From Vicinamibacteria bacterium (GTDB lineage: Bacteria > Acidobacteriota > Vicinamibacteria > Marinacidobacterales > Marinacidobacteraceae), in NCBI GenBank assembly GCA_964291235.2, contig OZ219815.1, positions 576,001-640,000 on the forward strand: a stretch of DNA of 64,000 nt, read 5' to 3'. Positions within the stretch are counted from its first letter, which is position 1, and the number at the start of each line of letters is the position of its first letter. This document shows positions 1 to 64,000 of the stretch, in pieces. The translations under genes and the position numbers were made by a program. Below the pieces are notes generated by a model. It saw nothing but the letters and a program-made list of their open reading frames with translations, had not been told where the DNA came from and ran no database searches.

Positions 1-458
1 ACGAGCTCGAGGAGTTCACCCGAAACCGGATCCGGCGCCGCGTTCTTCCCCTGCTCAGGGACTCCGTGAACCCACGGGCGGAAGCCGCCCTGGGCCGGGC
101 AGCCTCGCTTCTCCGGGACGATGAGGACCTGTTGAGCGAGGTCACGTCCCGGCGTTTCTCCGAAATCGCGGATGTCGGGAAGCGCGAGAACGGCGCCGAA
201 GTCCGGTTTGGGGTCGCCGAACTGGAGGCGGCTCATCCGGCGCTCGCGCGCCGCCTGCTGCGGGAAGCCCTGCGGGTGGCCCGGGGACACCTGCGGCGGA
301 TCGGGGCAGTCCACATCGAGGCGGTCCGCCGCCTGGTCAAGGCCGGCCGCGGCGGCTCTTCGCTGAATCTTCCCGGCGCGACGGTGCGTCTCGAACGACG
401 GGTGCTGACGTTTTCTCCCTCCGAGAACACGGGTGGCGATCACGACGATGAAGCCTGA
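1..458 (+). CDS. tilS: tRNA(Ile)-lysidine synthetase, C-terminal part (5' end outside window)
   Basis: Frame from position 3 reads ELEEFTRNRIRRRVLPLL..NP (TilS RNRIR motif); lies upstream of ftsH as is typical. Confidence 0.85.
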   Translation, partial: ELEEFTRNRIRRRVLPLLRDSVNPRAEAALGRAASLLRDDEDLLSEVTSRRFSEIADVGKRENGAEVRFGVAELEAAHPALARRLLREALRVARGHLRRIGAVHIEAVRRLVKAGRGGSSLNLPGATVRLERRVLTFSPSENTGGDHDDEA

Positions 459-667
459 GCCACCCCGAGCAGCGAGGCCTCGCGAGTCCGGAACCGGTTC
501 TGGGGCCGGGTCGAGCGGGGGAAACGGAGCGCAACCTATAATTTGCCCGGACTATCTTCGTATGACACACGGTTACGGAACAGCCTGCGTTGAGATCCAG
601 GCGGCCTTCGAACAGCGCTCACGCGGGTTCCACCACAAGTCTGCTGCAGCCCGGGCGATGAGTTGAG

Positions 668-2590
668 ATGAGTTCCACGATGAAGAACCTCATGTTCTGG
701 CTGACGGCCTCGCTCGTGCTGATCCTTTTCTGGAACGTCTCGAGCCGCATTTCCGATCAAGAGAACGAACTCTCCTTCACGCAGTTCATGCAGCGGGTGG
801 AGGAGGACAAGATCGCCGACGTGCGGATCAGCGGGACCGGCGCGGGTAGCGAGATCACCGGAACTCTCGTCGACGGCAATTCGTTTCGGACCTTCGCTCC
901 GGAGATGGAAGGCCTGGTGCCCACCCTCCTCGAACGCGGAATCAATGTGGAAGCCGACGACGCCAGTCGCACTCCGTGGATCGTCACCCTCCTGAGTTGG
1001 CTGCCGATCCTCCTGATCGTCGGCCTTTTCTTCTTCCTCATCCGGCAGATGCAGGCGCCGGGGAACCGCGCCATGTCGTTCGGGCGCAGCCGGGCCAAGC
1101 TGACCTCCAACCAACAGAAGAAGGTCACCTTCAAGGATGTGGCCGGCGTTGACGAGCCGAAAGAAGAGCTTCAGGAGATCATCGATTTTCTGAAGGAACC
1201 CCAGAAGTTCCAGCGCCTCGGCGGAAGAATTCCGAAGGGGGTGCTGCTCATGGGTCCCCCGGGAACGGGCAAGACGCTGTTGGCCCGCGCCATTTCCGGC
1301 GAGGCCAGCGTCCCCTTCTTCACCATCAGCGGCTCGGACTTCGTCGAGATGTTCGTGGGTGTCGGGGCCAGCCGGGTCCGCGACCTCTTCGAACAGGGCA
1401 AGAAAAACGCGCCGTGCATCGTCTTCATCGACGAAATCGACGCGGTGGGCCGGCAGCGGGGAGCCGGGCTCGGAGGCGGGCACGACGAAAGGGAACAGAC
1501 CCTGAACCAGTTGCTCGTCGAGATGGACGGTTTCGAGTCCAACGACGGGGTCATCCTCATCGCCTCCACCAACCGGCCGGATGTCCTCGATCCGGCGCTT
1601 CTGCGTCCGGGGCGGTTTGACCGCCGGGTGGTGGTCTCCCTGCCCGACATCAAGGGCCGCGAGGGAGTCCTCAAGGTCCACAGCGCCCGCATCCCCTTCG
1701 AGTCCGACGTGGACCTCAGCATCATCGCCCGCGGCACGCCCGGTTTTTCCGGCGCGGACCTCGCCAACCTGGTGAACGAGGCGGCCCTGAACGCCGCCCG
1801 CTATTCCCAGAAGAACGTGCGCATGAACGACTTCGAGCAGGCGAAGGACAAGGTGATGATGGGGGCGGAGCGCCGGTCGGTCATCATGACGCCGGACGAG
1901 AAGCGGACCACGGCCTACCACGAGGCCGGACACGCAGTGGTGGCGGCGCTGCTCGAGGAGGCCGACCCCCTGCACAAGGTCAGCATCATTCCACGCGGGA
2001 TGGCGATGGGAGTGACGATGCTGCTGCCCGAGAATGACCGGCGCACCCATGACCGGAACTACGTCGAAGCCATGATCGCGGTGAAAATGGGCGGGCGCCT
2101 CGCGGAGGAGATCTTCCTCGGACAAGTGACTACGGGGGCCTCCGACGACATCCAGAAGGCGACGGACCTGGCGCGGAGCATGGTCTGCGAATGGGGCATG
2201 AGCGAGACGCTCGGACCGCTCTCGTTTGACCGATCGGGTAACGAAGTCTTCCTCGGACGCGACCTGGCGGCGCGCAAGGACTACAGCGAGAGCACGGCCA
2301 AGCAGATCGACGCAGAAGTGCATCGCATTGTGGACGATGCCTACCGCCGGGCCAAGAAACTGCTCGAGACGAACCGCGAGCGGTTGGCAGCCGTCGCGGA
2401 AGCGCTCCTCGAGCGCGAAGTGCTGAATTCCGAGGAAGTCCAGCTCGTCCTCGAAGGAAAAACACTTCCCGAACCCGCGCCCGCTCCGGTCGAGCCCGAC
2501 GCGGAATCTCCCGACCCGGCCCCCCAGAAAGTGCCCGGGCGTGTCGCTATCACTCCTCCCCTGGTGCCCGAACCCGGCGGCGCAACCTAA
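668..2590 (+). CDS. ftsH: ATP-dependent zinc metalloprotease FtsH
   Basis: Two TM segments, GPPGTGKT Walker A, IVFIDEID Walker [19 protein letters not shown] zinc motif. Confidence 0.99.
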
Positions 2591-2680
2591 GCAGTCCGTG
2601 GACTCAGTTGCGTGCCCCAGTTCTCCCGTCATTCCGCCTGAACGACTCCGCTGTGGCGGCAGGGTTTCCCGCATAACAGA

Positions 2681-3529
2681 TTGACCGACACGATCCGCGA
2701 ACTGGCTCAGACCCTCGCGGCTCGCATGTCCTGGACCGATGTCCTGGACATCATCCTGGTGGCCGGGGCGATCTACGTCCTGCTCAAGCTCATCGAAGGC
2801 CGGCGAGCCTCCCAGATGGCCTTCGGCACCGTCATCGTGGGAGGTCTGTTGCTGCTTACCGGGTCCAGTCAGCTCGGTCTCACCACGGTCCAGTGGATCG
2901 TGCGCAACACGCTCCCCTATCTCGGGATAGCAATCATCGTTCTCTATCAGGCGGAAATCCGGACCGGACTTGCCCGGGTCGGCGGCGGCGGGTTCCTGCG
3001 CGGACGCCGCCGGGATCTGGATCCGCAACGCGCCACGATCGCGACGCTCGTGGAAGCCGCCACCGAGCTGTCCCGCCATCGCGTCGGGGCCATCGTGGTC
3101 TGGCAGGGAAACATCGGCCTCAAGAGCTACGCCGATTCCGGCATGCAGCTCGATGCGCAACTGAGTTCCGAGTTGCTGGTGTCGCTGTTCCAGCCCACCT
3201 CCCCGCTCCATGACGGAGCCGCCATCGTGAGTGGCGATCGGATTGTGGCGGCCCGCTGTGTGCTGCCGCTTTCGCGACACGACGCGGCAGACACCGTCGG
3301 GGGTACCCGCCATCGCGCGGCGCTCGGCCTTACCGAGGAGACGGACGCGACGGTGCTGGTTCTTTCCGAGGAGACCGGACAGGCCAGCGTGGTTTCCGCT
3401 GGTCGGATCGTGCCCGTTGCCGACCGTGCCGACCTGGAGGGAGAACTCGCCAGGTCGCGACCCACCCCGTCGAGCGCTTCCGAACCAGCGCCAGCCCGGC
3501 GCCTCTCGAATCCGGAGATCGTGCGGTGA
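2681..3529 (+). CDS. cdaA: Membrane diadenylate cyclase
   Basis: Three N-terminal TM helices; SPLHDGA and GTRHRAALG DAC motifs; SEETG. Confidence 0.95.
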   Translation: MTDTIRELAQTLAARMSWTDVLDIILVAGAIYVLLKLIEGRRASQMAFGTVIVGGLLLLTGSSQLGLTTVQWIVRNTLPYLGIAIIVLYQAEIRTGLARVGGGGFLRGRRRDLDPQRATIATLVEAATELSRHRVGAIVVWQGNIGLKSYADSGMQLDAQLSSELLVSLFQPTSPLHDGAAIVSGDRIVAARCVLPLSRHDAADTVGGTRHRAALGLTEETDATVLVLSEETGQASVVSAGRIVPVADRADLEGELARSRPTPSSASEPAPARRLSNPEIVR

Positions 3530-4497
3530 GGAAGTTCGTCGCCGGATCCGAGTCGTTTCGCGCCGCCGGGATGTTGCGGGCGTTCGTGGCGCTCGGGCTC
3601 GCGTTCGGCCTTTGGTTCTTCGTGGCGGACGACCGGGGAGCCGAAGTCCTGGTTTCCGCACCCCTGGAACTCGTCAATGTTCCACCCGGACTCGAAGTCG
3701 TGGACCAGTCGGTGCAGGAGGTGGACCTGAGGCTGCGCGGCGCCTCCGGACTGCTGCGCGACGCACCCCTCCAGGGGCTCCGCGCCCGGTTGGATCTGAC
3801 GGGCGAGGCGCCAGGCGAACGTACCTGGTTTCTCGGCACCGAGGCGGTCGAAGCCCCTTCCGGCGTCCTGGTCATGCGGGTGGATCCTTCCCAGGTCGTC
3901 CTGCGCCTCGACCGCACCCTGACCAGCACCGTCCGCGTGAGTCCGCGGGTGCTCGGCCAACCGGCGACGGGTTTCGAAATCCACAACGTCGTGATCGACC
4001 CGGTCGAACTCGTCCTCGAGGGCCCGGAGTCGTTGCTGCGCGACACGGCACAGATCACCACCGAACCGATTTCCGCGCAGGGGCTCCGGGAGACCTTTGC
4101 GCAGCGTCTGCAAATCGAGCTCGATCCCGCCCTTCGTCCCTCCGTTCGGCATGTGGACGTGCGCCTCGATATCGGCGAGGCCCGGGAAGCCCGCGAATTG
4201 CGACTGGCTGTCTGGCTGACCCCCGGCGAGGCCGACGAGCCGGCCTGCGCACCCGGGATCAGCGAAATCGCCGCCACGGTGCGCATCCCGATGAGCATGT
4301 TGAACGAGGTCAACGAATCGAATCTCTTCGCCGTCGTTTCCTGCGCGGGACTCGAGTCCGGCGTCTACGAGATCGTTCCGCGGCTCCTGTTCCCCGAAGC
4401 GCCCGACGCTCCGATCGGCGCCGTTGCCTTCGATCCCGAAACCGTCACCACCGTGGTTGGCTCCCCGCCTGCATCGCCGACCCCGGACTGGGACTGA
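3526..4497 (+). CDS. cdaR: YbbR/CdaR-like regulator of CdaA
   Basis: Overlaps cdaA stop (GTGA); single TM followed by YbbR-like repeats (VDLRLRG, VELVLEGP). Confidence 0.8.
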   Translation: MRKFVAGSESFRAAGMLRAFVALGLAFGLWFFVADDRGAEVLVSAPLELVNVPPGLEVVDQSVQEVDLRLRGASGLLRDAPLQGLRARLDLTGEAPGERTWFLGTEAVEAPSGVLVMRVDPSQVVLRLDRTLTSTVRVSPRVLGQPATGFEIHNVVIDPVELVLEGPESLLRDTAQITTEPISAQGLRETFAQRLQIELDPALRPSVRHVDVRLDIGEAREARELRLAVWLTPGEADEPACAPGISEIAATVRIPMSMLNEVNESNLFAVVSCAGLESGVYEIVPRLLFPEAPDAPIGAVAFDPETVTTVVGSPPASPTPDWD

Positions 4498-4507
4498 TCG
4501 GGCGGTC

Positions 4508-5167
4508 ATGACCAGCACCGCAACGCCGCGTCCGCGCTCCTCGACCCGCGAGTACTTCGAGTCGATCTGCGCCGCGGTGATCCTCGCGCTGTTCGTGCGC
4601 ACGTTCGTCTTCCAGGCGTTCAAGATTCCGACCGGTTCCATGCAGGACAACCTCCTGATCGGTGATCACCTGATGGTGAACAAGATGCTGTTCCACGATG
4701 GGGGAGGCGTTCTCCTGCCGTCGCGCGACGTGGAGCGCGGCGATGTGGTGGTCTTCAAGTTCCCCGAGGAACCGGATCGGGACTTCATCAAGCGCATCGT
4801 GGGACTGCCGGGCGAGACGCTCCAGATCGGGCGGAGGCAGGTTCTCATCGACGGGGATCCCCTGCCCGAGGACTACACCCGCTTCGTGCACGGTGGCCAG
4901 CCCGCCATGCGCGAGTACCGCGTTCCCGACGGACACTATTTCGTCATGGGGGACAACCGGGACAACAGCGATGACAGCCGTTACTGGGGCCCGCTTCCGG
5001 CCGAGAACATCAAGGGGAAGGGCCTGTTCATCTACTGGTCGTACGGAGCGCCGCGCGAGGAATACCTCGAGACCAGACTTTCCCAGCGGCTCGTGGATCT
5101 GCTCCTGCTGCCGGTGCGCTTTTTCTCGCGCACCCGCTGGGATCGTTTCTTCATCCCGGTCCAGTAG
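4508..5167 (+). CDS. lepB: Signal peptidase I
   Basis: IPTGSM (catalytic Ser), FIKRIVGLPGE (catalytic Lys), GDNRDNSDDSRYWG. Confidence 0.97.
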   Translation: MTSTATPRPRSSTREYFESICAAVILALFVRTFVFQAFKIPTGSMQDNLLIGDHLMVNKMLFHDGGGVLLPSRDVERGDVVVFKFPEEPDRDFIKRIVGLPGETLQIGRRQVLIDGDPLPEDYTRFVHGGQPAMREYRVPDGHYFVMGDNRDNSDDSRYWGPLPAENIKGKGLFIYWSYGAPREEYLETRLSQRLVDLLLLPVRFFSRTRWDRFFIPVQ

Positions 5168-5211
5168 GGCGCCGGTCCAGTAGGGAAGCGCCGCCCGGCG
5201 GCGCCGGCGAG

Positions 5212-5919
5212 TCAGGCGCCCCGCCGGCCGAAAATCGCGGTTCCGACGCGGATCGTGGTGGCCCCCTCGGCGATCGCGACTTCGAAGTCGTGGCTCATCC
5301 CCATCGACAGCTCGGGCTCGCGCGGCAGCAGCCCGCCATCGGCACACCGGTCCCCGAGTTCCCGGAGCCGAACGAACCACGGGCGGACCGTTTCCGGGTC
5401 GGGATCGAACGGCGGAATCAACATGAGCCCGGAAAGCTTGAGACCGGGCAGTCGCGCGATCGCCTCCAGCGCGCCCGGCAGCTCCGGCTCCGGAATCCCG
5501 AATTTCGAGGACTCGCCGGCAAGGTCCACTTGCGCCAGAACCCGGATCGGCGCCCCCCCGGGCGGAAGGACTCCCTGTGCCACCATGCCGCTCAGCCGGG
5601 TAGCCAGCGAGACGCTGTCCACGGACTGAATCACCGGAAACAACCCCACCGCCTGCCGGGCCTTGTTGCGCTGGAGATGCCCGATCAGGTGCGGGGTGAT
5701 CGAAACCCGGAGCGCCGGCAGCTTCGAGGCCGCCTCCTGAATCCGGTTCTCGCCGAAATCGCTGATCCCCAGCGCGGCCGCCGCCTCGATATCCGCCACC
5801 GGCCGCGTCTTGGAAACCGCGACCAGCCGAACCCCTGCCGGGTCTCGACCAGCCCGGCGGCAGCTCTCACCAATGCGGTCCCGCACGGCGGCGATACGTT
5901 CGGACAACGAAGAACTCAC
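5212..5919 (-). CDS. yggS: PLP homeostasis protein, YggS family
   Basis: [51 protein letters not shown]. Confidence 0.97.
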
Positions 5920-7922
5920 GGCAGGGACTCCAGAAAGGTGGTGGCTTCTTCCAGACTGGTGGTCAGGGGAAACGGAGGGAGGCTGCGGACGAGGCGCCGG
6001 CCGTAACCCATCCGCACCAGACGGGAGTCCAGGACCGCGGCGAGCCCGACATCCTGCTGCGTCCGGATCAGCCGGCCCAGGCCCTGTTTCAGCGTGAGGG
6101 CCGCCTGCGGCACCGAATAGTTGGCGAAGCCGTCGCCGGTCGCCTCCTCGGCGCGCTCGGCGCGCGCCTGGTGGAGAGGGTCCGACGGCACCGGGAACGG
6201 CAGCTTGTCGATCACCAGCAACGTGAGCGCCTCTCCGGGGATGTCCACCCCTTCCCAGAAGGAACGAACCCCCAGGAGGACCGCGTTGGGAGTCTTGCGG
6301 AAGGAACCCACCAAGGCGGCGTTTCCGCCGCCCCGGTGCTGCCGCAACACCGGGAAGGGACAGGCCTCACCGAGCACGCGCCCCACGCGTTCGAGGTTTC
6401 CCCAGCTCGTGAAAAGGATGAGGGCTCGGCCCCGGCTGGCGTGGACCAGGTGGAGAACCTGTTCGGCGACGGCGTCCTGAAATCCCGGATGGCGCGGGCT
6501 CACCAGGTCGCGCGGGACGTAGAGCCTTGTCTGATCCTCGAACCGGAAGGGGGAAGAGACGACGCTCCCTGCCGTGGCGGCCACTCCGAGGCTGTCCGCC
6601 GCGTAGTCGAAGCCGCCGTCCAGCGCCAGGGTCGCGGACGTCAGCACGCACGACTTCAGTGGGTCGAACAGCCCCTGCCGCAGCTCGCCGCCGGGATGCA
6701 CGGGAGCGGCGCTCGCATAGCACGTGCGTCCGCCCCGGGACGCCGCTCTCGCCTTTCCTGCCTCCGCCCGACCGTTTTCCCTGCGGAAGACGCTCCAGTG
6801 GACGTAGTCGGGACGCGGCGTCATCAAGGCCCGCAGCTCGACCCGGAACTCGCTCACCCGCTTCAAAAAGCGCTCCGCGCCGGTCTCGGCGTCGCTTTCG
6901 TCGGGGGGTGGACTCTCCCTCAGAGCCTCGCGGACCTTCAGAAGATGCTTCTCGAGCGCCTCGAGCTGCCAACCGGCCGCCTCCTCGTGCTCCTTCGCCT
7001 CCGCGCCAAGGGTGTCCGGGACGAAAAGACGCGGGCCGTCATCGCGTTCGGGAGCAAGGATCTCAAAGAGATCGCGATAGGCGCGTTTCAACTTCCGGAG
7101 GGCTGGAAGCGCAGTGAGACCGGGAGCCGCACGCTTCAGAAAACGTGTCAGGTCGGTCGCCAGGCGGTCGGCCGCCGCCCCCGAGAGGGTGCTCGAGAAC
7201 CCGTGGGTGGCGGCGTCCTCGAGCCGGTGTGCTTCGTCCACGATCAGGTGGTCGTACTCGGGAAGCACCTCGCCGAAATCGGTCTGACGCACGATCAGGT
7301 CGGCAACGAGCAAATGGTGGTTCACGATCAGAATCTGGCTCGTATGCGCCCGCTTCCGAAGGGTGGTCAGGTGGCACTCCTCGTGGTGCGGGCAGCGGCG
7401 GCCGATGCAGTTCTCGGAAATGGTGGATATTCCGCGCCAGAAATCGAGGGAACCGCGAAGTCCACGGATTTCGTCCCGGTCTCCGGTCCTGGTCTTCTCC
7501 GCCCAGGACGCGATGCGCCGGAGATCGGCGCCTCGCCGGGGATCGAGCTTCAGATTCCGGGCCGTCTGAAACTTCTGCCACTCCAGCCGGCAGAGATAGT
7601 TCTCGCGTCCCTTCATGCGCGCCGCGGGAACCCGGCTCCCCAAGATGCTCTGAAGCTGGGGCAGATCCTTCTCGAAGAGCTGGTCCTGGAGGTTCTTGGT
7701 CGCCGTGGAGATGACGACCCTCTCGCCGCAAAGAAGCGCCGGAATGAGATAGGCGAACGACTTGCCGATCCCCGTTCCGGCCTCGATCATCAGCGTGGCG
7801 TTGAGGTTCAGCGTCTCCTCCACCCGCGCGGCCATCTCCACCTGTCCGGCGCGATATTCGAAGTCCGGCAGCGCCTCGGACAGGGCCCCGTGGGGACCGA
7901 GAAAATCGGCCGCCCGGCTCAT
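5916..7922 (-). CDS. DinG/YoaA-family ATP-dependent DNA helicase
   Basis: [17 protein letters not shown], Fe-S cysteines, [22 protein letters not shown]. Confidence 0.93.
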
Positions 7923-8093
7923 CTAGGGACTCTCCCGCACGAGTCGGCGCTCGGGTGGCCGGCTCTGGCGCAATCCACCGGTTGGGGCGCGGCGGCGGCG
8001 ATCAGGGCGCCGGGTTTTCGCCGCCGCCGGCGGCGGTGCGGGTCGGCAGGCTCCCACCGGGCGGACGGGCGGCGCTCCTCGCACCCGGCCGGT

Positions 8094-9374
8094 TCACGCC
8101 GCCGGCGACACGTAGAGCGGAAATCCCGAGGCAAGTTCGGCCACCTCGTCGGCTATCCGGGCCAGGCCTGACTCGTCGTCCGCCGCGCGAAGGGCGGCAT
8201 CCATCAGACGGGCCACCTCGACCATCTCGTTCTCCCGCATGCCACGCGTGGTGAGCGCCGCCGTGCCCAGCCGGATACCGCTCGCGATCATCGGCTTTTC
8301 GGGATCAAAGGGAATCGTGTTCTTGTTCGCGGTAATTCCCGCGGCCTCCATCGCCACCTCGGCGTCCCGACCCGTAACTCCCCGGGCGCCCACGTCCACC
8401 AGCACGAGGTGGTTGTCCGTTCCCCCGGAAACCAGCCGGAATCCCTGGGCAACGAGCGCCTCGGCCAGCGCCTTGGCGTTCTTCACGATCTGGCGCGCGT
8501 ACTCGGCGAACGACGGATCGAGCGCCTCCCGGAAACACACCGCCTTCGCGGCGATCGTGTGCATCATCGGCCCACCCTGGATCCCCGGGAAGGTGATTCG
8601 GTTGAGAGCCTTCCCGTAGCCCTTCTCGTTCCAGAGAATGAGCCCGCCCCGCGGGCCGCGAAGCGTCTTGTGGGTCGTGGTGGTGACGACGTCCGAATGG
8701 GGGACCGGACTCGGAATTGCGCCCCCGGCGACCAATCCGGCGACGTGAGCGATATCGGTGACCACTTTCGCGCCGACATCGTCCGCGATCTGGCGGATTT
8801 CCTCACTGGGGTAGAGACGCGGATAGGCGCTCGCCCCCACGATGATCATCTTGGGCCGGTGCTCCCGCGCGAGCCGCTGCAACGCGTCGAGATCGATGCG
8901 CTCGTCCTCCCGGCGCACCCCGTAGGCAATCGGCCGATAGAACTGCCCCGAAAAGTTGAGCGGGTGGCCGTGGGTCAGGTGCCCTCCCTGATCGAGGGCC
9001 ATTCCCAGGAAAGCGTCTCCGGGCTCCAGAATCGCCTGGAAGGCGACCATGTTCGCCTGGGAGCCGCTGTGGGGCTGGACGTTCGCATACCGGGAGCCGA
9101 AGAGTTCCTTGGCCCGGTTCCGGGCCAGCCTTTCCGCTTCGTCCACGTGGACGCAGCCGCCGTAGTACCGCCGCCCCGGGTAACCCTCGGCGTACTTGTT
9201 GGTCATCACCGAACCGGTGGCCTCCATCACCGCGTCGCTCGCGAAATTCTCGGACGCAATCAGTTCGAGGCCCTGCGACTGGCGTATCTCTTCGGCCTCG
9301 ATGGCGGCGGCGATCTCGGGGTCCCGCTCAGAGAGGCTGGGACCGAGGCGGCGACGGGAAAAGGAACTGCTCAC
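8094..9374 (-). CDS. glyA: Serine hydroxymethyltransferase (start uncertain, 9374-9434)
   Basis: [36 protein letters not shown]. Confidence 0.99.
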
Positions 9375-9430
9375 GGGAGCGCCAGTATAGGACCGCCCGG
9401 GGGGACTCCGGTCAGGTGGAACCCGGTGAC

Positions 9431-10342
9431 TCAAAGAACGTAGGCCACCGCAAACCCCAGTTGGGCCACCATCATCATGAGGTACATGTGGCGCCAGGAC
9501 ACGTGGTTGCTGTCCGTCGCCAATTCATCCGGACGGCGCAGCATCAGCCACGCCGTGAAGATCCCGTAGAGCATCAGGATGGCGCCCAGCGCGTCCAGCA
9601 GCAGAGGATTGCCGGTCAGCAGATTCATCCGCACCCCAAGCGGGATGAGCGCGAAGGGCAGGACGAAGAAAGGCGCGATCCGCCATGCCGCGCCCCGGGG
9701 GCCGTACTCGATCGGAAGGGTCCGGCAGCCACCCGCACGGTCCCCCGCGACGTCCGAAAAATCCTTGGTCGTGGTGGCTCCCAGCAGGAACAGCCCGAAG
9801 ATGAGCCCGATGAACCAGGGTTCGGGATCGAACACGGTCTTGAGCGCGGACCAGCCCGCTACCTTGAGCAACAGCCCCCGGGGAATGGCGACCGTGAGAT
9901 TGGCCAGCATCCCGAGCCGTTTTGTCCGCAGCGGCGGCGCCGAGTACATCCACACGAAGACGCTCGCCACCAGCACGATCACGAAGCACTCCCGCCGGCC
10001 GTCGGGATTCACGAACCAGGCGGCGGCAAGCGCGAGCAGCCAGCAGACCGCCGTGAACCACCAGGCCTCGGCGAGTCCGAGCCGCCCGGAAGGAAGGGGC
10101 CGGTCCGGTTTCGTGATGCGGTCGATGCCGAGGTCGTAGATCTGGTTGAGGGCGTTGCTGGCCGCGTTGAGGGTTGCAGCCATCACCGCGCCCAGGACGG
10201 GATAGATCCAGGGGACGTTCTCGAGCGCCGGAGGGGCCCCCAGTGCGGTGACGCTGCCGCTCAGGAAACCGATCAGGGGTGGCAGGAGGGTGAACGGGCG
10301 CGAGAACTCGCGATAGAGGGCGAGGCGCGCTCCGAGGCTCAC
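9431..10342 (-). CDS. UbiA-superfamily prenyltransferase
   Basis: Multi-TM; Asp-rich motifs [21 protein letters not shown] and [15 protein letters not shown]; GTG start overlaps the upstream stop. Confidence 0.9.
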
Positions 10343-11061
10343 CCGGCGCCTCCGCCGCTGGCGATCCACCCCCAGCCGAACGCCAGGAGTCCGCCAGCCG
10401 ACACGGAAACGGCATTCACCCCGTTGTTGTCAAGCACTCCGCGGGCCTCGAGCGGGGAAAGCAGACCTTCCAGCAGGGCGGCGAGGAAGCCGGCCCCCGA
10501 CACCGGCAGGAGCCACGCCAGGGGAATGAGATCGCCGCCGGTGGCCGCGGCGCCGACAGAAAAAGCGGCCAACAACCCGGCGAGCGAGCCCCCGAGGCTG
10601 ACGCCGCCCGGCGTGCCGGCCGTCGCCCGGGAGAGATCCGGAAGGCGCCTGACTGGTCCGCCAAAGGACTTCCCAACCTCGGACGACACCGTGTCGGCGG
10701 CGCCAGTGGCGAGCGAACCGACGAACGCGGCCGCGGCCGGCGCCGCCCAACCACCGGGGAGCACCCCCGCGAGCGCGCCGAAGACGACCGCCGGTCCCCC
10801 GTTCGCGAGCACCTGCCGCGGTTCCCGGGCGCCGCCCCGGGCTTCGGCGATCCCGAGCGCCCGCTTGCGGCTCCAACCGATCCGCGTTGCCAGGGCGCCC
10901 AATGCGAAGTAGAGGAGCAACACCAGATACCCCGGCCAGCCCAGACCCAGGATCACCGCGCCGCCCACGAAGAACCCGGCGAAAGCACCCCGGCCGGTCA
11001 CGGTCCTGAGACGCCAGCCGCAAAACGCGAGGGATCCGTTCAGCAGGAGAAGAAGAGTCAC
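10339..11061 (-). CDS. DUF92 (TMEM19/VTE6-like) membrane protein
   Basis: GGAREPRQVLANG, ADTVSSEVG, GTPGGVSLGG, LDNNGVN motifs. Confidence 0.88.
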   Translation of the reverse strand: MTLLLLLNGSLAFCGWRLRTVTGRGAFAGFFVGGAVILGLGWPGYLVLLLYFALGALATRIGWSRKRALGIAEARGGAREPRQVLANGGPAVVFGALAGVLPGGWAAPAAAAFVGSLATGAADTVSSEVGKSFGGPVRRLPDLSRATAGTPGGVSLGGSLAGLLAAFSVGAAATGGDLIPLAWLLPVSGAGFLAALLEGLLSPLEARGVLDNNGVNAVSVSAGGLLAFGWGWIASGGGAG

Positions 11062-11122
11062 GCTTCGAGACGAATCGATGCACCGGGGTATGGCGGGAAG
11101 TCGGGGGGTCGGGCTCCAGGCA

Positions 11123-13354
11123 TCAGTAGTAGCTGTCGCGGCCTCCTCCGGCGCCGAAGCCGAAACTCGTGATCCCTCCCAGGGTGATGCCGAAGTGGAA
11201 AATGTTCTCGTTACGGCTCGTCAGGTTGTAACGGATCCATTCGACGTTGAGCCCGCAGCACTGGAAGAGGAAATCGGCGCGCAGGCGGATGTTGGAGAGC
11301 CGGCGCTCGCTGATGTCGTAGTTGACGTCAACCCCGGTGCGGATCACTTCGGTGGGAAAGAAATCGGTTCCCGCCCGGAGATAGCTTTTGACGCTCACCT
11401 CGTCGCTGTCATCGCCGCCAATCCGGCGGGCGCGGCGCGACCAGTTGAAGTTGAACCGCCGGTTCGACAGTCGGTCTCCAATCCGGACACCAGTCCGGAT
11501 CGAGGTGAACAGCCGCTCGTCCGGATCCCATTCCATGGTCCAGTCGCCGTTCACGCTCTGGTCCGGCGTAAAACGGAAATCCGATCGGATCGGAGACTTC
11601 CGAATCTCCACTTCGCTGTCCTCAAACGAGGAAGAGACGTACTGGGAGTCATACGCCCCCGCCGTCGGATCGAAATACCAGCTCTGCTGGATGCGCCAGG
11701 TAATGACGTCCGTCGCGGAGGACTCCTCCACGCCGTCGCGGTACCGTTTCGCCAGCACCCGGTTCACGAGTCCGAAACTGATCTGGTTGGCCTGGGACGA
11801 GCTGTCGTAGCGGTCGAAGCGATTCACCAGGTCGAACTTGTCGTCACTCTTGCGGTAGTCCCACGATGCCTCGGGCTCGATGAGGTGCTTGTAGCGAGCG
11901 GCGTAGAAGCCTCCCGGGGTGTCAAAGATCCGCTCCAGCTTGGGTCCCGACATCTGGACCGAGGTTCCGTAAAACCGCCGGCTCAACTGCAGATCGGGCG
12001 TGAACTCGTCGGTCTCGGGATCAATGGAGCCGCCGTACCGCAGGTACCCCGCATCGATTTCAGCCCGCAATTGCAGGAAGGGAACCTCCGGCATCGAGAT
12101 CCCGAGCGTCGGCCCCACGAAGAGCCGGTTCCATTCCTGGAAGTCGTCCCGGCGCGAGCGGCCCACCCGCACGTAGTTCGTCTCGTAGCTGAGTTGCACG
12201 AACTGACTCAGCAGGTTGAGGTTGCGCCGGGAAATCGAGAACTGCGGCAGCGTCTGCCGGACACTGCTCCTGGACGTGTACTGCGTGTCCTTGCGATCGA
12301 TCTTGAACTTGATCCGGTGGCGGAAGAGTTGGCCGCTCAGGTCCACCTTGGTCCGCTTGTACCTCCGGGTGGAACGCGAAAAAGAGTCCTGGAAGCGCCG
12401 GCTGAAATCGAAACTGGAGAAGATGTCGCCAGCGGCGCTCAGTCGGAATCGCGCGGGCAGCCGCTGCGCCACGTTGAAACTGAGGGAGTACTCACGATTC
12501 TCGGTGGTCTTGTCATTGATGAGGAAGCCTTCGGCTTCGCCACGGGAACCGCTGGGGCCGCGATAGCGGTACTCCATCCCGAGACCGGTTCCCGACACCG
12601 TGAAATGGTCCACGCTCAGCGTCGTGTCCATCGAGCGGTTGATGGCCCAGTAGAAGCCCTGGCTGAAGAGGTGGCCCCGGAGGTCGGAACGGCTGTAGCG
12701 CGGAATGAGGAAGCCGGTCTGCCGGCCATCCTCCTCAAGCGGGTAGTAGAGCGCCGGGAAATAGGTCACCGGGACGTTCTTGACGCGGAACGACACGTTG
12801 CGCAACCAGACGTGTTTCTCCGGCCGGACGACGGCGCGACTGGCGGTGAAGTTCCAGCGGGGATTCGGCTGCGCGCAGGTCGTGAACGCGCCCTGTTCGA
12901 TGGCGAACGCTCCGTCTTCCAGTTCCTCGAGGGTCTCGGCCACGAAGTGGAAGTCCTGCCCGAGAACGCCCCTCGCATTCCGAAAGATGGCGGTGCCGCC
13001 CTCAAGACTTCCCTCCATGGACTCGGCGACCACCTTCTCGTCGCGCCGTTCAAAAACGACGTTGCCCGTCGCCCGCACCCGGAGGGCTTCTTCGTCGATT
13101 TCGATGCGGTCGGCCTGTATCCGAAGTCCGCCGTAGGCCACTTGTGCGTAGCCGTCGAGGACGACCTGCGAACCCTCGCGACTGACGCGTTCCGCACGCG
13201 TGATCATGGTGCCCGCGGGCGGCGGGTCGTGGCTCCAGGCGACCGGTGGGTGTTCTCTGTCTCCCTGGTTCCGCCGCTGGCCTCTTTGGGAGCCCTGGAC
13301 GAGCACCGGAAGGGCAACGGCAAACCCCAGGAGCACGACCGCGGAAAGACGCAT
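11123..13354 (-). CDS. lptD: LPS-assembly outer-membrane protein LptD
   Basis: Signal peptide, OstA-like jellyroll (LRIQADRIE), FTTC..P.P.W, RQTGFLIP, C-terminal QCCG barrel end. Confidence 0.88.
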   Translation of the reverse strand: MRLSAVVLLGFAVALPVLVQGSQRGQRRNQGDREHPPVAWSHDPPPAGTMITRAERVSREGSQVVLDGYAQVAYGGLRIQADRIEIDEEALRVRATGNVVFERRDEKVVAESMEGSLEGGTAIFRNARGVLGQDFHFVAETLEELEDGAFAIEQGAFTTCAQPNPRWNFTASRAVVRPEKHVWLRNVSFRVKNVPVTYFPALYYPLEEDGRQTGFLIPRYSRSDLRGHLFSQGFYWAINRSMDTTLSVDHFTVSGTGLGMEYRYRGPSGSRGEAEGFLINDKTTENREYSLSFNVAQRLPARFRLSAAGDIFSSFDFSRRFQDSFSRSTRRYKRTKVDLSGQLFRHRIKFKIDRKDTQYTSRSSVRQTLPQFSISRRNLNLLSQFVQLSYETNYVRVGRSRRDDFQEWNRLFVGPTLGISMPEVPFLQLRAEIDAGYLRYGGSIDPETDEFTPDLQLSRRFYGTSVQMSGPKLERIFDTPGGFYAARYKHLIEPEASWDYRKSDDKFDLVNRFDRYDSSSQANQISFGLVNRVLAKRYRDGVEESSATDVITWRIQQSWYFDPTAGAYDSQYVSSSFEDSEVEIRKSPIRSDFRFTPDQSVNGDWTMEWDPDERLFTSIRTGVRIGDRLSNRRFNFNWSRRARRIGGDDSDEVSVKSYLRAGTDFFPTEVIRTGVDVNYDISERRLSNIRLRADFLFQCCGLNVEWIRYNLTSRNENIFHFGITLGGITSFGFGAGGGRDSYY

Positions 13355-13428
13355 CCGGCGACGATCCGCGCAATCCGCGGGCCGCCGTGAAGGAATCACG
13401 GTGGGATTCCAGTCCCGCCGTCGTTCAA

Positions 13429-13625
13429 CAGCCTGTGGCAAAACCCCCAAGGCCCAGTTCTCCCGGTGGGGGCTCGAGCGGCGATGCATCCCGTCTGAAC
13501 CGCGCCTCTACGAGGCGCTCATCGTTGCGTTTCGGTCGAAATACACTCGGTATTCCTCCCTCACGCGCCTTGTCAGCCGGGCGCCTCGCCACTCTCGGCG
13601 CTCACGGGGGTTTCACCACAGGCTG
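13429..13625 (-). mobile_element. Structured MITE-like element, copy 1 (197 bp; 18-nt extra segment)
   Basis: CAGCCTGTGG...CCACAGGCTG termini; shared core GATGCATCCCG.CTGAAC...GGTCG.AATACAC..GGTATTCC...TCAGCCGGGCG; strand given is the inferred structural strand. Confidence 0.9.
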
Positions 13626-14237
13626 TTAGCGCGCCGGCTCGTAGTACGGGTTCGTTCCGGCGGCGTGGTCGGTGGTGTCCAGGATGGCGCCGATCTCCGG
13701 AACCGCCCGGCGCAGGATCTTCTCGACTCCCTGGCGGAGAGTGGCGGTGGCCATGCCGCACCCCTGACATCCCCCTCCCATGCGAATGAAGACCTGGTTG
13801 CGCTCAACTCCCACGAGGTCGATGTACCCACCGTGGGAGGCGACCGCCGGGTTGATTTCGTCCCGCAGGACGGCCTGGACACGATCCCGGATGTCTTCCG
13901 GCGCCGGGAGGCCCTCGAGCAGCGCGGGGTCCACCGCCGGCTCCGCTCCCTCGAGGACGGATCGGATTCGCTGGCCCGCCTCGCGTCCGATCGGCATCCA
14001 GTTGGCCTGGTTCTCTGCCGCGGTGACCGTGATCAGGTTGTCCTGGATGAGGACCCCTGCAACCCCGGGAATGCCCAGGAGTTCGCGCGCCAGCGCGGAA
14101 CCTCCGGCCGGTCCGGCGGAGTCGAAATAGGCCGATCCCCCGGGGAACACGGGACGGTCAATCACAAACCGGCAGGTCGAGGCGTCGCGCGGCTCGGCCC
14201 GAATGCGGATCGCGGGAGCGGGCGGCGGAAGAGACAT
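13626..14237 (-). CDS. NifU/NfuA-family Fe-S cluster carrier (Nfu N-terminal + NifU C-terminal domains)
   Basis: INPAVASHGG, MGGGCQGC, DTTDHAAGTNPYY; ATG at 14237 (the longer ORF call runs through element copy 2). Confidence 0.92.
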   Translation of the reverse strand: MSLPPPAPAIRIRAEPRDASTCRFVIDRPVFPGGSAYFDSAGPAGGSALARELLGIPGVAGVLIQDNLITVTAAENQANWMPIGREAGQRIRSVLEGAEPAVDPALLEGLPAPEDIRDRVQAVLRDEINPAVASHGGYIDLVGVERNQVFIRMGGGCQGCGMATATLRQGVEKILRRAVPEIGAILDTTDHAAGTNPYYEPAR

Positions 14238-14250
14238 GAAAGAAGCGTAG

Positions 14251-14424
14251 CAGTCTGCGGAGAAAATGACGTGAGCACGGAGAACGGTGAGACGCCCGGC
14301 TGACGAGGCGTGTGAGGGAGGAATACCGGGTGTATTCCGACCGAAACGCAACGATGGGGGCCGCATGGCGGCCCGTTCAGACGGGATGCATCGCAGCCAC
14401 CGGTTGCCGGCAACGCACAGGCAA
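14251..14424 (+). mobile_element. Structured MITE-like element, copy 2 (inverted relative to copy 1, degenerate ends)
   Basis: Core CCCGGCTGA..AGGCG..GAGGGAGGAATAC..GTATTCCGACCGAAACGCAACGATG..TTCAGACGGGATGCATCG; ends CAGTCTGCGG and GCACAGGC. Confidence 0.85.
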
Positions 14425-14808
14425 GGCGGAGGCCAGTGATATCGGGTGACAGCGTCGGGCATCCGGGAGTTCAGGAAACCGGCACGCTCCGCTTCCGGAC
14501 AATGAATCGCCGCGGGGATTTCTGAATCGCACCGGCGCGCCGGATACGGGATACGGATCGGTGGAGCGCTGAAATCGGCGCATTCCCCCGGGATGCGGCG
14601 CCGGATCGCCGGAATTCCCGCGCCGAACCGTCCGTCCCCGGCCACCGCCGCCCCGGGCGCATCCCTTGCGCCTCTTGAAGGACATGCACGGCAACGCGCC
14701 CAAGCCGCCCCGGGTCCCGGAAACCACTCGAATTCAAAGAACACCGGTTCTGCCCCGGGCGAAGCGCCGAAGCCGGCTTTCCAAACCCCCAAGGAGAACA
14801 ACTTCCCC

Positions 14809-17682
14809 ATGAAACACATCACTTTCCTGGCGCTCGCTCTCGCGGTGCTGGCCGGCGCCCCGGCGTTCGGCCAGACCGCGGGAGAAATCGAGGGCCGGGT
14901 CACCGACTCCCAGGGTCTCGCCATCCCCGGAGCGACCGTCACGCTCTCCGGCGAAGCCCTGATCACCGAACAGCGGACCGTCACCCTGAGTGACGGCTCC
15001 TACCGGTTCCGATCGCTCCGTCGCGGCGCGTACGACCTTCGGTTCGAGATCTCCGGATTCCAGATCCTCCTGCGCGAAGGCATCATCGTCGAGGGGAACC
15101 GGACCATCACCGTCCCGGTGACCCTCGAAGTCGCCACGGTCGCGGAAACGGTCACGGTCACCGGCGAAGCGCCGGTGGTGGACGTCCGCACCACGGCGCT
15201 ATCCACGGACTTCGGGACCGAGGCCCTCCATGAGGTGCCCTCCGCAACCGATGTCTGGGCGGTGCTCGCCCAGACGCCGGGCGTACGGATGCGCGGCTAC
15301 GACGTCGGCGGCAGCCACAAGAGCCAGCAGACGGGCTACGAGAGCTTCGGGATCCGCCGCCAGAACCGGATCCTCGCCGACGGCGTGGACACCACCGAAG
15401 GGGAAAGCGGCACCGGCTTCTACTTCGACTACTACTCCATCGAGGAGTTCACCACCTCGGCCGCCGGCGCCGACGTCGAGATGACCGGACCCGGCTCGAT
15501 GGTCGTCATGACGATGAAGAGCGGCGGCAACGAGTTCAGCGGGCTCCTGCACGCCGACTACGAGCATGAGTCGTTCGTCGGCAACAACGTGGACAGCGAG
15601 CTGGAGTCCCGCAACTTCACGGGCAATCCGAACATCCTGTTCTGGGAAGGCCACGCCGACCTCGGCGGGCCGATCGTGGAGGATCGCGCCTGGTTCTACG
15701 GCTTCTACAACCACTTCCGCATCGACAAGCAGGTCTCGGGGGTGGATCCGAACCTGGCCACCGACCTCGGCGACTTCGACCAGTTCGGCGGCAAGGTCAC
15801 CGCGCAGTTGACCAGCCGGGACCAACTCATCGCCTACACCAACTACCAGTTGAAGCAGAAGCCGAAGCGCGGCCTCTCGAACACGGTGGGTCCCGACTCG
15901 GTCCTGGCCCAGGACAGTTGGAGTTGGGCGCACAAGGGCGAATGGCAGCGCGTCTGGGACGACCGGACCTTCTCGACCTTCGCCGTCAAGCACTTCGGAT
16001 TCGGTTGGCCGATGGTGCCGCAGGTCGATCCGGAGTCGAACCCGCCGCGGTTCGACCAGGCAACCGGCATCCACACCGGCGCCGGCTGGAACACCAACAT
16101 CACCGGGACGCCGCCGTTCACGTTTGAGCGCTGGAAGCCCCAGGTGACGGCCACCGTGAGCCACTACGTGCCCGACTTCCTCGGCAGCCATGACTTCAAG
16201 TTCGGCTACGACTTCCAGATCGACGCCCGGAAATTCGGCGCCAACTCGAACTCCGGTCACGTCCGCTACATCGACGACAGCTCCCAGGGCCGGCCGCTGG
16301 ACGTGGACCAGATCGCGCTGTTCAGCATGCCCGCCGACGGCCAGATCAACGCCGATTCGCGGAACACCCATCACGACGTGTTCGCCCAGGACACCTGGCG
16401 GCCGATCGCCCGGCTGACGCTGAACCTCGGCGTCCGTTTCGGGCAGCAGCGGACTCATTTCCTCGACTCGGAGTCGAACCCGCTGTTCGCCGACTTCTTC
16501 CCGACCGGGGTGACCCAGGGACAGACCCTCGTCACCTGGAACACCTGGGCGCCCCGGGTGGGAGCAACCTATGAGCTCGCGGCGGGAACGGTGCTGAAGG
16601 GTCACTACGGCCGCTACTACGTGAACCTCGCGGACGCGCACCGCCGCGCCGACCCGGCGAACGTGGCCTGGACCCGGTTCGATTTCCTCGATCAGAACGG
16701 GAACGGCCTCTACGACGGGGCGAGCGAGCTCGGCACGATTCGCGCAACGAGCGGCGCTACCGGTACGGCCCTGCGGACGCTGGGCACGCCGGTGAACCCG
16801 AATCTGCAAAAGGAATACGTGGATGAGTTCAGCGTCTCCTTCGAGCACGAACTGGTCGCGGACACCGCTCTGCGCGCGTCCTTTGTCCGCAAGCAGCTCA
16901 ACGCCGACAGCGGGCAGTGGAACGTTCCGCAGCAGACCGCGCTCCTCGAGGGACGCGGCATCCCCTGCGGCACAGACTTCGAGTGTCCGACCAACGCGCT
17001 CACCGGGGCGCCGATCAACGTACAGCGGGTCCCGGACGACGTCGCCAACGTAGTGGACATCCAGACCGACACGTTCCCCGACATGGCGGCCAGCTACGAC
17101 ACCTTCCAGATCGCGGCAAACCGTCGTTTCGCGGGTGGATTCTTCGTGCAGGCGAGTTTCGACTACCAGTGGCGGGACGAGTACCGCGCCGCTTCGGGAG
17201 AATCACGAAGCCCCCTGACGGCCGACCCGATCGACGTGGGCTCCGACGGACACGGCACGATCTGGCAAAACCACAGCCTCGACGTCCCCTTCCGCCAGGA
17301 AACCACGAACTGGAACGGGCGCCTGCTCGCCCGCTACACACTGCCCTACGGGGTCGCGGTGTCCGGAAACGTGCGCTACCAGAGCGGCTGGCCGTGGGCT
17401 CCGATCCAGCGGGTCTCGATTCCCGGTTCGGGCACCCAGCCGATCTTCCTCTCGAACCTCGATGAAAACCGCTCCGACGCGGTGACGCTCGCCGATTTCC
17501 GGATCGAGAAGAACTTCGAGGTCGGCAACGGCTCGCTCCTCACCGCGATGGTGGACGTGTACAACGCCCTGAACTCCAACGCGGTTAGCAACTTCAATCT
17601 GCGGACGGGCGCGAATTACAACAACGTGATCGCCGCCCTCGATCCCCGCGCCGCCAAGGTCGGCCTCCGCCTGACCTTCTGA
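14809..17682 (+). CDS. TonB-dependent receptor with carboxypeptidase-regulatory-like N-terminal domain, paralog 1
   Basis: AAGGAG RBS, signal peptide, GRVTDSQG..IPGATV, ETVTVTGEAPVVD, LGGPI, C-terminal RLTF. Confidence 0.9.
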   Translation: MKHITFLALALAVLAGAPAFGQTAGEIEGRVTDSQGLAIPGATVTLSGEALITEQRTVTLSDGSYRFRSLRRGAYDLRFEISGFQILLREGIIVEGNRTITVPVTLEVATVAETVTVTGEAPVVDVRTTALSTDFGTEALHEVPSATDVWAVLAQTPGVRMRGYDVGGSHKSQQTGYESFGIRRQNRILADGVDTTEGESGTGFYFDYYSIEEFTTSAAGADVEMTGPGSMVVMTMKSGGNEFSGLLHADYEHESFVGNNVDSELESRNFTGNPNILFWEGHADLGGPIVEDRAWFYGFYNHFRIDKQVSGVDPNLATDLGDFDQFGGKVTAQLTSRDQLIAYTNYQLKQKPKRGLSNTVGPDSVLAQDSWSWAHKGEWQRVWDDRTFSTFAVKHFGFGWPMVPQVDPESNPPRFDQATGIHTGAGWNTNITGTPPFTFERWKPQVTATVSHYVPDFLGSHDFKFGYDFQIDARKFGANSNSGHVRYIDDSSQGRPLDVDQIALFSMPADGQINADSRNTHHDVFAQDTWRPIARLTLNLGVRFGQQRTHFLDSESNPLFADFFPTGVTQGQTLVTWNTWAPRVGATYELAAGTVLKGHYGRYYVNLADAHRRADPANVAWTRFDFLDQNGNGLYDGASELGTIRATSGATGTALRTLGTPVNPNLQKEYVDEFSVSFEHELVADTALRASFVRKQLNADSGQWNVPQQTALLEGRGIPCGTDFECPTNALTGAPINVQRVPDDVANVVDIQTDTFPDMAASYDTFQIAANRRFAGGFFVQASFDYQWRDEYRAASGESRSPLTADPIDVGSDGHGTIWQNHSLDVPFRQETTNWNGRLLARYTLPYGVAVSGNVRYQSGWPWAPIQRVSIPGSGTQPIFLSNLDENRSDAVTLADFRIEKNFEVGNGSLLTAMVDVYNALNSNAVSNFNLRTGANYNNVIAALDPRAAKVGLRLTF

Positions 17683-17788
17683 CGGCTCCGCCGCGGTGGC
17701 CGGCGCTCTCGCCGGCCACCCGGCCCCCCGGCGCCCGAATCGAGCGCCGATGTGGCACGATCCTTTCTTGCTCGTCGAGCGGAAAGGA

Positions 17789-18889
17789 ATGAGAAACGGC
17801 AAGCGCCTCCTGCGCGCCGCGCCCATCGCGATTCTGCTCGCCGTGCCGGCGCTCGCGTACCACTTCTACGGCGGCGGCAGGCTCGGCGTCGTTGCGTCCA
17901 CGGGTGCGTTCCGCTGGGAACCGGAGGACTTCCCCCTTCGGTTCCGGATCGTCGAGAACGACCATCTGCCATCGTTTCCCGGACTCACGGAAGCCACCTG
18001 GCGGGAACTCATCAACCGGGCCTTCGCGCATTGGACGGCCATTCCCACGGCTCGCATCACCATCGTCGTCGAAGACGAGACGGTAGCGGCTGAGCGCGCG
18101 GCGGACGACAGAATCAACACGGTCGGCTTCGGCGTTCCCGAGGAGGACGAGGACGAATTCCGGTTTGCCGCAACGGCCCGCTGGCGATACGACGGCGCCG
18201 ACTGGGTCGGCTGCGACATCGAATTCAATCCTTCGTACTACGCCGGTCTCCGTGAGCGTCTTCAGGAGAGGGAGTTGCCGGATGTGGCTTTCTGGTCTGC
18301 TCTCGAGAACACGATGATCCACGAGATGGGTCACTGCCTCGGCCTGGCGCATTCGGTCCTCAACCCGATGTTGCCGAGGACCACCGCACAGCCCGCGTGG
18401 ACCCGGGGGGACGGCTTCCTTCCGGAGGGGGTGGCGGCGTTCGCCGCCCATCCGAACATGTCCTACGGGAACGACTTCGGGTTCGTGGGACTCACCCCCG
18501 ACGACGAGATCGCGGTCTCTCTGCTCTATCCCGCCTCCGGATTCCTCGAATCCCGGAGGGCGCTCGCGGGAAGGGTGGTTTTCGATACCGGTGATCCCGC
18601 GCCTTTCGTCTACGTCCAGACCGTGAAGTCTTCATTTGCCGATGTATTCGGTCCCGGCACGCTGACGGACCAATCCGGACAGTTCCTTCTTGAGGGACTC
18701 CGACCCGGTCCCGTCATGCTTTGGGTTCATCCCGTAACCATTCCGGGCGCCCACACCTTCCGCGAGGCCGTGCAGGAAACGGGCACTCTCGACATCGTGG
18801 ACCGCTGGCGCTGGGCTCGGGTCCCGGCGGGCCAAGGACAGCTCAGCCTCGTTCCCGACATCATCGTCTCGAGCGGTCGTTCCCCATGA
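17789..18889 (+). CDS. Secreted matrixin-like (metzincin) zinc protease
   Basis: Signal peptide; HEMGHCLGLAH (HExxHxxGxxH); Met-turn PNMSYG; LTPDD. Confidence 0.88.
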   Translation: MRNGKRLLRAAPIAILLAVPALAYHFYGGGRLGVVASTGAFRWEPEDFPLRFRIVENDHLPSFPGLTEATWRELINRAFAHWTAIPTARITIVVEDETVAAERAADDRINTVGFGVPEEDEDEFRFAATARWRYDGADWVGCDIEFNPSYYAGLRERLQERELPDVAFWSALENTMIHEMGHCLGLAHSVLNPMLPRTTAQPAWTRGDGFLPEGVAAFAAHPNMSYGNDFGFVGLTPDDEIAVSLLYPASGFLESRRALAGRVVFDTGDPAPFVYVQTVKSSFADVFGPGTLTDQSGQFLLEGLRPGPVMLWVHPVTIPGAHTFREAVQETGTLDIVDRWRWARVPAGQGQLSLVPDIIVSSGRSP

Positions 18890-19797
18890 GATACCTCGCG
18901 AAGCGCATCTTCCCCGCCGCAGCGCTCGCGCTGACTTTGGTCTTCTTTGGATGTCAGGCTGCGGATCGCTCGGGCACGTCCACCACTCCTCAGCGGACCC
19001 AGACCCCGCAAACCCAGATTTCGGCCGACAAGATCATTCCCATCCAGCTCGAGGGTCTCTTCGTTCGCCCCGACACCACGCTCCGGATAACCGAAGGAAC
19101 GCAGGTAGTGGTTCACGCCGCGACCGACGGGCTGGGCAGGGACTTCACGAATGGGGGGCAGGGGGAGGGCATTCCGGTGCGCGTGCGGCACGACGCTCCG
19201 CCAGATCAGGTCACGGCCGGGGGGGAGGTTCGGGTGGGAGGTTCGAGCGCCCCGGGCATCGTTCACATCCGGGCGTTGGCTGACGACGTGAAGGAACCCG
19301 AGGCGACGTTCTCGCTCTGGCTTGAGCCGGTTCCCGGACATCAACTCAGTGGAGGGTTCGTACTCGAGGTGGATTCGACACCGCTGCGGTTCAGGGTGGT
19401 GGATGCGCACCCGGCAGACTGCGGAAACGTCCGGATCGCGGCCCGACTCGACGGCGCTCGTCGGGCCGCCGGCTCATTCGCGGCAGGCCTCTTCGGAGAC
19501 GACATCGAGGACTACCAGGTCGCGCGACTCACAATCCAGACCGCCGATCCGCATCTGGGCGTCTCCCTCACGGCGCCCTATCGCGAGCGGTACGCGCACC
19601 TCGAGGAAGAGGAGAGGCCCAACCACAGCGCCTTTCCGGCCACATTCGCCCTGAGCGCGACACTCTGGGGAGTGGGCGACACGCTGCGCCAGACCTTCTC
19701 GCTGGCCTATTTCGCACCGCTCGAACTAACGGCCGAATCACCGGGATGCGAGCCGATTCGCGTTCAGTGCGAAACTAGTAGCTGCAATGTCCGCTGA
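18886..19797 (+). CDS. Hypothetical lipoprotein
   Basis: ATGA overlap with the protease stop; lipobox-like VFFGC; ADDVKEPEATFSL resembles a Calx-beta/Ig-like strand. Confidence 0.65.
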   Translation: MRYLAKRIFPAAALALTLVFFGCQAADRSGTSTTPQRTQTPQTQISADKIIPIQLEGLFVRPDTTLRITEGTQVVVHAATDGLGRDFTNGGQGEGIPVRVRHDAPPDQVTAGGEVRVGGSSAPGIVHIRALADDVKEPEATFSLWLEPVPGHQLSGGFVLEVDSTPLRFRVVDAHPADCGNVRIAARLDGARRAAGSFAAGLFGDDIEDYQVARLTIQTADPHLGVSLTAPYRERYAHLEEEERPNHSAFPATFALSATLWGVGDTLRQTFSLAYFAPLELTAESPGCEPIRVQCETSSCNVR

Positions 19798-19806
19798 CGG
19801 GAATCC

Positions 19807-20403
19807 ATGAGACAACGAAACGCGGCGCCCGGACTGGACGCGCCGCCTTCGCCCCGCACCGGACTTGTGTCCGGATTGGCGCTGGCCGCCCTGCTCTTCC
19901 TTCCCACAAGTCTCGCCGCCCAGCGTCGCGAGCCCATTCCGTCGCCCTTCGCGCCACTCGGGATCGCGAAGATGTCCGAGTTGGCCACCCAGGTCGTGGC
20001 CGGCACCATCGAGAGGATGGAATCAACCTGGAACCACGACCATTCGCGCATCTACACGCGGGTCACCATGAGCGTCGAGCGGGTGTTGTCCGGTCAGGCC
20101 GGCAGCAGGATCGTGTTCCGCATCCCCGGCGGCACCGTCGGAGACACCACCGTCATGGTCTCCGAGATGCCGCACTTCCGGGTGGGCGAACAGACGGTGG
20201 TCTTCCTGCGCGGAAGCCGCGGGCGGCTACCGTCGGTCCTCGGGGGAACGGAGGGAAAGATGCCGCTCTCCCGCGCGGACGACGGAAACCTCAGCCTGCT
20301 CTTCCCGATCCGGGCCTCCGCTGGTAGCGGCGCTGGACAACCCACTCACGAACTCGACGCGCTGGAACGCCTGGTCCGCGGCAGCGCCGCCCTGCGGCGG
20401 TAG
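19807..20403 (+). CDS. Secreted beta-rich hypothetical protein
   Basis: Signal peptide; VVAGTI..IYTRVTMSVERVLSG..IPGGTVG..MPHFRVGEQTVVFL pattern. Confidence 0.75.
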   Translation: MRQRNAAPGLDAPPSPRTGLVSGLALAALLFLPTSLAAQRREPIPSPFAPLGIAKMSELATQVVAGTIERMESTWNHDHSRIYTRVTMSVERVLSGQAGSRIVFRIPGGTVGDTTVMVSEMPHFRVGEQTVVFLRGSRGRLPSVLGGTEGKMPLSRADDGNLSLLFPIRASAGSGAGQPTHELDALERLVRGSAALRR

Positions 20404-20430
20404 CGACCTTCGGGAGCGACGGAGCCTTGG

Positions 20431-21339
20431 CTAACGCCGGCCCCGCCGGCCCCGCCGATCGGGGGGAAGGTCCACGGCGCCCCGCACATTGTCGTGGTGA
20501 ATCCGCGACCGGCGGACTCCGGTCACGGTCAGGCCGCCCTCCACGTCGCGGACCCGGACGCTCCCGGAGCCGGCATCGCTAACCCGCACTTCGCCGCCCA
20601 CACGCTCGATCTCGATGCTGCCGGAGCCGTCGTCCGTGACCACGACATTTTCCGTCACCTCATGGATCTTGGCCCCACCGGAGCCGTCCTCGAGCGTGAC
20701 GCTGCCGGCGACCTCGCGGATCGTAAGGCTCCCGGAGCCGTCCTCCACCGAGACGTCGCCGGTAACGTCCTCGATGGTCAGGCCGCCGGAGCCATCTTCC
20801 ACGAAAACGTCACCCCGCGCCCCGGAAATGCGCAGCCCTCCGGAGCGGTCGTTCACCCGGACCGATCCCGTGCGGCTCAGCCGCAGCGAACCCGACCCGT
20901 CCTCCACCGCCACCGGACCGACATCCGATACCGTGACGGATCCCGACCCGTCTTCCAGATCAATGGCGGTCGCGGCGGGAACGCGGACCACGAGATGGAT
21001 GCTCGCGTAGCGGTTCCGCCAGAAGCCCCAGCCACTGCCTTGCCGCTCCGGGTAGGTCGTCCGGAGCCGTCCTCCCTCGAGCGACACCGCCAATCCGGCG
21101 AGCAGCTCCTCATTCGCTGCGCAAAGGGTCGCGGTCACCCGGAACTCGTTGAGCTCCGGCTCGCCGGTGATCTCGACGGCGCCGGCGCCGCTCTTCACCT
21201 CGAGTGCAGCGGCGGAAGGGCCGCTCAACTCCACGGTGTCCCGGTGTTCGCAGTTTTCCCTGTCCGGTTGCGCGAAGGCCGCCGGCGCCACCAGGGCCGT
21301 GAGCAGCAGCGAGAGCGCGGTGCGTCCCATCTTGGTCAT
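20431..21339 (-). CDS. DUF4097-like beta-strand repeat protein (putative adhesin)
   Basis: Signal peptide and regularly spaced (E)DGSG repeats of about 19 aa. Confidence 0.82.
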   Translation of the reverse strand: MTKMGRTALSLLLTALVAPAAFAQPDRENCEHRDTVELSGPSAAALEVKSGAGAVEITGEPELNEFRVTATLCAANEELLAGLAVSLEGGRLRTTYPERQGSGWGFWRNRYASIHLVVRVPAATAIDLEDGSGSVTVSDVGPVAVEDGSGSLRLSRTGSVRVNDRSGGLRISGARGDVFVEDGSGGLTIEDVTGDVSVEDGSGSLTIREVAGSVTLEDGSGGAKIHEVTENVVVTDDGSGSIEIERVGGEVRVSDAGSGSVRVRDVEGGLTVTGVRRSRIHHDNVRGAVDLPPDRRGRRGRR

Positions 21340-21454
21340 TGCGTGACTCCCTCGGGGGCACTGGAGACGGCGCGTTCCGTCCGTCGGCCCCGGATACCCC
21401 GACCTAACGCCGAATCAGCGGCTGCGGTTCCGTCCTCCCTATACTGAACGGGCT

Positions 21455-23161
21455 TTGAGCCGCCGCGCCCGGAAACACTTCGCGGCGGCGGTGTGTATCA
21501 CCGTTTCGGGTGCGGCCTCCGCTGCGGCCCAGGGGTTCACCGAAGTCACCGAAGCAGCGGGTCTTCGTTTCGTCCACGACGCGGGCGACGAGGGCAACTT
21601 CTCGCTCCCGGAGATCACCGGCGCCGGGGCGGGATTCTTCGATGCCGACGGAGATGGAGATCTCGACATCTATCTGCTCCAGGGCGGCCGGCCGGCCGAC
21701 CCCGCGGGCCCGCGTCCGGGAGCGCCCGGCAACGTCCTCTATCTCCAGGGACCGCCGGGAACTTTTGTGGATGCCAGCGACGCCTCGGGGACGGCCGACA
21801 CCGGCTACGGGATGGGACTCGCGGCGGGAGACTTCGACGGGGATGGGCGTACCGATCTCTTCGTCACGAACTACGGGCCGGATGTCCTCTACCGGAGTCT
21901 CGGCGACGGACGCTTCGAAGACGTGACCGCGGCGGCGGGCGTCGCCGGGGAGGGATGGTCCTCGTCCGCCACCTTCTGCGACTACGACGCCGACGGACGC
22001 CTCGACCTCTACGTCACCCGGTACGTCAGAAACGACCCGGCGAAGCTCTGCACCCAGCAGGACGGGAGCCGCGACTATTGCAGTCCCCAGGTGTTCCCCG
22101 GAGCCCATGACTACCTCTACCGGAACCTGGGCAGGGGCCGTTTCGAGGACGTTTCCCTCGCCTCGGGACTGCGGACGGTGCACGCGCCCGGCCTCGGGGT
22201 GGTCTGCCATGACTTCGACGGCGACCGGCGTCTCGACTTCTATGTGGCGAACGACGGAGAAGCGAACCAGCTCTGGCTGAACCAGGGGCCGGGCGGCTTC
22301 GCCGACGACGCCTTCCTCGCCGGCGTGGCCCTGAACGACGCCGGACGGCCCGAGGCGGGGATGGGGATCGCGCTGGGAGACGTGGACGCCGATCTCGATC
22401 TCGACCTCTTCATCACCCACGTCGCGGACGAGACGAACACCCTCTACCGGAGCGACGGTTCGGACCTTGGGTTGTCCTTCGCCGACCGCACCGGCCCTTC
22501 CGGCCTCGGCCCAGCGAGCATGGCGATGACGGGTTTCGGGACCGGGTTCGCAGACCTGGATCTCGACGGCGCGCTGGACCTCGTGGTCGCGAACGGCCGG
22601 GTCCAGCGGAAACCCGCGCTTCCGGGAGCTCTCGGTGACGCTTTCTGGAGGGTCTTCGGCGAGCCGAACCAGGTGTTCCGAAACGGCGGCACGCAGGGGA
22701 ACGACGCCCTCTTTGCCGGTTTCGAGAGTGCCGGGGACTTCGACGGGGTCATCGAAGTCAGCCGCGGGCTGGCGCTCGGGGACTATGACGAGGACGGCGA
22801 TCTCGACCTGCTGCTCGCGAACGCGGAAGGACCCGCCCGCCTCTATCGGAACGACTTCGAGCGGAGCGGATCGCCGCTCCGCGTGACCACCCTCGACGCC
22901 GCGGGAAGGCCTGCGTTTCCGGCCGTGGTGACCGCGGTCTTGGCGGACGGCGCCCGCTCGGTACGCCGCGCCGACCCGGGCGGAAGCTATCTGGCGACCG
23001 GCGATCCGCGCGCGTTCTTTGCAGTCCCGCCGAACGGCGAGGTGACCGAATTTGAGGTGATCTGGCCGGATGGGAATCGCGAAGCCTTTCCCGGAACCGG
23101 TAGCGCAACCGTCAGCCTGAGGCAGGGCGGCGGCGAGCCCCGCCAGGAAACTCGCCGGTAA
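21455..23161 (+). CDS. CRTAC1-family FG-GAP repeat / ASPIC-UnbV protein
   Basis: Repeated DxDGDGxxD motifs; SRGLALGD; C-terminal GGSYLA..V.WPDG. Confidence 0.9.
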   Translation: MSRRARKHFAAAVCITVSGAASAAAQGFTEVTEAAGLRFVHDAGDEGNFSLPEITGAGAGFFDADGDGDLDIYLLQGGRPADPAGPRPGAPGNVLYLQGPPGTFVDASDASGTADTGYGMGLAAGDFDGDGRTDLFVTNYGPDVLYRSLGDGRFEDVTAAAGVAGEGWSSSATFCDYDADGRLDLYVTRYVRNDPAKLCTQQDGSRDYCSPQVFPGAHDYLYRNLGRGRFEDVSLASGLRTVHAPGLGVVCHDFDGDRRLDFYVANDGEANQLWLNQGPGGFADDAFLAGVALNDAGRPEAGMGIALGDVDADLDLDLFITHVADETNTLYRSDGSDLGLSFADRTGPSGLGPASMAMTGFGTGFADLDLDGALDLVVANGRVQRKPALPGALGDAFWRVFGEPNQVFRNGGTQGNDALFAGFESAGDFDGVIEVSRGLALGDYDEDGDLDLLLANAEGPARLYRNDFERSGSPLRVTTLDAAGRPAFPAVVTAVLADGARSVRRADPGGSYLATGDPRAFFAVPPNGEVTEFEVIWPDGNREAFPGTGSATVSLRQGGGEPRQETRR

Positions 23162-23164
23162 ACG

Positions 23165-24724
23165 ATGGCCCGATCCCGGCAACCTCGGAAAGGACGGCCG
23201 GAGAAGTCGCGACCCGGCCGACCAAGACCCGAGGCGGCTCGCAGCGGCACCCGCCGGACCGCCAGCCAGCCGATCGCGGCAAGCCCACCGAACGCGAAGA
23301 AGCCGCGTGCTCTCTGGCTCGGAGCCGGCGCGGTCGTCGTGGCCATCGTCCTCATGGTCGCCCTGCGCGCCGGCCCCGACCTTCCCGACCCTCCGGAACC
23401 CGATCTGTCCGGGGCGGAGCCGGAAGTCGCCGAGGTGATTCGGCGCACCAGAGCGGCAGTGCTCGACGAATCCGGTTCTCCCGACCGCTGGGCCACCCTG
23501 GGCGCCGCTTTCCTGGCCCACGAATTCCACCCCGAAGCTGCCGCCGCGTACGCCGCCGCCGGGACGCTGGCGCCGGACGACTACCGCTTTCGTTACCTGC
23601 GGGCCAGGTCGCTCTGGCGGGCGGACCCCGAAGCGGCGGAAGCCGCGATCCTCGAAGCGGTCCGCCTGAATCCGGGCTACGCCCCCGCCTACCTACTGGC
23701 GGGACAGCTCGCCGAGGACCGCACCGATCCCGAAGCCGCCAAGGAGCACTATCGGGCGGCGCTCGACCGGCTCGGCGGAACCCGGTCGGCGCCGGCCAAC
23801 ACCGCGGCGGCGAGTTTCCGCCTGGGGCGGCTGCTCGCCGGCGACGGAAACCTCGACGAGGCCCTCCCCCTGCTCGAAGAGGCCGAGGCGCTCGCTCCGG
23901 AATCCGGGGCGGTGGCCGCCGCGCTGGCCCGGGTGTACCGGCGGACCGGCGACGGCGAGAGAGCGCGCGCCGCCGCGGAGCGCGCCCGCAGTCTTGATCA
24001 CGACCTGCTGATCAGCGATCCGCTGATGGACGCCGTGAACAACGTGGCGGTCTCGGTCATCGGCAAGGAACGCCGCGCATTCGCCGCCGAGGGCGCGGGG
24101 CGTCCGGAAATCGCGGAACGCCTGCTGCGCGAAATGATCCGGTCGCGTCCGGAGGCCGCCGATCTCTTCTACAACCTCGGCAACAACCTCTCGCGACAGG
24201 GGAGGAACGACGAAGCGCTCGTCGCCTGGAGCACCGCCCTGGAGAAAAACCCCGACCACGTGGCGGCGCTGATCAACTCGAGCATCGTCCTCGCACAGTC
24301 GGGCAGTCTCGCCGAAGCGGAACGGCGCTGCCGGAGGGCGCTGGAAGTCCAGCCGAACCATCCGGGCGCCCTCTCCAGCCTGGGCAGCATCGCGGCGCTG
24401 GGCGGCCGGAGAACCGAGGCGCTCAGCTGGTTCCGGCGGGCGCTCGAACAGGAACCCGAGCGGGCGGGGACCCACGATTCGATCGCCCAGGTGCTGGCGG
24501 CGAGCCGCCAGTTCAACGAGGCCATCCGCCATTTCCGGATCGCGGTCGCCAAGGAGCCGTTCCGGGGGGACTTTCGGCTGGGACTCGCCGCCACCCTCGC
24601 CTCCACCGGCGATTTCGAGGGCGCCTGGGAGGTGGCCCACGACGCGCGCCGGCTCGGGGTCGAGCTTCCCCCGAACTTCCTGGGAATGCTGCGCCAGGCG
24701 ATGCCGGAACCCGCGTTCCGCTGA
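23165..24724 (+). CDS. Membrane-anchored TPR protein
   Basis: TM helix followed by many TPR repeats (YNLGNNL..G..EA...AL..NP). Confidence 0.88.
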   Translation: MARSRQPRKGRPEKSRPGRPRPEAARSGTRRTASQPIAASPPNAKKPRALWLGAGAVVVAIVLMVALRAGPDLPDPPEPDLSGAEPEVAEVIRRTRAAVLDESGSPDRWATLGAAFLAHEFHPEAAAAYAAAGTLAPDDYRFRYLRARSLWRADPEAAEAAILEAVRLNPGYAPAYLLAGQLAEDRTDPEAAKEHYRAALDRLGGTRSAPANTAAASFRLGRLLAGDGNLDEALPLLEEAEALAPESGAVAAALARVYRRTGDGERARAAAERARSLDHDLLISDPLMDAVNNVAVSVIGKERRAFAAEGAGRPEIAERLLREMIRSRPEAADLFYNLGNNLSRQGRNDEALVAWSTALEKNPDHVAALINSSIVLAQSGSLAEAERRCRRALEVQPNHPGALSSLGSIAALGGRRTEALSWFRRALEQEPERAGTHDSIAQVLAASRQFNEAIRHFRIAVAKEPFRGDFRLGLAATLASTGDFEGAWEVAHDARRLGVELPPNFLGMLRQAMPEPAFR

Positions 24725-24964
24725 AGCGCGGGACTCCGGCAGGCGCCGGCCCACACCAGGGGGTTGGACATTCGGCGGCGTCCGGCCGTATCATCGCTCC
24801 ACGATTTTGAATTCACCGCGCCGTTTCTGGATCAACACAGCCACCCGGAATTCCAACCTATTGAAAAACCTGATAGATGCAGGACACCCGGCCAGAGTCT
24901 TCGGTGGCATGTCAGTTGCGAGTTGCGGTCATCAATCTTTGTCTTACCCGTTGAAGGAGGGACC

Positions 24965-27859
24965 ATGAGAAAGATTCTTCTCGCTCTTCTGTTCGTGACG
25001 ATTGCCGTCCCGGCACTCGCGCAGCAGCAGTACGGGCGCCTTGAAGGCGCGGCCCGTGACTCCCAGGGACTCTCTCTCCCCGGGGTGTCCGTCAACCTCT
25101 CCGGTGAGGCCATCATCGGAAGCCGGAACGCCACCACCGACGTGGACGGCTCCTACCGGTTCCAGGCGCTGCCTCCGGGCGACTACACCATCGTGTTCGA
25201 ACTCAGCGGTTTCCAGACCGTCGTGTTCGAGGACATTCGGGTGGTGACCGGCGCGACCTTCTCGGTGAATGCCGACATGCAGATCGCGACGGTGGCCGAG
25301 ACGGTCACGGTGACCGGCGAGTCGCCGGTGGTGGACGTGAAGTCCACCGGCGTGGCGGCGACCTTCGACAAGACGCAATTGGACGAGGTTCCCACCGCAA
25401 CCGACATGTGGGCGGTGCTGCACCAGAGCCCGGGAGTCCGGGTCCAGGGTTACGACGTGGGCGGCTCGCACAAGAGCCAGCAGTCCATGTACGAGACCTT
25501 CGGCGTGCGGAGCCAGAACCGGGTCCTCTACGAGGGTGTGAACACCACGGAAGGCACCGGCTCGGCTGGCGGTTACTACGACTACTACGCGATGGAGGAA
25601 ATGCAGGTTTCGGCGCAGGGCGCGGACGTGGAGATGTCCACCCCGGGCGCGCAGATCCAGACGACCGTCAAGAGCGGCGGTAACGACTTCTCCGGCCTCC
25701 AGAGCGGGGCCTGGAATCCCCCGGATCTGATCGCCGACAACTTCACCTCCGAATTGGGCGCGCGGGACGGCTCCCCGTCACCGGTGCTCTCGTTCTACGA
25801 GTTCCACCTCGACCTCGGCGGCCCCATCGTCCGGGACAAGGCCTGGTTCTACGCGGCCTACAACAACTTCTACATCGATACGGCGATCTCCGGCGTGGAC
25901 CAGAACCTGGCCACGGACATCGGCGACTTCGACATCTTCACCGCGAAGGTGAACTACCAGATCACCGAGCGCGACCAGTTCATCGGGTTCTCCACCTGGT
26001 CCTGGAAGCGGAAGCCCAACCGCGGCCTCTCCGCGACCCGTCCCGCCGAATCCATCCTCGCTCAGGACTACTGGATCTGGCTGCACAAGGCCGAGTGGCA
26101 GCGCGTCTGGAGCGACCGCTTCTTCTCCAACATCATGATCGGCCACATGGGAACGACCTGGCCCATGGTCCCCAAGGGGGATCCGATCAACGGGAACGAG
26201 CCGCGCTTCAACCTCGCCAGCAGCCATGTGTCGGGCGCCGGGTGGCAACCGTTTACCAGGAACCGCTGGAAGCCGCAGAGCACGGCCCAGTTCAACTACT
26301 ACGTCCCGATCGGCAACGGCAGCCACGACTTCAAGTTCGGCTGGGACTGGCAGATCGACAGCGAACTCCGCGGGTTCAACACGAACTCCGGCGCCTTCCG
26401 GTACCGCGACGATCCGGGCCAGGGCCGCCCGCACAACGTGCACCAGATCGACCTCGTGGGAGTTCCCAACCTGGTGGAAAACCCCAACATGCACGCGGAC
26501 TTCTTCGTGCAGGACGTGTGGACCGTCAACGACCGCCTGACCCTGATGGCCGGCATCCGGGTAGGCAGCCAGATCCTCACGTACCTCGAGGCGGACAACT
26601 CCCCTGGCAGCCCGTGTCAGGACGTCTTGCAGTGCCAGTTCGAACTCCCGGCCAATCAGAGCCAGATCCTCATGGACGTCTTTGGCACCGGCGGCATCAC
26701 CCCGGGTGACGATGTGTTCAGCCACTGGAACATCGCTCCCCGCGTCGGGCTGACCTACGACCTGACTGGTGAGGGTTCCACGGTCTTCAAGACCTACTTC
26801 GGGCGCTACTTCTCGAACATCGGGACCGGCCTCTTGTCCGCGAACCCGGGTGGCCAGCCTTCCGCCCGCTACGAATTCCTCGACCAGAACATGAACGGAA
26901 TCCTCGACGATTCTTCGGAACTCGGACAGCAGCTCTCGTTCACCGCGGGCGCCGGGTCCGGCTCCACAACGCCGATCGATCCGAACTGGACGCTCCCCTG
27001 GGCGGACGAGTTGAGCGCCTCGGTCGAGCACGAGCTCACCGCCGACCTCGGTGCGCGGGCGTCGTATGTGTACAAGCGGATGCGCAACACCTGGAGCAGC
27101 TACGACCAGGCCGACCTGGGCCGGAACACCCCGATCTCGATTCCGACCTGCGACGGGTGTCCCGCGGGTTACAACCGGTCGTTCAACCTGCTCCTCTACC
27201 CCGAGGAACTGGTCGGCACGACGGACAACCTCACCACGAACCACCCGGCCGGCGAGAGCGACATGGACTTCCACACCGTTTCGCTCGGACTGAACAAGCG
27301 GTTCCGGAGCAATTTCTTCTACAACGTGTACTTCGACTACCAGTGGCGCTCCGAGCCGCGGAGCCCGGGCGGGTCGTCCAGCGGCTGGGCAACCAGCTCG
27401 CCGCTGTCTTCCGACCCCACGTCGCAAGGCTGGTTCTTCAACTACGATCAGGACATTCCGACCGTTCAGGATACGACCACGTATCAGTTGAAGACTTCGG
27501 CGCGGTATGTCTTGCCGTTCGAGATCGGTTTGGCGGGAACGTATCGGTTCGTGAGTGGGTTCAACTTCGCGCCGACCCACCGCAACCTGGTGTATGACGG
27601 ACGGGTGACGGTCACCTCTTGGCTCGCCCCCATGAATGAGGACCGCTCCCCGAATGTGACGATCGTGGACTTCCGCCTCGACAAGGGCTTCGCCTTGAGC
27701 GATCGCATGAACGTGCAGGTCATTCTCGATGTCTTCAACGCGATGAATGCCAACACGGTCACGAACTTCCAGTTGCTCGATTCGGTGGTGCCCTATCAAC
27801 GAATCGTCGAGTACCTGAAAGGACGAACGATCGGCCTATCGGCGCGACTTACCTTCTGA
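24965..27859 (+). CDS. TonB-dependent receptor, paralog 2
   Basis: GAAGGAGG RBS; same architecture and GYDVGGSHKSQQ motif as paralog 1; ends RLTF. Confidence 0.9.
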   Translation: MRKILLALLFVTIAVPALAQQQYGRLEGAARDSQGLSLPGVSVNLSGEAIIGSRNATTDVDGSYRFQALPPGDYTIVFELSGFQTVVFEDIRVVTGATFSVNADMQIATVAETVTVTGESPVVDVKSTGVAATFDKTQLDEVPTATDMWAVLHQSPGVRVQGYDVGGSHKSQQSMYETFGVRSQNRVLYEGVNTTEGTGSAGGYYDYYAMEEMQVSAQGADVEMSTPGAQIQTTVKSGGNDFSGLQSGAWNPPDLIADNFTSELGARDGSPSPVLSFYEFHLDLGGPIVRDKAWFYAAYNNFYIDTAISGVDQNLATDIGDFDIFTAKVNYQITERDQFIGFSTWSWKRKPNRGLSATRPAESILAQDYWIWLHKAEWQRVWSDRFFSNIMIGHMGTTWPMVPKGDPINGNEPRFNLASSHVSGAGWQPFTRNRWKPQSTAQFNYYVPIGNGSHDFKFGWDWQIDSELRGFNTNSGAFRYRDDPGQGRPHNVHQIDLVGVPNLVENPNMHADFFVQDVWTVNDRLTLMAGIRVGSQILTYLEADNSPGSPCQDVLQCQFELPANQSQILMDVFGTGGITPGDDVFSHWNIAPRVGLTYDLTGEGSTVFKTYFGRYFSNIGTGLLSANPGGQPSARYEFLDQNMNGILDDSSELGQQLSFTAGAGSGSTTPIDPNWTLPWADELSASVEHELTADLGARASYVYKRMRNTWSSYDQADLGRNTPISIPTCDGCPAGYNRSFNLLLYPEELVGTTDNLTTNHPAGESDMDFHTVSLGLNKRFRSNFFYNVYFDYQWRSEPRSPGGSSSGWATSSPLSSDPTSQGWFFNYDQDIPTVQDTTTYQLKTSARYVLPFEIGLAGTYRFVSGFNFAPTHRNLVYDGRVTVTSWLAPMNEDRSPNVTIVDFRLDKGFALSDRMNVQVILDVFNAMNANTVTNFQLLDSVVPYQRIVEYLKGRTIGLSARLTF

Positions 27860-27881
27860 CCCTTCCGGGTCAACCCAAAAC

Positions 27882-27924
27882 AAGGCCCGTCGGTCCCGCA
27901 AGGGGCCGGCGGGTCTTTCCTTTT
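27882..27924 (+). terminator. Rho-independent terminator
   Basis: Hairpin aggcccgtcggtccc-gcaa-ggggccggcgggtct (GNRA loop) followed by ttcctttt, just after the receptor stop. Confidence 0.8.
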
Positions 27925-27951
27925 GGGCGCGACTTCGGCCAAGATCGCCTC

Positions 27952-29895
27952 GTGCCTTCGTCCCGATTCGCCGTGGTCGCGTTCCTGCTGGCGACGACTT
28001 GGGCCTGCGGCGCTGGCGGTGATCGCCAGGACGCGCAACGGGACACCGAACCCGTCGAGGCCCCCCGAAACCCGCTTCGAGATCCGGGGGAGGGGACAGG
28101 CGCGGAGGTCTGCGGAGCGTGCCACGCGGAGATCGCCGCCGTACAGGCGGACCACCCGATGGCCCAAACCGCCGGTGCGGTGACCGAAGACACGCGCGAC
28201 CGCTGGTTTTCGGACGAGATGCTCGCGCGAGCTGTCTCCTGGCAAGCGGGAATCGGTCCGCAACCAGCCTACGAACCGCTGACCGAAGGCACGGTCCGGT
28301 TGGCCGTTCCCGGTGCGGATTCGTCCGCGGTTCCCGTGGACGCGGTCTTCGGGTCCGGCCTCCGGGGGCTGACTCCCGTTTCCTTTGCACCCGGCGCCCG
28401 GCTTCGTGAGTTGCGACTCTCGTTCTCTCACGCTCGGAATGGGTGGATCCCGACTCCGGGCGGCGAGGACGACGAGGACCCGCTCGGCGACCTCGACACC
28501 GTAGAGGAGAGCGCGAGCTGCATCGGCTGCCACGCCACCGCGCTCGCCTGGGACGAAGAAGGTCGCTTCGATCCGCACCGGGCGGTGCTCGGTGTCTCCT
28601 GCGAGCGTTGCCACGGCTCGGGGATCACCCACGTGGAAGCCCAGTCCGCGGGAGGCGAACCCGGGCCCATCTTCCACCCGGGACGGCTGTCTCCGGCTGA
28701 CCAGGTCGCCTTCTGCGGGCAGTGCCACCGCCAGCCGACCGACTTCGAGCCGCGGGAGATCCTGGCCCGCGACCCGCTGCTCGCGCGCCACGCCGGAGCG
28801 AGCCTGATGATGAGCGCGTGTTTCCGGGAATCGCCCCCGGAGCAGACCATCACCTGCACCGAGTGTCACGACCCTCATCGCGCCGAGCCCGCCGGGCCGG
28901 ATCGAACCCGCGCCGTCTGCTCGCGTTGCCACGCGGACGCCGCCGCGTTGCACCTCCAGACTCCCGTGACGAGCGAGTCGGACTGCGCCGGGTGCCACCT
29001 GCCGTCCCAGAGCGAGGCGTTTGACGGCACCCCGTTCACCGACCACTGGATCCGGCGTCCCGGAGGGCCGCCGACCCGGGGCTCCGCCGCCGGCCGCCGC
29101 GAACTCACCTGGCTGGAAGAGCTCTATCAGCGGCGGATGCCCGAGGAGAACCCTCCCGCCAAGGCCGCCCGCCTGCGGGCGGGCCTCGCGGAGCTATTGC
29201 ATGTCCGCGGCGCCCGGAGCGAGGCGCAGATGCTGCTCCGGGAGGCGCTGGACCTCGGCCCGGACTATGAAACCCGGTTGAAGGCCGGCGCTTTGTTCCG
29301 GGACGGCGGGCAGACCCGAGAGGCGCTGGCCGTCTTTCGGGAAGCGGCGGCCGAGCGGCCCGGAAGGCCGCACGCGCACTACGAACTTGGCGACACACTG
29401 CTGCAATCCGGCGCCTACGCGAATGCAGTGGCGCCGCTCACCACCGCTGCCGAACTCAGCAGGGATTCCGCGGGGGTGTATGCCGCGCTCGGCGCGGCGC
29501 TCCTGGGGGCCGACCGTCCCGCAGACGCGGTCGCGGCGTTTCGGGAGGCGCTGGAGCAGGAACCCGGCCTGCCGGCGGCGCTCGGGCCCCTGGCCGGAAT
29601 CCTCGCCACGCATCCCCGGCGCGATCTCAGGAATCCAGCGGAAGCGCTTCGTCTGGCCGAGCGCCTCGCCGGGCAGTTCTCCTTCCAGGAACCTCGATCC
29701 CTGGATCTCTTCGGTGCCGCCTACGCGGCCACTGGTGACTTCCCGAATGCGATGCAGGCGGCGGAACGCGCCGCCACCCTGGCCGATCGATCTGGATCGG
29801 CCGACCTGGCAACAGCGATCCGCCAGCGACTCACCCTCTACCGCGCCGGTCGTTCCTACGTGGGCCCGCTGCCCACCGCTGCTATCAGGCCCTGA
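27952..29895 (+). CDS. Multiheme c-type cytochrome fused to TPR repeats (probable lipoprotein)
   Basis: Seven CxxCH motifs (CGACH, CIGCH, CERCH, CGQCH, CTECH, CSRCH, CAGCH), FTDHWI, C-terminal TPRs, WAC lipobox-like site. Confidence 0.88.
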   Translation: MPSSRFAVVAFLLATTWACGAGGDRQDAQRDTEPVEAPRNPLRDPGEGTGAEVCGACHAEIAAVQADHPMAQTAGAVTEDTRDRWFSDEMLARAVSWQAGIGPQPAYEPLTEGTVRLAVPGADSSAVPVDAVFGSGLRGLTPVSFAPGARLRELRLSFSHARNGWIPTPGGEDDEDPLGDLDTVEESASCIGCHATALAWDEEGRFDPHRAVLGVSCERCHGSGITHVEAQSAGGEPGPIFHPGRLSPADQVAFCGQCHRQPTDFEPREILARDPLLARHAGASLMMSACFRESPPEQTITCTECHDPHRAEPAGPDRTRAVCSRCHADAAALHLQTPVTSESDCAGCHLPSQSEAFDGTPFTDHWIRRPGGPPTRGSAAGRRELTWLEELYQRRMPEENPPAKAARLRAGLAELLHVRGARSEAQMLLREALDLGPDYETRLKAGALFRDGGQTREALAVFREAAAERPGRPHAHYELGDTLLQSGAYANAVAPLTTAAELSRDSAGVYAALGAALLGADRPADAVAAFREALEQEPGLPAALGPLAGILATHPRRDLRNPAEALRLAERLAGQFSFQEPRSLDLFGAAYAATGDFPNAMQAAERAATLADRSGSADLATAIRQRLTLYRAGRSYVGPLPTAAIRP

Positions 29896-30004
29896 CATCC
29901 GCTTCCGCGGATCATCGAACGAGCCGGAGCCGCAACGCGCGGGTACACTGCGTGGCCCGGCCATGTCCGAAACGGTTGGCCTCAATTTCCCAAGGAGCGG
30001 CACC

Positions 30005-31123
30005 ATGCGCGACGTGAAGATCCTCTTGCTGGCGGGTGGCCTGGCGTTCGCCGTCTCTGGCTGTGGCGGCGACATGCCCTCCGAAATGGAGGAGCCGGCG
30101 GGGAACGCCGACCTCATCCAGCGGAACCTGCCAAACCCGAATCCGGTGGTGATCACCCAGTGGGCGGATCTCCCGGACGGACGGACGTGGGGCTCCACGG
30201 CGGGCGTGGACATCGACCCGGATGGCCATGTGTGGGTCTATGACCGCTGCGGCGCAAACGCGCTGGCCGGAGGCTGCGAGGAGAACCCCGACGTGAATCC
30301 GGTCCTGAAGTACGACCGCCACACCGGCGAGTTGCTCGCGGAGTTCGGCGCCGGACTCTTTGTCCTGCCCCATGGTCTCCATGTGGATAGCGACGGCAAC
30401 GTCTGGGTCACCGATTCGCAGGGCAACGAGGCGGGCACCAAGGGACACCAGGTCATCAAGTTCAGTCCCGAGGGCGAAGTGCTCCTGCGCCTCGGGGTCG
30501 CCGGGCAGCCGGGCACCGGCCCCGGCCAGCTCTACGAGCCCTGCGACGTCATCACCGCGCCGAATGGCGACATCTTCGTCTCGGACGGCCACAGTGGGCA
30601 GAATCCGGATCCCCCGGAAGGGCGCACCGGACGCATCCTCAAGTACGACTCCGAAGGCAACTTCATCAAGGAGTGGGGCATCATCGGCTTCCGGCCGGGG
30701 CAGCTCCGCACGCCGCACGCCCTCGAGTTCGACTCCCAGGGTCGGCTGTTCGTGGCCGACCGGGGCAACCACCGAATCCAGATCTTCGACCAGGACGGGA
30801 ACCTGCTGGACACCTACTACCAGTTCAGCCGGATCAGCGGGCTGTTCATCACCGATGACGACATGCTCTACGCGATCGACTCCGAGTCCACCGAGACGAA
30901 CCACTACGGGTGGCTGAACGGAGTCCGGATCGGCCACGCCAGCGAGGACAAGGTGACGGCGTTCATTCCGCCGCATTACCCAACCGAGGGCCGGGTGCTT
31001 CAGGGCGTCGCGGGCGAGGGCGTCGCGGTGGACGAGGACGGCAACGTATTCGTGGCCGAAGGGCCGGCCTCGCGTCCAACGGCCGGCGGCGGCCTTACCA
31101 AGTACGAACGCGCCCAGGAGTGA
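30005..31123 (+). CDS. NHL-repeat lipoprotein (peptidyl-alpha-hydroxyglycine alpha-amidating lyase-like)
   Basis: AAGGAG RBS, VSGC lipobox, PHGLHVDSDGNVWVTD, VADRGNHRIQIFD. Confidence 0.88.
   Translation: MRDVKILLLAGGLAFAVSGCGGDMPSEMEEPAGNADLIQRNLPNPNPVVITQWADLPDGRTWGSTAGVDIDPDGHVWVYDRCGANALAGGCEENPDVNPVLKYDRHTGELLAEFGAGLFVLPHGLHVDSDGNVWVTDSQGNEAGTKGHQVIKFSPEGEVLLRLGVAGQPGTGPGQLYEPCDVITAPNGDIFVSDGHSGQNPDPPEGRTGRILKYDSEGNFIKEWGIIGFRPGQLRTPHALEFDSQGRLFVADRGNHRIQIFDQDGNLLDTYYQFSRISGLFITDDDMLYAIDSESTETNHYGWLNGVRIGHASEDKVTAFIPPHYPTEGRVLQGVAGEGVAVDEDGNVFVAEGPASRPTAGGGLTKYERAQE
31088..31123 (+). repeat. 36-bp direct repeat, copy A (3' end of the NHL gene)
   Basis: ggcggccttaccaagtacgaacgcgcccaggagtga; 32/36 identical to 31856-31891. 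Confidence 0.85.
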
Positions 31124-31148
31124 TTCCCGAGAATCATCCCGGCCAGCG

Positions 31149-31394
31149 ATGCGCACCGTTACCGAACGGCAGCTTCGCAACGATGTCACGGCCATCTTGC
31201 ATCGAGTAGAGGCAGGTGAGCATCGGACCGTTCCCTGCAACGGGAAGCCGGTGGCGGAACTGAGGCCGGTGGCGGTTCGCCGGTTTGTACCCAGGGCGGT
31301 AGTCAAGGCAGCGGCCGCGACGGGACCGCGCATCGATGCCGAGCGGTTTCACACTGACCTCGATGCGCTCGTAATTCAGGATATCGACGTCTGA
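31149..31394 (+). CDS. Phd/YefM-family antitoxin
   Basis: MRTVTERQLRN....L.RVEAGE...V..NGKPVAELRP. Confidence 0.88.
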   Translation: MRTVTERQLRNDVTAILHRVEAGEHRTVPCNGKPVAELRPVAVRRFVPRAVVKAAAATGPRIDAERFHTDLDALVIQDIDV

Positions 31395-31407
31395 AGAAAA
31401 CCCTTCA

Positions 31408-31820
31408 TTGCCTTCCCGAGCGTTGGACAGTGTTCGCGGTCTCTTTGACAATTCCGTCGTCATTGACCTGGACTTGATCAACAGCGACGACCTTCCGGAC
31501 GACACCGCAATCTCCGCCGTCACGCTCGCCGAACTCGCCGCGGGTCCGCACGCCGCGTTGGACGAGCCGGAGCGCGGCCGCCGGCAAGACCGGTTGCAGT
31601 GGGCAGCCTCGAACTGGGGTCCGCTCCCACTCGATGCAGAGGTCGCCCGCGCCTACGGCCGTGTTTGCGCAACGATGCGCGGCAGCAGTCGTGCAAGCCG
31701 CCGCCGGCTGGCTGACCTGCTCATCGCGGCGACCGCTCTGGCTCACGGACTGCCGCTGCTTACGCGAAATCCGCCGATGTCTCCGGTCTGGAGGATCTCG
31801 TCCAGATCAAGGCCGTGTGA
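31408..31820 (+). pseudogene. VapC/PIN-domain toxin with a 1-base frameshift near 31771
   Basis: FDNSVVID, ISAVTLAEL, ADLLIAATALAHGLPLLTRN; the expected tail (ADVSGLEDLVQIKAV*) continues in another frame to TGA at 31820. Confidence 0.82.
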
Positions 31821-31855
31821 ATCGCGGGTCGGAGTTCTTGCGCCTGGTCGCGGCC

Positions 31856-31891
31856 GGCGGCCTCACCAAGTACGAACGCACCCAGGAGTAG
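31856..31891 (+). repeat. 36-bp direct repeat, copy B
   Basis: ggcggcctcaccaagtacgaacgcacccaggagtag (encodes GGLTKYERTQE*). Confidence 0.85.
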
Positions 31892-31909
31892 CCTTCGGAG
31901 CGCGCGCTT

Positions 31910-32106
31910 CCTGAGGTGAGGAGCGCGTTCAACTTGCCCAGGACTTCGGCCACGACCTGGGGCGGCGCCGACACCGCCAACTTCAACCGGCGCGCACCCC
32001 AATCGAGCCTCCGAACCTGATCGGAGCGCACGCCCCCTCCGATCGGACCTCCCGGCGGGAGTTCCACCTCGAGGGGATACCCCTTCCGCGGAGGACGGCG
32101 CACCAA
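31910..32106 (-). pseudogene. MazF/PemK toxin C-terminal remnant
   Basis: KGYPLEVELP.G..I.G.V.SDQVRRLDW.AR...PPQVVAEVLGKL; the N-terminal half is not recognisable. Confidence 0.75.
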
Positions 32107-32207
32107 GAGCGTCCGGCGCCCACGTTGGCGGAGCGCAGCATCATCGGGGCTGGTTTCGCGCTCCGGCGCGGCCCCAACCGGAGAAGTGGCCGCCGGCGAC
32201 CAAAGCG

Positions 32208-32240
32208 AAAGGCCCGCCGCCCCGAAGGGCGACGGGCCTT
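32208..32240 (-). terminator. Rho-independent terminator of receptor paralog 3
   Basis: Minus strand aaggcccgtcgccc-ttcg-gggcggcgggccttt (UUCG loop). Confidence 0.75.
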
Positions 32241-32264
32241 GAAGGTGCTTTGGCTAGAGGATCC

Positions 32265-35174
32265 CTAGAAGGTCAGGCGGGCGCTGAGGCCGATCGTCCG
32301 GCCCTGGATCCACTCGATGGTGTTCCGGTACGCCCCGCCAGCGCGCATGATGAAGTTGGTCTCCGAGGCGTTGTTCAACGCGTTGAAGACATCCAGCATG
32401 AACTGGATCTCGGCGCTGTCGCCGAGGCTGACCGCCTTGTCCACCCGGAAGTCGACGATCGAGACGGTGTCCGAACGGCGGTTGTCCAGGTGGTCGAGGA
32501 AGATCGTCTGGGTTCCCACGTTTCCGATGCCCACGCTCAGGAGCGGCGCCCACGGGAAGCCGCTGACGTAGCGGAGCGTTCCGGCGACACCGACCTCATA
32601 AGGCATGACGTAGCGTGCCGCGCCCTTGAACTGCCAGTTGGTCACGCTCTGGATGAGCGGGATGAAGCCGTACTGGTAGGTCCAGCCGACCCCGACCGGG
32701 TCCGTCGTGAGCGGGCTCGTGGACTGGCCAGGGGTCCGGCCTTCGTTCCGCCACTGGTAGTCGAAGTAGGCGTTCCAGAAGAAGTTGTTCCGGAACCGCC
32801 GGTTGACACCCAGCGAGAGCGTCGTCCAGTTGAAATCCGCTTCGCCGTCCGGCACGTTCGTGACGAGGTTTTCGCTCGTCGGAGCGCCGTCCGGGAGGTC
32901 GTGCACCGTCAGCATCGTGCCGGCAAGTCCGTCAGGACAGGCGGCAGGGCAGGGAACCTGCTTGGTGTTCGTCAGTTTTCCGGCCCGGGCGATGTTCAGG
33001 GGTTCGAAAAATGCGCCCGTCTGGCGCTTGTGGACGAGCGAGGCGCGGAGCCCGAGGTCGTTGCCAACCTGGTGCTCGAAGGAGGCGCTGACCTCATCCA
33101 CATAGGGCTGTGTCGTGTTCGAGTCCACCGCGCTGCCGGTCGGAGGCACGCTGAAGTCCGAGCCGAGTCCGGCACCCGTGCTGCCGCCGAGACGATCGCC
33201 CAGTTCGTGCACGCCGTCGAAGAGGCCGTTCATGTTCTGATCGAGGAATCCGTAGGTGACGCTCTTGTTGCCACCGGGGTTCGTACTCTGCCATCCACTG
33301 TTCATGTTGTGGTAATAGCGTCCCCCGTAGCCCTTGACGACGGTGCGGCCCTCGCCGGTGACGTCATAGGTGAAGCCCACGCGCGGCGCGATGTTCCACC
33401 AACTGATCACGTTGCTGTTTCCCTGAATTTCGGCGCCAGGTCCGAACAACTGCGGTAGCGCCCCGGCGACATTCGCGTCGATGTCCGCGATCTCGCGGAT
33501 GCAACCGACGACTGCCTGACAGGTGCTGCCCGGCACGTTGTTGGAACCGAGGTACCCGATCCGCTGGCTTCCGAAGCGGACACCCGCGTTGAGCGTCAGC
33601 CGGTCCGTCAACGTCCAGACGTCCTGGGCGTAGAAGTCGATGTGGGTGTTCCGGTCCTGGTTGAAGTTCGGGAAGCTCTGGAAGTGGATCTCGTTCACGT
33701 TTTGCGGCCGCGGCGGATCCTGTGCGCTGTTGTCGAGGTAGCGCACTGCGCCCGAGTTGGCGTTCCAGCCGAACTGCCGCTCGTCGATCTGCATGTCCCA
33801 GCCGAACTTGAAGTCGTGGCTGCCGCTCTCGGTGGGCAGGTAATAGTTGAACTGACCGGTCGAGTGGGGCTTCCAGCGGTTGAAGGTGAACGGCCTCCAG
33901 CCGGCGCCCGACCAGAAGCTGGTGCCCGAGTCGAAGCGCGGCGGATTCGTCGCCGGATCCACGGCAGGCGTCATCGGCCAACCGAAGCCGAAGTGGTTCA
34001 CCTGGATGTTGCTGTAGAGCCGGTCGCTCCAGACTCGCTGCCACTCGGCCTTGTGCAGCCAGCTCCACGAGTCCTGCGCCAGGATGGATTCCGCCGGGCG
34101 GTTCGCCGAGAGACCCCGGAAGGGCTTCTGCTTCAGCGACCAGTGGTGGAAAGTGATGAACTGGTCCCGCTCGGTGATCTGCCAGTTCGCCTTCACCGTG
34201 AACATGTCGAAGTCGCCGAGGTCGGTACCCTCCGATTCGGGCTGCCCGGAAATGATCCGGTCGATGACGAACCGGTTGTAGGCAGCGTAGAACCACGCCT
34301 TGTCCCGCACGATCGGTCCGCCGAGATCGATGTGCGCCTCGTAGAACTCGATCACCGGCGCCGTGGTGCCGCCGCGGCCCATCAGGTCCGACGTGATGTT
34401 GTCGTTGATCCAGTCGGGCGGCTCGTAAGCGAAGTGCTCGGTTCCAGAGAAGTCGTTACCGCCGCTCTTCCACACCGCGTTCACCGTCGCGCCCGGGGTG
34501 TTCGATTCCACATCGGCACCCTGCGCGGACACCTGGAACTCACCGATCGCGTAGAAGTCGTAGTAGCCGCCCGCGCCGCCGGTCCCCTCGGTGGTGTTCA
34601 CACCGTCGTTGATGATCCGGTTCTGTCCCCGGACCCCGAAGGTCTCGTAGCCGGACTGCTGGCTCTTGTGGGACCCGCCCACGTCATAGCCGCGCATCCG
34701 CACGCCCGGGCTCTGCTGGAGGACCGCCCACATGTCGGTTGCCGACGGGACGTCCTCGAGCTGGGTGGTGTCGAAGGTTGCCGACACACCCGTCGTCTTC
34801 ACGTCCACCACCGGGGATTCGCCCGTCACGGTGACGGTCTCGGCGACGGTCGCGATGTCCATCGTGGCGTTGATCTCGAAGGTCGAGCCGCCAACCACGG
34901 TGATGTCCTCGAAGACGACGGTCTGGAAACCGCCGAGTTCGAAGGTCATGTTGTAGCTGCCGCCGACGAGTTGGGCGAATCGGTAGGACCCGTCCACGTC
35001 GGTGGTCGCGCTCCGGGCGGCCACGAGTTCATCGGACTCCAGGGTCACCGTCACTCCGGGGAGCACGAGGCCCTGGGCGTCGCTCGCGGCGCCCTCAAGG
35101 CGCCCGTAAATCTGCTGGGACAAGGCCGCACTGGGCCATGCCACCAGCAGCGTAAAGAGAATGAGTTTTCTCAT
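32265..35174 (-). CDS. TonB-dependent receptor, paralog 3
   Basis: AAGGAGG RBS before MRKLILF; GYDVGGSHKSQQ motif; ends GRTIGLSARLTF, as in paralog 2. Confidence 0.9.
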   Translation of the reverse strand: MRKLILFTLLVAWPSAALSQQIYGRLEGAASDAQGLVLPGVTVTLESDELVAARSATTDVDGSYRFAQLVGGSYNMTFELGGFQTVVFEDITVVGGSTFEINATMDIATVAETVTVTGESPVVDVKTTGVSATFDTTQLEDVPSATDMWAVLQQSPGVRMRGYDVGGSHKSQQSGYETFGVRGQNRIINDGVNTTEGTGGAGGYYDFYAIGEFQVSAQGADVESNTPGATVNAVWKSGGNDFSGTEHFAYEPPDWINDNITSDLMGRGGTTAPVIEFYEAHIDLGGPIVRDKAWFYAAYNRFVIDRIISGQPESEGTDLGDFDMFTVKANWQITERDQFITFHHWSLKQKPFRGLSANRPAESILAQDSWSWLHKAEWQRVWSDRLYSNIQVNHFGFGWPMTPAVDPATNPPRFDSGTSFWSGAGWRPFTFNRWKPHSTGQFNYYLPTESGSHDFKFGWDMQIDERQFGWNANSGAVRYLDNSAQDPPRPQNVNEIHFQSFPNFNQDRNTHIDFYAQDVWTLTDRLTLNAGVRFGSQRIGYLGSNNVPGSTCQAVVGCIREIADIDANVAGALPQLFGPGAEIQGNSNVISWWNIAPRVGFTYDVTGEGRTVVKGYGGRYYHNMNSGWQSTNPGGNKSVTYGFLDQNMNGLFDGVHELGDRLGGSTGAGLGSDFSVPPTGSAVDSNTTQPYVDEVSASFEHQVGNDLGLRASLVHKRQTGAFFEPLNIARAGKLTNTKQVPCPAACPDGLAGTMLTVHDLPDGAPTSENLVTNVPDGEADFNWTTLSLGVNRRFRNNFFWNAYFDYQWRNEGRTPGQSTSPLTTDPVGVGWTYQYGFIPLIQSVTNWQFKGAARYVMPYEVGVAGTLRYVSGFPWAPLLSVGIGNVGTQTIFLDHLDNRRSDTVSIVDFRVDKAVSLGDSAEIQFMLDVFNALNNASETNFIMRAGGAYRNTIEWIQGRTIGLSARLTF

Positions 35175-35599
35175 GCTGCTTGGTCCTCCTTGGGGGGTCG
35201 GAAGCATGGAAAGGAGAAAGATGTCAGTCAGGAGTAGCAACGGCCGGACCAAGGGGGCCGACCGAGCCGTTTCCGTTCCTAAGTCGTTCTGAATTCGTTT
35301 TGTTACGTCCGCACCTCGCGGTGCCGAAATCCAAGTAATTCACCCCAATATTCGTTTTATTGGAGCCGAACAGCCAATTGTCTTGAATCTCGTAGGCCCC
35401 TGTCAACCCGGGAAGGTCGGTTCTGGGCTCATCAGCGGCGCCCCAAGACGCGGACCGGGCCTCCGGATGCCGGGGGCTGTGCGGTCCAATACGGCTGATC
35501 GGATCGTGCGGCGACCCTGGCGCTGCTCCAGGGCGACCACCGAAGAGCGCGGATTCTTTCCGTTGGGATGCCGATAAGAAACGGAGTGCGAAGAGTCTC

Positions 35600-35968
35600 G
35601 ACGGACCGCTGACTCCCGAGGAACGCGGCGCGCTCTTCGAAGGATGGACCCATGGCCTCCTCCGGACGTACGCCGGGGAGCGGGAGCTCTTCGATGACAT
35701 CCACTATTGGTCACCCGCCGAATCTCGGACGGAAGTGGATTTCCTTCTCCGCCGTGGCCGGGACTTCCTGGCCGTCGAGGTGAAGGCGGGCGAGCGCTAC
35801 CACCCCACGATGCTCCGGGGGTTGCGCGCCGTGGACGAGCTACCCGGCCTGGTCCGCCGGGTTCTGGTGTACGGCGGGCGTCGCTCGTTCCGGACCGATG
35901 ACGGAATCGAGATCTGGCCCGCTGTCCGGTTCGCCGCAGAACTCGCCGCCGACAGCCTCTGGCCCTGA
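35600..35968 (+). pseudogene. Remnant of an AAA+/DUF4143 ATP-binding protein
   Basis: EERGALFEGW, then after a frame break LFDDIHYW..EVDFLL..G....AVEVKA; the ATPase part is missing. Confidence 0.72.
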
Positions 35969-36055
35969 TCGGCCCGGTGGGCAAGAGCGCGCCGAGCGCC
36001 GAGACGCTCCCGGTTCGCCGGCTGGTGTCCGGCCCCCCCTTAGACTCCGCATTTC

Positions 36056-37402
36056 GTGGAAGCCCCCCTCCCCTTCCGGACTGCCGGAGCAGCTCTCACC
36101 GCCAACCCGCTGCGCACGGCGCTTGCGCTGATCGGGCTCGTCATTGGCGTCGCCTCGGTCATCACCATGGCGGCGCTCGCCTCGGGAGCCCGGGCCGCCG
36201 TAGCCGACGACGTTCGTTCCGCCGGAACCAACATCATCATCGTGCGGGCCGGCAACTACATCCGGGGAGGCGATGCGGTGAACATCCCTTCCGGCTTCGG
36301 CCGCGCCGACACCCTGACCCCGGAAGACGCCGAGGCGATCCGAGGCGTTGCGGACGTGGCGATGGTGAGCCCGGTGGTCGAGGAAAGGACGGGACTGCTC
36401 TCGGATGCCGGAGACTCGTTCGCGCAGGTCCACGGAGTGTCCGCCGAGGGGCCCCGGATCTACCAGGTGCGCTTCCAGGACGGCGAGAACTTCACCGCCG
36501 CCGACGTGCGGGAGCGGAGGGCGGTGGTGCTGCTCTCGTCCCCGGTGGAGGCCGAGCTCTTCCCCGGGCGTTCCGGGGTCGGGCGCTCCGTTCTGATCCG
36601 CGACCGCGAGTTCGAGGTCCGAGGCGTCTATCAGTCATCCGACCGGAAGCTTGCGGAGGCGGCGATGGTCCCCCATACGCTGCTCGCCGACATCGTCGGG
36701 CGCGACTATCTGCAGGCGGTCGCCATCGCCACCGAACGGGCCGGCGACGCCTCCCGGGTGGGTCGCGACGTGGCCAACCTGCTTCGTGAGCGACACCAAC
36801 TGACCCGCTCCGCGCCGCCAGCGGAGGCGAGCGCTCCGCATGCCTTCCGGCGCGGAACGCGCCTGCCCGATGACTTCGTGGTGCGAACCCAGGCGACCGC
36901 GGCGCTGACCCAGGGCCTCTACACGACGGCTGCCGCCTTCGTGCTCGCCTCCATGCCCAAGCTAGACGAGGTCACCTCCGAGGAGATGGTCGGCACGCTC
37001 AACCGCGCCACCTCGACCATGACTCTCCTGCTCGGAGCCCTCGCCGGGGTCTCCCTCATCGTCGGGGGCGTCGGGATCATGAACGTCATGCTGCTCGCCG
37101 TGACCGAGCGGACGCGGGAGATCGGACTGCGGCTCGCGGTCGGAGCGCGCCGCCGCGACGTCTTGTGGCAGTTTCTTGCGGAGGCAGTGGGCCTCGCAGC
37201 GCTCGGCGGCCTCTTCGGGGTCGCGCTCGGCGGGCTGTCATCCGCGCTCGTGGAGACGATGTTTGGATGGCGGACGCTGATTCCCACGCTCGCAATCGCG
37301 GGCGCCGCCATCCTCGCGATGGGGGTGGGAGTGTTCTTCGGCTGGTATCCGGCCCGGCGGGCGTCGAGACTCGACCCCATCGTGGCCCTCCGCTCCGAAT
37401 AG
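36056..37402 (+). CDS. MacB/FtsX-type ABC permease
   Basis: NPLRTALALIGLVIGVASVI; VGGVGIMNVMLLAVTERTREIGLR; PARRASRLDPIVALRSE. Confidence 0.92.
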   Translation: MEAPLPFRTAGAALTANPLRTALALIGLVIGVASVITMAALASGARAAVADDVRSAGTNIIIVRAGNYIRGGDAVNIPSGFGRADTLTPEDAEAIRGVADVAMVSPVVEERTGLLSDAGDSFAQVHGVSAEGPRIYQVRFQDGENFTAADVRERRAVVLLSSPVEAELFPGRSGVGRSVLIRDREFEVRGVYQSSDRKLAEAAMVPHTLLADIVGRDYLQAVAIATERAGDASRVGRDVANLLRERHQLTRSAPPAEASAPHAFRRGTRLPDDFVVRTQATAALTQGLYTTAAAFVLASMPKLDEVTSEEMVGTLNRATSTMTLLLGALAGVSLIVGGVGIMNVMLLAVTERTREIGLRLAVGARRRDVLWQFLAEAVGLAALGGLFGVALGGLSSALVETMFGWRTLIPTLAIAGAAILAMGVGVFFGWYPARRASRLDPIVALRSE

Positions 37403-37501
37403 AACGTGCCTCCAGGCCGGCACTGCCCCGCGAAGCGGGGCGGCGGGAGCGAGCCCCGCAACTCCACGTTGGTTCCCCCTCTCGGCGGGGATCCCAACAG
37501 C

Positions 37502-38032
37502 CTAGGGCTCAGGCTTCGGGGCTTCGGGAGTCGGAAGCGGCATTCCAGTGTGGGGGTCCACCGTCGGAGGCTCCATGATGAACGGAACCTCGATCTCGTA
37601 GGGAGCGCCCTCGAACCGGAAGTACACGATCGCTACGGTGTCCTCCGTGTCGATCGGACGCCCGCCCGCGATCCACGCTTCGCCGAACTCATCGATCCGG
37701 GGCCGGAGCGGTTCGAGCTCTTCTCCCGCATCCCCAACGCGCCGAATACTGATCCGCACGTCCTCCGCGACCGCGGCGGGCAGTTCGCTGCGCGTCGCAT
37801 CCGAGAAATAGAGCCGATGCTCGCCCTCGGCGGTGAGCACGACCTCGAAGTGGAGGTCGCCGTGCATGAACACGTACCCCCCGTACCGCGGGGAGTGATC
37901 GCCGTGGGCCATCATCATTCCCCCCATGGCCGCCATGTCGTCCATCCCGTCCGCGGCCGGTTCTTCGGCGGGGGCGCCGCACCCGGACACCACGAGGATC
38001 GCGAGCACCAAGAGGCGCACCGGGCGAATCAT
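37502..38032 (-). CDS. Met/His-rich lipoprotein, putative metal-binding
   Basis: VSGC lipobox; GMDDMAAMGGMMMAHGDHSPRYGG..MHGDLHFE; DPHTGM. Confidence 0.7.
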   Translation of the reverse strand: MIRPVRLLVLAILVVSGCGAPAEEPAADGMDDMAAMGGMMMAHGDHSPRYGGYVFMHGDLHFEVVLTAEGEHRLYFSDATRSELPAAVAEDVRISIRRVGDAGEELEPLRPRIDEFGEAWIAGGRPIDTEDTVAIVYFRFEGAPYEIEVPFIMEPPTVDPHTGMPLPTPEAPKPEP

Positions 38033-38050
38033 CAGAGCCTCAACCAACCG

Positions 38051-39358
38051 TCAATTATGGGGTGACGACGCGAGGAGACGAATGAGTTCGGCCGGACTCA
38101 TGGCTTCGCGGATCGTCAGCAGGATTCTGGACAGGCGGTCGGACGGTGAGAGTTGGGGATCGATGAGGCCCTCGAGCGCGGCGCCGAAGCTTGGATCGGC
38201 AGCCGGGCGTACGAGAGCGTATCCGCCGAAGCGGTCGGCATGCGCGAGAAGGCCGTGAGGGTCCGGCACCAGGGCCTCGAAATCGAGCGCGCGCAGCGCC
38301 TCCAGGCGACTGAGCTCACCGTCCAGATACCCGGCGAGCACCCGCGACACCACGGGTTCCAGAGCCCGCAGCGACTCGTCCACGGGGGTCCCCGGCGCCA
38401 GCTCTTCGAGAGCCGCCGCCAACCCTTCGAAGACCGCGGTCCGGGGACCGTAAAGCGGCACGATCCCGAGTTCGGGCCACCCCCTGGTCTGGAATTCCCG
38501 ATCGGCGACCGCCGCCTGCAGGTGGTGGCCGGGGACCCCTTCGTGACAGGCCAGGCGCTGTAACTCCTTGGATCGCAGCCGAAGGCCCGCCGGGAGCCAC
38601 AGTGCCCCGCGTCCCTCCCCGGCATACCGGTAGAAAGGAGACGGCCCGGTGGGAAGCCTCGACGCCTCTGCAGGGGTTATCCAGTGGATTCCAAGCGGTT
38701 CCAGGCCGATGTCCACGGGCTCCGGGAACGCCAGTTCCCGGCAGCCGGCGAACGCCTCCCGCAGGCGGCCTTCGGTCCCTTCCCGAGGCGCGTCGGAGCG
38801 CTCGTAGTGACGGCGCACGCGTACCTTGAGGGGCGCGACTCCCTCGAGGGCGCGATCCACCCGGAAGTGAAGCCGCTCCAGGTCCACTTCGGGCTCGTTC
38901 CAGTCGAGACCGAAGACCTCACGAAGCTCTTCCGCCACCGGCCGCTGATCCCCGAGCAGTTTCCGGGCGCGAAACGCGAGCGCGCGGAGCGACGCCTCGA
39001 TGCGGCGCACCCGGAATTCTTCTTCGGTACGCGCCATCTGCCCCGCGCCGTCGGCAAGACGCCCGGCCCGCTCGGCAATTTCCCGGAGCTCGAGGTCCAG
39101 GGGCTCCAGAGGAGCGTCGAGGAACACCAGATCCAGGAACAGCGGATCGCGCTCGTGGAGCGCGAAAGCGAGTTCCACATACCGGCCGGCGAGCTCGTCG
39201 GCCGTCCTTGGGGCGGGATTCGCCGCCGGTGGTGGCGCGGGGCCGCAGGCGGCCCAGAGAATGAGAGCCACCGAGGCGAGCTGCGGGAGACGGAAAAGAG
39301 TGCGGAAGGCGCGGATTCGGGAAGCGTATGCGGGGTAAATCCCGGATGCAGCCGCCAT
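38051..39358 (-). CDS. DUF885-like putative metallopeptidase lipoprotein (start uncertain)
   Basis: WAAC lipobox; ACHEGVPGHHLQ plus downstream FEGLA. Confidence 0.7.
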   Translation of the reverse strand: MAAASGIYPAYASRIRAFRTLFRLPQLASVALILWAACGPAPPPAANPAPRTADELAGRYVELAFALHERDPLFLDLVFLDAPLEPLDLELREIAERAGRLADGAGQMARTEEEFRVRRIEASLRALAFRARKLLGDQRPVAEELREVFGLDWNEPEVDLERLHFRVDRALEGVAPLKVRVRRHYERSDAPREGTEGRLREAFAGCRELAFPEPVDIGLEPLGIHWITPAEASRLPTGPSPFYRYAGEGRGALWLPAGLRLRSKELQRLACHEGVPGHHLQAAVADREFQTRGWPELGIVPLYGPRTAVFEGLAAALEELAPGTPVDESLRALEPVVSRVLAGYLDGELSRLEALRALDFEALVPDPHGLLAHADRFGGYALVRPAADPSFGAALEGLIDPQLSPSDRLSRILLTIREAMSPAELIRLLASSPHN

Positions 39359-39459
39359 CCCGGGCATGACAGCCCGGCAGACAAGGCGGCGCTTCTTGGC
39401 GTGGCGATCCGCCGTCGTCGTTTGAGTTGACGTTGTCGGGGGTGACCAAGCTTGGGAGT

Positions 39460-39682
39460 CAGGAGCGCCGGCCTCCAGGCTGGCATCGCGGCCGCAGGTC
39501 GCGAAACTCCCATCGTCAACCGGCCAGGATGGCGCCGCAGCCCGGCAGTGTGGCGCTGCGCCACTCGCGCGCCCGTACGGCCACGCGCGGTCATCGCTTG
39601 GGTCGGTGTTGTGGACGCAGATTGAGTCTGGGAGTTTCGCTTCGCTATGCGAAGCGATGCCGGCCGGAGGCCGGCGCTCCTG
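39460..39682. repeat. Inverted pair of REP-like GC palindromes
   Basis: caggagcgccggcctccaggctggca (39460-39485) and tgccggccggaggccggcgctcctg (39658-39682) are near-perfect reverse complements. Confidence 0.65.
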
Positions 39683-39705
39683 GCACTCCTTGCACTCCTC
39701 GCCCT

Positions 39706-39734
39706 TTGACGGCCGCCGAGCCGGGGCATATCTT
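39706..39734 (+). promoter_or_regulatory. sigma70-like promoter upstream of M20 paralog A
   Basis: TTGACG-N17-TATCTT; context ctcgccctttgac..catatctt is conserved before paralog B. Confidence 0.65.
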
Positions 39735-39738
39735 CTAG

Positions 39739-39917
39739 CAGCCTGTGGAGGAAGTGACGCGAGCACCGAGAACGGGGAGGCGCCCGGCTGACAAGGCGCC
39801 CGAGGGAGGAATACCAGGTGTATTCCGACCGAAGGGCAACGATGAGGGTCGCGTAGCGACCCGGTTCAGCCGGGATGCATCGCCGTTCGAATGCCGCGTG
39901 ACTTTCTGCACAGGCTG
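39739..39917 (+). mobile_element. Structured MITE-like element, copy 3 (179 bp)
   Basis: CTAG|CAGCCTGTGG...GCACAGGCTG|CTCA; full core present. Confidence 0.92.
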
Positions 39918-39986
39918 CTCAAAGTGACCGCTCGCTAGGCGCGATGGTGCGGTCACGGCTCCGTTCGACTCAGGGAGGAGACTCTG

Positions 39987-41672
39987 ATGACCCGAAAAAC
40001 AACCCGATTCGGCCTGTTTTTGATCTTCGCCGCCGGGCTCGGCTTACTGGCCTGTGGAGCGCCCGAGACGGAGGACCGGACCGCCCCCGGCGCCGAGACG
40101 CTCGGCGTCCGGGCCGACGGCGACACCCAGATCTCCCCCGACCTGTCGCGGATTCCCGAGGAACTGCAGCAAGTGTTCCGCCACATCGACGACAACGTGG
40201 ATCGCCAGCACGTGATGAACCTGAGGCGCTGGATCCAGCAGCCGAGCATCTCGAACTCGGGCGAGGGAATCCCCGAGTCGGCCCAGATGGTCAAGGGGTT
40301 CTTCGATCAGCTCGGTTGCCAGCATTCCCAGGTGTACGAGATCCCCATGACCGAGTGGGGGCAGCCGGGCAATCCGGTGGTGTACGCGAACTGCAACTAC
40401 GGCGCCGAGCGCACCCTGCTCATCTACTGGATGTACGACACGATGCCGATCACCCAGCCCGAGGCCTGGGTGCTCCCGCCGTTCGACGGGGAGTTCACCG
40501 AGTTCGGCCCCTTCAAGAAGGTGATGATCGGCCGCGGCGCGACCAACTCCAAGGGTCCGCAGATGGTCCAGTGGAACGCCTTCCACTCGATCTACGAGGA
40601 AACCGGCACCATGCCGGTGAACCTGATCTTCATCGCCGAGGGCGACGAGGAGCGGATGTCCATCGGCCTCCGCCAGTTCGTCCGCGAAAACCCGGATCTG
40701 TTCCGCGAGGCGGAGGCGATGTACCGCTTCGGGCGGCAGTCACGCTCCGGCGCCGCGGGCATCGGGGGCGGTTCGGAAGGCTGCGTTTACATCGAACTCA
40801 CCACCAGCGGAGCGAGCTGGGGACGGGGCCCGGTGGCCTCCAACATCCACGGATCCAGAAAACGCTCCGTGGACGCCCCGGCGCTCCGCCACGTGAAGAT
40901 GCTCTCGTCACTGGTAACCGATGACGGGAACGGGGTGTTGGTTCCCGGGTTCTACGACGGCGCCGACCCGCTGAACGACGCGGAGGAAGCGATGTTCCAA
41001 AACGCCGCCGAGAACATCGACCTGGCGGTCGCCGCCGAGAACATCGGGGTGGCCCGCTTCATCAGCGACGATCCGCTGACCTACCTGAAGAGCGCGCGCT
41101 ACGGCATTTCCTTCAACATGGACGGCGTCTGGGCCGGCAACATGTATCCGGGCGGCGCCGGCGCCATTCTGCCGAACCGCATTACCTCCAAGCACAACAT
41201 GCGCTACGTCCCCAGCATGGACGGGCTGGAGATGGTCCAGAAGATCCGGGACTACCTGGATGAGCAGGGCTACGAGGACGTCGAGATGACGATCATCGGG
41301 GACGTCCCGTGGTCGAAGTCCAGCTACGACAACCGGGCGGCGCACTCCCTGCTGCACACCTATGACATTTTCGGGATCCCCTACCGGGACCCGATCGAAG
41401 GGGAGAGCATCCTCGGCGGTTACTGGCCCGCCTATCTCTTCAGCGGCCGGGACGGGGATTTCGCCGACGGCACCGACCTCTCGATGCCGATCGTGGGCGG
41501 CGCCGGCGGCCACGGAGGCGGCTCCCACGCGGCCAACGAGTTCTGGGTGATCGAGGGCGCCGGCAACGTCTATGGGATGGCCGGCGGCGAGAAGACGGTG
41601 GCGACCTTCCTCTACGCCTACGCGGGGCTGCTCCCCGATGCCCCGGCCGAGACCGGGATGGACGAGGAATAG
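39987..41672 (+). CDS. M20/M25/M40-family metallohydrolase lipoprotein, paralog A
   Basis: GGAGGAG RBS; LLAC lipobox; QQPSIS, YDTMP...W..PPF, GRGATNSKG, EGDEE, HAANE. Confidence 0.88.
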   Translation: MTRKTTRFGLFLIFAAGLGLLACGAPETEDRTAPGAETLGVRADGDTQISPDLSRIPEELQQVFRHIDDNVDRQHVMNLRRWIQQPSISNSGEGIPESAQMVKGFFDQLGCQHSQVYEIPMTEWGQPGNPVVYANCNYGAERTLLIYWMYDTMPITQPEAWVLPPFDGEFTEFGPFKKVMIGRGATNSKGPQMVQWNAFHSIYEETGTMPVNLIFIAEGDEERMSIGLRQFVRENPDLFREAEAMYRFGRQSRSGAAGIGGGSEGCVYIELTTSGASWGRGPVASNIHGSRKRSVDAPALRHVKMLSSLVTDDGNGVLVPGFYDGADPLNDAEEAMFQNAAENIDLAVAAENIGVARFISDDPLTYLKSARYGISFNMDGVWAGNMYPGGAGAILPNRITSKHNMRYVPSMDGLEMVQKIRDYLDEQGYEDVEMTIIGDVPWSKSSYDNRAAHSLLHTYDIFGIPYRDPIEGESILGGYWPAYLFSGRDGDFADGTDLSMPIVGGAGGHGGGSHAANEFWVIEGAGNVYGMAGGEKTVATFLYAYAGLLPDAPAETGMDEE

Positions 41673-41735
41673 CAATCCGAAAGCGTTCCGCTCCGGCGTG
41701 GTCGCGTCCGCGCCGCGGGCGGCGCACCTCGCCCT

Positions 41736-41765
41736 TTGACAGGCCGGCCGGAAGGGACATATCTT
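41736..41765 (+). promoter_or_regulatory. sigma70-like promoter upstream of M20 paralog B
   Basis: TTGACA-N18-TATCTT in a GC-rich background. Confidence 0.65.
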
Positions 41766-41832
41766 CCAGAGTTGGCCGTCCCCCGGAGTGAGGTGCGGCC
41801 GCTGCTCGGTCCCACCCACGAAGGAGATTTTG

Positions 41833-43515
41833 ATGACGCGAAACGCAACCCGATTCGGCCTGTTCCTGCTGCTCGTTTGCGGGCTCGGCTGGCTCGCCTG
41901 CGGAGCCCCCGAAATGGAGGACCGGATGGCGCCCGCCACCGAGACACTCGGCGTGCGCGCCGCGGGCGACACGGAAATTGCACCCGACATGTCGCAGATC
42001 CCCGAGGAACTCCAGCAGGTGTTCGGGCACATCGACGACAACATCGATGAGCACGTGATGAATCTCCGTCGCTGGATCCAGCAGCCGAGCATCTCGAACT
42101 CGGGCGAGGGAATCCCCGAATCAGCCCAGATGGTCAAGGGGTTCTTCGACCAGCTCGGCTGTCAGCAATCGCAGGTGTACGAGATTCCCATGACCGAATG
42201 GGGGCAGCCCGGCAACCCGGTCGTGTATGCGAACTGCGACTACGGCAAGGAGCACACGATCCTCATCTACTGGATGTACGACACGATGCCGATCACCCAG
42301 CCCGAGGCCTGGGTGCTCCCGCCGTTCGACGGGGAGTTCACCGAGTTCGGCCCCTTCAAGAAGGTGATGATCGGCCGCGGCGCGACCAACTCCAAGGGTC
42401 CGCAGATGGTCCAGTGGAACGCCTTCCACTCCATCTACGAGGAGACCGGATCCATGCCGGTCAACCTGATCTTCATCGCCGAGGGTGACGAGGAGCGGAT
42501 GTCCATCGGCCTCCGGCAGTTCGTCCGCGAAAATCCGGAACTCTTCGCCGAGGCGGACGCGATGTATCGCTTCGGTTCCCAGTCGCGCTCCGGGGCCGCC
42601 GGCATCGGCGGCGGATCGGAAGGCTGCGTTTACATCGAACTCACCACCAGCGGAGCGAGCTGGGGACGGGGCCCGGTGGCCTCCAACATTCATGGGGCAC
42701 ACAAGCGCTCCACCGACGCCCCGGCGCTCCGCCACGTAAAAATGCTCTCTTCCCTGGTTACCGAGGACGGGAACGGGGTGTTGATTCCCGGGTTCTACGA
42801 CGGCGCCGACCCGCTGAACGACGCCGAGGAGGCGATGTTCCAAAACGCCGCCGAGAACATCGACATGGCCGTTGCCGCCGAGAACATCGGAGTGGCCCGC
42901 TTCATCAGCGACGATCCGCTGACCTACCTGAAGAGCGCGCGCTACGGCATTTCCTTCAACATGGACGGCGTCTGGGCCGGCAACATGTATCCCGGCGGCG
43001 CCGGCGCGATCCTGCCGAACCGGATTACCTCCAAGCACAACATGCGCTACGTCCCCAGCATGGACGGGCTGGACATGGTCCAGAAGATCCGGGACTACCT
43101 GGATGAGCAAGGCTACGAGGACGTCGAAATGACGATCATCGGAGACGTCCCGTGGTCGAAGTCCAGCTACGACAACCGGGCGGCGCATTCGCTGCTCCGC
43201 ACCTACGACGTCTTCGGCATCCGCTACCGCGATCCCCTCGAGGGCGAATCCATACTGGGCGGTTACTGGCCGGCATACCTGTTCAGCGGCAGGGACGGGG
43301 ACTTCGCCGACGGCACCGACCTCTCGATGCCGATCGTCGGCGGGGCGGCCGGACACGGCGGCGGCGCCCACGCGGCCAACGAGTTCTGGGTCATTGAGGG
43401 CGCCGGCGAGGTCTATGGGATGGCCGGGGCCGAGAAGTCGATCGCTACTTTCCTCTACGCCTATGCCGGACTGCTACCCGATGCCCCGGCCGAGACAGGG
43501 ATGGACGAGGACTAG
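41833..43515 (+). CDS. M20/M25/M40-family metallohydrolase lipoprotein, paralog B
   Basis: GAAGGAG RBS; highly similar to paralog A with long identical stretches. Confidence 0.88.
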   Translation: MTRNATRFGLFLLLVCGLGWLACGAPEMEDRMAPATETLGVRAAGDTEIAPDMSQIPEELQQVFGHIDDNIDEHVMNLRRWIQQPSISNSGEGIPESAQMVKGFFDQLGCQQSQVYEIPMTEWGQPGNPVVYANCDYGKEHTILIYWMYDTMPITQPEAWVLPPFDGEFTEFGPFKKVMIGRGATNSKGPQMVQWNAFHSIYEETGSMPVNLIFIAEGDEERMSIGLRQFVRENPELFAEADAMYRFGSQSRSGAAGIGGGSEGCVYIELTTSGASWGRGPVASNIHGAHKRSTDAPALRHVKMLSSLVTEDGNGVLIPGFYDGADPLNDAEEAMFQNAAENIDMAVAAENIGVARFISDDPLTYLKSARYGISFNMDGVWAGNMYPGGAGAILPNRITSKHNMRYVPSMDGLDMVQKIRDYLDEQGYEDVEMTIIGDVPWSKSSYDNRAAHSLLRTYDVFGIRYRDPLEGESILGGYWPAYLFSGRDGDFADGTDLSMPIVGGAAGHGGGAHAANEFWVIEGAGEVYGMAGAEKSIATFLYAYAGLLPDAPAETGMDED

Positions 43516-43694
43516 CAGCCCGTGGCAAAACCCACGCGGCGTTCGACGAGCGATGCATCCCGTCTGAACCGTGCCGCTTCGCGGCGCTCGGCGTTGCGCT
43601 TCGGTCGAAATACACCCGGTATTCCTCCCTCGCGCGCCTTCTCAGCCGGGCGCCTCGCCCGTCTCGGCGCTCACGCGGGTTTCACCACGGGCTG
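43516..43694 (-). mobile_element. Structured MITE-like element, copy 4 (179 bp)
   Basis: CTAG|CAGCCCGTGG...CCACGGGCTG|CTAG; the left CTAG contains the paralog B stop codon. Confidence 0.93.
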
Positions 43695-43808
43695 CTAGCA
43701 ACCGGAAATTGAGCAGCGCTCTGGTTCGTCCCGGGGACCCGGCTTCCGGAGGGGAGCCGGGTCCGACGTTTGGGGCGCGCCCCTGACCCCTGAAAGGCCA
43801 CGAGACCC

Positions 43809-44546
43809 ATGCCGGAGGAATCGCCTCCCACCGCAATTGAAGTTCGGGATCTCGTCAAGACGTACGTCCTGAGCGAGACCCATCGGGTGGAGGCCCTCCG
43901 TGGACTCACCCTGTCGGTGGACAAGGGGGAGTTCCTGTCGGTCCTCGGCCCGTCCGGATCCGGCAAGAGCACCCTGATGCACATCATCGGCTGTCTCGAC
44001 CAGCCGACCTCCGGGGAATACCACCTCATGGGACGCGACATCTCCCGCCTCGGGAACGACGAGCGCGCCCGCATCCGGAACGAGGAGATCGGGTTCGTCT
44101 TCCAGAGCTTCCACCTGCTCGCCCGGGCCAGCGCCCTCGAGAACGTGGAACTTCCCATGCTCTACGGGGCCAAGCGGCCGGGACGCGAAGAAAGACGCCG
44201 GAAGGCGTCCGAAGCGTTGGCGGCCGTGGGCCTCTCCGACCGGGCGACCCACGCCCCGAGCCAGCTCTCCGGAGGCCAGCAGCAGCGGGTTGCCATCGCC
44301 CGGGCCCTCGCCAACCGGCCGCGCCTCCTGCTGGCGGACGAACCGACCGGCAATCTGGACACCCGGACCGGACGGGAAATCCTCGACACCTTCGCCCGGC
44401 TCAACTCGGAACGAGGACTGACCGTGATCATGATCACCCACGACCGGCAGGTGGCGCAGTATGCCTCCCGAAGCGTTGAGCTGCGGGACGGACGAATCCT
44501 CACCGACGAAGGAATATCGAGCAATGGAGCAGACCCCGGTGCCTGA
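43809..44546 (+). CDS. ABC transporter ATP-binding protein (LolD/MacB type)
   Basis: GPSGSGKST, LSGGQQQRVAIARAL, ADEPTGNLD, ITHD. Confidence 0.96.
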   Translation: MPEESPPTAIEVRDLVKTYVLSETHRVEALRGLTLSVDKGEFLSVLGPSGSGKSTLMHIIGCLDQPTSGEYHLMGRDISRLGNDERARIRNEEIGFVFQSFHLLARASALENVELPMLYGAKRPGREERRRKASEALAAVGLSDRATHAPSQLSGGQQQRVAIARALANRPRLLLADEPTGNLDTRTGREILDTFARLNSERGLTVIMITHDRQVAQYASRSVELRDGRILTDEGISSNGADPGA

Positions 44547-46074
44547 TCCCAAAAACGGAGCACGTTTCCAGCGCCTGTTACGCGAGTTGCCCGCCGAACG
44601 GCGCACGGCGCTCGAAACCGCCGTCCAGAGCCTGCGGCGCTACCCGCTCCGGACCACGCTGACCCTGCTCGGCCTCGCGTTCGGGGTGGCGGCCCTGATG
44701 GCGACGATCGCCCTCGGTCGCGGTGCCCAGGGTGCGATCCAGGATCAGGTGCGCGCCGCCGGTCTCAACGTGATCGAGGTGACGGCCGGCAACTATCGGA
44801 CCCGCGGAGAGCGGCCCATCGGGGGCATCGAGGCGCCCGCCCGGCATGGGGCGGCCCTCCCTCCTGGCGTGCTGGAGCGCTTCCTGAGGAAGATCGAGCC
44901 GGTGGCTCTGGCGCATCCCGAGAACGATCCGATGGAAAAACACGATCATCCGACGGCCGCGGATCGGCTCGGAGATTCGGCAGCCGGTCTCGGCGCGGCG
45001 GCGACGCTGACCAGCGACGACGCCGACGCGATCGCATCGCTACCCGGTGTCGCCCATGTCGCATCAGGCATCCACGAGAGCGTCCGCATCTTCGCCGGTG
45101 ACCGACGCTGGTTCACACGGCTTCACGGCACCGACGTGGACCTCGTGCAGATCCGCCGGTCGTTCGCGATGCAGCACGGACGGTTCTTCAGTGCCGGAGA
45201 ACTGAGGCGCTCCTCCCAGGTGGTGGTGCTCGGCAGCGTCGCGCGGGACCAGCTCTTCGGCCAGGGCGAGGACCCGGTCGGCCGCGAGGTCAGCATCTGG
45301 AACCAGTCGTTCGAGGTGGTCGGCGTCGTGGTGAGCAGCAACTGGATGAATCCCGGCGCTCCCGGCGACGATGAATTCGACGCGGTGTACACACCCTTTA
45401 CCGCCGTCCATCGGCTGCTCAACGCCACGAACCTCAACTCCATCACCGTGACCGCGGCGTCGTCCGGACGGGTCACCGAGGTGTCCCGGGACATCACCGA
45501 TCTGCTCCGCGAGCGGCACGGAATCGGGGAAACCCAGGCTGACGATTTCACGGTGACGACCCAAGCGTCGGAGGTGCTCGGCAAGGGCCTTCATCCGAAG
45601 GTGGCCGAAACCCTCGCCGGCAACATCCCGAATCTCGAACGCACCACCCTGCGACAGCTCGCCGCGACCCTCGAACGTTCCAGCAGCACCATGTCGGCGC
45701 TGCTGCTCGCCATCGCGCTCGTCTCGTTGATCGTGGGCGCGATCGGGATTTCGAACGTCATGCTGCTCTCGGTGCGCGAACGGATCCGCGAAATCGGGCT
45801 GCGAATGGCGGTCGGAGCGCAGACCGGGGATGTCGGCAACCAGTTCCTCACCGAGTCCGTGCTGCTCGGCGCCGCCGGGGGGGTGCTGGGCGTCGTGATC
45901 GGCGCGGTGGCCGCGGTGGTAGTCGAGAGTTCGTTCGGATTGGCGGTCGAGGTTTCGGCAGTGGCCGGCCTGATCTCGTTCCTGGTGGCGCTCCTCACCG
46001 GAGTGATCGCCGGGGTCAGTCCGGCGCGGCGAGCCGCCCGTCTCGACCCGATCGTCGCCCTCGGTTCGGAATAG
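44524..46074 (+). CDS. MacB/FtsX-type ABC permease with His-rich insertion
   Basis: PLRTTLTLLG; SNVMLLSVRERIREIGLRMAVGA; PARRAARLDPIVAL; insertion AHPENDPMEKHDHP. Confidence 0.9.
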   Translation: MEQTPVPDPKNGARFQRLLRELPAERRTALETAVQSLRRYPLRTTLTLLGLAFGVAALMATIALGRGAQGAIQDQVRAAGLNVIEVTAGNYRTRGERPIGGIEAPARHGAALPPGVLERFLRKIEPVALAHPENDPMEKHDHPTAADRLGDSAAGLGAAATLTSDDADAIASLPGVAHVASGIHESVRIFAGDRRWFTRLHGTDVDLVQIRRSFAMQHGRFFSAGELRRSSQVVVLGSVARDQLFGQGEDPVGREVSIWNQSFEVVGVVVSSNWMNPGAPGDDEFDAVYTPFTAVHRLLNATNLNSITVTAASSGRVTEVSRDITDLLRERHGIGETQADDFTVTTQASEVLGKGLHPKVAETLAGNIPNLERTTLRQLAATLERSSSTMSALLLAIALVSLIVGAIGISNVMLLSVRERIREIGLRMAVGAQTGDVGNQFLTESVLLGAAGGVLGVVIGAVAAVVVESSFGLAVEVSAVAGLISFLVALLTGVIAGVSPARRAARLDPIVALGSE

Positions 46075-46125
46075 GAATCCGCCGGCCGGCGAGCGGCGGC
46101 AGGTTCAGTCGGGCAGCGGGATTAA

Positions 46126-46304
46126 CAGCCTGTGGACAAAGTCACGCGGCATTCGAACAGCGATGCATCCCGGCTGAACCGGGCCGCTGCGCGACCCTCA
46201 TCGTTGCGTTTCGGTCGGAATACACTCGGTATTCCTTCCTCACGCGCCTTGTCAGCCGGGCGCCTCACTGTTCTCGGTGCTCACGTCACTTTATCCACAG
46301 GCTG
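46126..46304 (-). mobile_element. Structured MITE-like element, copy 5 (179 bp)
   Basis: TTAA|CAGCCTGTGGA...TCCACAGGCTG|TTAA. Confidence 0.93.
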
Positions 46305-46495
46305 TTAACGGAGCGGTCAGGCCGGACGGATCCGCCTGAGCGAAGACCCGCTCCAGCCGCCACTGAATCCAGATTCCATCGCCGCCGCCCGAGAGGAGAA
46401 AGAACAGCAAGAAGCCGGCGGCGATCGCCGCATCAGGAAACCGGCGGACCCGCTCTTTGATCACCCGGTCTGTGCGGGGCTACCGGTATCGCTTC

Positions 46496-48694
46496 TCAGC
46501 GCTCCTGTTCCTGACGCGGCGGCGCGCCGCGCTCGGCTTCGCTGACCCGGGTCAGGGCTTCCTCGACCTGCGGCTGTTCCGCGTCGAGCGTCAAAGAGCG
46601 CTCGAACGCCTCCCGGGCTCCGGCAAAGTCGGAAACCTGAAACCGGGCGAGCCCCAGCAGGTTGAGGCTCTGCGTGTCCGGGTTCTCGAGCAGGATGGCG
46701 CGGGCCAGCAGGTCTTCGGCGTCCTCGTAGCGGCCCAAATGGAAATACGCCTCCCCGAGGACCCGAAGCAGGTCGTAGCGGTCCTGGACTTCCGCATAGA
46801 CCGGCTCCAGCAGTTCCACCACCGTCGCCGGGTTGCCCGCTTCGATTTCGAGCCCCGCCAGGAGCTCGCGGGCGCGTCCGAGGCGAGGCGCCATCGCCAC
46901 GGCTTGCTCGATCACCGGGCGAGCCTCCTCCGTCCGTTCCAGCGCCATGAGCTGTTCGCCCAGCGCCAGGCTCGTGAAGCCCGGGTTCTCCGGTCCGAAG
47001 GGCAGCATGTTGCCGTGAAAACCTGCCTCGAGCAGATTTCCGCGGGGAGATACCGTGAACGGCGCGCGGCGTGAAGACATCACGCCCCCGGCCCGGTCGA
47101 GCAGGTCCGCCTGGATCTCGTAGCGCCCCGCTCCGATGTCCAGCAGGGAAAAATCGAGCGCCACAAATCCGCTCGCCGCATCCGGCTCCGCTGGCTCGTC
47201 GCTCGTGTACGCCACCTCGCCATCGGTCAGCGGTTCGCGGCTCACGATCCGGAAGCGGACCGACGCTTCCTCGGGCGCGTGCTGGGGCACCACTCCGGCG
47301 ACAAAGTTGTCGCCGATGGCGTAAACCCCCTGCGGGTTGGGCACTACGCCGGCAAGGCCGATTCGAAAGGGGCGATAGCGCGCCGGAGCCGCTTCGATCC
47401 GCCTCCCGAGCACCAGGTCGCTGAGTCGTGCGGTTCCGTCGCGCGGTGGCACGCTGACGTCGGTCTCGATCAGGGTGTAGCTCTTCGCGCAGTCTTCCTC
47501 TTCCCGCGAGGCGCACGCCCGGTTCCGGAGCACGATGCGCACGGTGTGATCCCCCGGGATCAGCGGCAGGACACCGGCCCAGGAGAACGGGCGCTGCAGG
47601 GTGCCGCGCGCCTCTTCGTCCGTCAGGGAAACGAAGGACTCCCTCCGGAATTCGGTGACGATCTGCTCGGGGTCGTCGCGCAAGACAGCTTCGACGGACC
47701 CAATGAACGCGGTGTCATAGCTGCCGCGATCCTCGTTGCGGATGAAGGCGGTGTACTGGGCGTCCACCTGGACCACCCAATGCAGGAAGGAGGCGTCTTC
47801 AGGCCCCGGAAGAACCGCTACCGCACCGTGTCCGGGGACGTAGGTGAACAGGTAGTCGGCCTCGATCGCGCCCCGTTCGAAGTCGAGCCGGTCCGCATAG
47901 CTGTCGTCGAGGCCGCGGAACGGCACCTCGTGGATATCTCCCAGCAGGTCCAGCGAGCCGAAGGGCACGGCCTGGAACCGGGTGATGTCCTGCTCGTCGG
48001 TGCGGAAGGACATGGCCGCGTTCGCGATCTCGGGGTCGAATTCGTAGAGGACTTCGTACGCGCGTTCCATCTCGTCGCGAAAATCCCGGCGCTCGGGCTG
48101 ATAGCCGGTCAGGAGCGCCGCGGGGCCGTCCGAAATGGGGTCGTAGAGCTGTAGTTCCCCGACTCCGTGCCGTCTCCAGAAGAGGAGATAGAAGAACGCC
48201 GGAAGTCCGAAACGCTTCAGCTCCGAGTTGTTGAAGAACCAGAGTTCGGTCGGGTAGATCTCATCCCGAGCTTCGAAATTCTGGATCGATCGGGGCGCCC
48301 CGAGCAGGATGTAGTAGCGGCCGCGGTCCGTCTGCCAACCCTCGCGGAAGGTGGAGCGCCCGAACCACTTGTTCACGTAGTCGAACCGCTCGTAGTGCTC
48401 GATCCTGAACTCGTTCTCGGGGGTCGAGGGGTTGTGGTCGCGCTTCCGCCAGAAAGCATCCACGAACGACTCGCGCTGTTGCTCGGAGGTCAGCGTCAGG
48501 AACACCCGCTTCTCGCGATCGGTGATGAGATAGACGACCTCCTCGGTCAGCCAGACTTGGTAGTGCTCCGGAAGGGCCGCGATCTTCTCTTTCTCGCTCA
48601 ATTCCTCCTGCGCCGCGCCCGACGCGGTGATTCCGGCTACGAGGATCGCGGCAAGAACCAGAATGGAGGGGAGACGCCGTACTGTTGGAGCCAT
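46496..48694 (-). CDS. GWxTD-domain protein with C-terminal TPRs
   Basis: WLTEEVVYLIT..E, FWRKRD..P.T..NEF..EHY.R, EGWQTDRGR. Confidence 0.9.
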   Translation of the reverse strand: MAPTVRRLPSILVLAAILVAGITASGAAQEELSEKEKIAALPEHYQVWLTEEVVYLITDREKRVFLTLTSEQQRESFVDAFWRKRDHNPSTPENEFRIEHYERFDYVNKWFGRSTFREGWQTDRGRYYILLGAPRSIQNFEARDEIYPTELWFFNNSELKRFGLPAFFYLLFWRRHGVGELQLYDPISDGPAALLTGYQPERRDFRDEMERAYEVLYEFDPEIANAAMSFRTDEQDITRFQAVPFGSLDLLGDIHEVPFRGLDDSYADRLDFERGAIEADYLFTYVPGHGAVAVLPGPEDASFLHWVVQVDAQYTAFIRNEDRGSYDTAFIGSVEAVLRDDPEQIVTEFRRESFVSLTDEEARGTLQRPFSWAGVLPLIPGDHTVRIVLRNRACASREEEDCAKSYTLIETDVSVPPRDGTARLSDLVLGRRIEAAPARYRPFRIGLAGVVPNPQGVYAIGDNFVAGVVPQHAPEEASVRFRIVSREPLTDGEVAYTSDEPAEPDAASGFVALDFSLLDIGAGRYEIQADLLDRAGGVMSSRRAPFTVSPRGNLLEAGFHGNMLPFGPENPGFTSLALGEQLMALERTEEARPVIEQAVAMAPRLGRARELLAGLEIEAGNPATVVELLEPVYAEVQDRYDLLRVLGEAYFHLGRYEDAEDLLARAILLENPDTQSLNLLGLARFQVSDFAGAREAFERSLTLDAEQPQVEEALTRVSEAERGAPPRQEQER

Positions 48695-48807
48695 GAGGAG
48701 TTGATGGTAGTCCCCGCGAAACCGGCGCGCAAAGCACTGGTGAGGAGTGCCGCGGAGGCCCCCTCGCCCCTCCCCCGCCAAATCTTGCGATACTCCGGCC
48801 CGAGCGC

Positions 48808-50367
48808 ATGATGTCCGGATCGAATTTGCGTCGCCCGTCCGCGGCCGGAGCGGTCGCGGCTGCCGGCGGAGCGCTCCTGATCGTCGGTTTCGTCGTCACC
48901 GCGGCCGCCCAGAACAGTCCGCCTTCCAACCCGCTCTCCACTGCCCGCCAACTGGTCGAGGCAGGCCGACTCGAGGAGGCCATCCCCCACCTGGAACGGG
49001 CTCGCAGTGCCGATCCAGCAAATGCACAGGCCCTCTGGATGCTGGCGGTCGCGCGGCTCAGGCTCGGAGCCTTGCCGGAGGCCGCTTCGCTGGCCGAGGA
49101 ATTCGGACGTCTCGTTCCGGACAGCCCCACGGGTCCCCTGCTCGCGGCGAGCGCCCTCACGAGCCTCGGTCGCCTCCCCGAGGCGGCAGCCGCACTTTCC
49201 GAAGCGCTCGAGCGGGATCCGCGGCATCCCGAGGCGCGCCGCGATCTTGCCGTCCTGGTCGGCCGGCAGGGACGGATCGAAGAAGCCGTCGGCCGGTTGG
49301 AAGAACTTCGCGCCGAGTACCCGGGGAGGCCCGAAATCCTGGCTCCGCTGGGAGTGCTCTACGTGCAGCAGGGGCGCGGCGCGGACGGCCTTTCGGCCCT
49401 CACCCGGGCGGCCCAAGTCGATCCGGACTCGTTCGAGGCGCGCCATCACCTGGGAGCGCTCCTCTCGCAGCTCGGGCAGTTCGAGTCCGCGAGTGCTCAG
49501 CTCGACGCGGCTCTGGCCCTGCAACCCCGAAACCCCGGGACCCTGTTCGAGATCTGCCTGTTGCGTTCCCGCGAAGAACGCCTCGAACTGGCGAAAGAAG
49601 CCTGCGCGGAAGCGGCCGCGGCGGCTCCCTTGAATCCCGAGGCGCAATTCGCGAGCGGCGACGTGCTCCACTATCTGCAGGAAGGGGAGACCGCGGAGCG
49701 CGCCTATCGGGAAGCCATCCGGCTGGACCCGGACCACTTCCGTGCCCGTTTCCGTCTGGGGCTCCTGCTCCACGAAACCGGACGAAGCGCCGAAGCGATC
49801 CCGGTGATGACGTCTGCGGTGGACGCCGGCGAATCTCCGTCCACGCCGGAACAACGCGCCGGCGGCCTGACCACGCTGGGCCAGGCTCTCGCCGCCACCT
49901 CGGACACGACCGGCGCCGCCCGTCGGTTGGCAGAGGCCATCGCGGCGGCCCCGACCCTTCCGGAACCCCACCTCCACCTCGGGAACCTGCTCGTGCGCAG
50001 CGGTGATCCCGAGCGGGTCGCCAAAGGACGGGAACACCTGCAGCGGTTCGCCGAACTCAAACGTTTTTCGGATCGGACAAACGAGCTGAAGGCCGGCGTC
50101 AACGCGAACCCCGGGGCTCGCGAACCCAAGATGGCCCTGATCGCCCATCTCATCAGGGGCGGGGACCCGGCCCAGGCGCTTCAGGAATCGGGCCGGCTGC
50201 TCAGCCTCGCTCCCGCGGAGCCGCTCCACCATCTGATCTACGCCGAGTCCCTGGCGGCGCTCGGCCGGCTGGAGGAAGCGCGAGCCACCCTGCAGGCGGC
50301 GCTCTCCGACTGGCCGAAGAACGCTGATCTGCAGGAGGCCGCGACGCGCCTCGGCCGGAACCCGTGA
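48808..50367 (+). CDS. Secreted TPR protein
   Basis: Signal peptide and TPR repeats along the full length. Confidence 0.88.
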   Translation: MMSGSNLRRPSAAGAVAAAGGALLIVGFVVTAAAQNSPPSNPLSTARQLVEAGRLEEAIPHLERARSADPANAQALWMLAVARLRLGALPEAASLAEEFGRLVPDSPTGPLLAASALTSLGRLPEAAAALSEALERDPRHPEARRDLAVLVGRQGRIEEAVGRLEELRAEYPGRPEILAPLGVLYVQQGRGADGLSALTRAAQVDPDSFEARHHLGALLSQLGQFESASAQLDAALALQPRNPGTLFEICLLRSREERLELAKEACAEAAAAAPLNPEAQFASGDVLHYLQEGETAERAYREAIRLDPDHFRARFRLGLLLHETGRSAEAIPVMTSAVDAGESPSTPEQRAGGLTTLGQALAATSDTTGAARRLAEAIAAAPTLPEPHLHLGNLLVRSGDPERVAKGREHLQRFAELKRFSDRTNELKAGVNANPGAREPKMALIAHLIRGGDPAQALQESGRLLSLAPAEPLHHLIYAESLAALGRLEEARATLQAALSDWPKNADLQEAATRLGRNP

Positions 50368-52064
50368 CCCCCAGCCGGCGGCGGGTCGCGGTGGCGATTC
50401 CCGCCGGGCTCGCAGTGCTGGTCTTCCTGGTGGGGCCCGCGGCGTCCGGCGGTCCCGGCCAACAGATCCAACTCGAAGATGTCACCGCGGCGAGCGGAAT
50501 CGACTACCGAAACGTGAGCGGAGAACCCGAGAAACGGTTCATCGTCTCTTCGCTCGGCGCGGGGGTGGGCCTCCTCGACTACGACCAGGACGGCGACCTC
50601 GACATCTACTTCGTCAACGGCGCGCCGCTCGAGGATCGGACGCCCGGTCCGGGGCTGCCGAACCAGCTCTTCCGCAACGAGGGGGATCTCCGCTTCACGG
50701 ATCAGACCGAGGCCGCGGGTGTTGGAGACACTGGTTGGGGCTACGGAGTCGCGGTCGCGGATTTCGACAACGACGGCTTCCCCGACCTCTACGTAACGAA
50801 TCTGGGCGAGAACGTTCTCTTCCGAAACCGGGGGGACGGCTCGTTCGAACGGCTTGCCGCGGCCGGCGGCGCGTCGCATCCCGGCTTCTCCACGTCCGCC
50901 GCCTTCCTGGACGCCGAAGGCGATGGCGACCTCGACCTGGTGGTCCTGGGCTACACCGCGGACTCCATCGACTCGCTCCCGCTGCCGGGCGCCGGGGCAA
51001 GCTGCGTCTGGTTCGGGCTGCCCGTCTTCTGCGGCCCGTCGGGGCTGATCCCCGCCCCGGACGGTTTCTTCCGGAACCGGGGAGACGGAACCTTCGAGGA
51101 CACCACGGAAGCCGCCGGGCTGGCAAGCGTGGATCCGGCATACGGACTGGGGGTGGTGACCGGGGATCTCGACGGCGACGGGGACACCGACTTCTATGTC
51201 GCAAATGACTCCGTTCCGAACCACCTGTTCATCAACGACGGCCAGGGGAGATTCAGCGAACAGGGGCTTCTCGCGGGAACCGCCTACAACGTGGATGGCC
51301 TCGCACAGGCCGGCATGGGAGTGGATGCCGGCGACTTCGACGAGGACGGCCAGCTCGATCTCTTCGTCACGAACTTCTCGCACGACACGAACACCGCCTA
51401 CCGAAACGCGGGAGGCGGCTTCTTCGAGGACAGCACCACCCGGAACGAACTCCGGATGCCGGGCTGGTTCTACCTGGGCTGGGGAACCCGGTTCATCGAT
51501 CTCGACGCCGACGGCTGGCTCGATCTGTTCGTTGCCAACGGACACGTCTATCCGGAGGCGGAGGCCGCGGGCAGCGGAACCCGCTACCCGATGCAGAACC
51601 AGCTCTTCAGGAATGGGGGGAGCGGCGCTTTCGTCGAGGAAGCGTGGGACGGCCCGGAGCGCTCGAGCCGCGGGCTGGCGGTCGGGGATCTGGACGAAGA
51701 CACGCTTCCGGACCTGGTGGTCGTGAACGTGGACGACGAAGCCGCGGTCTTCAAGAACCGGAGTGGCGGACGCGGGATCACTCTGCGACTGGTGGGCGCC
51801 GGAGCCCCCAGGGACGGGAACGGGGCGAGGGTTTCGTTCTCAACCGCGGACGGGGTACGAAGAGCCAGGGAAGTGCATCGGAGCGGGAGTTTCCTGTCGT
51901 CGAACGACCCACGGGTGCACTTGGGCGCCGGAAACGGAGAGGAGGTCTTCGACGTGGTGGTTCGCTGGCCGGGCGGCGAGGCGGAACGCCTCCGCGACCT
52001 CCCCGCGGCGGGTCGGTTGATCGTCGTCCGCGAAGGCGCCGGAGTGGTCGAAGGCAGCCGTTAA
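50364..52064 (+). CDS. CRTAC1-family FG-GAP / ASPIC-UnbV protein
   Basis: DYDQDGDLD-type repeats; AGMGVDAGD; SRGLAVGD; GSFLSSND.R.H.G...VRWPGG. Confidence 0.9.
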   Translation: MTPSRRRVAVAIPAGLAVLVFLVGPAASGGPGQQIQLEDVTAASGIDYRNVSGEPEKRFIVSSLGAGVGLLDYDQDGDLDIYFVNGAPLEDRTPGPGLPNQLFRNEGDLRFTDQTEAAGVGDTGWGYGVAVADFDNDGFPDLYVTNLGENVLFRNRGDGSFERLAAAGGASHPGFSTSAAFLDAEGDGDLDLVVLGYTADSIDSLPLPGAGASCVWFGLPVFCGPSGLIPAPDGFFRNRGDGTFEDTTEAAGLASVDPAYGLGVVTGDLDGDGDTDFYVANDSVPNHLFINDGQGRFSEQGLLAGTAYNVDGLAQAGMGVDAGDFDEDGQLDLFVTNFSHDTNTAYRNAGGGFFEDSTTRNELRMPGWFYLGWGTRFIDLDADGWLDLFVANGHVYPEAEAAGSGTRYPMQNQLFRNGGSGAFVEEAWDGPERSSRGLAVGDLDEDTLPDLVVVNVDDEAAVFKNRSGGRGITLRLVGAGAPRDGNGARVSFSTADGVRRAREVHRSGSFLSSNDPRVHLGAGNGEEVFDVVVRWPGGEAERLRDLPAAGRLIVVREGAGVVEGSR

Positions 52065-52837
52065 CCGGACTCCGGAGGGTTCCACCACTCCCGCCAGCGG
52101 ACGGGCGGACGGCCGCGCCGCCGCCACAAACGGATCAGGTTGCGATGGCCGGCGATGACCGAGCGGGGACGGAAGTACTGGCTCTCCCCTGCCCGGCGCT
52201 CGTGATGGCTCACCTCGACCTCCGCGAACCGGACACCGCGGTCGCCAAGGGCCGCAAGAAACTCCACGACCGCGGTTCCGTCGTCGAAGCTCATCAGCCG
52301 ATCGGGACCGAGGTCCCGCCGGAAGAGTCGAAAATCGCAGTCCCAGTCCTTGAGATCGGGAAGTCCGAACGTCCTCGCGATCACCTGGTGGAAGCGCGGG
52401 CCCAGAAGTCGCCGCAGCGGTCCGTCGGCGCGGCTTCGGCGGAAGCCGTTCACGAACTGGACGTCCGCGGTTGCGGCATCGAGCAGTTCGGTGAGTTCGA
52501 AGGGATCGAACTGCCCGTCGCCGTCGGTATAGACGACGAGGGGAAACCGGGCGGCGGCGAAGAGGTCCCGCAGCGTGGCGCCGTAACCCTGGTTCTCCTC
52601 GTGGGCGAGCGTTCTGACCTGGGGGATTTCGCGGGCCAGGCGTGCGAGGACCGCGGCGGTCTGGTCGGTGCTTCCGTCGTTCAGGATGAGGATCTCGAAC
52701 TCCCGGCCAGTCGAGCGAAGCGCCGCTTCGGCGCGCCGGGCCACCCACGCGATGGCGCCCTCGTCGTTGAAGGCAGGAAAGCAGGCGCTGACCCCTGCTC
52801 CCCGGTTCTTCTCGTCCACGGGCTGCTCTTTTTTCAC
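52061..52837 (-). CDS. Glycosyltransferase family 2 (DPM/ArnC-like; start uncertain)
   Basis: PAFNDE, NDGSTD.T, NQGYG, DGDGQFDP, RRAGES. Confidence 0.9.
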   Translation of the reverse strand: MKKEQPVDEKNRGAGVSACFPAFNDEGAIAWVARRAEAALRSTGREFEILILNDGSTDQTAAVLARLAREIPQVRTLAHEENQGYGATLRDLFAAARFPLVVYTDGDGQFDPFELTELLDAATADVQFVNGFRRSRADGPLRRLLGPRFHQVIARTFGLPDLKDWDCDFRLFRRDLGPDRLMSFDDGTAVVEFLAALGDRGVRFAEVEVSHHERRAGESQYFRPRSVIAGHRNLIRLWRRRGRPPVRWREWWNPPESG

Positions 52838-52881
52838 CGGCTGCTTTCTCACCGAGTCGGCGAAGATAGACCACGAATCCC

Positions 52882-53610
52882 GTGGAACGACTCGCACTGC
52901 ACCGGTTTGCCTCGCCCTGGCTGCGGCACCAGCACGTGGCCCGCTACCGCTGGGCCGCGAACCTGGCGGCGGGGAGACGGATCCTGGACCTGGCGTCGGG
53001 GGCGGGATACGGGTCCGCGCTGCTCGGGGAAGGAGGGGCCCGGTCCGTGGTGTCCGCCGATCGCGCCGGGGAGGCGTTCGCGGAGGCGGCGCTGCCCGGT
53101 TCCGGGGCGGGGAACCTCCGCGGAGTCATTACCGACGCCTCGCGGCTTCCTTTCGCGGACGGCAGCTTCGATCTCTACGTTTCTTTCGAAACCATCGAGC
53201 ACGTCGAAGACGACAAGGCGGTCGTCGCGGAGGCGCGGCGGGTGCTCGCTCCGGGAGGAGTCTTCCTCTGCTCGACCCCGGAGCGGGAGGTCATCAGCCC
53301 GGGGCGAACGCTCGCCGACCGTCCCGACAATCCGTACCACGTCCGGGAATACGCGCGGAGTGAGTTCGCGGCGCTGCTCGGGACCGGCTTCGATCGCGTG
53401 GAGTGGTACGGCCAGACGCCCGCCAGCCAGGGACACAAACGGCGGCTCACGCAGTTCGCCGCGCTCTCGCCGCTCCTCGCGCGCCGACTCCATCAGGTCC
53501 GCAACATCGTCCGCCTGCCCGCCGAGGGCGAAGCGCGCCACGCCCCCTACCCGCTCGCGGGCGCCCGCGGCTGGCCGGAAGTGCTGATCGCCGTCTGCGG
53601 GCCGGTCTGA
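52882..53610 (+). CDS. Class I SAM-dependent methyltransferase
   Basis: HVARY, LDLASGAGYG, LPFADGSFD, FETIEH, STP, NPYHVREY. Confidence 0.9.
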   Translation: MERLALHRFASPWLRHQHVARYRWAANLAAGRRILDLASGAGYGSALLGEGGARSVVSADRAGEAFAEAALPGSGAGNLRGVITDASRLPFADGSFDLYVSFETIEHVEDDKAVVAEARRVLAPGGVFLCSTPEREVISPGRTLADRPDNPYHVREYARSEFAALLGTGFDRVEWYGQTPASQGHKRRLTQFAALSPLLARRLHQVRNIVRLPAEGEARHAPYPLAGARGWPEVLIAVCGPV

Positions 53611-53618
53611 CGAAACGG

Positions 53619-54308
53619 CTAACGGGAAACGACCGTCGCCGACTCGACGACGATGGGCGTCTCGGGTACGTCGTTGGCCCCGGCGCGGCTCACCACCCGG
53701 GCAGCCTCGATCTGATCCACGGCGTCCATCCCCGAAATCACCTTGCCGAACACCGCGTAGCCCCATCCCCGCGGGTCGGGCGACGTGTGATCGAGCATCG
53801 CGTTGTCCTTGGTGTTGATGAAGAACTGCGAGGTCGCGCTGTGCGGATCCATGGTTCGCGCCATCGAGAGCGTTCCCCTCAGGTTCAGGAGACCGTTTCG
53901 GGCCTCGTTCTCGATGGGGGCGCGGGTCTCTTTCTCTTGCATGTCGGCGGTGAAGCCGCCGCCCTGAATCACGAAACCGCGCACCACCCGATGGAAAATG
54001 GTGCCGTCGTAGAAGCCATCCTCCACGTACTGGAGGAAGTTCTGGACGGTTAGCGGCGCTTCGTCGGGGTACAGCTCGATGGTCAAGTCGCCGGCGGTCG
54101 TGCGCATCAGCACCGCCGACGGGCCGGGCGTGGGCAGATCGGCTGCGGTTTCGGTTGAAGGTGTGGTGGGTTCCATAGGGGTCGTTTCGGCGGTGGATTC
54201 GGATGCGGGCGAAACCGCCTCGCCGCCGCCTCCGCAGGCGGGGAGCCAGAGGGCGAGCAGTAGTACCGCCCCGTGATTCGGGACGCGGGAGATTCCAGGG
54301 AGTGTCAT
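53619..54308 (-). CDS. Cyclophilin-type peptidyl-prolyl isomerase (probable lipoprotein)
   Basis: FYDGTIFHRVVRGFVIQGGG, MART.DPHSATSQFFIN; LPAC lipobox-like site. Confidence 0.95.
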   Translation of the reverse strand: MTLPGISRVPNHGAVLLLALWLPACGGGGEAVSPASESTAETTPMEPTTPSTETAADLPTPGPSAVLMRTTAGDLTIELYPDEAPLTVQNFLQYVEDGFYDGTIFHRVVRGFVIQGGGFTADMQEKETRAPIENEARNGLLNLRGTLSMARTMDPHSATSQFFINTKDNAMLDHTSPDPRGWGYAVFGKVISGMDAVDQIEAARVVSRAGANDVPETPIVVESATVVSR

Positions 54309-54342
54309 GTCGGTTTGCCTGCGGAAAAAGGGAGCCGCTCGC

Positions 54343-54873
54343 TCAGGACGCCATCGCGAGCCGGGCCGGGCATTCAAGGGAGAGCAGCCAGCGTTTGGCG
54401 TCGAGCCCGCCGCCGTATCCGGTGAGTTTCTTCGAGGCGCCCACGATCCGGTGACAGGGGATGACCAGCGGCAGGGGATTCCCGCCGTTCGCGGCGCCGA
54501 CCGCCCGGCAGGCCGCCGGGTTGCCGACCGCGCGGGCGATGTTCTGGTAGCTGGCGCGGGCGCCGTACGGCACGCTCGCCACCGCATCCAGAACGGCGCG
54601 CTGGAAGGGCGTGCCGGTCCGGTGGAGCGGGAACGTGAACTCACGGCGCTCCCCCGCCAGGTAATCCCGAATCTGGCGCGCATAGTCATCGTGCTCCCCG
54701 GGCGAGGCCGGAATCGCCGATCGGACGTTCCTCGTGCGCCAGGCGGCGGAAGCTCGGGAACGGCGCTCATCGCAGAACAGGATGCCGGCAAGACCCTGAT
54801 CCGTCGCGAGCAGCTCCAGCCTTCCGATCTCGGGGATTCCGGTCTCCATGAAGGAGGAGCGGCAGGTCAGCAT
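54343..54873 (-). CDS. ogt: Methylated-DNA-protein-cysteine methyltransferase
   Basis: GTPFQ, RAVGAANG.NP, IPCHR active site. Confidence 0.93.
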   Translation of the reverse strand: MLTCRSSFMETGIPEIGRLELLATDQGLAGILFCDERRSRASAAWRTRNVRSAIPASPGEHDDYARQIRDYLAGERREFTFPLHRTGTPFQRAVLDAVASVPYGARASYQNIARAVGNPAACRAVGAANGGNPLPLVIPCHRIVGASKKLTGYGGGLDAKRWLLSLECPARLAMAS

Positions 54874-54950
54874 CGGCGCGGATTCTACCCGTCGGGAAGG
54901 CACGCGGAGCGGCTTCCGCGTGGGGTAGGCTCGCCCCGCTCCCGCGTCTC

Positions 54951-55607
54951 ATGCCCGCCGTCTCCGCTGTGCTCTTCGACTGGGATGGCACCTTGGCGGA
55001 CAGTTTCGCCACCACCCGCTATGCGTCGCTCTCGGTTTTCGGGCACTTTGGGATCCCGATGGACGAAGCGCGGTACCAGGCCACCTACCGGCCCGACTGG
55101 CACGAGACGTACCGACAGCTCGGAATTCCCGAGGCCCGCTGGGACGAGGCGGGAACCATCTGGCGGGAGAAGTACATCGAGCGGAGCCACGCGGTGAGCC
55201 TGTTCCCGGATGTCCTCGGCACGCTCAACGCGCTCGCCGACCGGAACCTGCGGCTTGGGGTGGTTACGAGCGCCGATCGGCGGCGATTTCTGGAGGACCT
55301 CGACCGGCTTGCACTGGCGGATCGCTTCGAGGCTCTTGTGGCCTTCGAGGACACCCGGAACAAGAAACCCCATCCCGAAGCGCTGCTGCTCGCCCTTTCC
55401 CGCCTTGGGGTTCGGTCGCGAGACGCGCTCTACGTGGGGGACCGGCCGGAAGACATCGCCATGGGGAAGCGGGCCGGCGCCCTCACTGCCGCCGTCGTGA
55501 GCAGTTTCAGCAATGAGGAAATGCTCCGGTCGGCAGCGCCCGACATCCTGCTGCCGGCGATCGGAGACCTTCCCGGCGCGCTCCCGCGAACGGCTCCGCG
55601 ACCATGA
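54951..55607 (+). CDS. HAD-superfamily hydrolase
   Basis: FDWDGTLADS, VVTS, KPHPE, YVGD...D. Confidence 0.93.
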   Translation: MPAVSAVLFDWDGTLADSFATTRYASLSVFGHFGIPMDEARYQATYRPDWHETYRQLGIPEARWDEAGTIWREKYIERSHAVSLFPDVLGTLNALADRNLRLGVVTSADRRRFLEDLDRLALADRFEALVAFEDTRNKKPHPEALLLALSRLGVRSRDALYVGDRPEDIAMGKRAGALTAAVVSSFSNEEMLRSAAPDILLPAIGDLPGALPRTAPRP

Positions 55608-56932
55608 TCCGGTCCGCCGAGCGGCCGACCCGGCTACCCAGGTACCCGGCGAGCGCCGTCTTCTACCGGGATCTTGAGCGCACCTACCGGATCGCCGCGC
55701 GCGCCGAGGGCGCCTGGATCGAGGCGGAAGACGGCGCCCGCTGGCTGGATGCCTGCGGCGGGGCGCTCACGATCAGCATCGGGCACGGCCGGAGCGACGT
55801 CGTCCGCGCCGCGACCCGCCAACTCGAATCGGCCGCGTACGTGCACGGAGCGCAGTTCACCACGGAAGCCATGGAGGAGGCGGCAGCCGCGCTGGTGGCG
55901 GCCCTGCCCCCGGCCTATCGCGACGCCAAGGTGTACCTGACCCCGGGCGGGGCCGAGGCGGTCGAGACGGCCCTGAAGCTGGCCCGCGCTCACGCGATCG
56001 CGGCCGGCCATCCGGAACGGAGCCGCATCGTCTCCCAGCGACCCGGCTATCACGGCAACACGCTCGGAGCGCTCGCGGTCTCGGGGAGGGATGCCCTGCG
56101 GGCCCCCTACCTTCCGCTCCTCGCCGAAATGCCGCTGGTATCCGCGCCCTGGTGCCCGCGCTGCCCCCTGAAACTCCGCTATCCCGAGTGCGGGGTCGCC
56201 TGCGCCGGGGAAATAGACCAGGCACTTGCGAGAGAGGACCCGAGCGTTGCGGCCGTCCTCGTGGAGCCGGTGCTCGGCGCGTCCGCGGGCGGGTTCGCGC
56301 CGCCCGAGGACTACCTGCGGTCGGTCCGCCGCACCACCACCGAACGGGGCGTTCTCCTCATCGCGGACGAGGTGCTCACCGGCTGCGGCCGAACGGGGCG
56401 CTTCCTCGCTTCGGAGCACGCCGGCGTGGACGCGGACATCCTGGTGCTCGGCAAGGGGTTGACATCGGGCTACCTCCCCGGAGGAGCGGTGGTTGCGAAA
56501 AGAGAAGTCGTCGAGGCGGTCGCGCCCGATTTCCGGCATGGGTTCACCTTCTCGCACCATCCCGTGGTGGCCGCCGTCGTTCGCGAAGTGCTCCGGGTGA
56601 TCCGCGACGAAGGTCTGGTCGCGCGTGCGGCCGCGCTGGAATCGGATGTCCGGGCGGCACTCCAACCCCTCACCGGAGCACCGGCGGTGGAGGGCTGGTG
56701 GGTCCGCGGGCTGCTCGCCGGAATCGCGCTCCAGCCGGCACGCGCCGGAGGGGTCTCGGCCCGGCAGTTCGCGGCAGCCGCGTGGGAGCGTGGCTTGCTC
56801 GTGTACCCGGTCGGCGGACCGGAGGGACAGGGGGACCTGGTCGTGCTCGCTCCTCCACTCACGGTCAGCAGTGAGGAAATCAGTGAGATCGGAAGCCGCC
56901 TCCGTTCAGCGTTCAACGAGTTTTCCGCGTGA
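55604..56932 (+). CDS. Class III PLP-dependent aminotransferase
   Basis: GGAEAVETALK, YHGNT, IADEVLTGCGRTG, GKGLTSGY. Confidence 0.93.
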   Translation: MIRSAERPTRLPRYPASAVFYRDLERTYRIAARAEGAWIEAEDGARWLDACGGALTISIGHGRSDVVRAATRQLESAAYVHGAQFTTEAMEEAAAALVAALPPAYRDAKVYLTPGGAEAVETALKLARAHAIAAGHPERSRIVSQRPGYHGNTLGALAVSGRDALRAPYLPLLAEMPLVSAPWCPRCPLKLRYPECGVACAGEIDQALAREDPSVAAVLVEPVLGASAGGFAPPEDYLRSVRRTTTERGVLLIADEVLTGCGRTGRFLASEHAGVDADILVLGKGLTSGYLPGGAVVAKREVVEAVAPDFRHGFTFSHHPVVAAVVREVLRVIRDEGLVARAAALESDVRAALQPLTGAPAVEGWWVRGLLAGIALQPARAGGVSARQFAAAAWERGLLVYPVGGPEGQGDLVVLAPPLTVSSEEISEIGSRLRSAFNEFSA

Positions 56933-57936
56933 CCGACAGACCCCTTCGCGACCGGGTGGCCGTGGTGGCTGGCGCCACCCGCGGCGCCGGACGGGGGATC
57001 GCAAGGATGCTCGGCGCCGCGGGCGCCACCGTCTATTGCACCGGTCGCAGCGTGCGCGGCAATCCAGCCACCGCCGGACGGTCGGAGACGATCGAGGAGA
57101 CCGCGGAGCTGGTCACCGCCGAGGGCGGGCGCGGGATCGCAGCCCAGACGGATCACACCGTGGAGCCGGAGGTTGAGGCGCTCTTCGCGCGTGTCCGTTC
57201 GGACCACGGCCGGCTCGACGTGCTGGTGAACGACATCTGGGGCGGTGACGCGCTCACCGAGTGGGGGAAACCCTTTTGGGAACTCTCGACCGCGCAGGGC
57301 CAGGCGCTGCTCGAGCGGGCCGTTCAGACCCACCTCATCACCAGCCGGCACGGGGCGCCGCTCATGGTCGAGCGCGACGCCGGCCTCATCGTCGAGGTGA
57401 CCGACGGCGACACCATGGGGTATCGCGGCAATCTCTTCTATGACCTGGCCAAGAACGCGGTCATCCGGCTCGCCCTCGGCATGGCCGCCGATCTGCACGC
57501 CCATCGGATCACGGCGCTCGCGATCACTCCCGGGTTTCTGCGCTCGGAAGCCGTCCTCGACCACTTCGGGGTGACGGAGGCGAACTGGCGGGACGCGATC
57601 GACAAGGATCTCTATTTCGTCGAATCCGAGACTCCGTGTTTCGTGGGCCGCGCGATCGCGGCGCTCGCCGCCGATCCGAGGGTCCGGGAGAAGAACGGTG
57701 GTCTGTTCTCGAGCTGGGGGCTGGCGCGGGAGTACGGGTTCACGGACGTTGACGGCCGTCAGCCTCACTGGGGGGAGTTCTTCCTCGGGCAGGTGCGCCG
57801 CATCGTCGAACAGGAAACCCCGCCGGACGAGATGGACCGCTTCGTGGTGCAGACCCGGCTGTGGCAAACGGAACGCGACCCGGCAACAGCCTCGGAGGCG
57901 GAGCGGTTGCGCGCGTGGCTCCGGCTGTACGGATAG
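56929..57936 (+). CDS. Short-chain dehydrogenase/reductase
   Basis: AGATRGAGRG, LDVLVND, YDLAK. Confidence 0.92.
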   Translation: MTDRPLRDRVAVVAGATRGAGRGIARMLGAAGATVYCTGRSVRGNPATAGRSETIEETAELVTAEGGRGIAAQTDHTVEPEVEALFARVRSDHGRLDVLVNDIWGGDALTEWGKPFWELSTAQGQALLERAVQTHLITSRHGAPLMVERDAGLIVEVTDGDTMGYRGNLFYDLAKNAVIRLALGMAADLHAHRITALAITPGFLRSEAVLDHFGVTEANWRDAIDKDLYFVESETPCFVGRAIAALAADPRVREKNGGLFSSWGLAREYGFTDVDGRQPHWGEFFLGQVRRIVEQETPPDEMDRFVVQTRLWQTERDPATASEAERLRAWLRLYG

Positions 57937-57955
57937 CGGCGGACGGCGCCCCGCC

Positions 57956-58963
57956 ATGCCGCCTCACGGTAGAGACCGCCTCAGCGACCCGCGGGAAACA
58001 ACGAAGACCTGGACTGATAATCCCTCCCAGAGACGTCCCGATCTGTCCGAGTCCAAAGTCCTCACCATGCGCGAAGCGGTGGCCCGCTTCGTCCGCGACG
58101 GGGACACCGTCGTCATGGAGGGGTTCACGCACCTGATCCCGTTTGCGGCGGGACACGAGCTCATCCGCCAGCAGCGCCGGGATCTCACTCTCGTCCGGCT
58201 CACGCCGGACCTCCTAATGGACCAGATGGTTGCCGCGGGAACGGCCCGCAAGCTGGTCTTCGGCTGGCTCGGAAACCCCGGCGTCGGCTCGCTCCACGCG
58301 ATCCGGCGGGCAGTCGAGCGCGGCTACCCGGCACCGCTGGCAATCGAGGAGTACTCCCACTTCGGGCTGCTCTGCCGGTACAAGGCCGCGGCCTCCGGAC
58401 TTCCCTTCTTGCCGCTCCGCGGCTACCGGGGTACCGACCTGCCGTCAGCCAATCCGAACCTCAAGCAGGTCACCTGCCCGTTCACGGGCGAAACCCTCGA
58501 CGCCGTCTCCGCGCTGCACCCCGACGTCGCCATCCTGAACGCACAGCGCGCCGATGCCGAGGGCAATACCCAGATCTGGGGCCTGGTCGGCGCGCAGCGC
58601 GAAGCTGCCTTCGCCTCCCGGCGCGTGATCGTGGTGGTGGAGGAGGTCGTCCCGGAAGAGGTGGTCCGCGCCGATCCGAACCGGACGCAGATTCCCTCGG
58701 TTGTGGTGGACGCCGTCGTGGAGGAGCCGTGGAGCGCCCATCCGAGTTTCGCCCAGGGCTACTACGACCGCGACAACGCCGCCTACGTTGCGTGGGACCG
58801 GGTCACCCGCGACCCGGCGGAGCTCGATCGGTATCTGGGCGAATGGGTTCACGGCCTGCCGGATCGCGGCGCGTATCTCGAGCGGCTGGGTGAGGCAACC
58901 ATGGGCCGCCTGCGGCCGGGCTCCCGGCTCGCCGGCCCGGTGGACTACGGGGACTACCGGTGA
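57956..58963 (+). CDS. Family I CoA-transferase alpha subunit (GctA/CatI-like; start may be near 58040-58067)
   Basis: EGFTHLIPFAAGHE, GNPGVGSL, AQRAD..GN, QGYYDRD. Confidence 0.9.
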   Translation: MPPHGRDRLSDPRETTKTWTDNPSQRRPDLSESKVLTMREAVARFVRDGDTVVMEGFTHLIPFAAGHELIRQQRRDLTLVRLTPDLLMDQMVAAGTARKLVFGWLGNPGVGSLHAIRRAVERGYPAPLAIEEYSHFGLLCRYKAAASGLPFLPLRGYRGTDLPSANPNLKQVTCPFTGETLDAVSALHPDVAILNAQRADAEGNTQIWGLVGAQREAAFASRRVIVVVEEVVPEEVVRADPNRTQIPSVVVDAVVEEPWSAHPSFAQGYYDRDNAAYVAWDRVTRDPAELDRYLGEWVHGLPDRGAYLERLGEATMGRLRPGSRLAGPVDYGDYR

Positions 58964-59742
58964 CCCGGCGACCGGGCGCGCCGACGCCGGCGGAAATCAT
59001 GGTCTTCGCGGCCTGTCGCGAGGTGCGCGACCGGGACTCCGTGTTTGTCGGGGTAGGCCTACCCAACCTCGCCGTGCAGCTCGCCCTTCGGCTCCACGCG
59101 CCGCGCTGTCACCTCATCTACGAGTCCGGGGTGTTCGGCGCCCGCCCCGTCCGGCTGCCGATCTCCATCGGGGACCCGTGCCTCGTGACCGGGGCCGCTC
59201 AGGTGCTCCCGATGGCGGAAACATTCCTGTATTTCCTGCAGGGCGGGCGCACCGATCTGGGTTTTCTGGGCGCCGCCCAGATCGACCGCTACGGCAACCT
59301 CAACACAACAGTGGTGGGACCCGACTACGACCGGCCCAAGGTGCGTCTTCCGGGCGCCGGAGGAGCTCCCGATATCGCCCTGAACGCGAGTCGGACCGTG
59401 ATCATCGCGCGGCAGGATCGACGGAAGTTCGTCGAGACGCTCGACTTCCGCACCACCGTCGGCTGGGCGGAGGGCGGCAGGAGCCGGGAGGCGATCGGCG
59501 CGCCGGGAGGCGGTCCCGTCCGGGTGATCAGCGACCTCGGGGTGTATGGATTTGCCGGGGAGACCCGGGAGATGACGCTCGAATCGGTCCATCCCGGAGT
59601 GACCCTGGATCAGGTGCAGGACGCGACCGGCTGGGATCTCAAGGTGTCCTCCTCGCTGGGCGTCACCGAGGCGCCGGACGAAACGATGCTCCGGCTACTC
59701 AGAGAGGAACTGGATCCGGATCGGATCTACCTCAAGGGTTGA
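58960..59742 (+). CDS. Family I CoA-transferase beta subunit (GctB/CatJ-like)
   Basis: FVGVGLP, IYESG, AQIDRYGNLNTT, RLPGAGG, SVHPGV. Confidence 0.9.
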   Translation: MTRRPGAPTPAEIMVFAACREVRDRDSVFVGVGLPNLAVQLALRLHAPRCHLIYESGVFGARPVRLPISIGDPCLVTGAAQVLPMAETFLYFLQGGRTDLGFLGAAQIDRYGNLNTTVVGPDYDRPKVRLPGAGGAPDIALNASRTVIIARQDRRKFVETLDFRTTVGWAEGGRSREAIGAPGGGPVRVISDLGVYGFAGETREMTLESVHPGVTLDQVQDATGWDLKVSSSLGVTEAPDETMLRLLREELDPDRIYLKG

Positions 59743-60512
59743 TGTACGGCGCGGTCATCGGCGACTACGTCGGCTCGCGCTACGAGTTCGGAAACCACCG
59801 CTCGACCCGGTTCGAGTTCTTTGGCTCCGGATGCCATTTCACGGACGACACGGTCTGTACGGCCGCCGTCGCCGACATCCTGCTCCACGGCCGCGACCCG
59901 GTGGCGACCATGCAGGCGTGGTGCCGGCGCTATCCGGACTGCAGTTGGGGCGGCCGATTCGGCCGGTGGATTCACGAACCAGCGCCGGCCCCTTACGGCA
60001 GTTACGGCAACGGAGCCGCGATGCGGGTCTCGCCGGCCGCGTTCCTGCATCGCGCCCGCCCGCTGGCCGAAGCCCTCGCCGCCGCCGATCGCGTCACCAG
60101 GATCACCCACGATCACCCGGAGGGGATGAAGGGCGCCCGCGCCACCACCCACGCGATCTGGCTGGCGTTCCAGGGAGAGACTGCCGGACCGATCGCGGCC
60201 GCAATCCACAAGACCTACGGGTACGACCTCTCGCGGAGCGTCGCCACCATCCGCGAGACCCACGAGTACAACGAGACGTGTCAGCGGACCGTGCCCGAGG
60301 CGCTGGTGTGCGCCTTTGAGGCCACAAACTTCGAACAGGCCATCCGGAACGCGGTTTCCCTCGGTGGCGATGCCGACACCCTGGCCGCGATTGCGGGACC
60401 GGTCGCGGAAGCCCTCTACGGCATTCCCCCGGATTTCATCTCCCTGGTGGAGACCGGGGTTCTCGGCGACGCACCGGACATCCTCGCAGTCTTGAACGCG
60501 ATGTACGCGTAG
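59742..60512 (+). CDS. ADP-ribosylglycohydrolase family protein
   Basis: GAVIGD..GS.YE, FTDDT, GNGAAMRVSP, GGDADT. Confidence 0.92.
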   Translation: MYGAVIGDYVGSRYEFGNHRSTRFEFFGSGCHFTDDTVCTAAVADILLHGRDPVATMQAWCRRYPDCSWGGRFGRWIHEPAPAPYGSYGNGAAMRVSPAAFLHRARPLAEALAAADRVTRITHDHPEGMKGARATTHAIWLAFQGETAGPIAAAIHKTYGYDLSRSVATIRETHEYNETCQRTVPEALVCAFEATNFEQAIRNAVSLGGDADTLAAIAGPVAEALYGIPPDFISLVETGVLGDAPDILAVLNAMYA

Positions 60513-60531
60513 CGCCCACGCGCGTGGGCGC
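60509..60531. terminator. Hairpin between convergent genes (terminator or GTAG-headed REP)
   Basis: GTAG-CGCCCACG-CG-CGTGGGCG. Confidence 0.45.
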
Positions 60532-60537
60532 GCCCCG

Positions 60538-63164
60538 TCAGTGTTGCCAGGAGTCGGCGATCGTGACATCGGCCACCAGGGGGACCCTGAGTTCCGCGAC
60601 GGATTCCATCTCGTGGCGGACGACCTCCCCGACGGCTTCGGCCTCGGCGGCATCTACTTCGACGAGCAGTTCGTCATGGACCTGAAGCAGCAGGAGTCCT
60701 GAAGTAGGCGCCAGCGCCCGGTCCACGCCGAGCATGGCGATCTTGATGAGGTCGGCCGCCGTCCCCTGGATCGGGGCGTTCACCGCCATCCGCTCCGCGG
60801 CCTCTCGCCGGGCCCGCTGGGTGGTGCGGATCTCGGGGATGTGCCGCTGTCTGCCGAAGAGAGTGGTCACGCGCCCCGTCGTGCGGGCTTCCTCCCGGAT
60901 CGCCTCGATCAGGTCCGCAACCCGGGCGTAGCGGGCGAAGTAGGCGTCGATGAAAGCCTTCGCCTCTCCCGTCGAAACACCGATCTCCTTGGCCAGGGTG
61001 AACGCCGTCTTTCCGTAGATGACCGAGAAGTTCACGATCTTGGCCCGCCGGCGCGCCTCTGCCGGGCTCAGACCGAAGTCCCCGAAGACCTCGCCCGCGG
61101 TACGGGCGTGGATGTCTTCCCCGACCGGAACGCTTCGATGAGTACCGGATCGCCGCTCAGATGGGCCAGGATGCGGAGTTCGATCTGCGAGTAATCCGCC
61201 GACAGCAGACGTTTCCCGGGAGCGGCAATGAAAGCCTCGCGGACCTGGCGGCCAAGGTCGGAGCGGACCGGGATGTTCTGCAGATTGGGATCCGAGCTCG
61301 AAAGCCGCCCGGTCGCGGCCACCGCCTGGTGCAGTCGAGTGTGGAGCCGGCCGGTTCCCCTGGCGACGAGCGCGGGCAGCGGGTCCACATACGTGCTCCT
61401 GAGCTTCGCGACCTCGCGGTATTCGAGGACCAGTCGCGGCACCTCGTGGTAGAGCGCGAGGTCTTCGAGCACATCCGCCCGGGTGGAGGCGCGCTTGAGC
61501 TTTTGGGTCTTCGCGGTCTGCGGAAGCTGCAACTTGTCGAAGAGAACCTCCCCGAGCTGCTTGGGACTCTGGATGTCGAAACGCATCCCGGAGAGCTCGT
61601 GGATTCGACCGGTCAGTTCCTCGAGCCGTGCCTCCAGCTCCTTGCTCAACGTACCGAGAGCCGCGGTGTCGAGGCAGATGCCACGGGTCTCGATACGGGC
61701 GAGCACGGGCAGCAGGGGCATCTCGATGTCGCGAAAGACACCGGAGAGACCCTCGGCCTCGAGGAGGCTGTCCAGTTCTTCCGCGAGTTGGTGCTGCCAG
61801 GCCGCCGCGACGGCCAATCGCTCGTCGGGTGTCGGGGTACCGAAGAGACTGGCCTGCTCCGGGCGCGGCTCGGGGAGGGCGAGGCTCACATAGTCGCGGA
61901 GCACATCGGAGAATCCCTGGGCCCGACGAGTCGTGTTGAGCAACCAGGCGGCCACCTGGGAGTCGTGGGCTACCTCCGGCAACCGTCCGCCCTGTTCGAG
62001 CCACCAACGAACGAACGGCTGCACGCCGTGACCGATCAGCGCTACACCGTCCGCAAGTGCCGGCCGGAGTGTCGCGACCAGGTCCTGGTCCCCGATCCGG
62101 GGGCCGACCGCAACCAGCAGCGGGTCCGTAGCGGAGGAGGCGATCCCGAGCGCGGTCAGCGGCGCCGGGTCACGGTCCCGGGACGCGCCGAACATCGCAT
62201 GGACCGAGAGCCGCCCCGTGCGCCGGGCGCGTTCGACAACGCCGGCGACATCGGCGGGTCCGGCAGCGGTCTTCACGGCGGGAAGCCGCGCCGGGGCGGC
62301 CGGCGCCAGGTCTCTGGCGTGGGTCCGGAGTTCGAGCTCCTCGAGCAGCTCGCGGGCGTCCTCCATCCGGGGGCCGTTGTACCGGAGGCCTTCGAGCTTC
62401 TCACCGGCCTCGGGGACGGGAACATCGAGCCGTAGCCGGGCGAGTTCCCGCGAAAGCCGGGCAGAGGCCGCGTGCTCGTCGAGCAGGGCGGCTGTCCGCT
62501 TCCGCGCGACTTCGCCGGTGCGGGCCAGGATCTCCTCGACGCCGCCGAACGAAGCGATGAGAGTCGCCGCGGTCTTGGGACCGATCCCCGGAACCCCGGG
62601 GATGTTGTCCACGGAGTCCCCGACGAGGCCGAGATAGTCGGGCACCCGCTCCGGCGGCACCTTCAGTTTCGCCTCCACCCCATCCCGATCGAGCCGCCTG
62701 GCGGTGTCGGCCGGCGGTACGACGCTGACCCGGTCGTCAACAAGCTGGAGCAGGTCCTTGTCGCCGGAAACGACCAACACCCGGTACCCTCTGCCGCTCC
62801 CGGCGCGCGCGAGAGTTCCGATCACATCGTCCGCTTCCACTCCGGCGACCTCGACAACCGTCACTCCCAGCACCCGCGAAAGATCCCGCGTGAACGGAAC
62901 CTGCTGCGCCAGTTCGACCGGCATTTCCGGCCGGTTCGCCTTGTACTCGGGATAGGCCTCGTGACGGAAGGTGGGGCCCGGCGCGTCGAAGGCCACCGCG
63001 GCGAACTCGGGAGCCTCCTCCCGGAGAATCTTCCGGAGCGTGGCGACGAAACCGTGGAGGGCGCCGTTCGGCAGGCCGTCGGACCGGGTCAGCCGGGGCA
63101 TCGCGAAGAACGAACGGAACAGCAGGTTGTTGCCGTCCACCAGCAGCAGCGTCGCTTCAGCCAT
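60538..63164 (-). CDS. polA: DNA polymerase I, with an apparent 1-base frameshift at 61119-61122
   Basis: LLVDG, EADDVIGT, GD..DNIPG, TGRLSS.DPNLQNIP, ADYSQIELR in one frame; GEDIH, AK.VNF..IYG, NAPIQG.AAD, QVHDE in the next. Confidence 0.95.
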
Positions 63165-63203
63165 CAAATATCGGAAACGCCCGGATTCTACGCAGCGGCG
63201 GCT

Positions 63204-63872
63204 GTGGTCCTCGCGGTTGGAGCCGGGCTCGGGTGCGCTCCGGCAGCGTGGGAAGAGCACCACCGGCTCGGACTCGACGGGTCCGGGCGCACCGTAGTTC
63301 GCATCTCCTCCGACCTGCTGCCCGGCAATACCCCGGTAGAAGCCCTCGTCACGCTCCGCGACCGGCTTTCCGGCGACGGGTTGACCGTCACCAGGACGCG
63401 CACCCGACGACGGGGACACGTCGAGGCCGTGGTCACCTTCGATTCCATCTCGAGTCTGTGCGAGACGGCCCTCCTCCGCCGCACCTGCGGCCTGCGGCGT
63501 ACCGCGGACGGAGGATTCGATCTAAAGATGACGATCGAGCCCCAGCCGAACCTTCGCGCGCCGCCCGGGGAAGCCGTCGAGATCCGCCTGCGGACCGAAG
63601 GAAGGATCCTGGAGCACAACAGCGACAGCCGGCTCCAGCGGGGAAACGTCCTGTCCTGGGGTCGGCCGCTCGACCAGTTCCTGGGAGAGGGACTGACCGT
63701 GCGGGTGCGGACCGACGGGACCAGCGTCTTCGCCGCGACGACGCGAATCGTGTTCCGGGGTGCGGTCATCGCGCTCGGAATCGTGGGACTTGGTCTGGCG
63801 CTGTTGGTGATCGAAGGGCGAAGGCGCCTCCGGCGGGAGAAGCGGAACGAGGAAATGGCTTCGGACGCGTGA
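63204..63872 (+). CDS. Hypothetical membrane-anchored protein, possible lipoprotein (start uncertain)
   Basis: Hydrophobic N-terminus with GLGC; L.LDGSG; G.I.EHN....GNVLSW; C-terminal TM plus basic tail. Confidence 0.55.
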   Translation: MVLAVGAGLGCAPAAWEEHHRLGLDGSGRTVVRISSDLLPGNTPVEALVTLRDRLSGDGLTVTRTRTRRRGHVEAVVTFDSISSLCETALLRRTCGLRRTADGGFDLKMTIEPQPNLRAPPGEAVEIRLRTEGRILEHNSDSRLQRGNVLSWGRPLDQFLGEGLTVRVRTDGTSVFAATTRIVFRGAVIALGIVGLGLALLVIEGRRRLRREKRNEEMASDA

Positions 63873-63884
63873 CGCTGGTTCGTT

Positions 63885-64000
63885 TCAACCGATCAGCGTC
63901 TCGAAGAACTCCGCCGCGACGTCAGCCGGCTGTTCCCCACCCACGTCCACCCGGCGGTTGAGCGCCCGCATCGTCTCGGTGCTGATCGCGCCGCCGAGAC
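63885..64000 (-). CDS. Glycine betaine/osmoprotectant ABC substrate-binding domain, C-terminal end (partial)
   Basis: Hand translation LGGAISTETMRALNRRVDVGGEQPADVAAEFFETLIG* matches the OpuAC/OsmF C-terminal pattern. Confidence 0.7.
   Translation of the reverse strand, partial: LGGAISTETMRALNRRVDVGGEQPADVAAEFFETLIG

Follow-up and report, generated by a model that had tools for sequence, protein, structure and literature searches.

An 18-bp unit (CCAGTTCTCCCGGTGGGG; 13454..13471, plus strand) nested inside a 179-bp MITE is likely to be an independently mobile micro-element, judging from its insertion pattern, its scattered gains and the differing units found in orthologous MITE copies. It lies in one of five MITE copies of the window, the 64,000-nucleotide stretch of DNA from a Vicinamibacteria bacterium that was analysed here. 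The MITE is of an ordinary kind, and what is unusual about it is the nested unit; the unit and the fold of the whole element are features that the first-pass annotation of this DNA had overlooked. Taken as a whole, an explanation in three layers, comprising an IS-derived MITE, a mobile unit and IS110 parasites, seems fairly probable.

The MITE and its putative helper

The five copies were recovered at the coordinates claimed earlier, with lengths of 197, 174, 179, 179 and 179 bp. Copies 2 (14251..14424) and 3 (39739..39917) are on the plus strand, and copies 1 (13429..13625), 4 (43516..43694) and 5 (46126..46304) have the opposite, minus orientation. Copy 1 is longer because it contains the separate, repeated 18-bp unit in addition to its 179 bp, and copy 2 is old with a decayed right end. 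Copies 1, 4 and 5 have the proposed consensus termini CAGCCYGTGG...CCACRGGCTG, which copies 2 and 3 match less than fully; copy 3 has an exact left end and one change in its right end (GCACAGGCTG). The flanks are CTAG on both sides of copy 4, TTAA on both sides of copy 5 and imperfect at the remaining copies (CTAG/CTCA at copy 3), as had been described.

The TAA stop of a NifU/Nfu-domain gene lies inside the right flank of copy 1, whose site is MITE-free in 14 of 15 congeners. Copy 2 lies 13 bp upstream of the nfu start, and in relatives the same spot holds a full MITE (G002) or a stub (G006). Copy 4 has inserted at the stop codon (TAG) of a gene for an M20 peptidase; its site is without the MITE in 15/15 congeners, four of which have a single CTAG there, and is compatible with duplication of one CTAG.

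Searching the 3.45-Mb genome with a profile built from the five copies gave 97 matches at E ≤ 1, of which 56 were full length; the reversed genome gave none, and the repeats are therefore not chance matches. The hairpin element occurs across the bacterial family and is a MITE in being short and non-coding, with terminal inverted repeats, many dispersed copies, and both filled and empty orthologous sites. The earlier view of a non-autonomous, high-copy element moved in trans is supported by the 56 full copies, the empty orthologous sites and an autonomous element with shared ends, which was found in 7 of 28 family genomes. This partner is an IS of ~1.5 kb. The left end of copy 1 equals the IS left end over 16 bases, and the ends of MITE subfamilies resemble differing IS variants. 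Among 12 IS copies with these ends, 11 have an exact 4-bp direct repeat, non-palindromic in four. The partner resembles the IS1182 family in its protein (DUF772 and DDE_Tnp_1), its short terminal repeats and its 4-bp duplication, but its best NCBIfam model, IS1182, scored 146 bits against a cut-off of 270, and we therefore call it IS1182-like and not a confirmed member. The IS5 or IS701 helper suggested previously was not borne out: IS5 models scored 29–83 bits, all below cut-off, and no IS701 model matched at E ≤ 0.001. In the genome of the window (90% complete), searches for DDE_Tnp_1, DUF772, IS1380 and the partner protein gave no match. One widely spaced pair of ends was seen in this genome.

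The MITE has the ends of a DDE insertion sequence, IS1182-like, that occurs in its own bacterial family. The transposase of this IS is most likely what mobilises the MITE in trans, with YTAR-type sites, frequently stop codons, as targets. That such a transposase moved the copies described here is very likely in view of the shared ends, the 4-bp duplication of the IS and the empty orthologous sites. RUP is another bacterial MITE derived from a DDE insertion sequence. The Correia, ERIC, Nezha and Chunjie elements, in the portion of their description available to us, share with the present MITE its non-coding sequence, a length of 150–250 bp, terminal inverted repeats, a long hairpin, intergenic location, filled and empty orthologous sites and a helper in trans (PMC3184786). 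The present family differs from known bacterial MITEs in its probable IS1182-like helper with a 4-bp target, in that most flanks are no longer direct repeats, and in that a second element preferentially occupies the MITE interior.

Copies 4 and 5 have matching 4-bp flanks, and support for the 4-bp duplication proposed for the family is weaker than claimed: a direct 4-bp repeat flanks 17 of the 56 full copies and is palindromic in 16 of these 17. Flanks were direct only in one case and inverted only in six, and the base adjoining each end is complementary in 49/56, so that the flanks match an extended hairpin better than a duplication. The whole MITE forms one rod-like fold that includes a three-way junction (z −10.3 and −12.2). 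At least two Watson–Crick types were present at 25 of 61 pairs, and wobbles lie on one strand (145 G-T versus 4 A-C cells), i.e. the pairing is strand-specific. The core had at first been read as hammerhead-like; since the motif is base-paired, this idea was abandoned.

This fold, its covariation, a strand-specific pairing that cut-and-paste does not need, and flanks that are inverted more than direct all suit a MITE copied through a folded single strand, in the manner of REPINs, with the IS ends recording its origin only. We consider this unlikely, since the MITE retains 16 bases identical to the end of a live IS, its subfamilies have ends like differing IS variants, YTAR flanks occur at 45 and 39 of the 56 copies, and RAYT was not found in the MITE-rich genomes G004 and G013. 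The very stable, covarying fold might suggest a conserved RNA that regulates the adjacent genes, but this is highly improbable for an element that is missing from orthologous sites, has no Rfam family at gathering score and has ends in common with an IS.

Insertion pattern of the 18-bp unit

The unit of copy 1 and the next GC (13472-13473) stand in place of the GT/AT of an empty MITE at MITE position 153, in the opposite orientation. The same 18 bp are identical in a separately assembled contig, possibly of the source sample. The genome of the window has 83 exact copies and its congeners 5–1288; between near-complete congeners the load differs 200-fold (6 exact copies in G009, 1288 in G013). 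The unit is present in 22 of 28 family genomes and was absent from 300 other genomes of the phylum. One exact match was seen in viral contigs, in a non-repeat context.

Units lie mostly in repeated DNA: the flanks were repeated for 105 of 121 units, compared with 188 of 1000 non-ORF controls. This test superseded a loose motif classifier of host repeats that had also flagged 333/600 controls. Empty sites, in 80-nt windows, folded only modestly more strongly than controls (median −17.3 versus −15.0 kcal/mol). Within the MITE the unit occupies ~10 fixed sites with one orientation each, and it also occurs in REP-like hairpins and in the unit itself, nested up to three levels. Of 431 units, 195 could be placed on the MITE, in 15 position bins, none of which held both orientations. 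An empty counterpart was available for 236 of 396 units, with a net gain of 18 bases in 192 and 19 in 39. A typical event adds 20 bases and removes two target bases, with AA, TT, GT, AT, GA or TG replaced by GC. Because the other 160 units had no empty counterpart and 39 were at +19, the removal of two bases is not a universal rule.

On the MITE tree, 14 filled copies require 12 changes, compared with a mean of 12.4 after shuffling. The tree is weak, with 6 of 47 branches starred, and the starred branches force only 2–3 changes. Gains are scattered over the tree, a pattern that short-tract gene conversion could also produce at existing sites. One orthologous MITE copy carries differing units in G001, G008 and G013.

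The unit would be pasted into hairpins that are already in place, namely the MITE, REP-like repeats and the unit itself, at fixed positions and with one orientation per position. As to chemistry, the most likely proposal is that an enzyme acting in trans, guided more by structure than by sequence, cuts and joins folded single-stranded DNA in a strand-specific way; we give this slightly less than an even chance.

Several candidate enzymes were compared with the distribution of the unit. The RVT_1 reverse transcriptase was absent from the genome of the window and present in one of five high-load genomes. RAYT occurs in the genome of the window as a single copy flanked by other REPs and not by the unit; it was not detected in G004, G013, G018, G036 and G017, four of them unit-bearing, in a search that had no positive control. 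IS110 was not found in five genomes, among them the unit-bearing G036, G038 and G039 (37, 58 and 25 units), and no TnpB scored above cut-off in five genomes. Cas1 was found in four of five genomes, including the unit-free G034, and not in that of the window. Ku was present in all five genomes tested, again including G034. A search for Y2 transposases returned nothing, and its controls were silent too. None of RAYT, reverse transcriptase, IS110, TnpB, Cas1 and Ku has a distribution that tracks the unit. A long parental element bounded by the outer ends of the unit was found neither in 400 kb of G013 nor among 30 of 39 split-form loci. A repeat sharing the 3' part of the unit could be explained by IS110 lineage B and its relics, whose left end it is.

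The unit might have no dedicated enzyme, in which case a few origins would have been spread among hairpin repeats by gene conversion or polymerase template switching during host repair. The lack of a tracking mover, the ubiquity of Ku in the genomes tested and the location of nearly all units within multicopy repeats point in this direction. We nevertheless regard it as improbable. The exact-ended word stands at ~10 non-homologous MITE sites, in REP-like repeats and in itself, and copying by host repair is disfavoured at such sites because flanking homology is absent there. At MITE site 73 the unit is found in three haplotypes, distinguished by differences a few bases away from the junction, at site 153 another genus has a differing two-base variant, and Ku is also present where the unit is lacking (G034).

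IS110 lineages at the unit

Two IS110 lineages have targets within the unit, both unoccupied in copy 1 and both on the minus strand: that of lineage A at 13464..13476 (CGAGCCC-CC-ACCG, core 13468-13469) and that of lineage B at 13454..13466 (CCGGGAG-AA-CTGG, core 13458-13459). Their DEDD transposases scored 141.6 (A) and 253 (B) bits against an NCBIfam cut-off of 140 and share 27% identity over 133 aa. In each lineage, guide loops in a non-coding end correspond to target and donor, by sequence match and covariation. The loops of lineage A spell the target, and in lineage B comparison with other taxa shows the AA core and the guide changing together with the target. All five lineage A copies in this genome lie within a unit, with unit halves on both sides, as do 7/7 examined copies of its homologs in G014 and G004; one homolog in G014 (L030) sits in the MITE site matching that of copy 1. 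More distant lineage A homologs have other guides and are located in REP-like repeats. The left and right junctions of lineage B copies derive from differing host sites, so those loci are rearranged. For the stretch of the window that was searched, no RNA data set containing it was listed. The unit has a 12/16 likeness to a bridge-RNA stem, borderline by hand judgement.

From the match of guides to targets, lineages A and B would very probably use the unit as a harmless landing site and not make it; the guide RNAs of the two distant lineages would have been retargeted to the abundant unit, one at a CC core and the other at an AA core. The reverse, in which the unit is the footprint of an IS110 with true ends outside the apparent core, so that the IS seeds its own targets, would account for the unit halves around all five lineage A copies and for close lineage B homologs in three of the four highest-load congeners. 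It is very unlikely: the guide loops place the IS ends at the inner cores, the two lineages split the unit at differing cores, G036, G038 and G039 bear units with no IS110 found, and G014 has seven IS110 matches but only 45 units.

Relation to known small repeats

Elhai et al. reportedly described in 2008 the small dispersed repeats SDR1–8 of heterocystous cyanobacteria, the closest known class for the unit. In the citing papers, as far as available to us, SDRs are ~20 nt, dispersed and tandem and apparently mobile, SDR5 enters a second repeat, HIP1, at a precise point, and the mover goes unnamed (PMC4390886, PMC13756078, PMC2884548); SDR5 is given no known function in the accessible text of PMC13756078. 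The unit shares with SDRs, as those papers portray them, its size, its dispersed and tandem occurrence and its precise insertion in another repeat. It differs in phylum and sequence and, set against the same descriptions, in its many unrelated hairpin sites, the overwriting of two target bases, self-nesting and targeting by two IS110 lineages.

REPINs, the tiny hairpin repeats associated with RAYT, presumably move in trans as single strands, and the unit may resemble them in size and movement. However, the RAYT of the genus has other REPs on its flanks, and the search for it in four unit-bearing genomes found none. The REP-targeting IS110 elements IS621 and ISPpu9, according to the portions of their accounts available, have bridge-RNA guides that spell an abundant non-coding repeat (PMC11208160, PMC3184786, PMC12288879), as do lineages A and B; here the target is an 18-bp unit nested in other repeats, with two lineages and two cores. 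The literature covered, with most subscription papers and ISfinder outside it, held nothing on the MITE or the unit.

The MITE alone is routine, and the unit bears on how repeats of ~20 bases move. Tentatively, it may stand for a class of mobile DNA of its own: a word of ~20 bases, with no room for a pair of transposon ends, that an unrecognised structure-guided enzyme writes into folded hairpins, overwriting two target bases and not duplicating them. In the same tentative reading, parasites would be stacked four levels deep, from the IS1182-like element through the MITE and the unit to the two RNA-guided IS110 lineages. If so, the 200-fold range in load would make the mover of SDRs findable by genome comparison. 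The unit offers a readable insertion rule, with fixed sites, one orientation per site and about two target bases replaced. Near-complete genomes with 6 versus 500–1300 copies allow such comparison; high loads occur in G001, G004, G008, G013 and G018, and the near-complete genomes with a low load or no unit are G009, G017, G032-G035 and G037. Several candidate enzymes already fail to track the unit. If real, the enzymatic writing of a defined 20-mer into hairpins, with no need for homology, would be new DNA chemistry. Lineages A and B, as read from their guides, would be a natural case of bridge RNAs independently retargeted onto one small word.

A high-copy MITE family, its flanks and a candidate helper

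The five MITE copies of the first-pass annotation were borne out at window positions 13429-13625, 14251-14424, 39739-39917, 43516-43694 and 46126-46304 (copies 1-5; 197, 174, 179, 179 and 179 bp), with copies 1, 4 and 5 in the opposite orientation to copies 2 and 3. Their expected high copy number was confirmed by a five-copy profile, which gave 97 matches at E<=1 in the source genome (G000) and none in the reversed genome used as control. In G000 the window corresponds to C1:576001-640000. Fifty-six matches were full-length, including 24 of 179 bp, eight of 197 bp, two of 215 bp, five of 233 bp and one of 251 bp; copy 2 fell outside this set because its right end is decayed. Of the 31 relatives searched, 25 also carried the MITE; among those from the same family, 17 of 18 did. 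A known Rfam family had been considered as a possible identity and no Rfam match was obtained. The MITE is a previously undescribed element of a known bacterial MITE type (PMC3184786, accessible in part), and nothing on it or on the 18-bp unit described below was found in the literature searched, beyond whose reach most subscription papers lay.

The predicted fold of a single MITE strand is a rod that includes a three-way junction (z -10.3 for DNA, -12.2 for RNA). The 24 distinct copies of 179 bp have a mean identity of 86%; across them, two or more Watson-Crick types were present at 25 of 61 pairs, and wobble was asymmetric, with 145 G-T cells vs 4 A-C cells. Conserved loop words by the junction (window 46200-46250) are presumably similar to the core of hairpin MITEs such as ERIC.

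The claim of a non-autonomous element mobilised in trans gained from empty orthologous sites. The MITE of copy 4 was absent in 15/15 congeners, four of which carry just one CTAG where the stop codon lies, and the copy 1 site was empty in 14/15, with a nearby copy in G004; copy 2 is old and common to G002. A DUF772 search across 28 family genomes returned 30 loci, of which 29 were read; 12 of these, elements of ~1.5 kb, had MITE ends. The left end of this candidate helper IS in G009 and G001 equals that of copy 1 over 16 bases, and an exact 4-bp direct repeat surrounds 11 of the 12 elements (non-palindromic in four). Its 475-aa protein, with DUF772 and DDE domains, occurred in 7/28 family genomes, but a protein search did not find it in G000. 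Instead of the IS5/IS427 or IS701 affiliation first suggested, IS1182 was its best-scoring model, yet below cut-off.

The proposed YTAR flanks stood on the left of 45 and the right of 39 of the 56 full-length copies, but formed direct repeats in just 17 (16 of them palindromes). One flank pair was direct only and six were inverted only, and the base adjoining each end was complementary to its partner in 49/56 copies. This bias counts against a plain IS-type reading; arm conversion after insertion could explain it. Target words often overlap or supply stop codons (window 13626, 43515 and 43695; nfu TAA, M20 peptidase TAG). The M20-family peptidase genes are tandem duplicates (39987-41672 and 41788-43515) between copies 3 and 4.

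An 18-bp unit inserted within the MITE

The length steps of the MITE derive from an 18-bp unit, located at 13454-13471 in copy 1. Exact copies numbered 83 in G000, 5-1288 in 15/15 congeners and 220 in G018; none was found in 12 genomes of other families or in the reversed control. With a two-base variant included, the unit occurred in 22/28 family genomes. The unit was not found among 300 other genomes of the phylum. A second form of the unit, common in genus g4 (L145-L159 in G018, L398-L400 in G038), carries two linked substitutions that make its 4-bp hairpin perfect. The unit is no sequencing artefact, since near-complete genomes hold 0 to 1288 copies, fragmented assemblies also contain it, and the copy 1 flank and unit are covered, with zero differences, by a contig of run X1, which may be of the source sample.

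The insertion rule was examined with 396 units, drawn from G000, from 400 kb of G013 and from 15 selected regions of G018. An empty counterpart was available for 236, with a net change of +18 in 192, +19 in 39 and another value in five. Just after the unit, the sequence is mostly GC at the two positions where the empty allele reads AA, TT, GT, AT, GA or TG, so that about 20 bases enter and two leave. Of 431 units from four genomes, 195 were mapped onto the MITE; they occupy 15 bins of position, or about ten sites, and no bin holds both orientations. Sites 39, 55, 137 and 153 were reused across genera. Inspected by eye, many of the sites coincide with mismatches, loops or the junction in the MITE fold, and no clear target consensus was seen. 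Units also occur in tandem, in REP-like hairpin repeats, and nested in one another up to three deep; repeated DNA flanks 105/121 units vs 188/1000 non-ORF controls.

A tree was built from 50 of the 56 full-length copies with units masked. On it, the filling of 14 copies at site 44 requires 12 changes (mean of 12.4 after shuffling), that of six copies at site 55 requires six, and that of seven copies at site 153 requires six; the tree is weak, and just 2-3 changes are forced by well-supported branches. Unit sets of the orthologous MITE copy upstream of nfu differ among G001, G008 and G013. Scattered filled sites and differing orthologous sets together indicate that units entered MITE copies already in place, by gain or by conversion.

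The single orientation per site favours strand-specific chemistry over capture by end joining, and the absence of a clear target consensus points to recognition of structure. Half-match and single-strand IS110 routes have been described (10.64898/2026.08.31.748434, 10.1101/2025.10.25.684509, 10.64898/2026.08.14.744561), but the accessible parts of these sources do not describe a footprint like unit insertion. Our best guess, held at a little less than even confidence, is that a putative trans-acting single-strand cut-and-join enzyme would move the unit. In its behaviour the unit is like cyanobacterial small dispersed repeats, as portrayed in the accessible parts of papers citing them (PMC3116915, PMC4390886, PMC13756078, PMC2884548).

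IS110 lineages aimed at the unit

Two IS110 lineages carry guides matching the unit. Lineage A (420 aa) has five copies in G000, every one within a unit at a CC core. IS621-type guides pair in a 'handshake'. Two loops predicted at the lineage A left end correspond in sequence to target and donor, as has been described for IS621 (PMC11208160, accessible in part), and the fold of this end is no better than shuffles. Seven examined copies of homologs in G014 and G004 likewise lie in units, the left guide varying with the flank, and one homolog copy occupies MITE site 153, which makes the copy 1 unit an open target. More distant homologs (37-43% identity) carry different guides and are located in REP-like repeats.

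Lineage B (419 aa) has subterminal inverted repeats, is 27% identical to A across 133 aa, and has close homologs in G001, G004 and G008. Its insertions in G001 and G004 divide the unit at an AA core; the G008 guide corresponds to an older relic's junction. Both repeat motifs were present in 18 of 70 related loci examined; the 16 of these 18 that come from other taxa retain the AA core, the guide tracking other targets. Non-coding lineage B relics of about 90-140 bp lie inside units (L120 and L134 in G002, L140 and L141 in G008, L045 in G014), and one lineage A copy adjoins such a relic. We read both lineages, on guides matched by sequence, as parasites of the unit, because the guides fix inner cores and no IS110 was detectable in G036, G038 or G039, although all three hold units.

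Other repeats and paralogues

An IS3-type element, with TG...CA ends and an integrase-like ORF by eye, has four copies in G000 (C1:301024-302368, C1:1072670-1074013, C2:609713-611056 and C2:1782313-1783656), every one in the loop of a REP-like hairpin with a CTC duplication. A single-copy RAYT-like Y1 gene (L070, G000:C1:15098-18334) lies between arrays of REP-like hairpins; homologs occur in most congeners and were not found in G004, G013, G018 or G036. A 21-kb stretch is shared at 99.4% identity between the C1 end (G000:C1:1323458-1344352) and the C2 interior (C2:493115-514020), through either island duplication or an assembly join. In the window, three paralogous genes of ~1000 aa (14593-17682, 24764-27859 and 32265-35252) are 70-80% alike in blocks, the first with a weak match to a TonB-linked receptor, and two further paralogues with internal Asp-rich repeats (21455-23161 and 50364-52064) are ones that we take, by eye, to be FG-GAP-like.

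What the first reader, a model, noticed from the sequence alone, without database searches (positions are those of the whole stretch)
39739..39917. The element conserves a secondary structure by covariation: a long rod capped by a three-way junction
Seen, with copies aligned in the orientation of copies 1, 4 and 5. A 7-bp stem with a 3-nt loop differs in every copy yet stays paired: GCGCCTC/GAGGCGC, GGGCCGC/GCGGCCC, GGGTCGC/GCGACCC, GTGCCGC/GCGGCGC, GGGCCGC/GCGACCC. A second arm closes with GCGT/ACGC, GCGC/GCGC or GCCC/GGGC around a nearly invariant GRAATAC-N5-GTATTCC hairpin. Rod segments also covary: AAACCC/GGGTTT vs AAAGT/ACTTT; GACG/CGTC vs GAACAG/CTGTTC; TIR T-A to C-G in copy 4. A passive MITE needs only its ends, so internal covariation suggests selection on the fold (inference). 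This is a candidate mobile structured RNA or ssDNA module.
Basis: partly seen in the sequence, partly recalled or inferred. Interest (0 to 1): 0.9.

Follow-up and report, generated by a model that had tools for sequence, protein, structure and literature searches.

The report
Structured TA-flanked mobile repeat in Acidobacteria
This 183-base stretch is one copy of a small mobile DNA repeat, common in one group of Acidobacteria, that keeps a long hairpin fold intact through matched base changes while its ends vary, and that appears in no RNA family catalogue.

Summary
Window 39737-39919 (+) is one of five copies in the window and 54 near-full copies in the 3.45 Mb genome. The repeat is TA-flanked, has inverted ends, and folds into a long rod with a branched cap (-119 kcal/mol, z = -11).

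Covariation is strong:
- 29 of 66 pairs change on both sides in 29 copies; 0 of 500 shuffles reach this.
- There are 61 same-branch double changes, against 13 ± 3.5 with shuffled partners.
- Across the class, 51 of 66 pairs change on both sides.

Stems hold 311 G:T cells against 28 A:C, so one particular strand is the folded form.

The family occurs in 61 of 101 related genomes (class Vicinamibacteria) and 14 of 151 sampled across the phylum. Most relatives carry a 162-nt form without the variable hairpin. Ends differ between lineages, but internal loops are nearly invariant.

Three clean empty sites show a single TA. In one genome an IS630-family fragment ends in 22 of 24 bases identical to the repeat's arm.

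Best reading: a MITE of IS630 type whose single-stranded fold is under selection. RNA is more likely than ssDNA, but this is unproven. It has no Rfam match. An 18-20-nt nested module is a notable side finding.

The parts
39736..39920 (+). Full element copy (183 nt, 39737-39919) with its flanking T (39736). The expected flanking A is a C here.
   Evidence: It is orthologous in 3 genus genomes that share the same odd right flank.
39737..39791 (+). 5' arm of the rod (model 1-55). It holds the terminal inverted repeat and the conserved internal-loop strand CCGA and GAGGCGCCC.
39798..39837 (+). Arm A (model 62-101): a closing helix that covaries (GCCC/GGGC here) around the nearly invariant GGAATAC-N5-GTATTCC hairpin.
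39846..39862 (+). Arm B (model 110-126): a variable 7-bp hairpin with a 3-nt loop. It is absent from the 162-nt form of other families.
39866..39919 (+). 3' arm of the rod (model 130-183). It holds conserved GGGATGCATCG and TCGAATGC and the terminal inverted repeat.
13427..13627 (-). Second full copy, 201 nt, carrying the nested 18-nt module.
13454..13471 (+). Nested 18-nt module inside the copy at 13427-13627 (exact match).
14249..14395 (+). Truncated copy (model positions 1-148).
43514..43696 (-). Full copy, 183 nt, with the T-A to C-G swap in the terminal repeat.
46124..46306 (-). Full copy, 183 nt, 90% complementary to the copy at 39737.
39706..39734 (+). Promoter-like site (TTGACG-17-TATCTT) just upstream of the copy. 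It is conserved at orthologous filled and empty sites, so this copy probably lies in the 5' leader of the downstream gene.
   Evidence: consensus match only

Best explanation
The feature is one copy of a high-copy, non-autonomous transposable element (a MITE).

Shown:
- The element inserts at TA and duplicates it.
- It is dispersed, and its presence differs between species of one genus.
- It keeps a rod-plus-cap fold through compensatory changes.
- The pairing rules are those of one particular strand.

Inferred:
- It is mobilised in trans by IS630/Tc1-mariner-type transposases, which recognise only the terminal repeats.
- The rest of the element is kept under selection as a single-stranded fold of one strand.
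- That folded form is most likely the RNA made when the element is transcribed. By analogy with ERIC and Correia repeats, it would act as a compact hairpin that host RNA-binding or RNA-processing proteins recognise through the invariant loops (CGAGA/UCGAA internal loop, G.A and bulged-A helix, CAAGG and CAACG junction strands).
- Selection acts mainly on the propagating element lineages, because most insertion sites are not shared between species while all subfamilies keep the fold.

One shared locus also shows compensation in place.
For: Copies and fold:
- 54 near-full copies in the genome.
- The fold has z = -11.2.

Covariation:
- In 29 copies, 96.5% of cells are paired and 29 of 66 pairs change on both sides. 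0 of 500 shuffles reach this, and slid controls give 5-10 pairs.
- Predicted pairs take ranks 1 and 2, and 13 of the top 60, among 16,110 column pairs.
- 61 same-branch double changes occur at true pairs, 50 ending in a standard pair. Partner-shuffled controls give 13.1 +/- 3.5, maximum 29 in 2000.
- Across the class, 48 sequences are 93.8% paired and 51 of 66 pairs change on both sides, 0 of 500 shuffles.

Strand:
- G:T 311 against A:C 28 cells. Leaving out pairs that are mostly G:T, 114 against 28.
- The given strand is more stable in 52 of 54 copies.
- Class-wide, 175 against 39.

Conserved loops:
- Unpaired columns are as conserved as paired ones (0.90 against 0.88).
- The loops are invariant across at least 3 classes of terminal repeat.

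TA target:
- T at -1 in 48 of 54 copies, A at +1 in 41 of 54. TA is 1.1% of dinucleotides.
- 3 clean empty sites have a single TA.

Mobility:
- The site at 39737 is filled in 3 genus genomes and empty in at least 9.
- Another site is filled in 0 of 14.
- About 46 identical copies occur in G222.

Parent: an IS630-family fragment in G222 ends in 22 of 24 bases identical to a MITE arm and is followed by A.

In-place compensation: in the G000 orthologue, G.G became C-G at 64/99 and C-G became U-A at 113/123.

RNA libraries: contigs of 4 runs from 2 studies carry the family at summed depth 425-3880, against 0-230 nearby. This is weak evidence.
Against: - The well-folding strand is antisense to the adjacent gene more often than sense: 17 against 53 in the own genome, 68 against 103 in others. 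Read-through transcripts would therefore mostly carry the weaker strand.
- No strand-specific or end-mapped RNA evidence exists. Contigs cannot show either, and DNA carry-over is possible.
- No IS630-family gene was found in the own genome, which is 90% complete. DDE_3 presence does not track the element: 26 of 41 DDE_3-positive genomes and 35 of 60 DDE_3-negative genomes have it.
- The G222 IS copy is 5'-truncated and single.
- IS630 copies examined in the own genus have other ends.
- 32 of 52 loops of hairpin B are C(GNA)G triloops. As I recall, these are especially stable in DNA.
- My tree and parsimony test used the same alignment, and alignment A3 was fitted to the model.
Confidence: 0.55

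Rival explanations
1. The folded form is single-stranded DNA, not RNA. On this view the element is recognised and moved as a folded strand by a structure-specific enzyme, as with REPIN/RAYT, IS200/IS605 or integron attC sites. The rod sequence is then free to vary, while bulges and loops are the recognition marks. The 'TA duplication' would instead be a TA target plus an element that itself ends in TA.
For: - The pairing rules are strand-specific.
- Terminal repeats differ between lineages while loops are invariant.
- C(GNA)G triloops occur in 32 of 52 copies.
- Head-to-tail arrays with an exact 183-nt period occur, and all adjacent copies listed share one orientation.
- One RAYT-like Y1 gene sits in the genome.
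- Y1_Tnp is present in 40 of 61 element-positive genomes and 16 of 40 element-negative ones.
Against: - Complete genomes with at least 26-150 copies have no Y1_Tnp match: G063, G061, G069, G097 and G222.
- The Y1 gene here is flanked by a different ~121-nt repeat.
- Orientation does not follow GC skew: 16/14 against 11/13.
- Many fixed G.T positions are costly in DNA.
- The end matches an IS630-family element.
Confidence: 0.17
2. There is no selection on the fold. On this view the arms are kept complementary by a mutational process, either intrastrand template switching or mismatch correction within extruded hairpins. Descent from a few palindromic master copies and gene conversion among copies would add to the effect.
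For: - Many double changes are transversion flips such as C-G to G-C on single branches.
- The terminal G-C/A-U pair switches about 8 times on the tree.
- Subfamily structure produces many covarying unpaired column pairs.
Against: - Templated correction should erase bulges, internal loops and G.T pairs. Instead they are fixed across a class: one G.U in 44 of 46 sequences, bulged A139 and G43/A143 near invariant.
- G:T exceeds A:C 11 to 1.
- The branched cap is not a simple palindrome.
- Single-side changes keep pairing in 125 of 245 cases. My own rough expectation for random changes is about one in four, which I did not compute.
Confidence: 0.12
3. The conserved parts act as double-stranded DNA sites. 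The perfect palindromes GGAATAC-N5-GTATTCC and GATGCATC would bind dimeric host proteins such as a nucleoid protein or regulator, as IHF sites do in Correia and BIME repeats. The rod would be incidental.
For: - Two exact palindromes sit in the invariant core, and they are AT-richer than the 68% GC genome.
- Paired regions such as GAGGCGCCC/GGGATGCATC do not covary.
Against: - This does not explain covariation of 51 of 66 pairs or the strand asymmetry.
- The hairpin-A stem does covary in other families: AAUAC/GUAUU changes to AUAUU/AAUAU types.
Confidence: 0.08

Closest known systems
ERIC / IRU repeats of Enterobacteriaceae (about 127 bp MITE-like imperfect palindromes)
   Same: - TA at both ends, terminal inverted repeats, and a whole-length imperfect hairpin.
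- Size variants made by internal insertions.
- Location next to genes, with co-transcription reported to change mRNA stability (passages of PMC3184786).
- Compensatory changes in ERIC are something I recall from Wilson and Sharp 2006. I did not read that paper here.
   Different: - A different phylum, and no sequence relation was tested.
- This element has a branched or bulged cap with loops that are invariant across a class while the terminal repeats change.
- Copy numbers reach at least 150 in a 3.9 Mb genome.
- Its size variants come from an 18-20-nt module.
Correia elements (CREE/NEMIS) of Neisseria
   Same: TA-duplicating MITE of about 100-160 bp, found near genes, transcribed, with functional internal sites (passages of PMC3184786).
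   Different: As I recall, Correia function is ascribed to promoters and an IHF site in duplex DNA and to RNase III cutting of the hairpin. Here the evidence points to a strand-specific fold with a conserved non-helical core. No promoter inside the element was found for the copy scanned.
REPINs mobilised by RAYT transposases
   Same: Short hairpin-forming mobile DNA whose pairing is kept during within-genome evolution (abstract of PMC3116915, seen in the listing). A single-copy RAYT-like gene is present in this genome.
   Different: - The element is much longer and has TA flanks and terminal repeats.
- The RAYT-like gene is flanked by another repeat.
- That gene is missing from several genomes rich in the element.
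Integron attC sites
   Same: Recognised by structure rather than sequence, as one folded strand with conserved extrahelical bases and a variable terminal structure. This is recalled knowledge.
   Different: - The copies are dispersed, not in cassette arrays.
- The ends are TA-flanked AGCAG/AGTGT types, not the attC core.
- I ran no integrase search.
Small dispersed repeats (SDR) of cyanobacteria (Elhai et al. 2008; recalled, not found in the library)
   Same: For the nested 18-20-nt module only: a very small repeat that sits inside MITEs and other repeats in either orientation.
   Different: - A different phylum and sequence.
- Here the 20-mer replaces a dinucleotide (net +18) at a few hot spots with a fixed orientation per site.

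Membership tests
Bacterial MITE of IS630/Tc1-mariner type | Small non-coding unit with terminal inverted repeats | tested here: met
   Units are 162-255 nt. Terminal repeats of 11 or more paired bases occur in all 54 copies. I did not test coding capacity formally.
Bacterial MITE of IS630/Tc1-mariner type | TA target-site duplication | tested here: met
   T...A flanks occur in 37 of 54 copies (T in 48, A in 41). Of 17 filled/empty pairs printed, 3 are clean with a single TA at the empty site; the others have diverged flanks. An element that itself ends in TA cannot be told apart from a duplication.
Bacterial MITE of IS630/Tc1-mariner type | Many dispersed copies with presence/absence differences between relatives | tested here: met
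Bacterial MITE of IS630/Tc1-mariner type | A full-length IS with the same ends that encodes the transposase | tested here: inconclusive
   In G222, a 5'-truncated DDE_3 gene is followed by an end identical to a MITE arm in 22 of 24 bases. The own genome has no DDE_3 match. IS630 copies in G001 and G004 have other ends.
REPIN/RAYT system | A single-copy RAYT gene flanked by the repeat and co-occurring with it | tested here: not met
   The Y1 gene at G000:C1:16193-16921 is flanked by a ~121-nt tandem repeat, not this element. Y1_Tnp was not found in G063, G061, G069, G097 or G222, which hold many copies.
IS200/IS605-derived palindromic elements (PATE) | No terminal inverted repeats, no duplication, separate subterminal hairpins | tested here: not met
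   The ends pair with each other over the whole length.
Any described RNA family (Rfam 15) | A match to a covariance model | tested here: not met
   0 matches at gathering score in the 64-kb window. 0 matches at E up to 10 in 39700-39960. No tRNA or tmRNA.
Structured functional RNA (generic) | Transcription of the folding strand, with defined ends or processing | not testable with these tools
   Only contigs of RNA libraries were available, so neither strand nor ends can be seen.

The most novel reading that the evidence does not exclude
The invariant core is a self-standing structured module, either RNA or folded single-stranded DNA, with its own molecular job. That job could be recruiting a host or transposon protein, or catalysis. 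The module has hitch-hiked on at least three different classes of terminal repeat across a phylum, so the 'MITE' is only its vehicle. Together with the 20-nt module that swaps in for a dinucleotide at fixed spots, this would be a layered system of selfish structured elements of a kind not described in bacteria.
Probability: 0.2. Interest if true: 0.8.

Novelty: new variant of a known kind. Interest (0 to 1): 0.6.

Why it matters
Small bacterial repeats are usually read as passive debris that needs only its ends. This family has a fold and a set of loop bases conserved across a whole class while its ends change. It has hundreds of natural sequence variants and a clear strand signal.

That makes it a ready-made test case for a long-standing question: is the structure of MITE-like repeats selected, at which level (element or host), and in which molecule (RNA or DNA)?

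It also adds an unannotated element at up to about 150 copies per genome. Such an element will affect gene calls (stop codons lie in its ends), assemblies and small-RNA surveys of sponge-associated and soil Acidobacteria.

Tried and rejected
- Rfam: nothing matched at gathering score or at E up to 10. No tRNA or tmRNA.
- Autonomous parent in the own genome: pairs of end-like 10-mers 0.8-3.7 kb apart enclosed ordinary genes, not transposases. No DDE_3 or DDE_Tnp_1 match.
- RAYT as mobiliser: rejected as the general answer.
- Replication-linked orientation: no link with local GC skew.
- A 4-bp YTAR duplication: rejected. The second and second-to-last bases pair with each other even when the outer flanks differ.
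- The empty site of the copy at 39737 is not clean, because a further 33-nt palindrome (39924-39956) lies beside it. The empty site of the copy at G000:C1:386778 reads TCA, not TA, in relatives that are about 82% identical.
- Orthologue comparison beyond the one shared locus failed, because other 'filled-filled' pairs were different repeats or mis-oriented.
Hot spots near positions 45, 76 and 122 lie within or between pairs.
- Hammerhead- or hairpin-ribozyme-like and k-turn-like readings of the loops came from inspection only. No tool supports them, so I dropped them.
- Viral contigs and plasmids: no match to the core pattern or the element.
- Print searches for a prior description found reviews of MITEs but no description of this element. 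The terms were: miniature inverted-repeat transposable + Acidobacteria; MITE + compensatory + secondary structure + bacterial + TA dinucleotide; small dispersed repeats + cyanobacterial + mobile; Vicinamibacteria + sponge + repeat. Supplementary files were not opened.

Full report
**What is there.** The stretch at 39737-39919 (+) is a 183-nt unit whose two halves pair over their whole length. As RNA it folds at -119 kcal/mol, against -70.1 +/- 4.4 for 200 shuffles (z = -11.2). The reverse strand folds at -102. The fold is a rod of about 46 pairs broken by small loops. It is capped by two arms. Arm A holds a GGAATAC-N5-GTATTCC hairpin, and arm B is a 7-bp hairpin with a 3-nt loop.

The window holds five copies, four full and one truncated. 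The genome (3.45 Mb, 2 contigs, 90% complete) holds 80 nhmmer hits, of which 54 are near full length.

**Is the covariation more than chance?** Yes.
- On 29 copies of the 183-nt class, 96.5% of 1913 cells are standard pairs and 29 of 66 pairs change on both sides. 0 of 500 partner shuffles reach any of the five measures. Sliding the partner by 1-3 columns gives 5-10 such pairs.
- In a structure-blind scan of 52 copies (2 deletion variants dropped), the predicted pairs take ranks 1 and 2, and 13 of the top 60, among 16,110 column pairs. The rest of the top list reflects subfamily descent.
- Counting events rather than cells on a FastTree/parsimony reconstruction, 61 branches change both sides of a true pair, and 50 of them end in a standard pair. 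With partners shuffled the figure is 13.1 +/- 3.5, maximum 29 in 2000.
- Caveats: the tree comes from the same columns, and the later class-wide alignment was fitted to the model.

**Which molecule folds?** The stems hold 311 G:T cells and only 28 A:C cells. Leaving out pairs whose usual state is G:T, the figures are 114 against 28. The given strand is the more stable one in 52 of 54 copies with RNA parameters and in 51 of 54 with DNA parameters. The same bias holds across the class (175 against 39). A duplex-DNA constraint, or a cruciform that uses both strands, would not give this. The selected form is therefore a single strand of fixed polarity, RNA or ssDNA.

Unpaired columns are as conserved as paired ones (0.90 against 0.88), with many invariant bulge and loop bases.

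**How widespread is it?** A covariance model of the fold finds the family in 61 of 101 related genomes. That includes 15 of 15 in the genus and 21 of 27 in the family, plus other orders of the class. It also finds the family in 14 of 151 genomes sampled across the phylum. Record titles place the carriers in Acidobacteriota, class Vicinamibacteria, with many MAGs labelled Candidatus Marinacidobacterium.

Outside the own family the unit is 162 nt and lacks arm B. At least 125-150 matches were scored in single genomes.

In 48 sequences from several families the terminal repeats fall into at least three sequence classes, starting AGCAGCC, AGTGTCC or AGTACTC. The loops CGAGA, CAAGG, CAACG, GGGATGCA-CG and TCGAATGC stay at 95% or more. 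There, 93.8% of cells pair and 51 of 66 pairs change on both sides (0 of 500 shuffles; slid controls 12-22).

No Rfam family matches. Nothing matched in viral contigs or plasmids.

**It is mobile and targets TA.**
- T precedes 48 of 54 copies and A follows 41 of 54, although TA is only 1.1% of dinucleotides in this 68% GC genome.
- Comparing foreign filled sites with the own genome gave three clean empty sites with a single TA. Others had diverged.
- The site at 39737 is filled in three genus genomes, which share the same odd right flank, and empty in at least nine.
- Another own-genome site is filled in none of 14 relatives.
- One genome (G222) has about 46 copies with identical ends: 93 end matches against 3 for the control.
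- Own-genome copies are older: median pairwise identity 84%, best 97.8%.
- Because TA is rare, many copies sit in the TA of stop codons. This was seen in 17 adjacencies in the own genome and 42 in others.
- Rod-only mini copies of 40-115 nt exist, 16 pairs of ends.

**Who moves it?**
- The own genome has no IS630-family (DDE_3) or DDE_Tnp_1 match. It has one RAYT-like Y1 gene, which is flanked by a different repeat.
- Across the 101 relatives, DDE_3 is in 41 (one of them the unpublished G036) and Y1_Tnp in 56. Neither tracks the element.
- In G222, a 5'-truncated IS630-family gene is followed by an end identical in 22 of 24 bases to a MITE arm, and then by A. This is the best lead to the parent.
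- IS630 copies examined in the own genus have other ends. In 3 of 3 cases they sit in the TA beside an element end.

**Level of selection.** Most sites are not shared between species, yet every subfamily keeps the fold. Selection must therefore act at least on the propagating lineages (inference).

At the one shared locus, the G000 copy restored a G.G mismatch to C-G (64/99) and turned C-G into U-A (113/123). Orthologous elements are 93-95% identical. That is a single locus and is anecdotal.

**Evidence bearing on RNA.**
- Contigs of four metatranscriptome runs from two studies carry the family at summed depths of 425-3880, against 0-230 in the flanks, and run on into varied flanks. These are contigs, summed over many copies and organisms, without strand.
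- The copy at 39737 lies just after a conserved promoter-like site, so it is probably in a 5' leader.
- Against a simple cis-RNA role, the fold strand is antisense to adjacent genes in 156 of 241 adjacencies. In the own genome the split is 12/30 at 3' ends (p = 0.008) and 5/23 at 5' ends (p = 0.0009).
- Orientation is unrelated to GC skew.

**Verdict.** The element is a TA-duplicating MITE, probably of IS630 type. It carries a strand-specific fold maintained by covariation and a loop core conserved across a class. That combination sets it apart from ERIC and Correia repeats, its nearest analogues. Whether the fold works as RNA or ssDNA, and for whom, is open.

**Side finding.** Copy lengths step by 18 (183, 201, 219, 237, 255) in the own genome and elsewhere. 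The steps come from a 20-mer that replaces a dinucleotide at a few hot spots, with a fixed orientation per site. The same 18-mer occurs 194 times in the genome at up to 3 mismatches, 136 of them outside this element. It was inserted in place into one orthologous copy.

Noticed in passing
window 13454-13471; genome-wide in G000; loci L206, L151, L082: An 18-nt module (20 nt with a trailing GC) sits inside the element at a few hot spots near model positions 39, 45, 56, 76, 122 and 156. Orientation is fixed per site, copies are sometimes in tandem, and the net gain is exactly 18 nt because a dinucleotide is replaced. It occurs 194 times in the genome at up to 3 mismatches, 136 of them in other repeats. 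One orthologous copy (G004) gained it in place.
   Followed up: partly
G000:C1:16193-16921 (locus L198 1096-1827), outside the window: A single RAYT-like Y1 transposase gene (243 aa) is flanked on both sides by tandem ~121-nt repeats that include a GCCGGCC...GGCCGGC hairpin and the 18-mer. It looks like a separate REP/RAYT-type system.
   Followed up: partly
G000, e.g. C2:98845-98904, C2:795031-795091, C2:1515082-1515121: Rod-only mini versions of the element (40-115 nt; 16 end pairs) lack the cap. Some have the 18-mer in place of it.
   Followed up: partly
G009:C1:1754218-1754766 and 1812855-1813403; loci L082, L113, L115, L136, L143: Head-to-tail arrays of the element have an exact 183-nt period and share the TA between units. 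All adjacent copies seen are in one orientation.
   Followed up: no
loci L146, L151, L174, L192, L082, L102: Some composite copies have one element lying inside another at the junction strand (near model position 130). There are also tandem arrays of right halves. The inner site resembles the element's own end (CAGCC), as if it served as a second end.
   Followed up: partly
L264 (G004), L284 and L285 (G001): IS630-family insertion sequences with their own ends sit exactly in the TA next to an element end in 3 of 3 cases examined. Element-flanking TAs therefore seem to be favoured targets in these GC-rich genomes.
   Followed up: partly
window 39924-39956: A 33-nt palindrome (GTGACCGC...GCGGTCAC) lies just right of the copy. 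It is present at the filled orthologous sites and absent at most empty ones, so it is another small insert.
   Followed up: no
window 39640-39680: A GC-rich hairpin repeat (GCCGGCCGGAGGCCGGC type) lies upstream of the copy. The same family flanks many 18-mer copies elsewhere in the genome.
   Followed up: no
window 39946-40506 and 41792-42349; 15000-17200, 25000-27400 and 32700-35100: The gene downstream of the element has a tandem paralogue (79-92% identical). Three long, diverged copies of a large gene (70-80% identical) lie in direct and inverted orientation, and FG-GAP-like repeats occur at 21.6-22.8 kb and 50.5-51.7 kb.
   Followed up: no
own genome and related loci: In 59 adjacencies (17 own, 42 other) the stop codon of the neighbouring gene is built from the flanking T plus the first two bases of the element (TAG or TAA). 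Gene callers will end genes inside the repeat.
   Followed up: partly

Follow-up and report, generated by a model that had tools for sequence, protein, structure and literature searches.

The 181-bp element called copy 4 is a mobile, non-autonomous foldback transposon (MITE) that duplicates a TA target, and selection, not ancestry or transcription-linked mutation bias, keeps its pairing good on one strand only. The region is best explained as one recent insertion of such an element, and the selected molecule would be a single strand, of the polarity that we call M, spanning the element. This strand would more probably be RNA than single-stranded DNA, a reading to which we assign a probability of about 0.5.

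The window, that is, the whole 64,000-nt stretch of DNA that was analyzed (G000:C1:576001-640000), belongs to an assembly of 3.45 Mb in two contigs with 68% G+C. We designate the + strand of copy 4 as P and the reverse complement of P as M. Genes were called with a home-made codon-likelihood caller, and single gene calls may be wrong. The features to which the text refers are given in window coordinates:

43515–43695, M strand = minus: copy 4, the foldback element proper (R-CAGCC...GGCTG-Y), 181 bp, with ends taken from the flank table and the empty sites
43513–43514: left TA of the target duplication, which with the first G of the element makes the TAG stop codon (43513–43515) of the upstream gene
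43696–43697: right TA of the target duplication
43543–43666, minus: conserved core of copy 4, from the alignment, the match of the core covariance model R1 (G000:C1:619543-619666), and the comparison of subfamilies
41830–43515, plus: upstream gene, peptidase family M20, its stop codon rebuilt by the insertion of copy 4
43809–44546, plus: downstream gene, ABC transporter ATP-binding protein
13428–13626 (approximate ends), M = minus: copy 1, with one nested 18-nt unit at 13454–13471
14245–14378 (approximate ends), M = plus: copy 2, truncated, without the 3′ part of M
39738–39918 (approximate ends), M = plus: copy 3, between divergent genes
46125–46305 (approximate ends), M = minus: copy 5, between convergent genes

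The P strand of copy 4 is the strand read by both neighboring genes. The original prediction, made for positions 43516–43694 (copy 4 minus its terminal R/Y pair), had counted five copies in the window, and all five are real. A repeat search of the window returns three direct copies (1, 4, and 5, at 13440–13628, 43509–43697, and 46119–46307) and two inverted ones (2 and 3, at 14248–14375 and 39735–39919); the aligned extents, in P orientation, are 13422–13630 (+), 14245–14378 (−), 39734–39924 (−), 43509–43699 (+), and 46119–46309 (+). Mean column identity among the five is 67%, and copy 1 has 18 nt extra. Two tandem paralogous genes (39987–41672 and 41830–43515, in the segment 39944–43515; the second is the peptidase M20 gene) reach 92% identity over 300 nt, with copy 3 situated upstream of one and copy 4 immediately behind the other. 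Elsewhere in the window are three paralogous genes of ~1000 aa (14593–17682, 24764–27859, and 32265–35252) that share 70–80% identical stretches, two direct and one inverted; short repeats whose periodicity is D-x-D-x-D-G-like form separate sets in 21600–22830 and 50550–51740.

Folded as RNA, copy 4 has an energy of −104.5 kcal/mol (z −6.5) on the + strand and −125.4 kcal/mol (z −9.5) on the − strand. The A/C oppositions that the original prediction had read within the stems of the + strand are present in copy 4 as 1 × 1 internal loops of the + fold, and in the − fold they become G·U pairs, as it had proposed; the single counter-example that it had recorded, a T-G pair in the small hairpin of copy 4, is there as well. 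Folding gives minus as the better strand for copies 1, 4, and 5 and plus for copy 3, in agreement with the polarity assigned to them beforehand, and the plus polarity of copy 2 follows by homology only. Of this genome's 54 full-length copies, 52 fold better on M, the difference averaging −19.4 kcal/mol (sd 7.3); M is favored in 50 of 54 with DNA energy parameters (mean −8.7 kcal/mol), and the RNAalifold consensus of the 54 copies is −74.5 for M versus −13.4 for P. M is likewise better in all 165 further copies (mean −20.0), which were taken at 117 loci in other genomes, the majority of them members of the genus, and in all 29 copies that distant genomes contributed (24/24 and 5/5 in the two sets described below).

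The asymmetry was tallied at the level of single pairs. Over 61 pairs and 87 copies, the M-derived structure holds 4729 Watson-Crick, 483 G·U, 28 A·C, and 65 other cells and 2 gaps; because the structure was derived from M, the tally of 483 versus 28 overstates the asymmetry, but its direction is still clear. Standard pairs occupy 98.2% of the cells of this structure on M and 89.7% on P. A strand-neutral union of both folds gives 357 G·U cells on M versus 202 on P. At the consensus level, the genus subfamily has six G·U sites on M versus three on P, and the strand-neutral consensus tally in three subfamilies is 6 versus 3, 4 versus 4, and 5 versus 1; the tally of sub4, whose consensus was derived from a long variant and is noisy, was left out. 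Columns that are unpaired in both folds are purines on M in 30 of 34 cases (15 G, 15 A, 1 C, and 3 T), which bears out the expectation of purine-rich loops on the complementary strand.

Pairing runs the whole length of the element and is kept by compensatory changes. On M, 97.6% of cells pair, compared with 90.4% in shuffles, none of which (0/500) attains the real figure; both partners have changed in 33 of 64 pairs (19.3 ± 1.8 in shuffles), and slid controls pair in 31–40% of cells. The terminal inverted repeats form helix 1, which pairs in 96.5% of cells, and the terminal pair 5/205 (R...Y) is GC in 42 and AU in 39 of 87 copies. Wobble pairs are kept at fixed positions, with G·U at 50/144 in 85 of 87 copies and U·G at 27/183 in 75 of 87. 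The pair closing hairpin B (120/124) is C-G in 87 of 87 copies, and the hairpin itself is optional, being found in the genus subfamily and not in three distant subfamilies. The core stem carries a conserved U·G, a G·A opposition, a G·U, and a bulged A; the core also has a purine-rich junction. Homologous U·G and G·U sites of this stem recur in three distant subfamilies, and the stem of hairpin A of the core covaries between subfamilies. Four blocks, GAGGCGCCCGG, CAAGG.GCG, GCAACG, and CGGGAUG.AUCG, are invariant on M across subfamilies. A hammerhead reading of the words GAAAC and GAUGAG, noticed by eye on M, was rejected, since their order does not fit and hairpin B is absent from other subfamilies. 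A short peptide behind a GGAGG-like word on M would have its stop in a variable loop.

A genome search with a profile of the five copies (nhmmer) returned 81 hits, of which the 54 full-length ones are spread over 3.45 Mb, 28 on + and 26 on −; short length (181 bp) and many dispersed copies are two of the traits of a MITE. Every full copy has the form TA, R-CAGCCTGTGG ... CCACAGGCTG-Y, TA. A TA duplication with a complementary inner R/Y fits 13 of the 15 informative non-identical junction pairs counted from the flank table. A 4-bp target duplication, which would need identical junction 4-mers, fits 0 of these 15 and was rejected. The site of copy 4 is uninterrupted and has a single TA in 12 of 12 genus relatives inspected (15 searched), reading gacTAG in four of them and gacTGA in the rest; the insertion is therefore young, and the empty sites are consistent with TA duplication, the orthologues being too diverged to rule out the 4-bp model at that one site. 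Among the 54 copies of this genome, 27 overlap the stop codon of a gene (distances −4 to −6, judged by eye on the home-made gene calls).

IS630-family elements are numerous in relatives and have ends that begin TA-GT..., and three distant subfamilies have ends that resemble those of particular IS630-family elements, found in their own genomes or in related ones. In one subfamily, 13 of 14 bases agree with the right end of an IS of 1563 bp in genome G040; the agreement in the others is 17 of 22 with an IS of G032 and 16–17 of 22 with an IS of G001/G004. For the subfamily of the present genome, comparison of R-CAGCCTGTGG with 10 IS630-like end types from relatives gave no match and hence no partner IS, no DDE_3 (IS630-type) gene was matched in the assembly, which is 90% complete, and a genome-wide pairing of end motifs showed no peak at IS length. 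Nor does the core resemble the interior of any of eight IS630-like elements with which it was compared. At three loci of G004 and G001 (L129, L137, and L140), IS630-family ISs sit precisely at the terminal TA of a copy; their position at the element-terminal TA indicates that the ends of the element make or keep an IS target. In G009, head-to-tail arrays of three elements overlapping by a few bases (C1:1812851-1813404 and 1754217-1754767) give the impression that successive copies inserted into the end TA of their predecessors.

The family as a whole comprises a conserved structured core of ~100–124 nt and exchangeable terminal inverted repeats that mimic IS630-family ends, and the core is older and better conserved than the ends. 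Relatives in other families of the order can be aligned only in the interior (query positions 83–166), and their arms are different sequences. The core covariance model R1 (124 positions, 31 pairs) has matches in 84 of the 151 genomes sampled from the class (46 of 76 genera), and many matching genomes hold multiple copies, often at least 23 scored matches. In a phylum sample of 151 genomes, R1 at E ≤ 1e-6 matches 10 genomes labelled as other classes, one of which is not relied on. Rfam gives no match at gathering score in the 64-kb window and only chance-level matches (E 4.9–7.3) in 43400–43800.

Nested within the element, at several different sites, is a unit of 18 nt (CCCCACCGGGAGAACTGG on M), which occurs in both orientations and sometimes twice in tandem. 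Element lengths step from 191 to 209, 227, 245, and 263 nt with these units, of which 100 of 219 copies carry 1–4. Read from the alignment, a 20-nt string (GC plus the 18-nt unit) takes the place of two target nucleotides (GT, AA, TT, or GC), the insertion positions being approximate because they depend on the MAFFT alignment; we know of no mechanism for this nesting. Of the genome's 160 matches to the unit (≤2 mismatches), 100 are not in the element, and 10 fall within predicted genes. Roughly a dozen mini-elements (~80 nt) have the outer arms and the 18-nt unit as their sole interior (e.g., C1:241015, C2:726494, and C2:2036245). Elsewhere in the genome, the unit is also found within copies of another repeat, ~121 nt long and with two G+C-rich hairpins. 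Arrays of this second repeat flank, on both sides, the single Y1_Tnp gene (IS200-like, RAYT-like; 243 aa; G000:C1:16193-16924, within L128, G000:C1:15098-18334). A link of the element to this RAYT-like gene was considered and rejected, since the gene is flanked by the other repeat and no hit of the element lies near it.

The two strands also differ in their orientation relative to genes. Between co-directional neighbors, P is the strand read in 22 copies of this genome and M in 11; at the loci of other genomes, the corresponding numbers are 67 and 29. Sites with similar flanks were collapsed into 157 clusters (one a catch-all of 53), after which tandem contexts have P in the sense direction in 69 cases versus 29 for M (p = 6.6e-5), and stop-codon sites 47 versus 22 (p = 0.0035). 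M is antisense to co-directional genes about twice as often as sense and thus is not simply a structured part of host messages. Because the two ends are nearly identical, the insertion step should ignore orientation, and the bias points to a post-insertion effect that differs between the two transcripts. The under-representation of M in the sense direction suggests that an M transcript would be costly inside host messages; such a transcript would be a very stable hairpin of ~70 pairs and a plausible target of RNase III or roadblock. No sigma-70-like promoter or intrinsic terminator was found in 43350–43850, so an RNA with both arms would have to start outside the element.

The asymmetry could in principle have no function, having been merely inherited after founder chance or strand-biased mutation. 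The copies do share ancestry, the consensus difference in the genus subfamily is just 6 versus 3 sites, and single-column counts of A>G and T>C are symmetric (196 versus 189); the unpaired columns, holding just 1 C and 3 T, offer little as a control for mutation bias. Parsimony on a tree of 219 copies nevertheless counts 383 changes from Watson-Crick to G·U on M versus 154 to A·C, both inflated by the poor resolution of a tree built from 191-nt copies, so that the imbalance which the original prediction expected over many copies is found in these changes as it is in the folds of both strands (M better in 52/54 and 165/165). Within the 56 pairs common to the folds of both strands, 268 changes lead to G·U versus 101 to A·C, and the excess is present both in private changes on terminal branches (218 versus 90) and in shared changes on internal branches (50 versus 11). 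It is also present in every gene context: 84 versus 34 where P is sense, 40 versus 11 where M is sense, 55 versus 25 between divergent genes, and 31 versus 19 between convergent genes. A transcription-coupled mutation bias would flip its sign between P-sense and M-sense copies; since the excess does not, such a bias is rejected. Deamination of the non-template strand would, in addition, predict the opposite sign for the commoner orientation. GC skew shows no clear pattern with element strand, in the small numbers of this two-contig genome. The polarity recurs, moreover, where the arms are not homologous: in three arm types from other subfamilies, M is more stable in 24 of 24 copies, by 6.9 to 28 kcal/mol, with 1–4 A·C 1 × 1 loops per copy in the P fold and 0–1 in the M fold, and in five copies from further families and another class M is better in 5 of 5. 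Given the G·U-biased new changes, their independence of context, the recurrence in unrelated arms, and the purine-rich unpaired columns, founder inheritance does not explain the asymmetry. With covariation also exceeding that of all 500 shuffles, a functionless origin is very improbable, and the recurrence among arm types and the branch and context counts have already largely refuted it.

Selection might instead act on a P-sense RNA and prevent its hairpin from closing fully, leaving loops rich in pyrimidines and a stretch like CCUCC, so that the better fold of M is a by-product. P is the sense strand in 69 of the 98 site clusters in tandem contexts and in 47 of the 69 at stop codons, pyrimidines occupy 30 of the 34 unpaired columns on P, and the A·C oppositions weaken P by ~20 kcal/mol while it still folds at about −100. 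Any mismatch could weaken the hairpin, yet transversion-type mismatches are not preferred over A·C, and compensatory changes restore pairs; the conserved U·G, G·A, G·U, and bulged A give a regular stem only on M, and the G·U excess is equal in copies where P is not sense, all of which makes this explanation unlikely. A tentative reading with more in its favor is that the selected single strand is DNA, an M hairpin at the replication fork or in excision or integration aiding copying, excision, insertion, or copy survival, with G·T tolerated and A·C not. Strand-specific DNA hairpins have precedents in the bottom strands of integron attC sites, the ends of IS200/IS605, and REP sequences with RAYT. 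Pairing and covariation reach the terminal R...Y pair beside the TA, DNA parameters also prefer M (50/54), and the invariant C-G pair of hairpin B (87/87) closes three loop columns that by eye are mostly G-N-A, a loop type that, closed by C-G, is very stable in DNA as in RNA. The G·U excess is as strong where the neighbors read P, so selection on resident copies in host messages is no explanation for it; its blindness to gene context and its presence in internal-branch changes fit selection on propagating lineages and leave single-stranded DNA a serious rival. Several observations weigh against DNA, however. The ends resemble those of the IS630 family, which cuts and pastes double-stranded DNA, and the target is TA; the sole Y1 (HUH) transposase gene of the genome is flanked by a different repeat; and an orientation bias is seen relative to transcription and none relative to GC skew (small own-genome sample). 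Palindromic elements derived from IS200/IS605 have subterminal hairpins and insert 3′ of a fixed short word with no target duplication; insertion of this kind, after a TA and by a TA-ending element, could also produce a single TA at empty sites and a TA at both junctions, but a palindrome spanning the whole element and ends like those of IS630 speak against it. We favor RNA of M polarity because of its family-wide conserved G·U pairs and tandem U·G/G·U, which are more typical of RNA, its purine-rich loops, and the bias relative to transcription; the weight given to the pairs and loops comes from general knowledge of RNA helices. With such an RNA, the benefit would fall to active element lineages rather than to each resident copy. 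The original prediction had argued for a single-stranded form with defined polarity and for RNA over a DNA cruciform. The polarity holds in private and shared changes, in every gene context, and in unrelated arms, and the cruciform is disfavored because a symmetric double-stranded cruciform would not favor G·T on one strand; RNA, for its part, is only the more probable choice over single-stranded DNA, the DNA model preferring M too. The mobility of the repeat, its TA duplication, and its class-wide core go beyond what the original prediction had recognized.

A more far-reaching and still doubtful possibility is that the core is an undescribed structured RNA carried on IS630-type ends. The element would then be a mobile non-coding RNA gene whose ends were changed several times for different transposases and which spread through Vicinamibacteria and, patchily, other Acidobacteriota. 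It might act in trans, to the benefit of the element or of its host, for example by pairing with the many P-sense copies in messages, and the nested 18-nt unit would be a second, smaller mobile module.

The element is reminiscent of several known repeats. Like RUP (the IS630-Spn1 MITE), it is small and non-coding, with IS630-like terminal repeats and insertion at TA (PMC2229807). According to that review, RUP has no reported structure or function motif (PMC2229807), and the two sequences are unrelated; the element differs from RUP in its class-wide core, exchangeable ends, strong covariation, and strand-specific fold. The Correia or NEMIS elements of Neisseria are also TA-flanked foldback repeats near genes, and their transcript hairpins affect neighboring messages (PMC2229807). 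They differ in having an IHF site and promoter-like ends, and they have no sequence similarity to the element. Correia elements duplicate TA and are processed by RNase III; we know of no report of G·U selection on one strand in them. ERIC (IRU) sequences of enterobacteria are imperfect palindromes that are co-transcribed with their neighbors and influence message stability in an orientation-dependent manner (PMC2229807). They are ~127 bp long, occur in a different phylum, and are not known to combine a structured core shared across a class with exchanged ends. REP or REPIN sequences with RAYT (Y1) are, like the element, abundant hairpin repeats, thought to be handled as single strands and hence polar, and the element differs from them in its TA duplication and IS630-like ends. 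The use of G·U pairs to tell the reading strand of structured RNA genes is the basis of RNAstrand (PMC1892782). RNAstrand is a method for RNA genes, whereas here the principle is applied to a mobile DNA repeat for which single-stranded DNA is a live alternative.

A literature search covering titles and abstract openings in journals available without subscription found no description of the element, and nothing under the name "Marinacidobacterium" either. The element differs from known TA-duplicating MITEs in its class-wide covarying core with exchangeable ends, its ongoing strand-specific constraint, and its nested 18-nt module. Bacterial MITEs are usually viewed as decayed ISs in which only the terminal repeats matter. 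The pattern here is the reverse, in that the ends vary, the interior is conserved over a class, and the strand preference persists in new mutations. The element thus makes it possible to test whether an element of the cut-and-paste type has a single-stranded intermediate or product, and it may represent a new family of RNAs in a phylum where very few have been characterized. For annotation, it accounts for a large class of intergenic repeats in Vicinamibacteria MAGs. Its rebuilding of stop codons and its orientation bias indicate that it likely shapes the 3′ ends of many messages.
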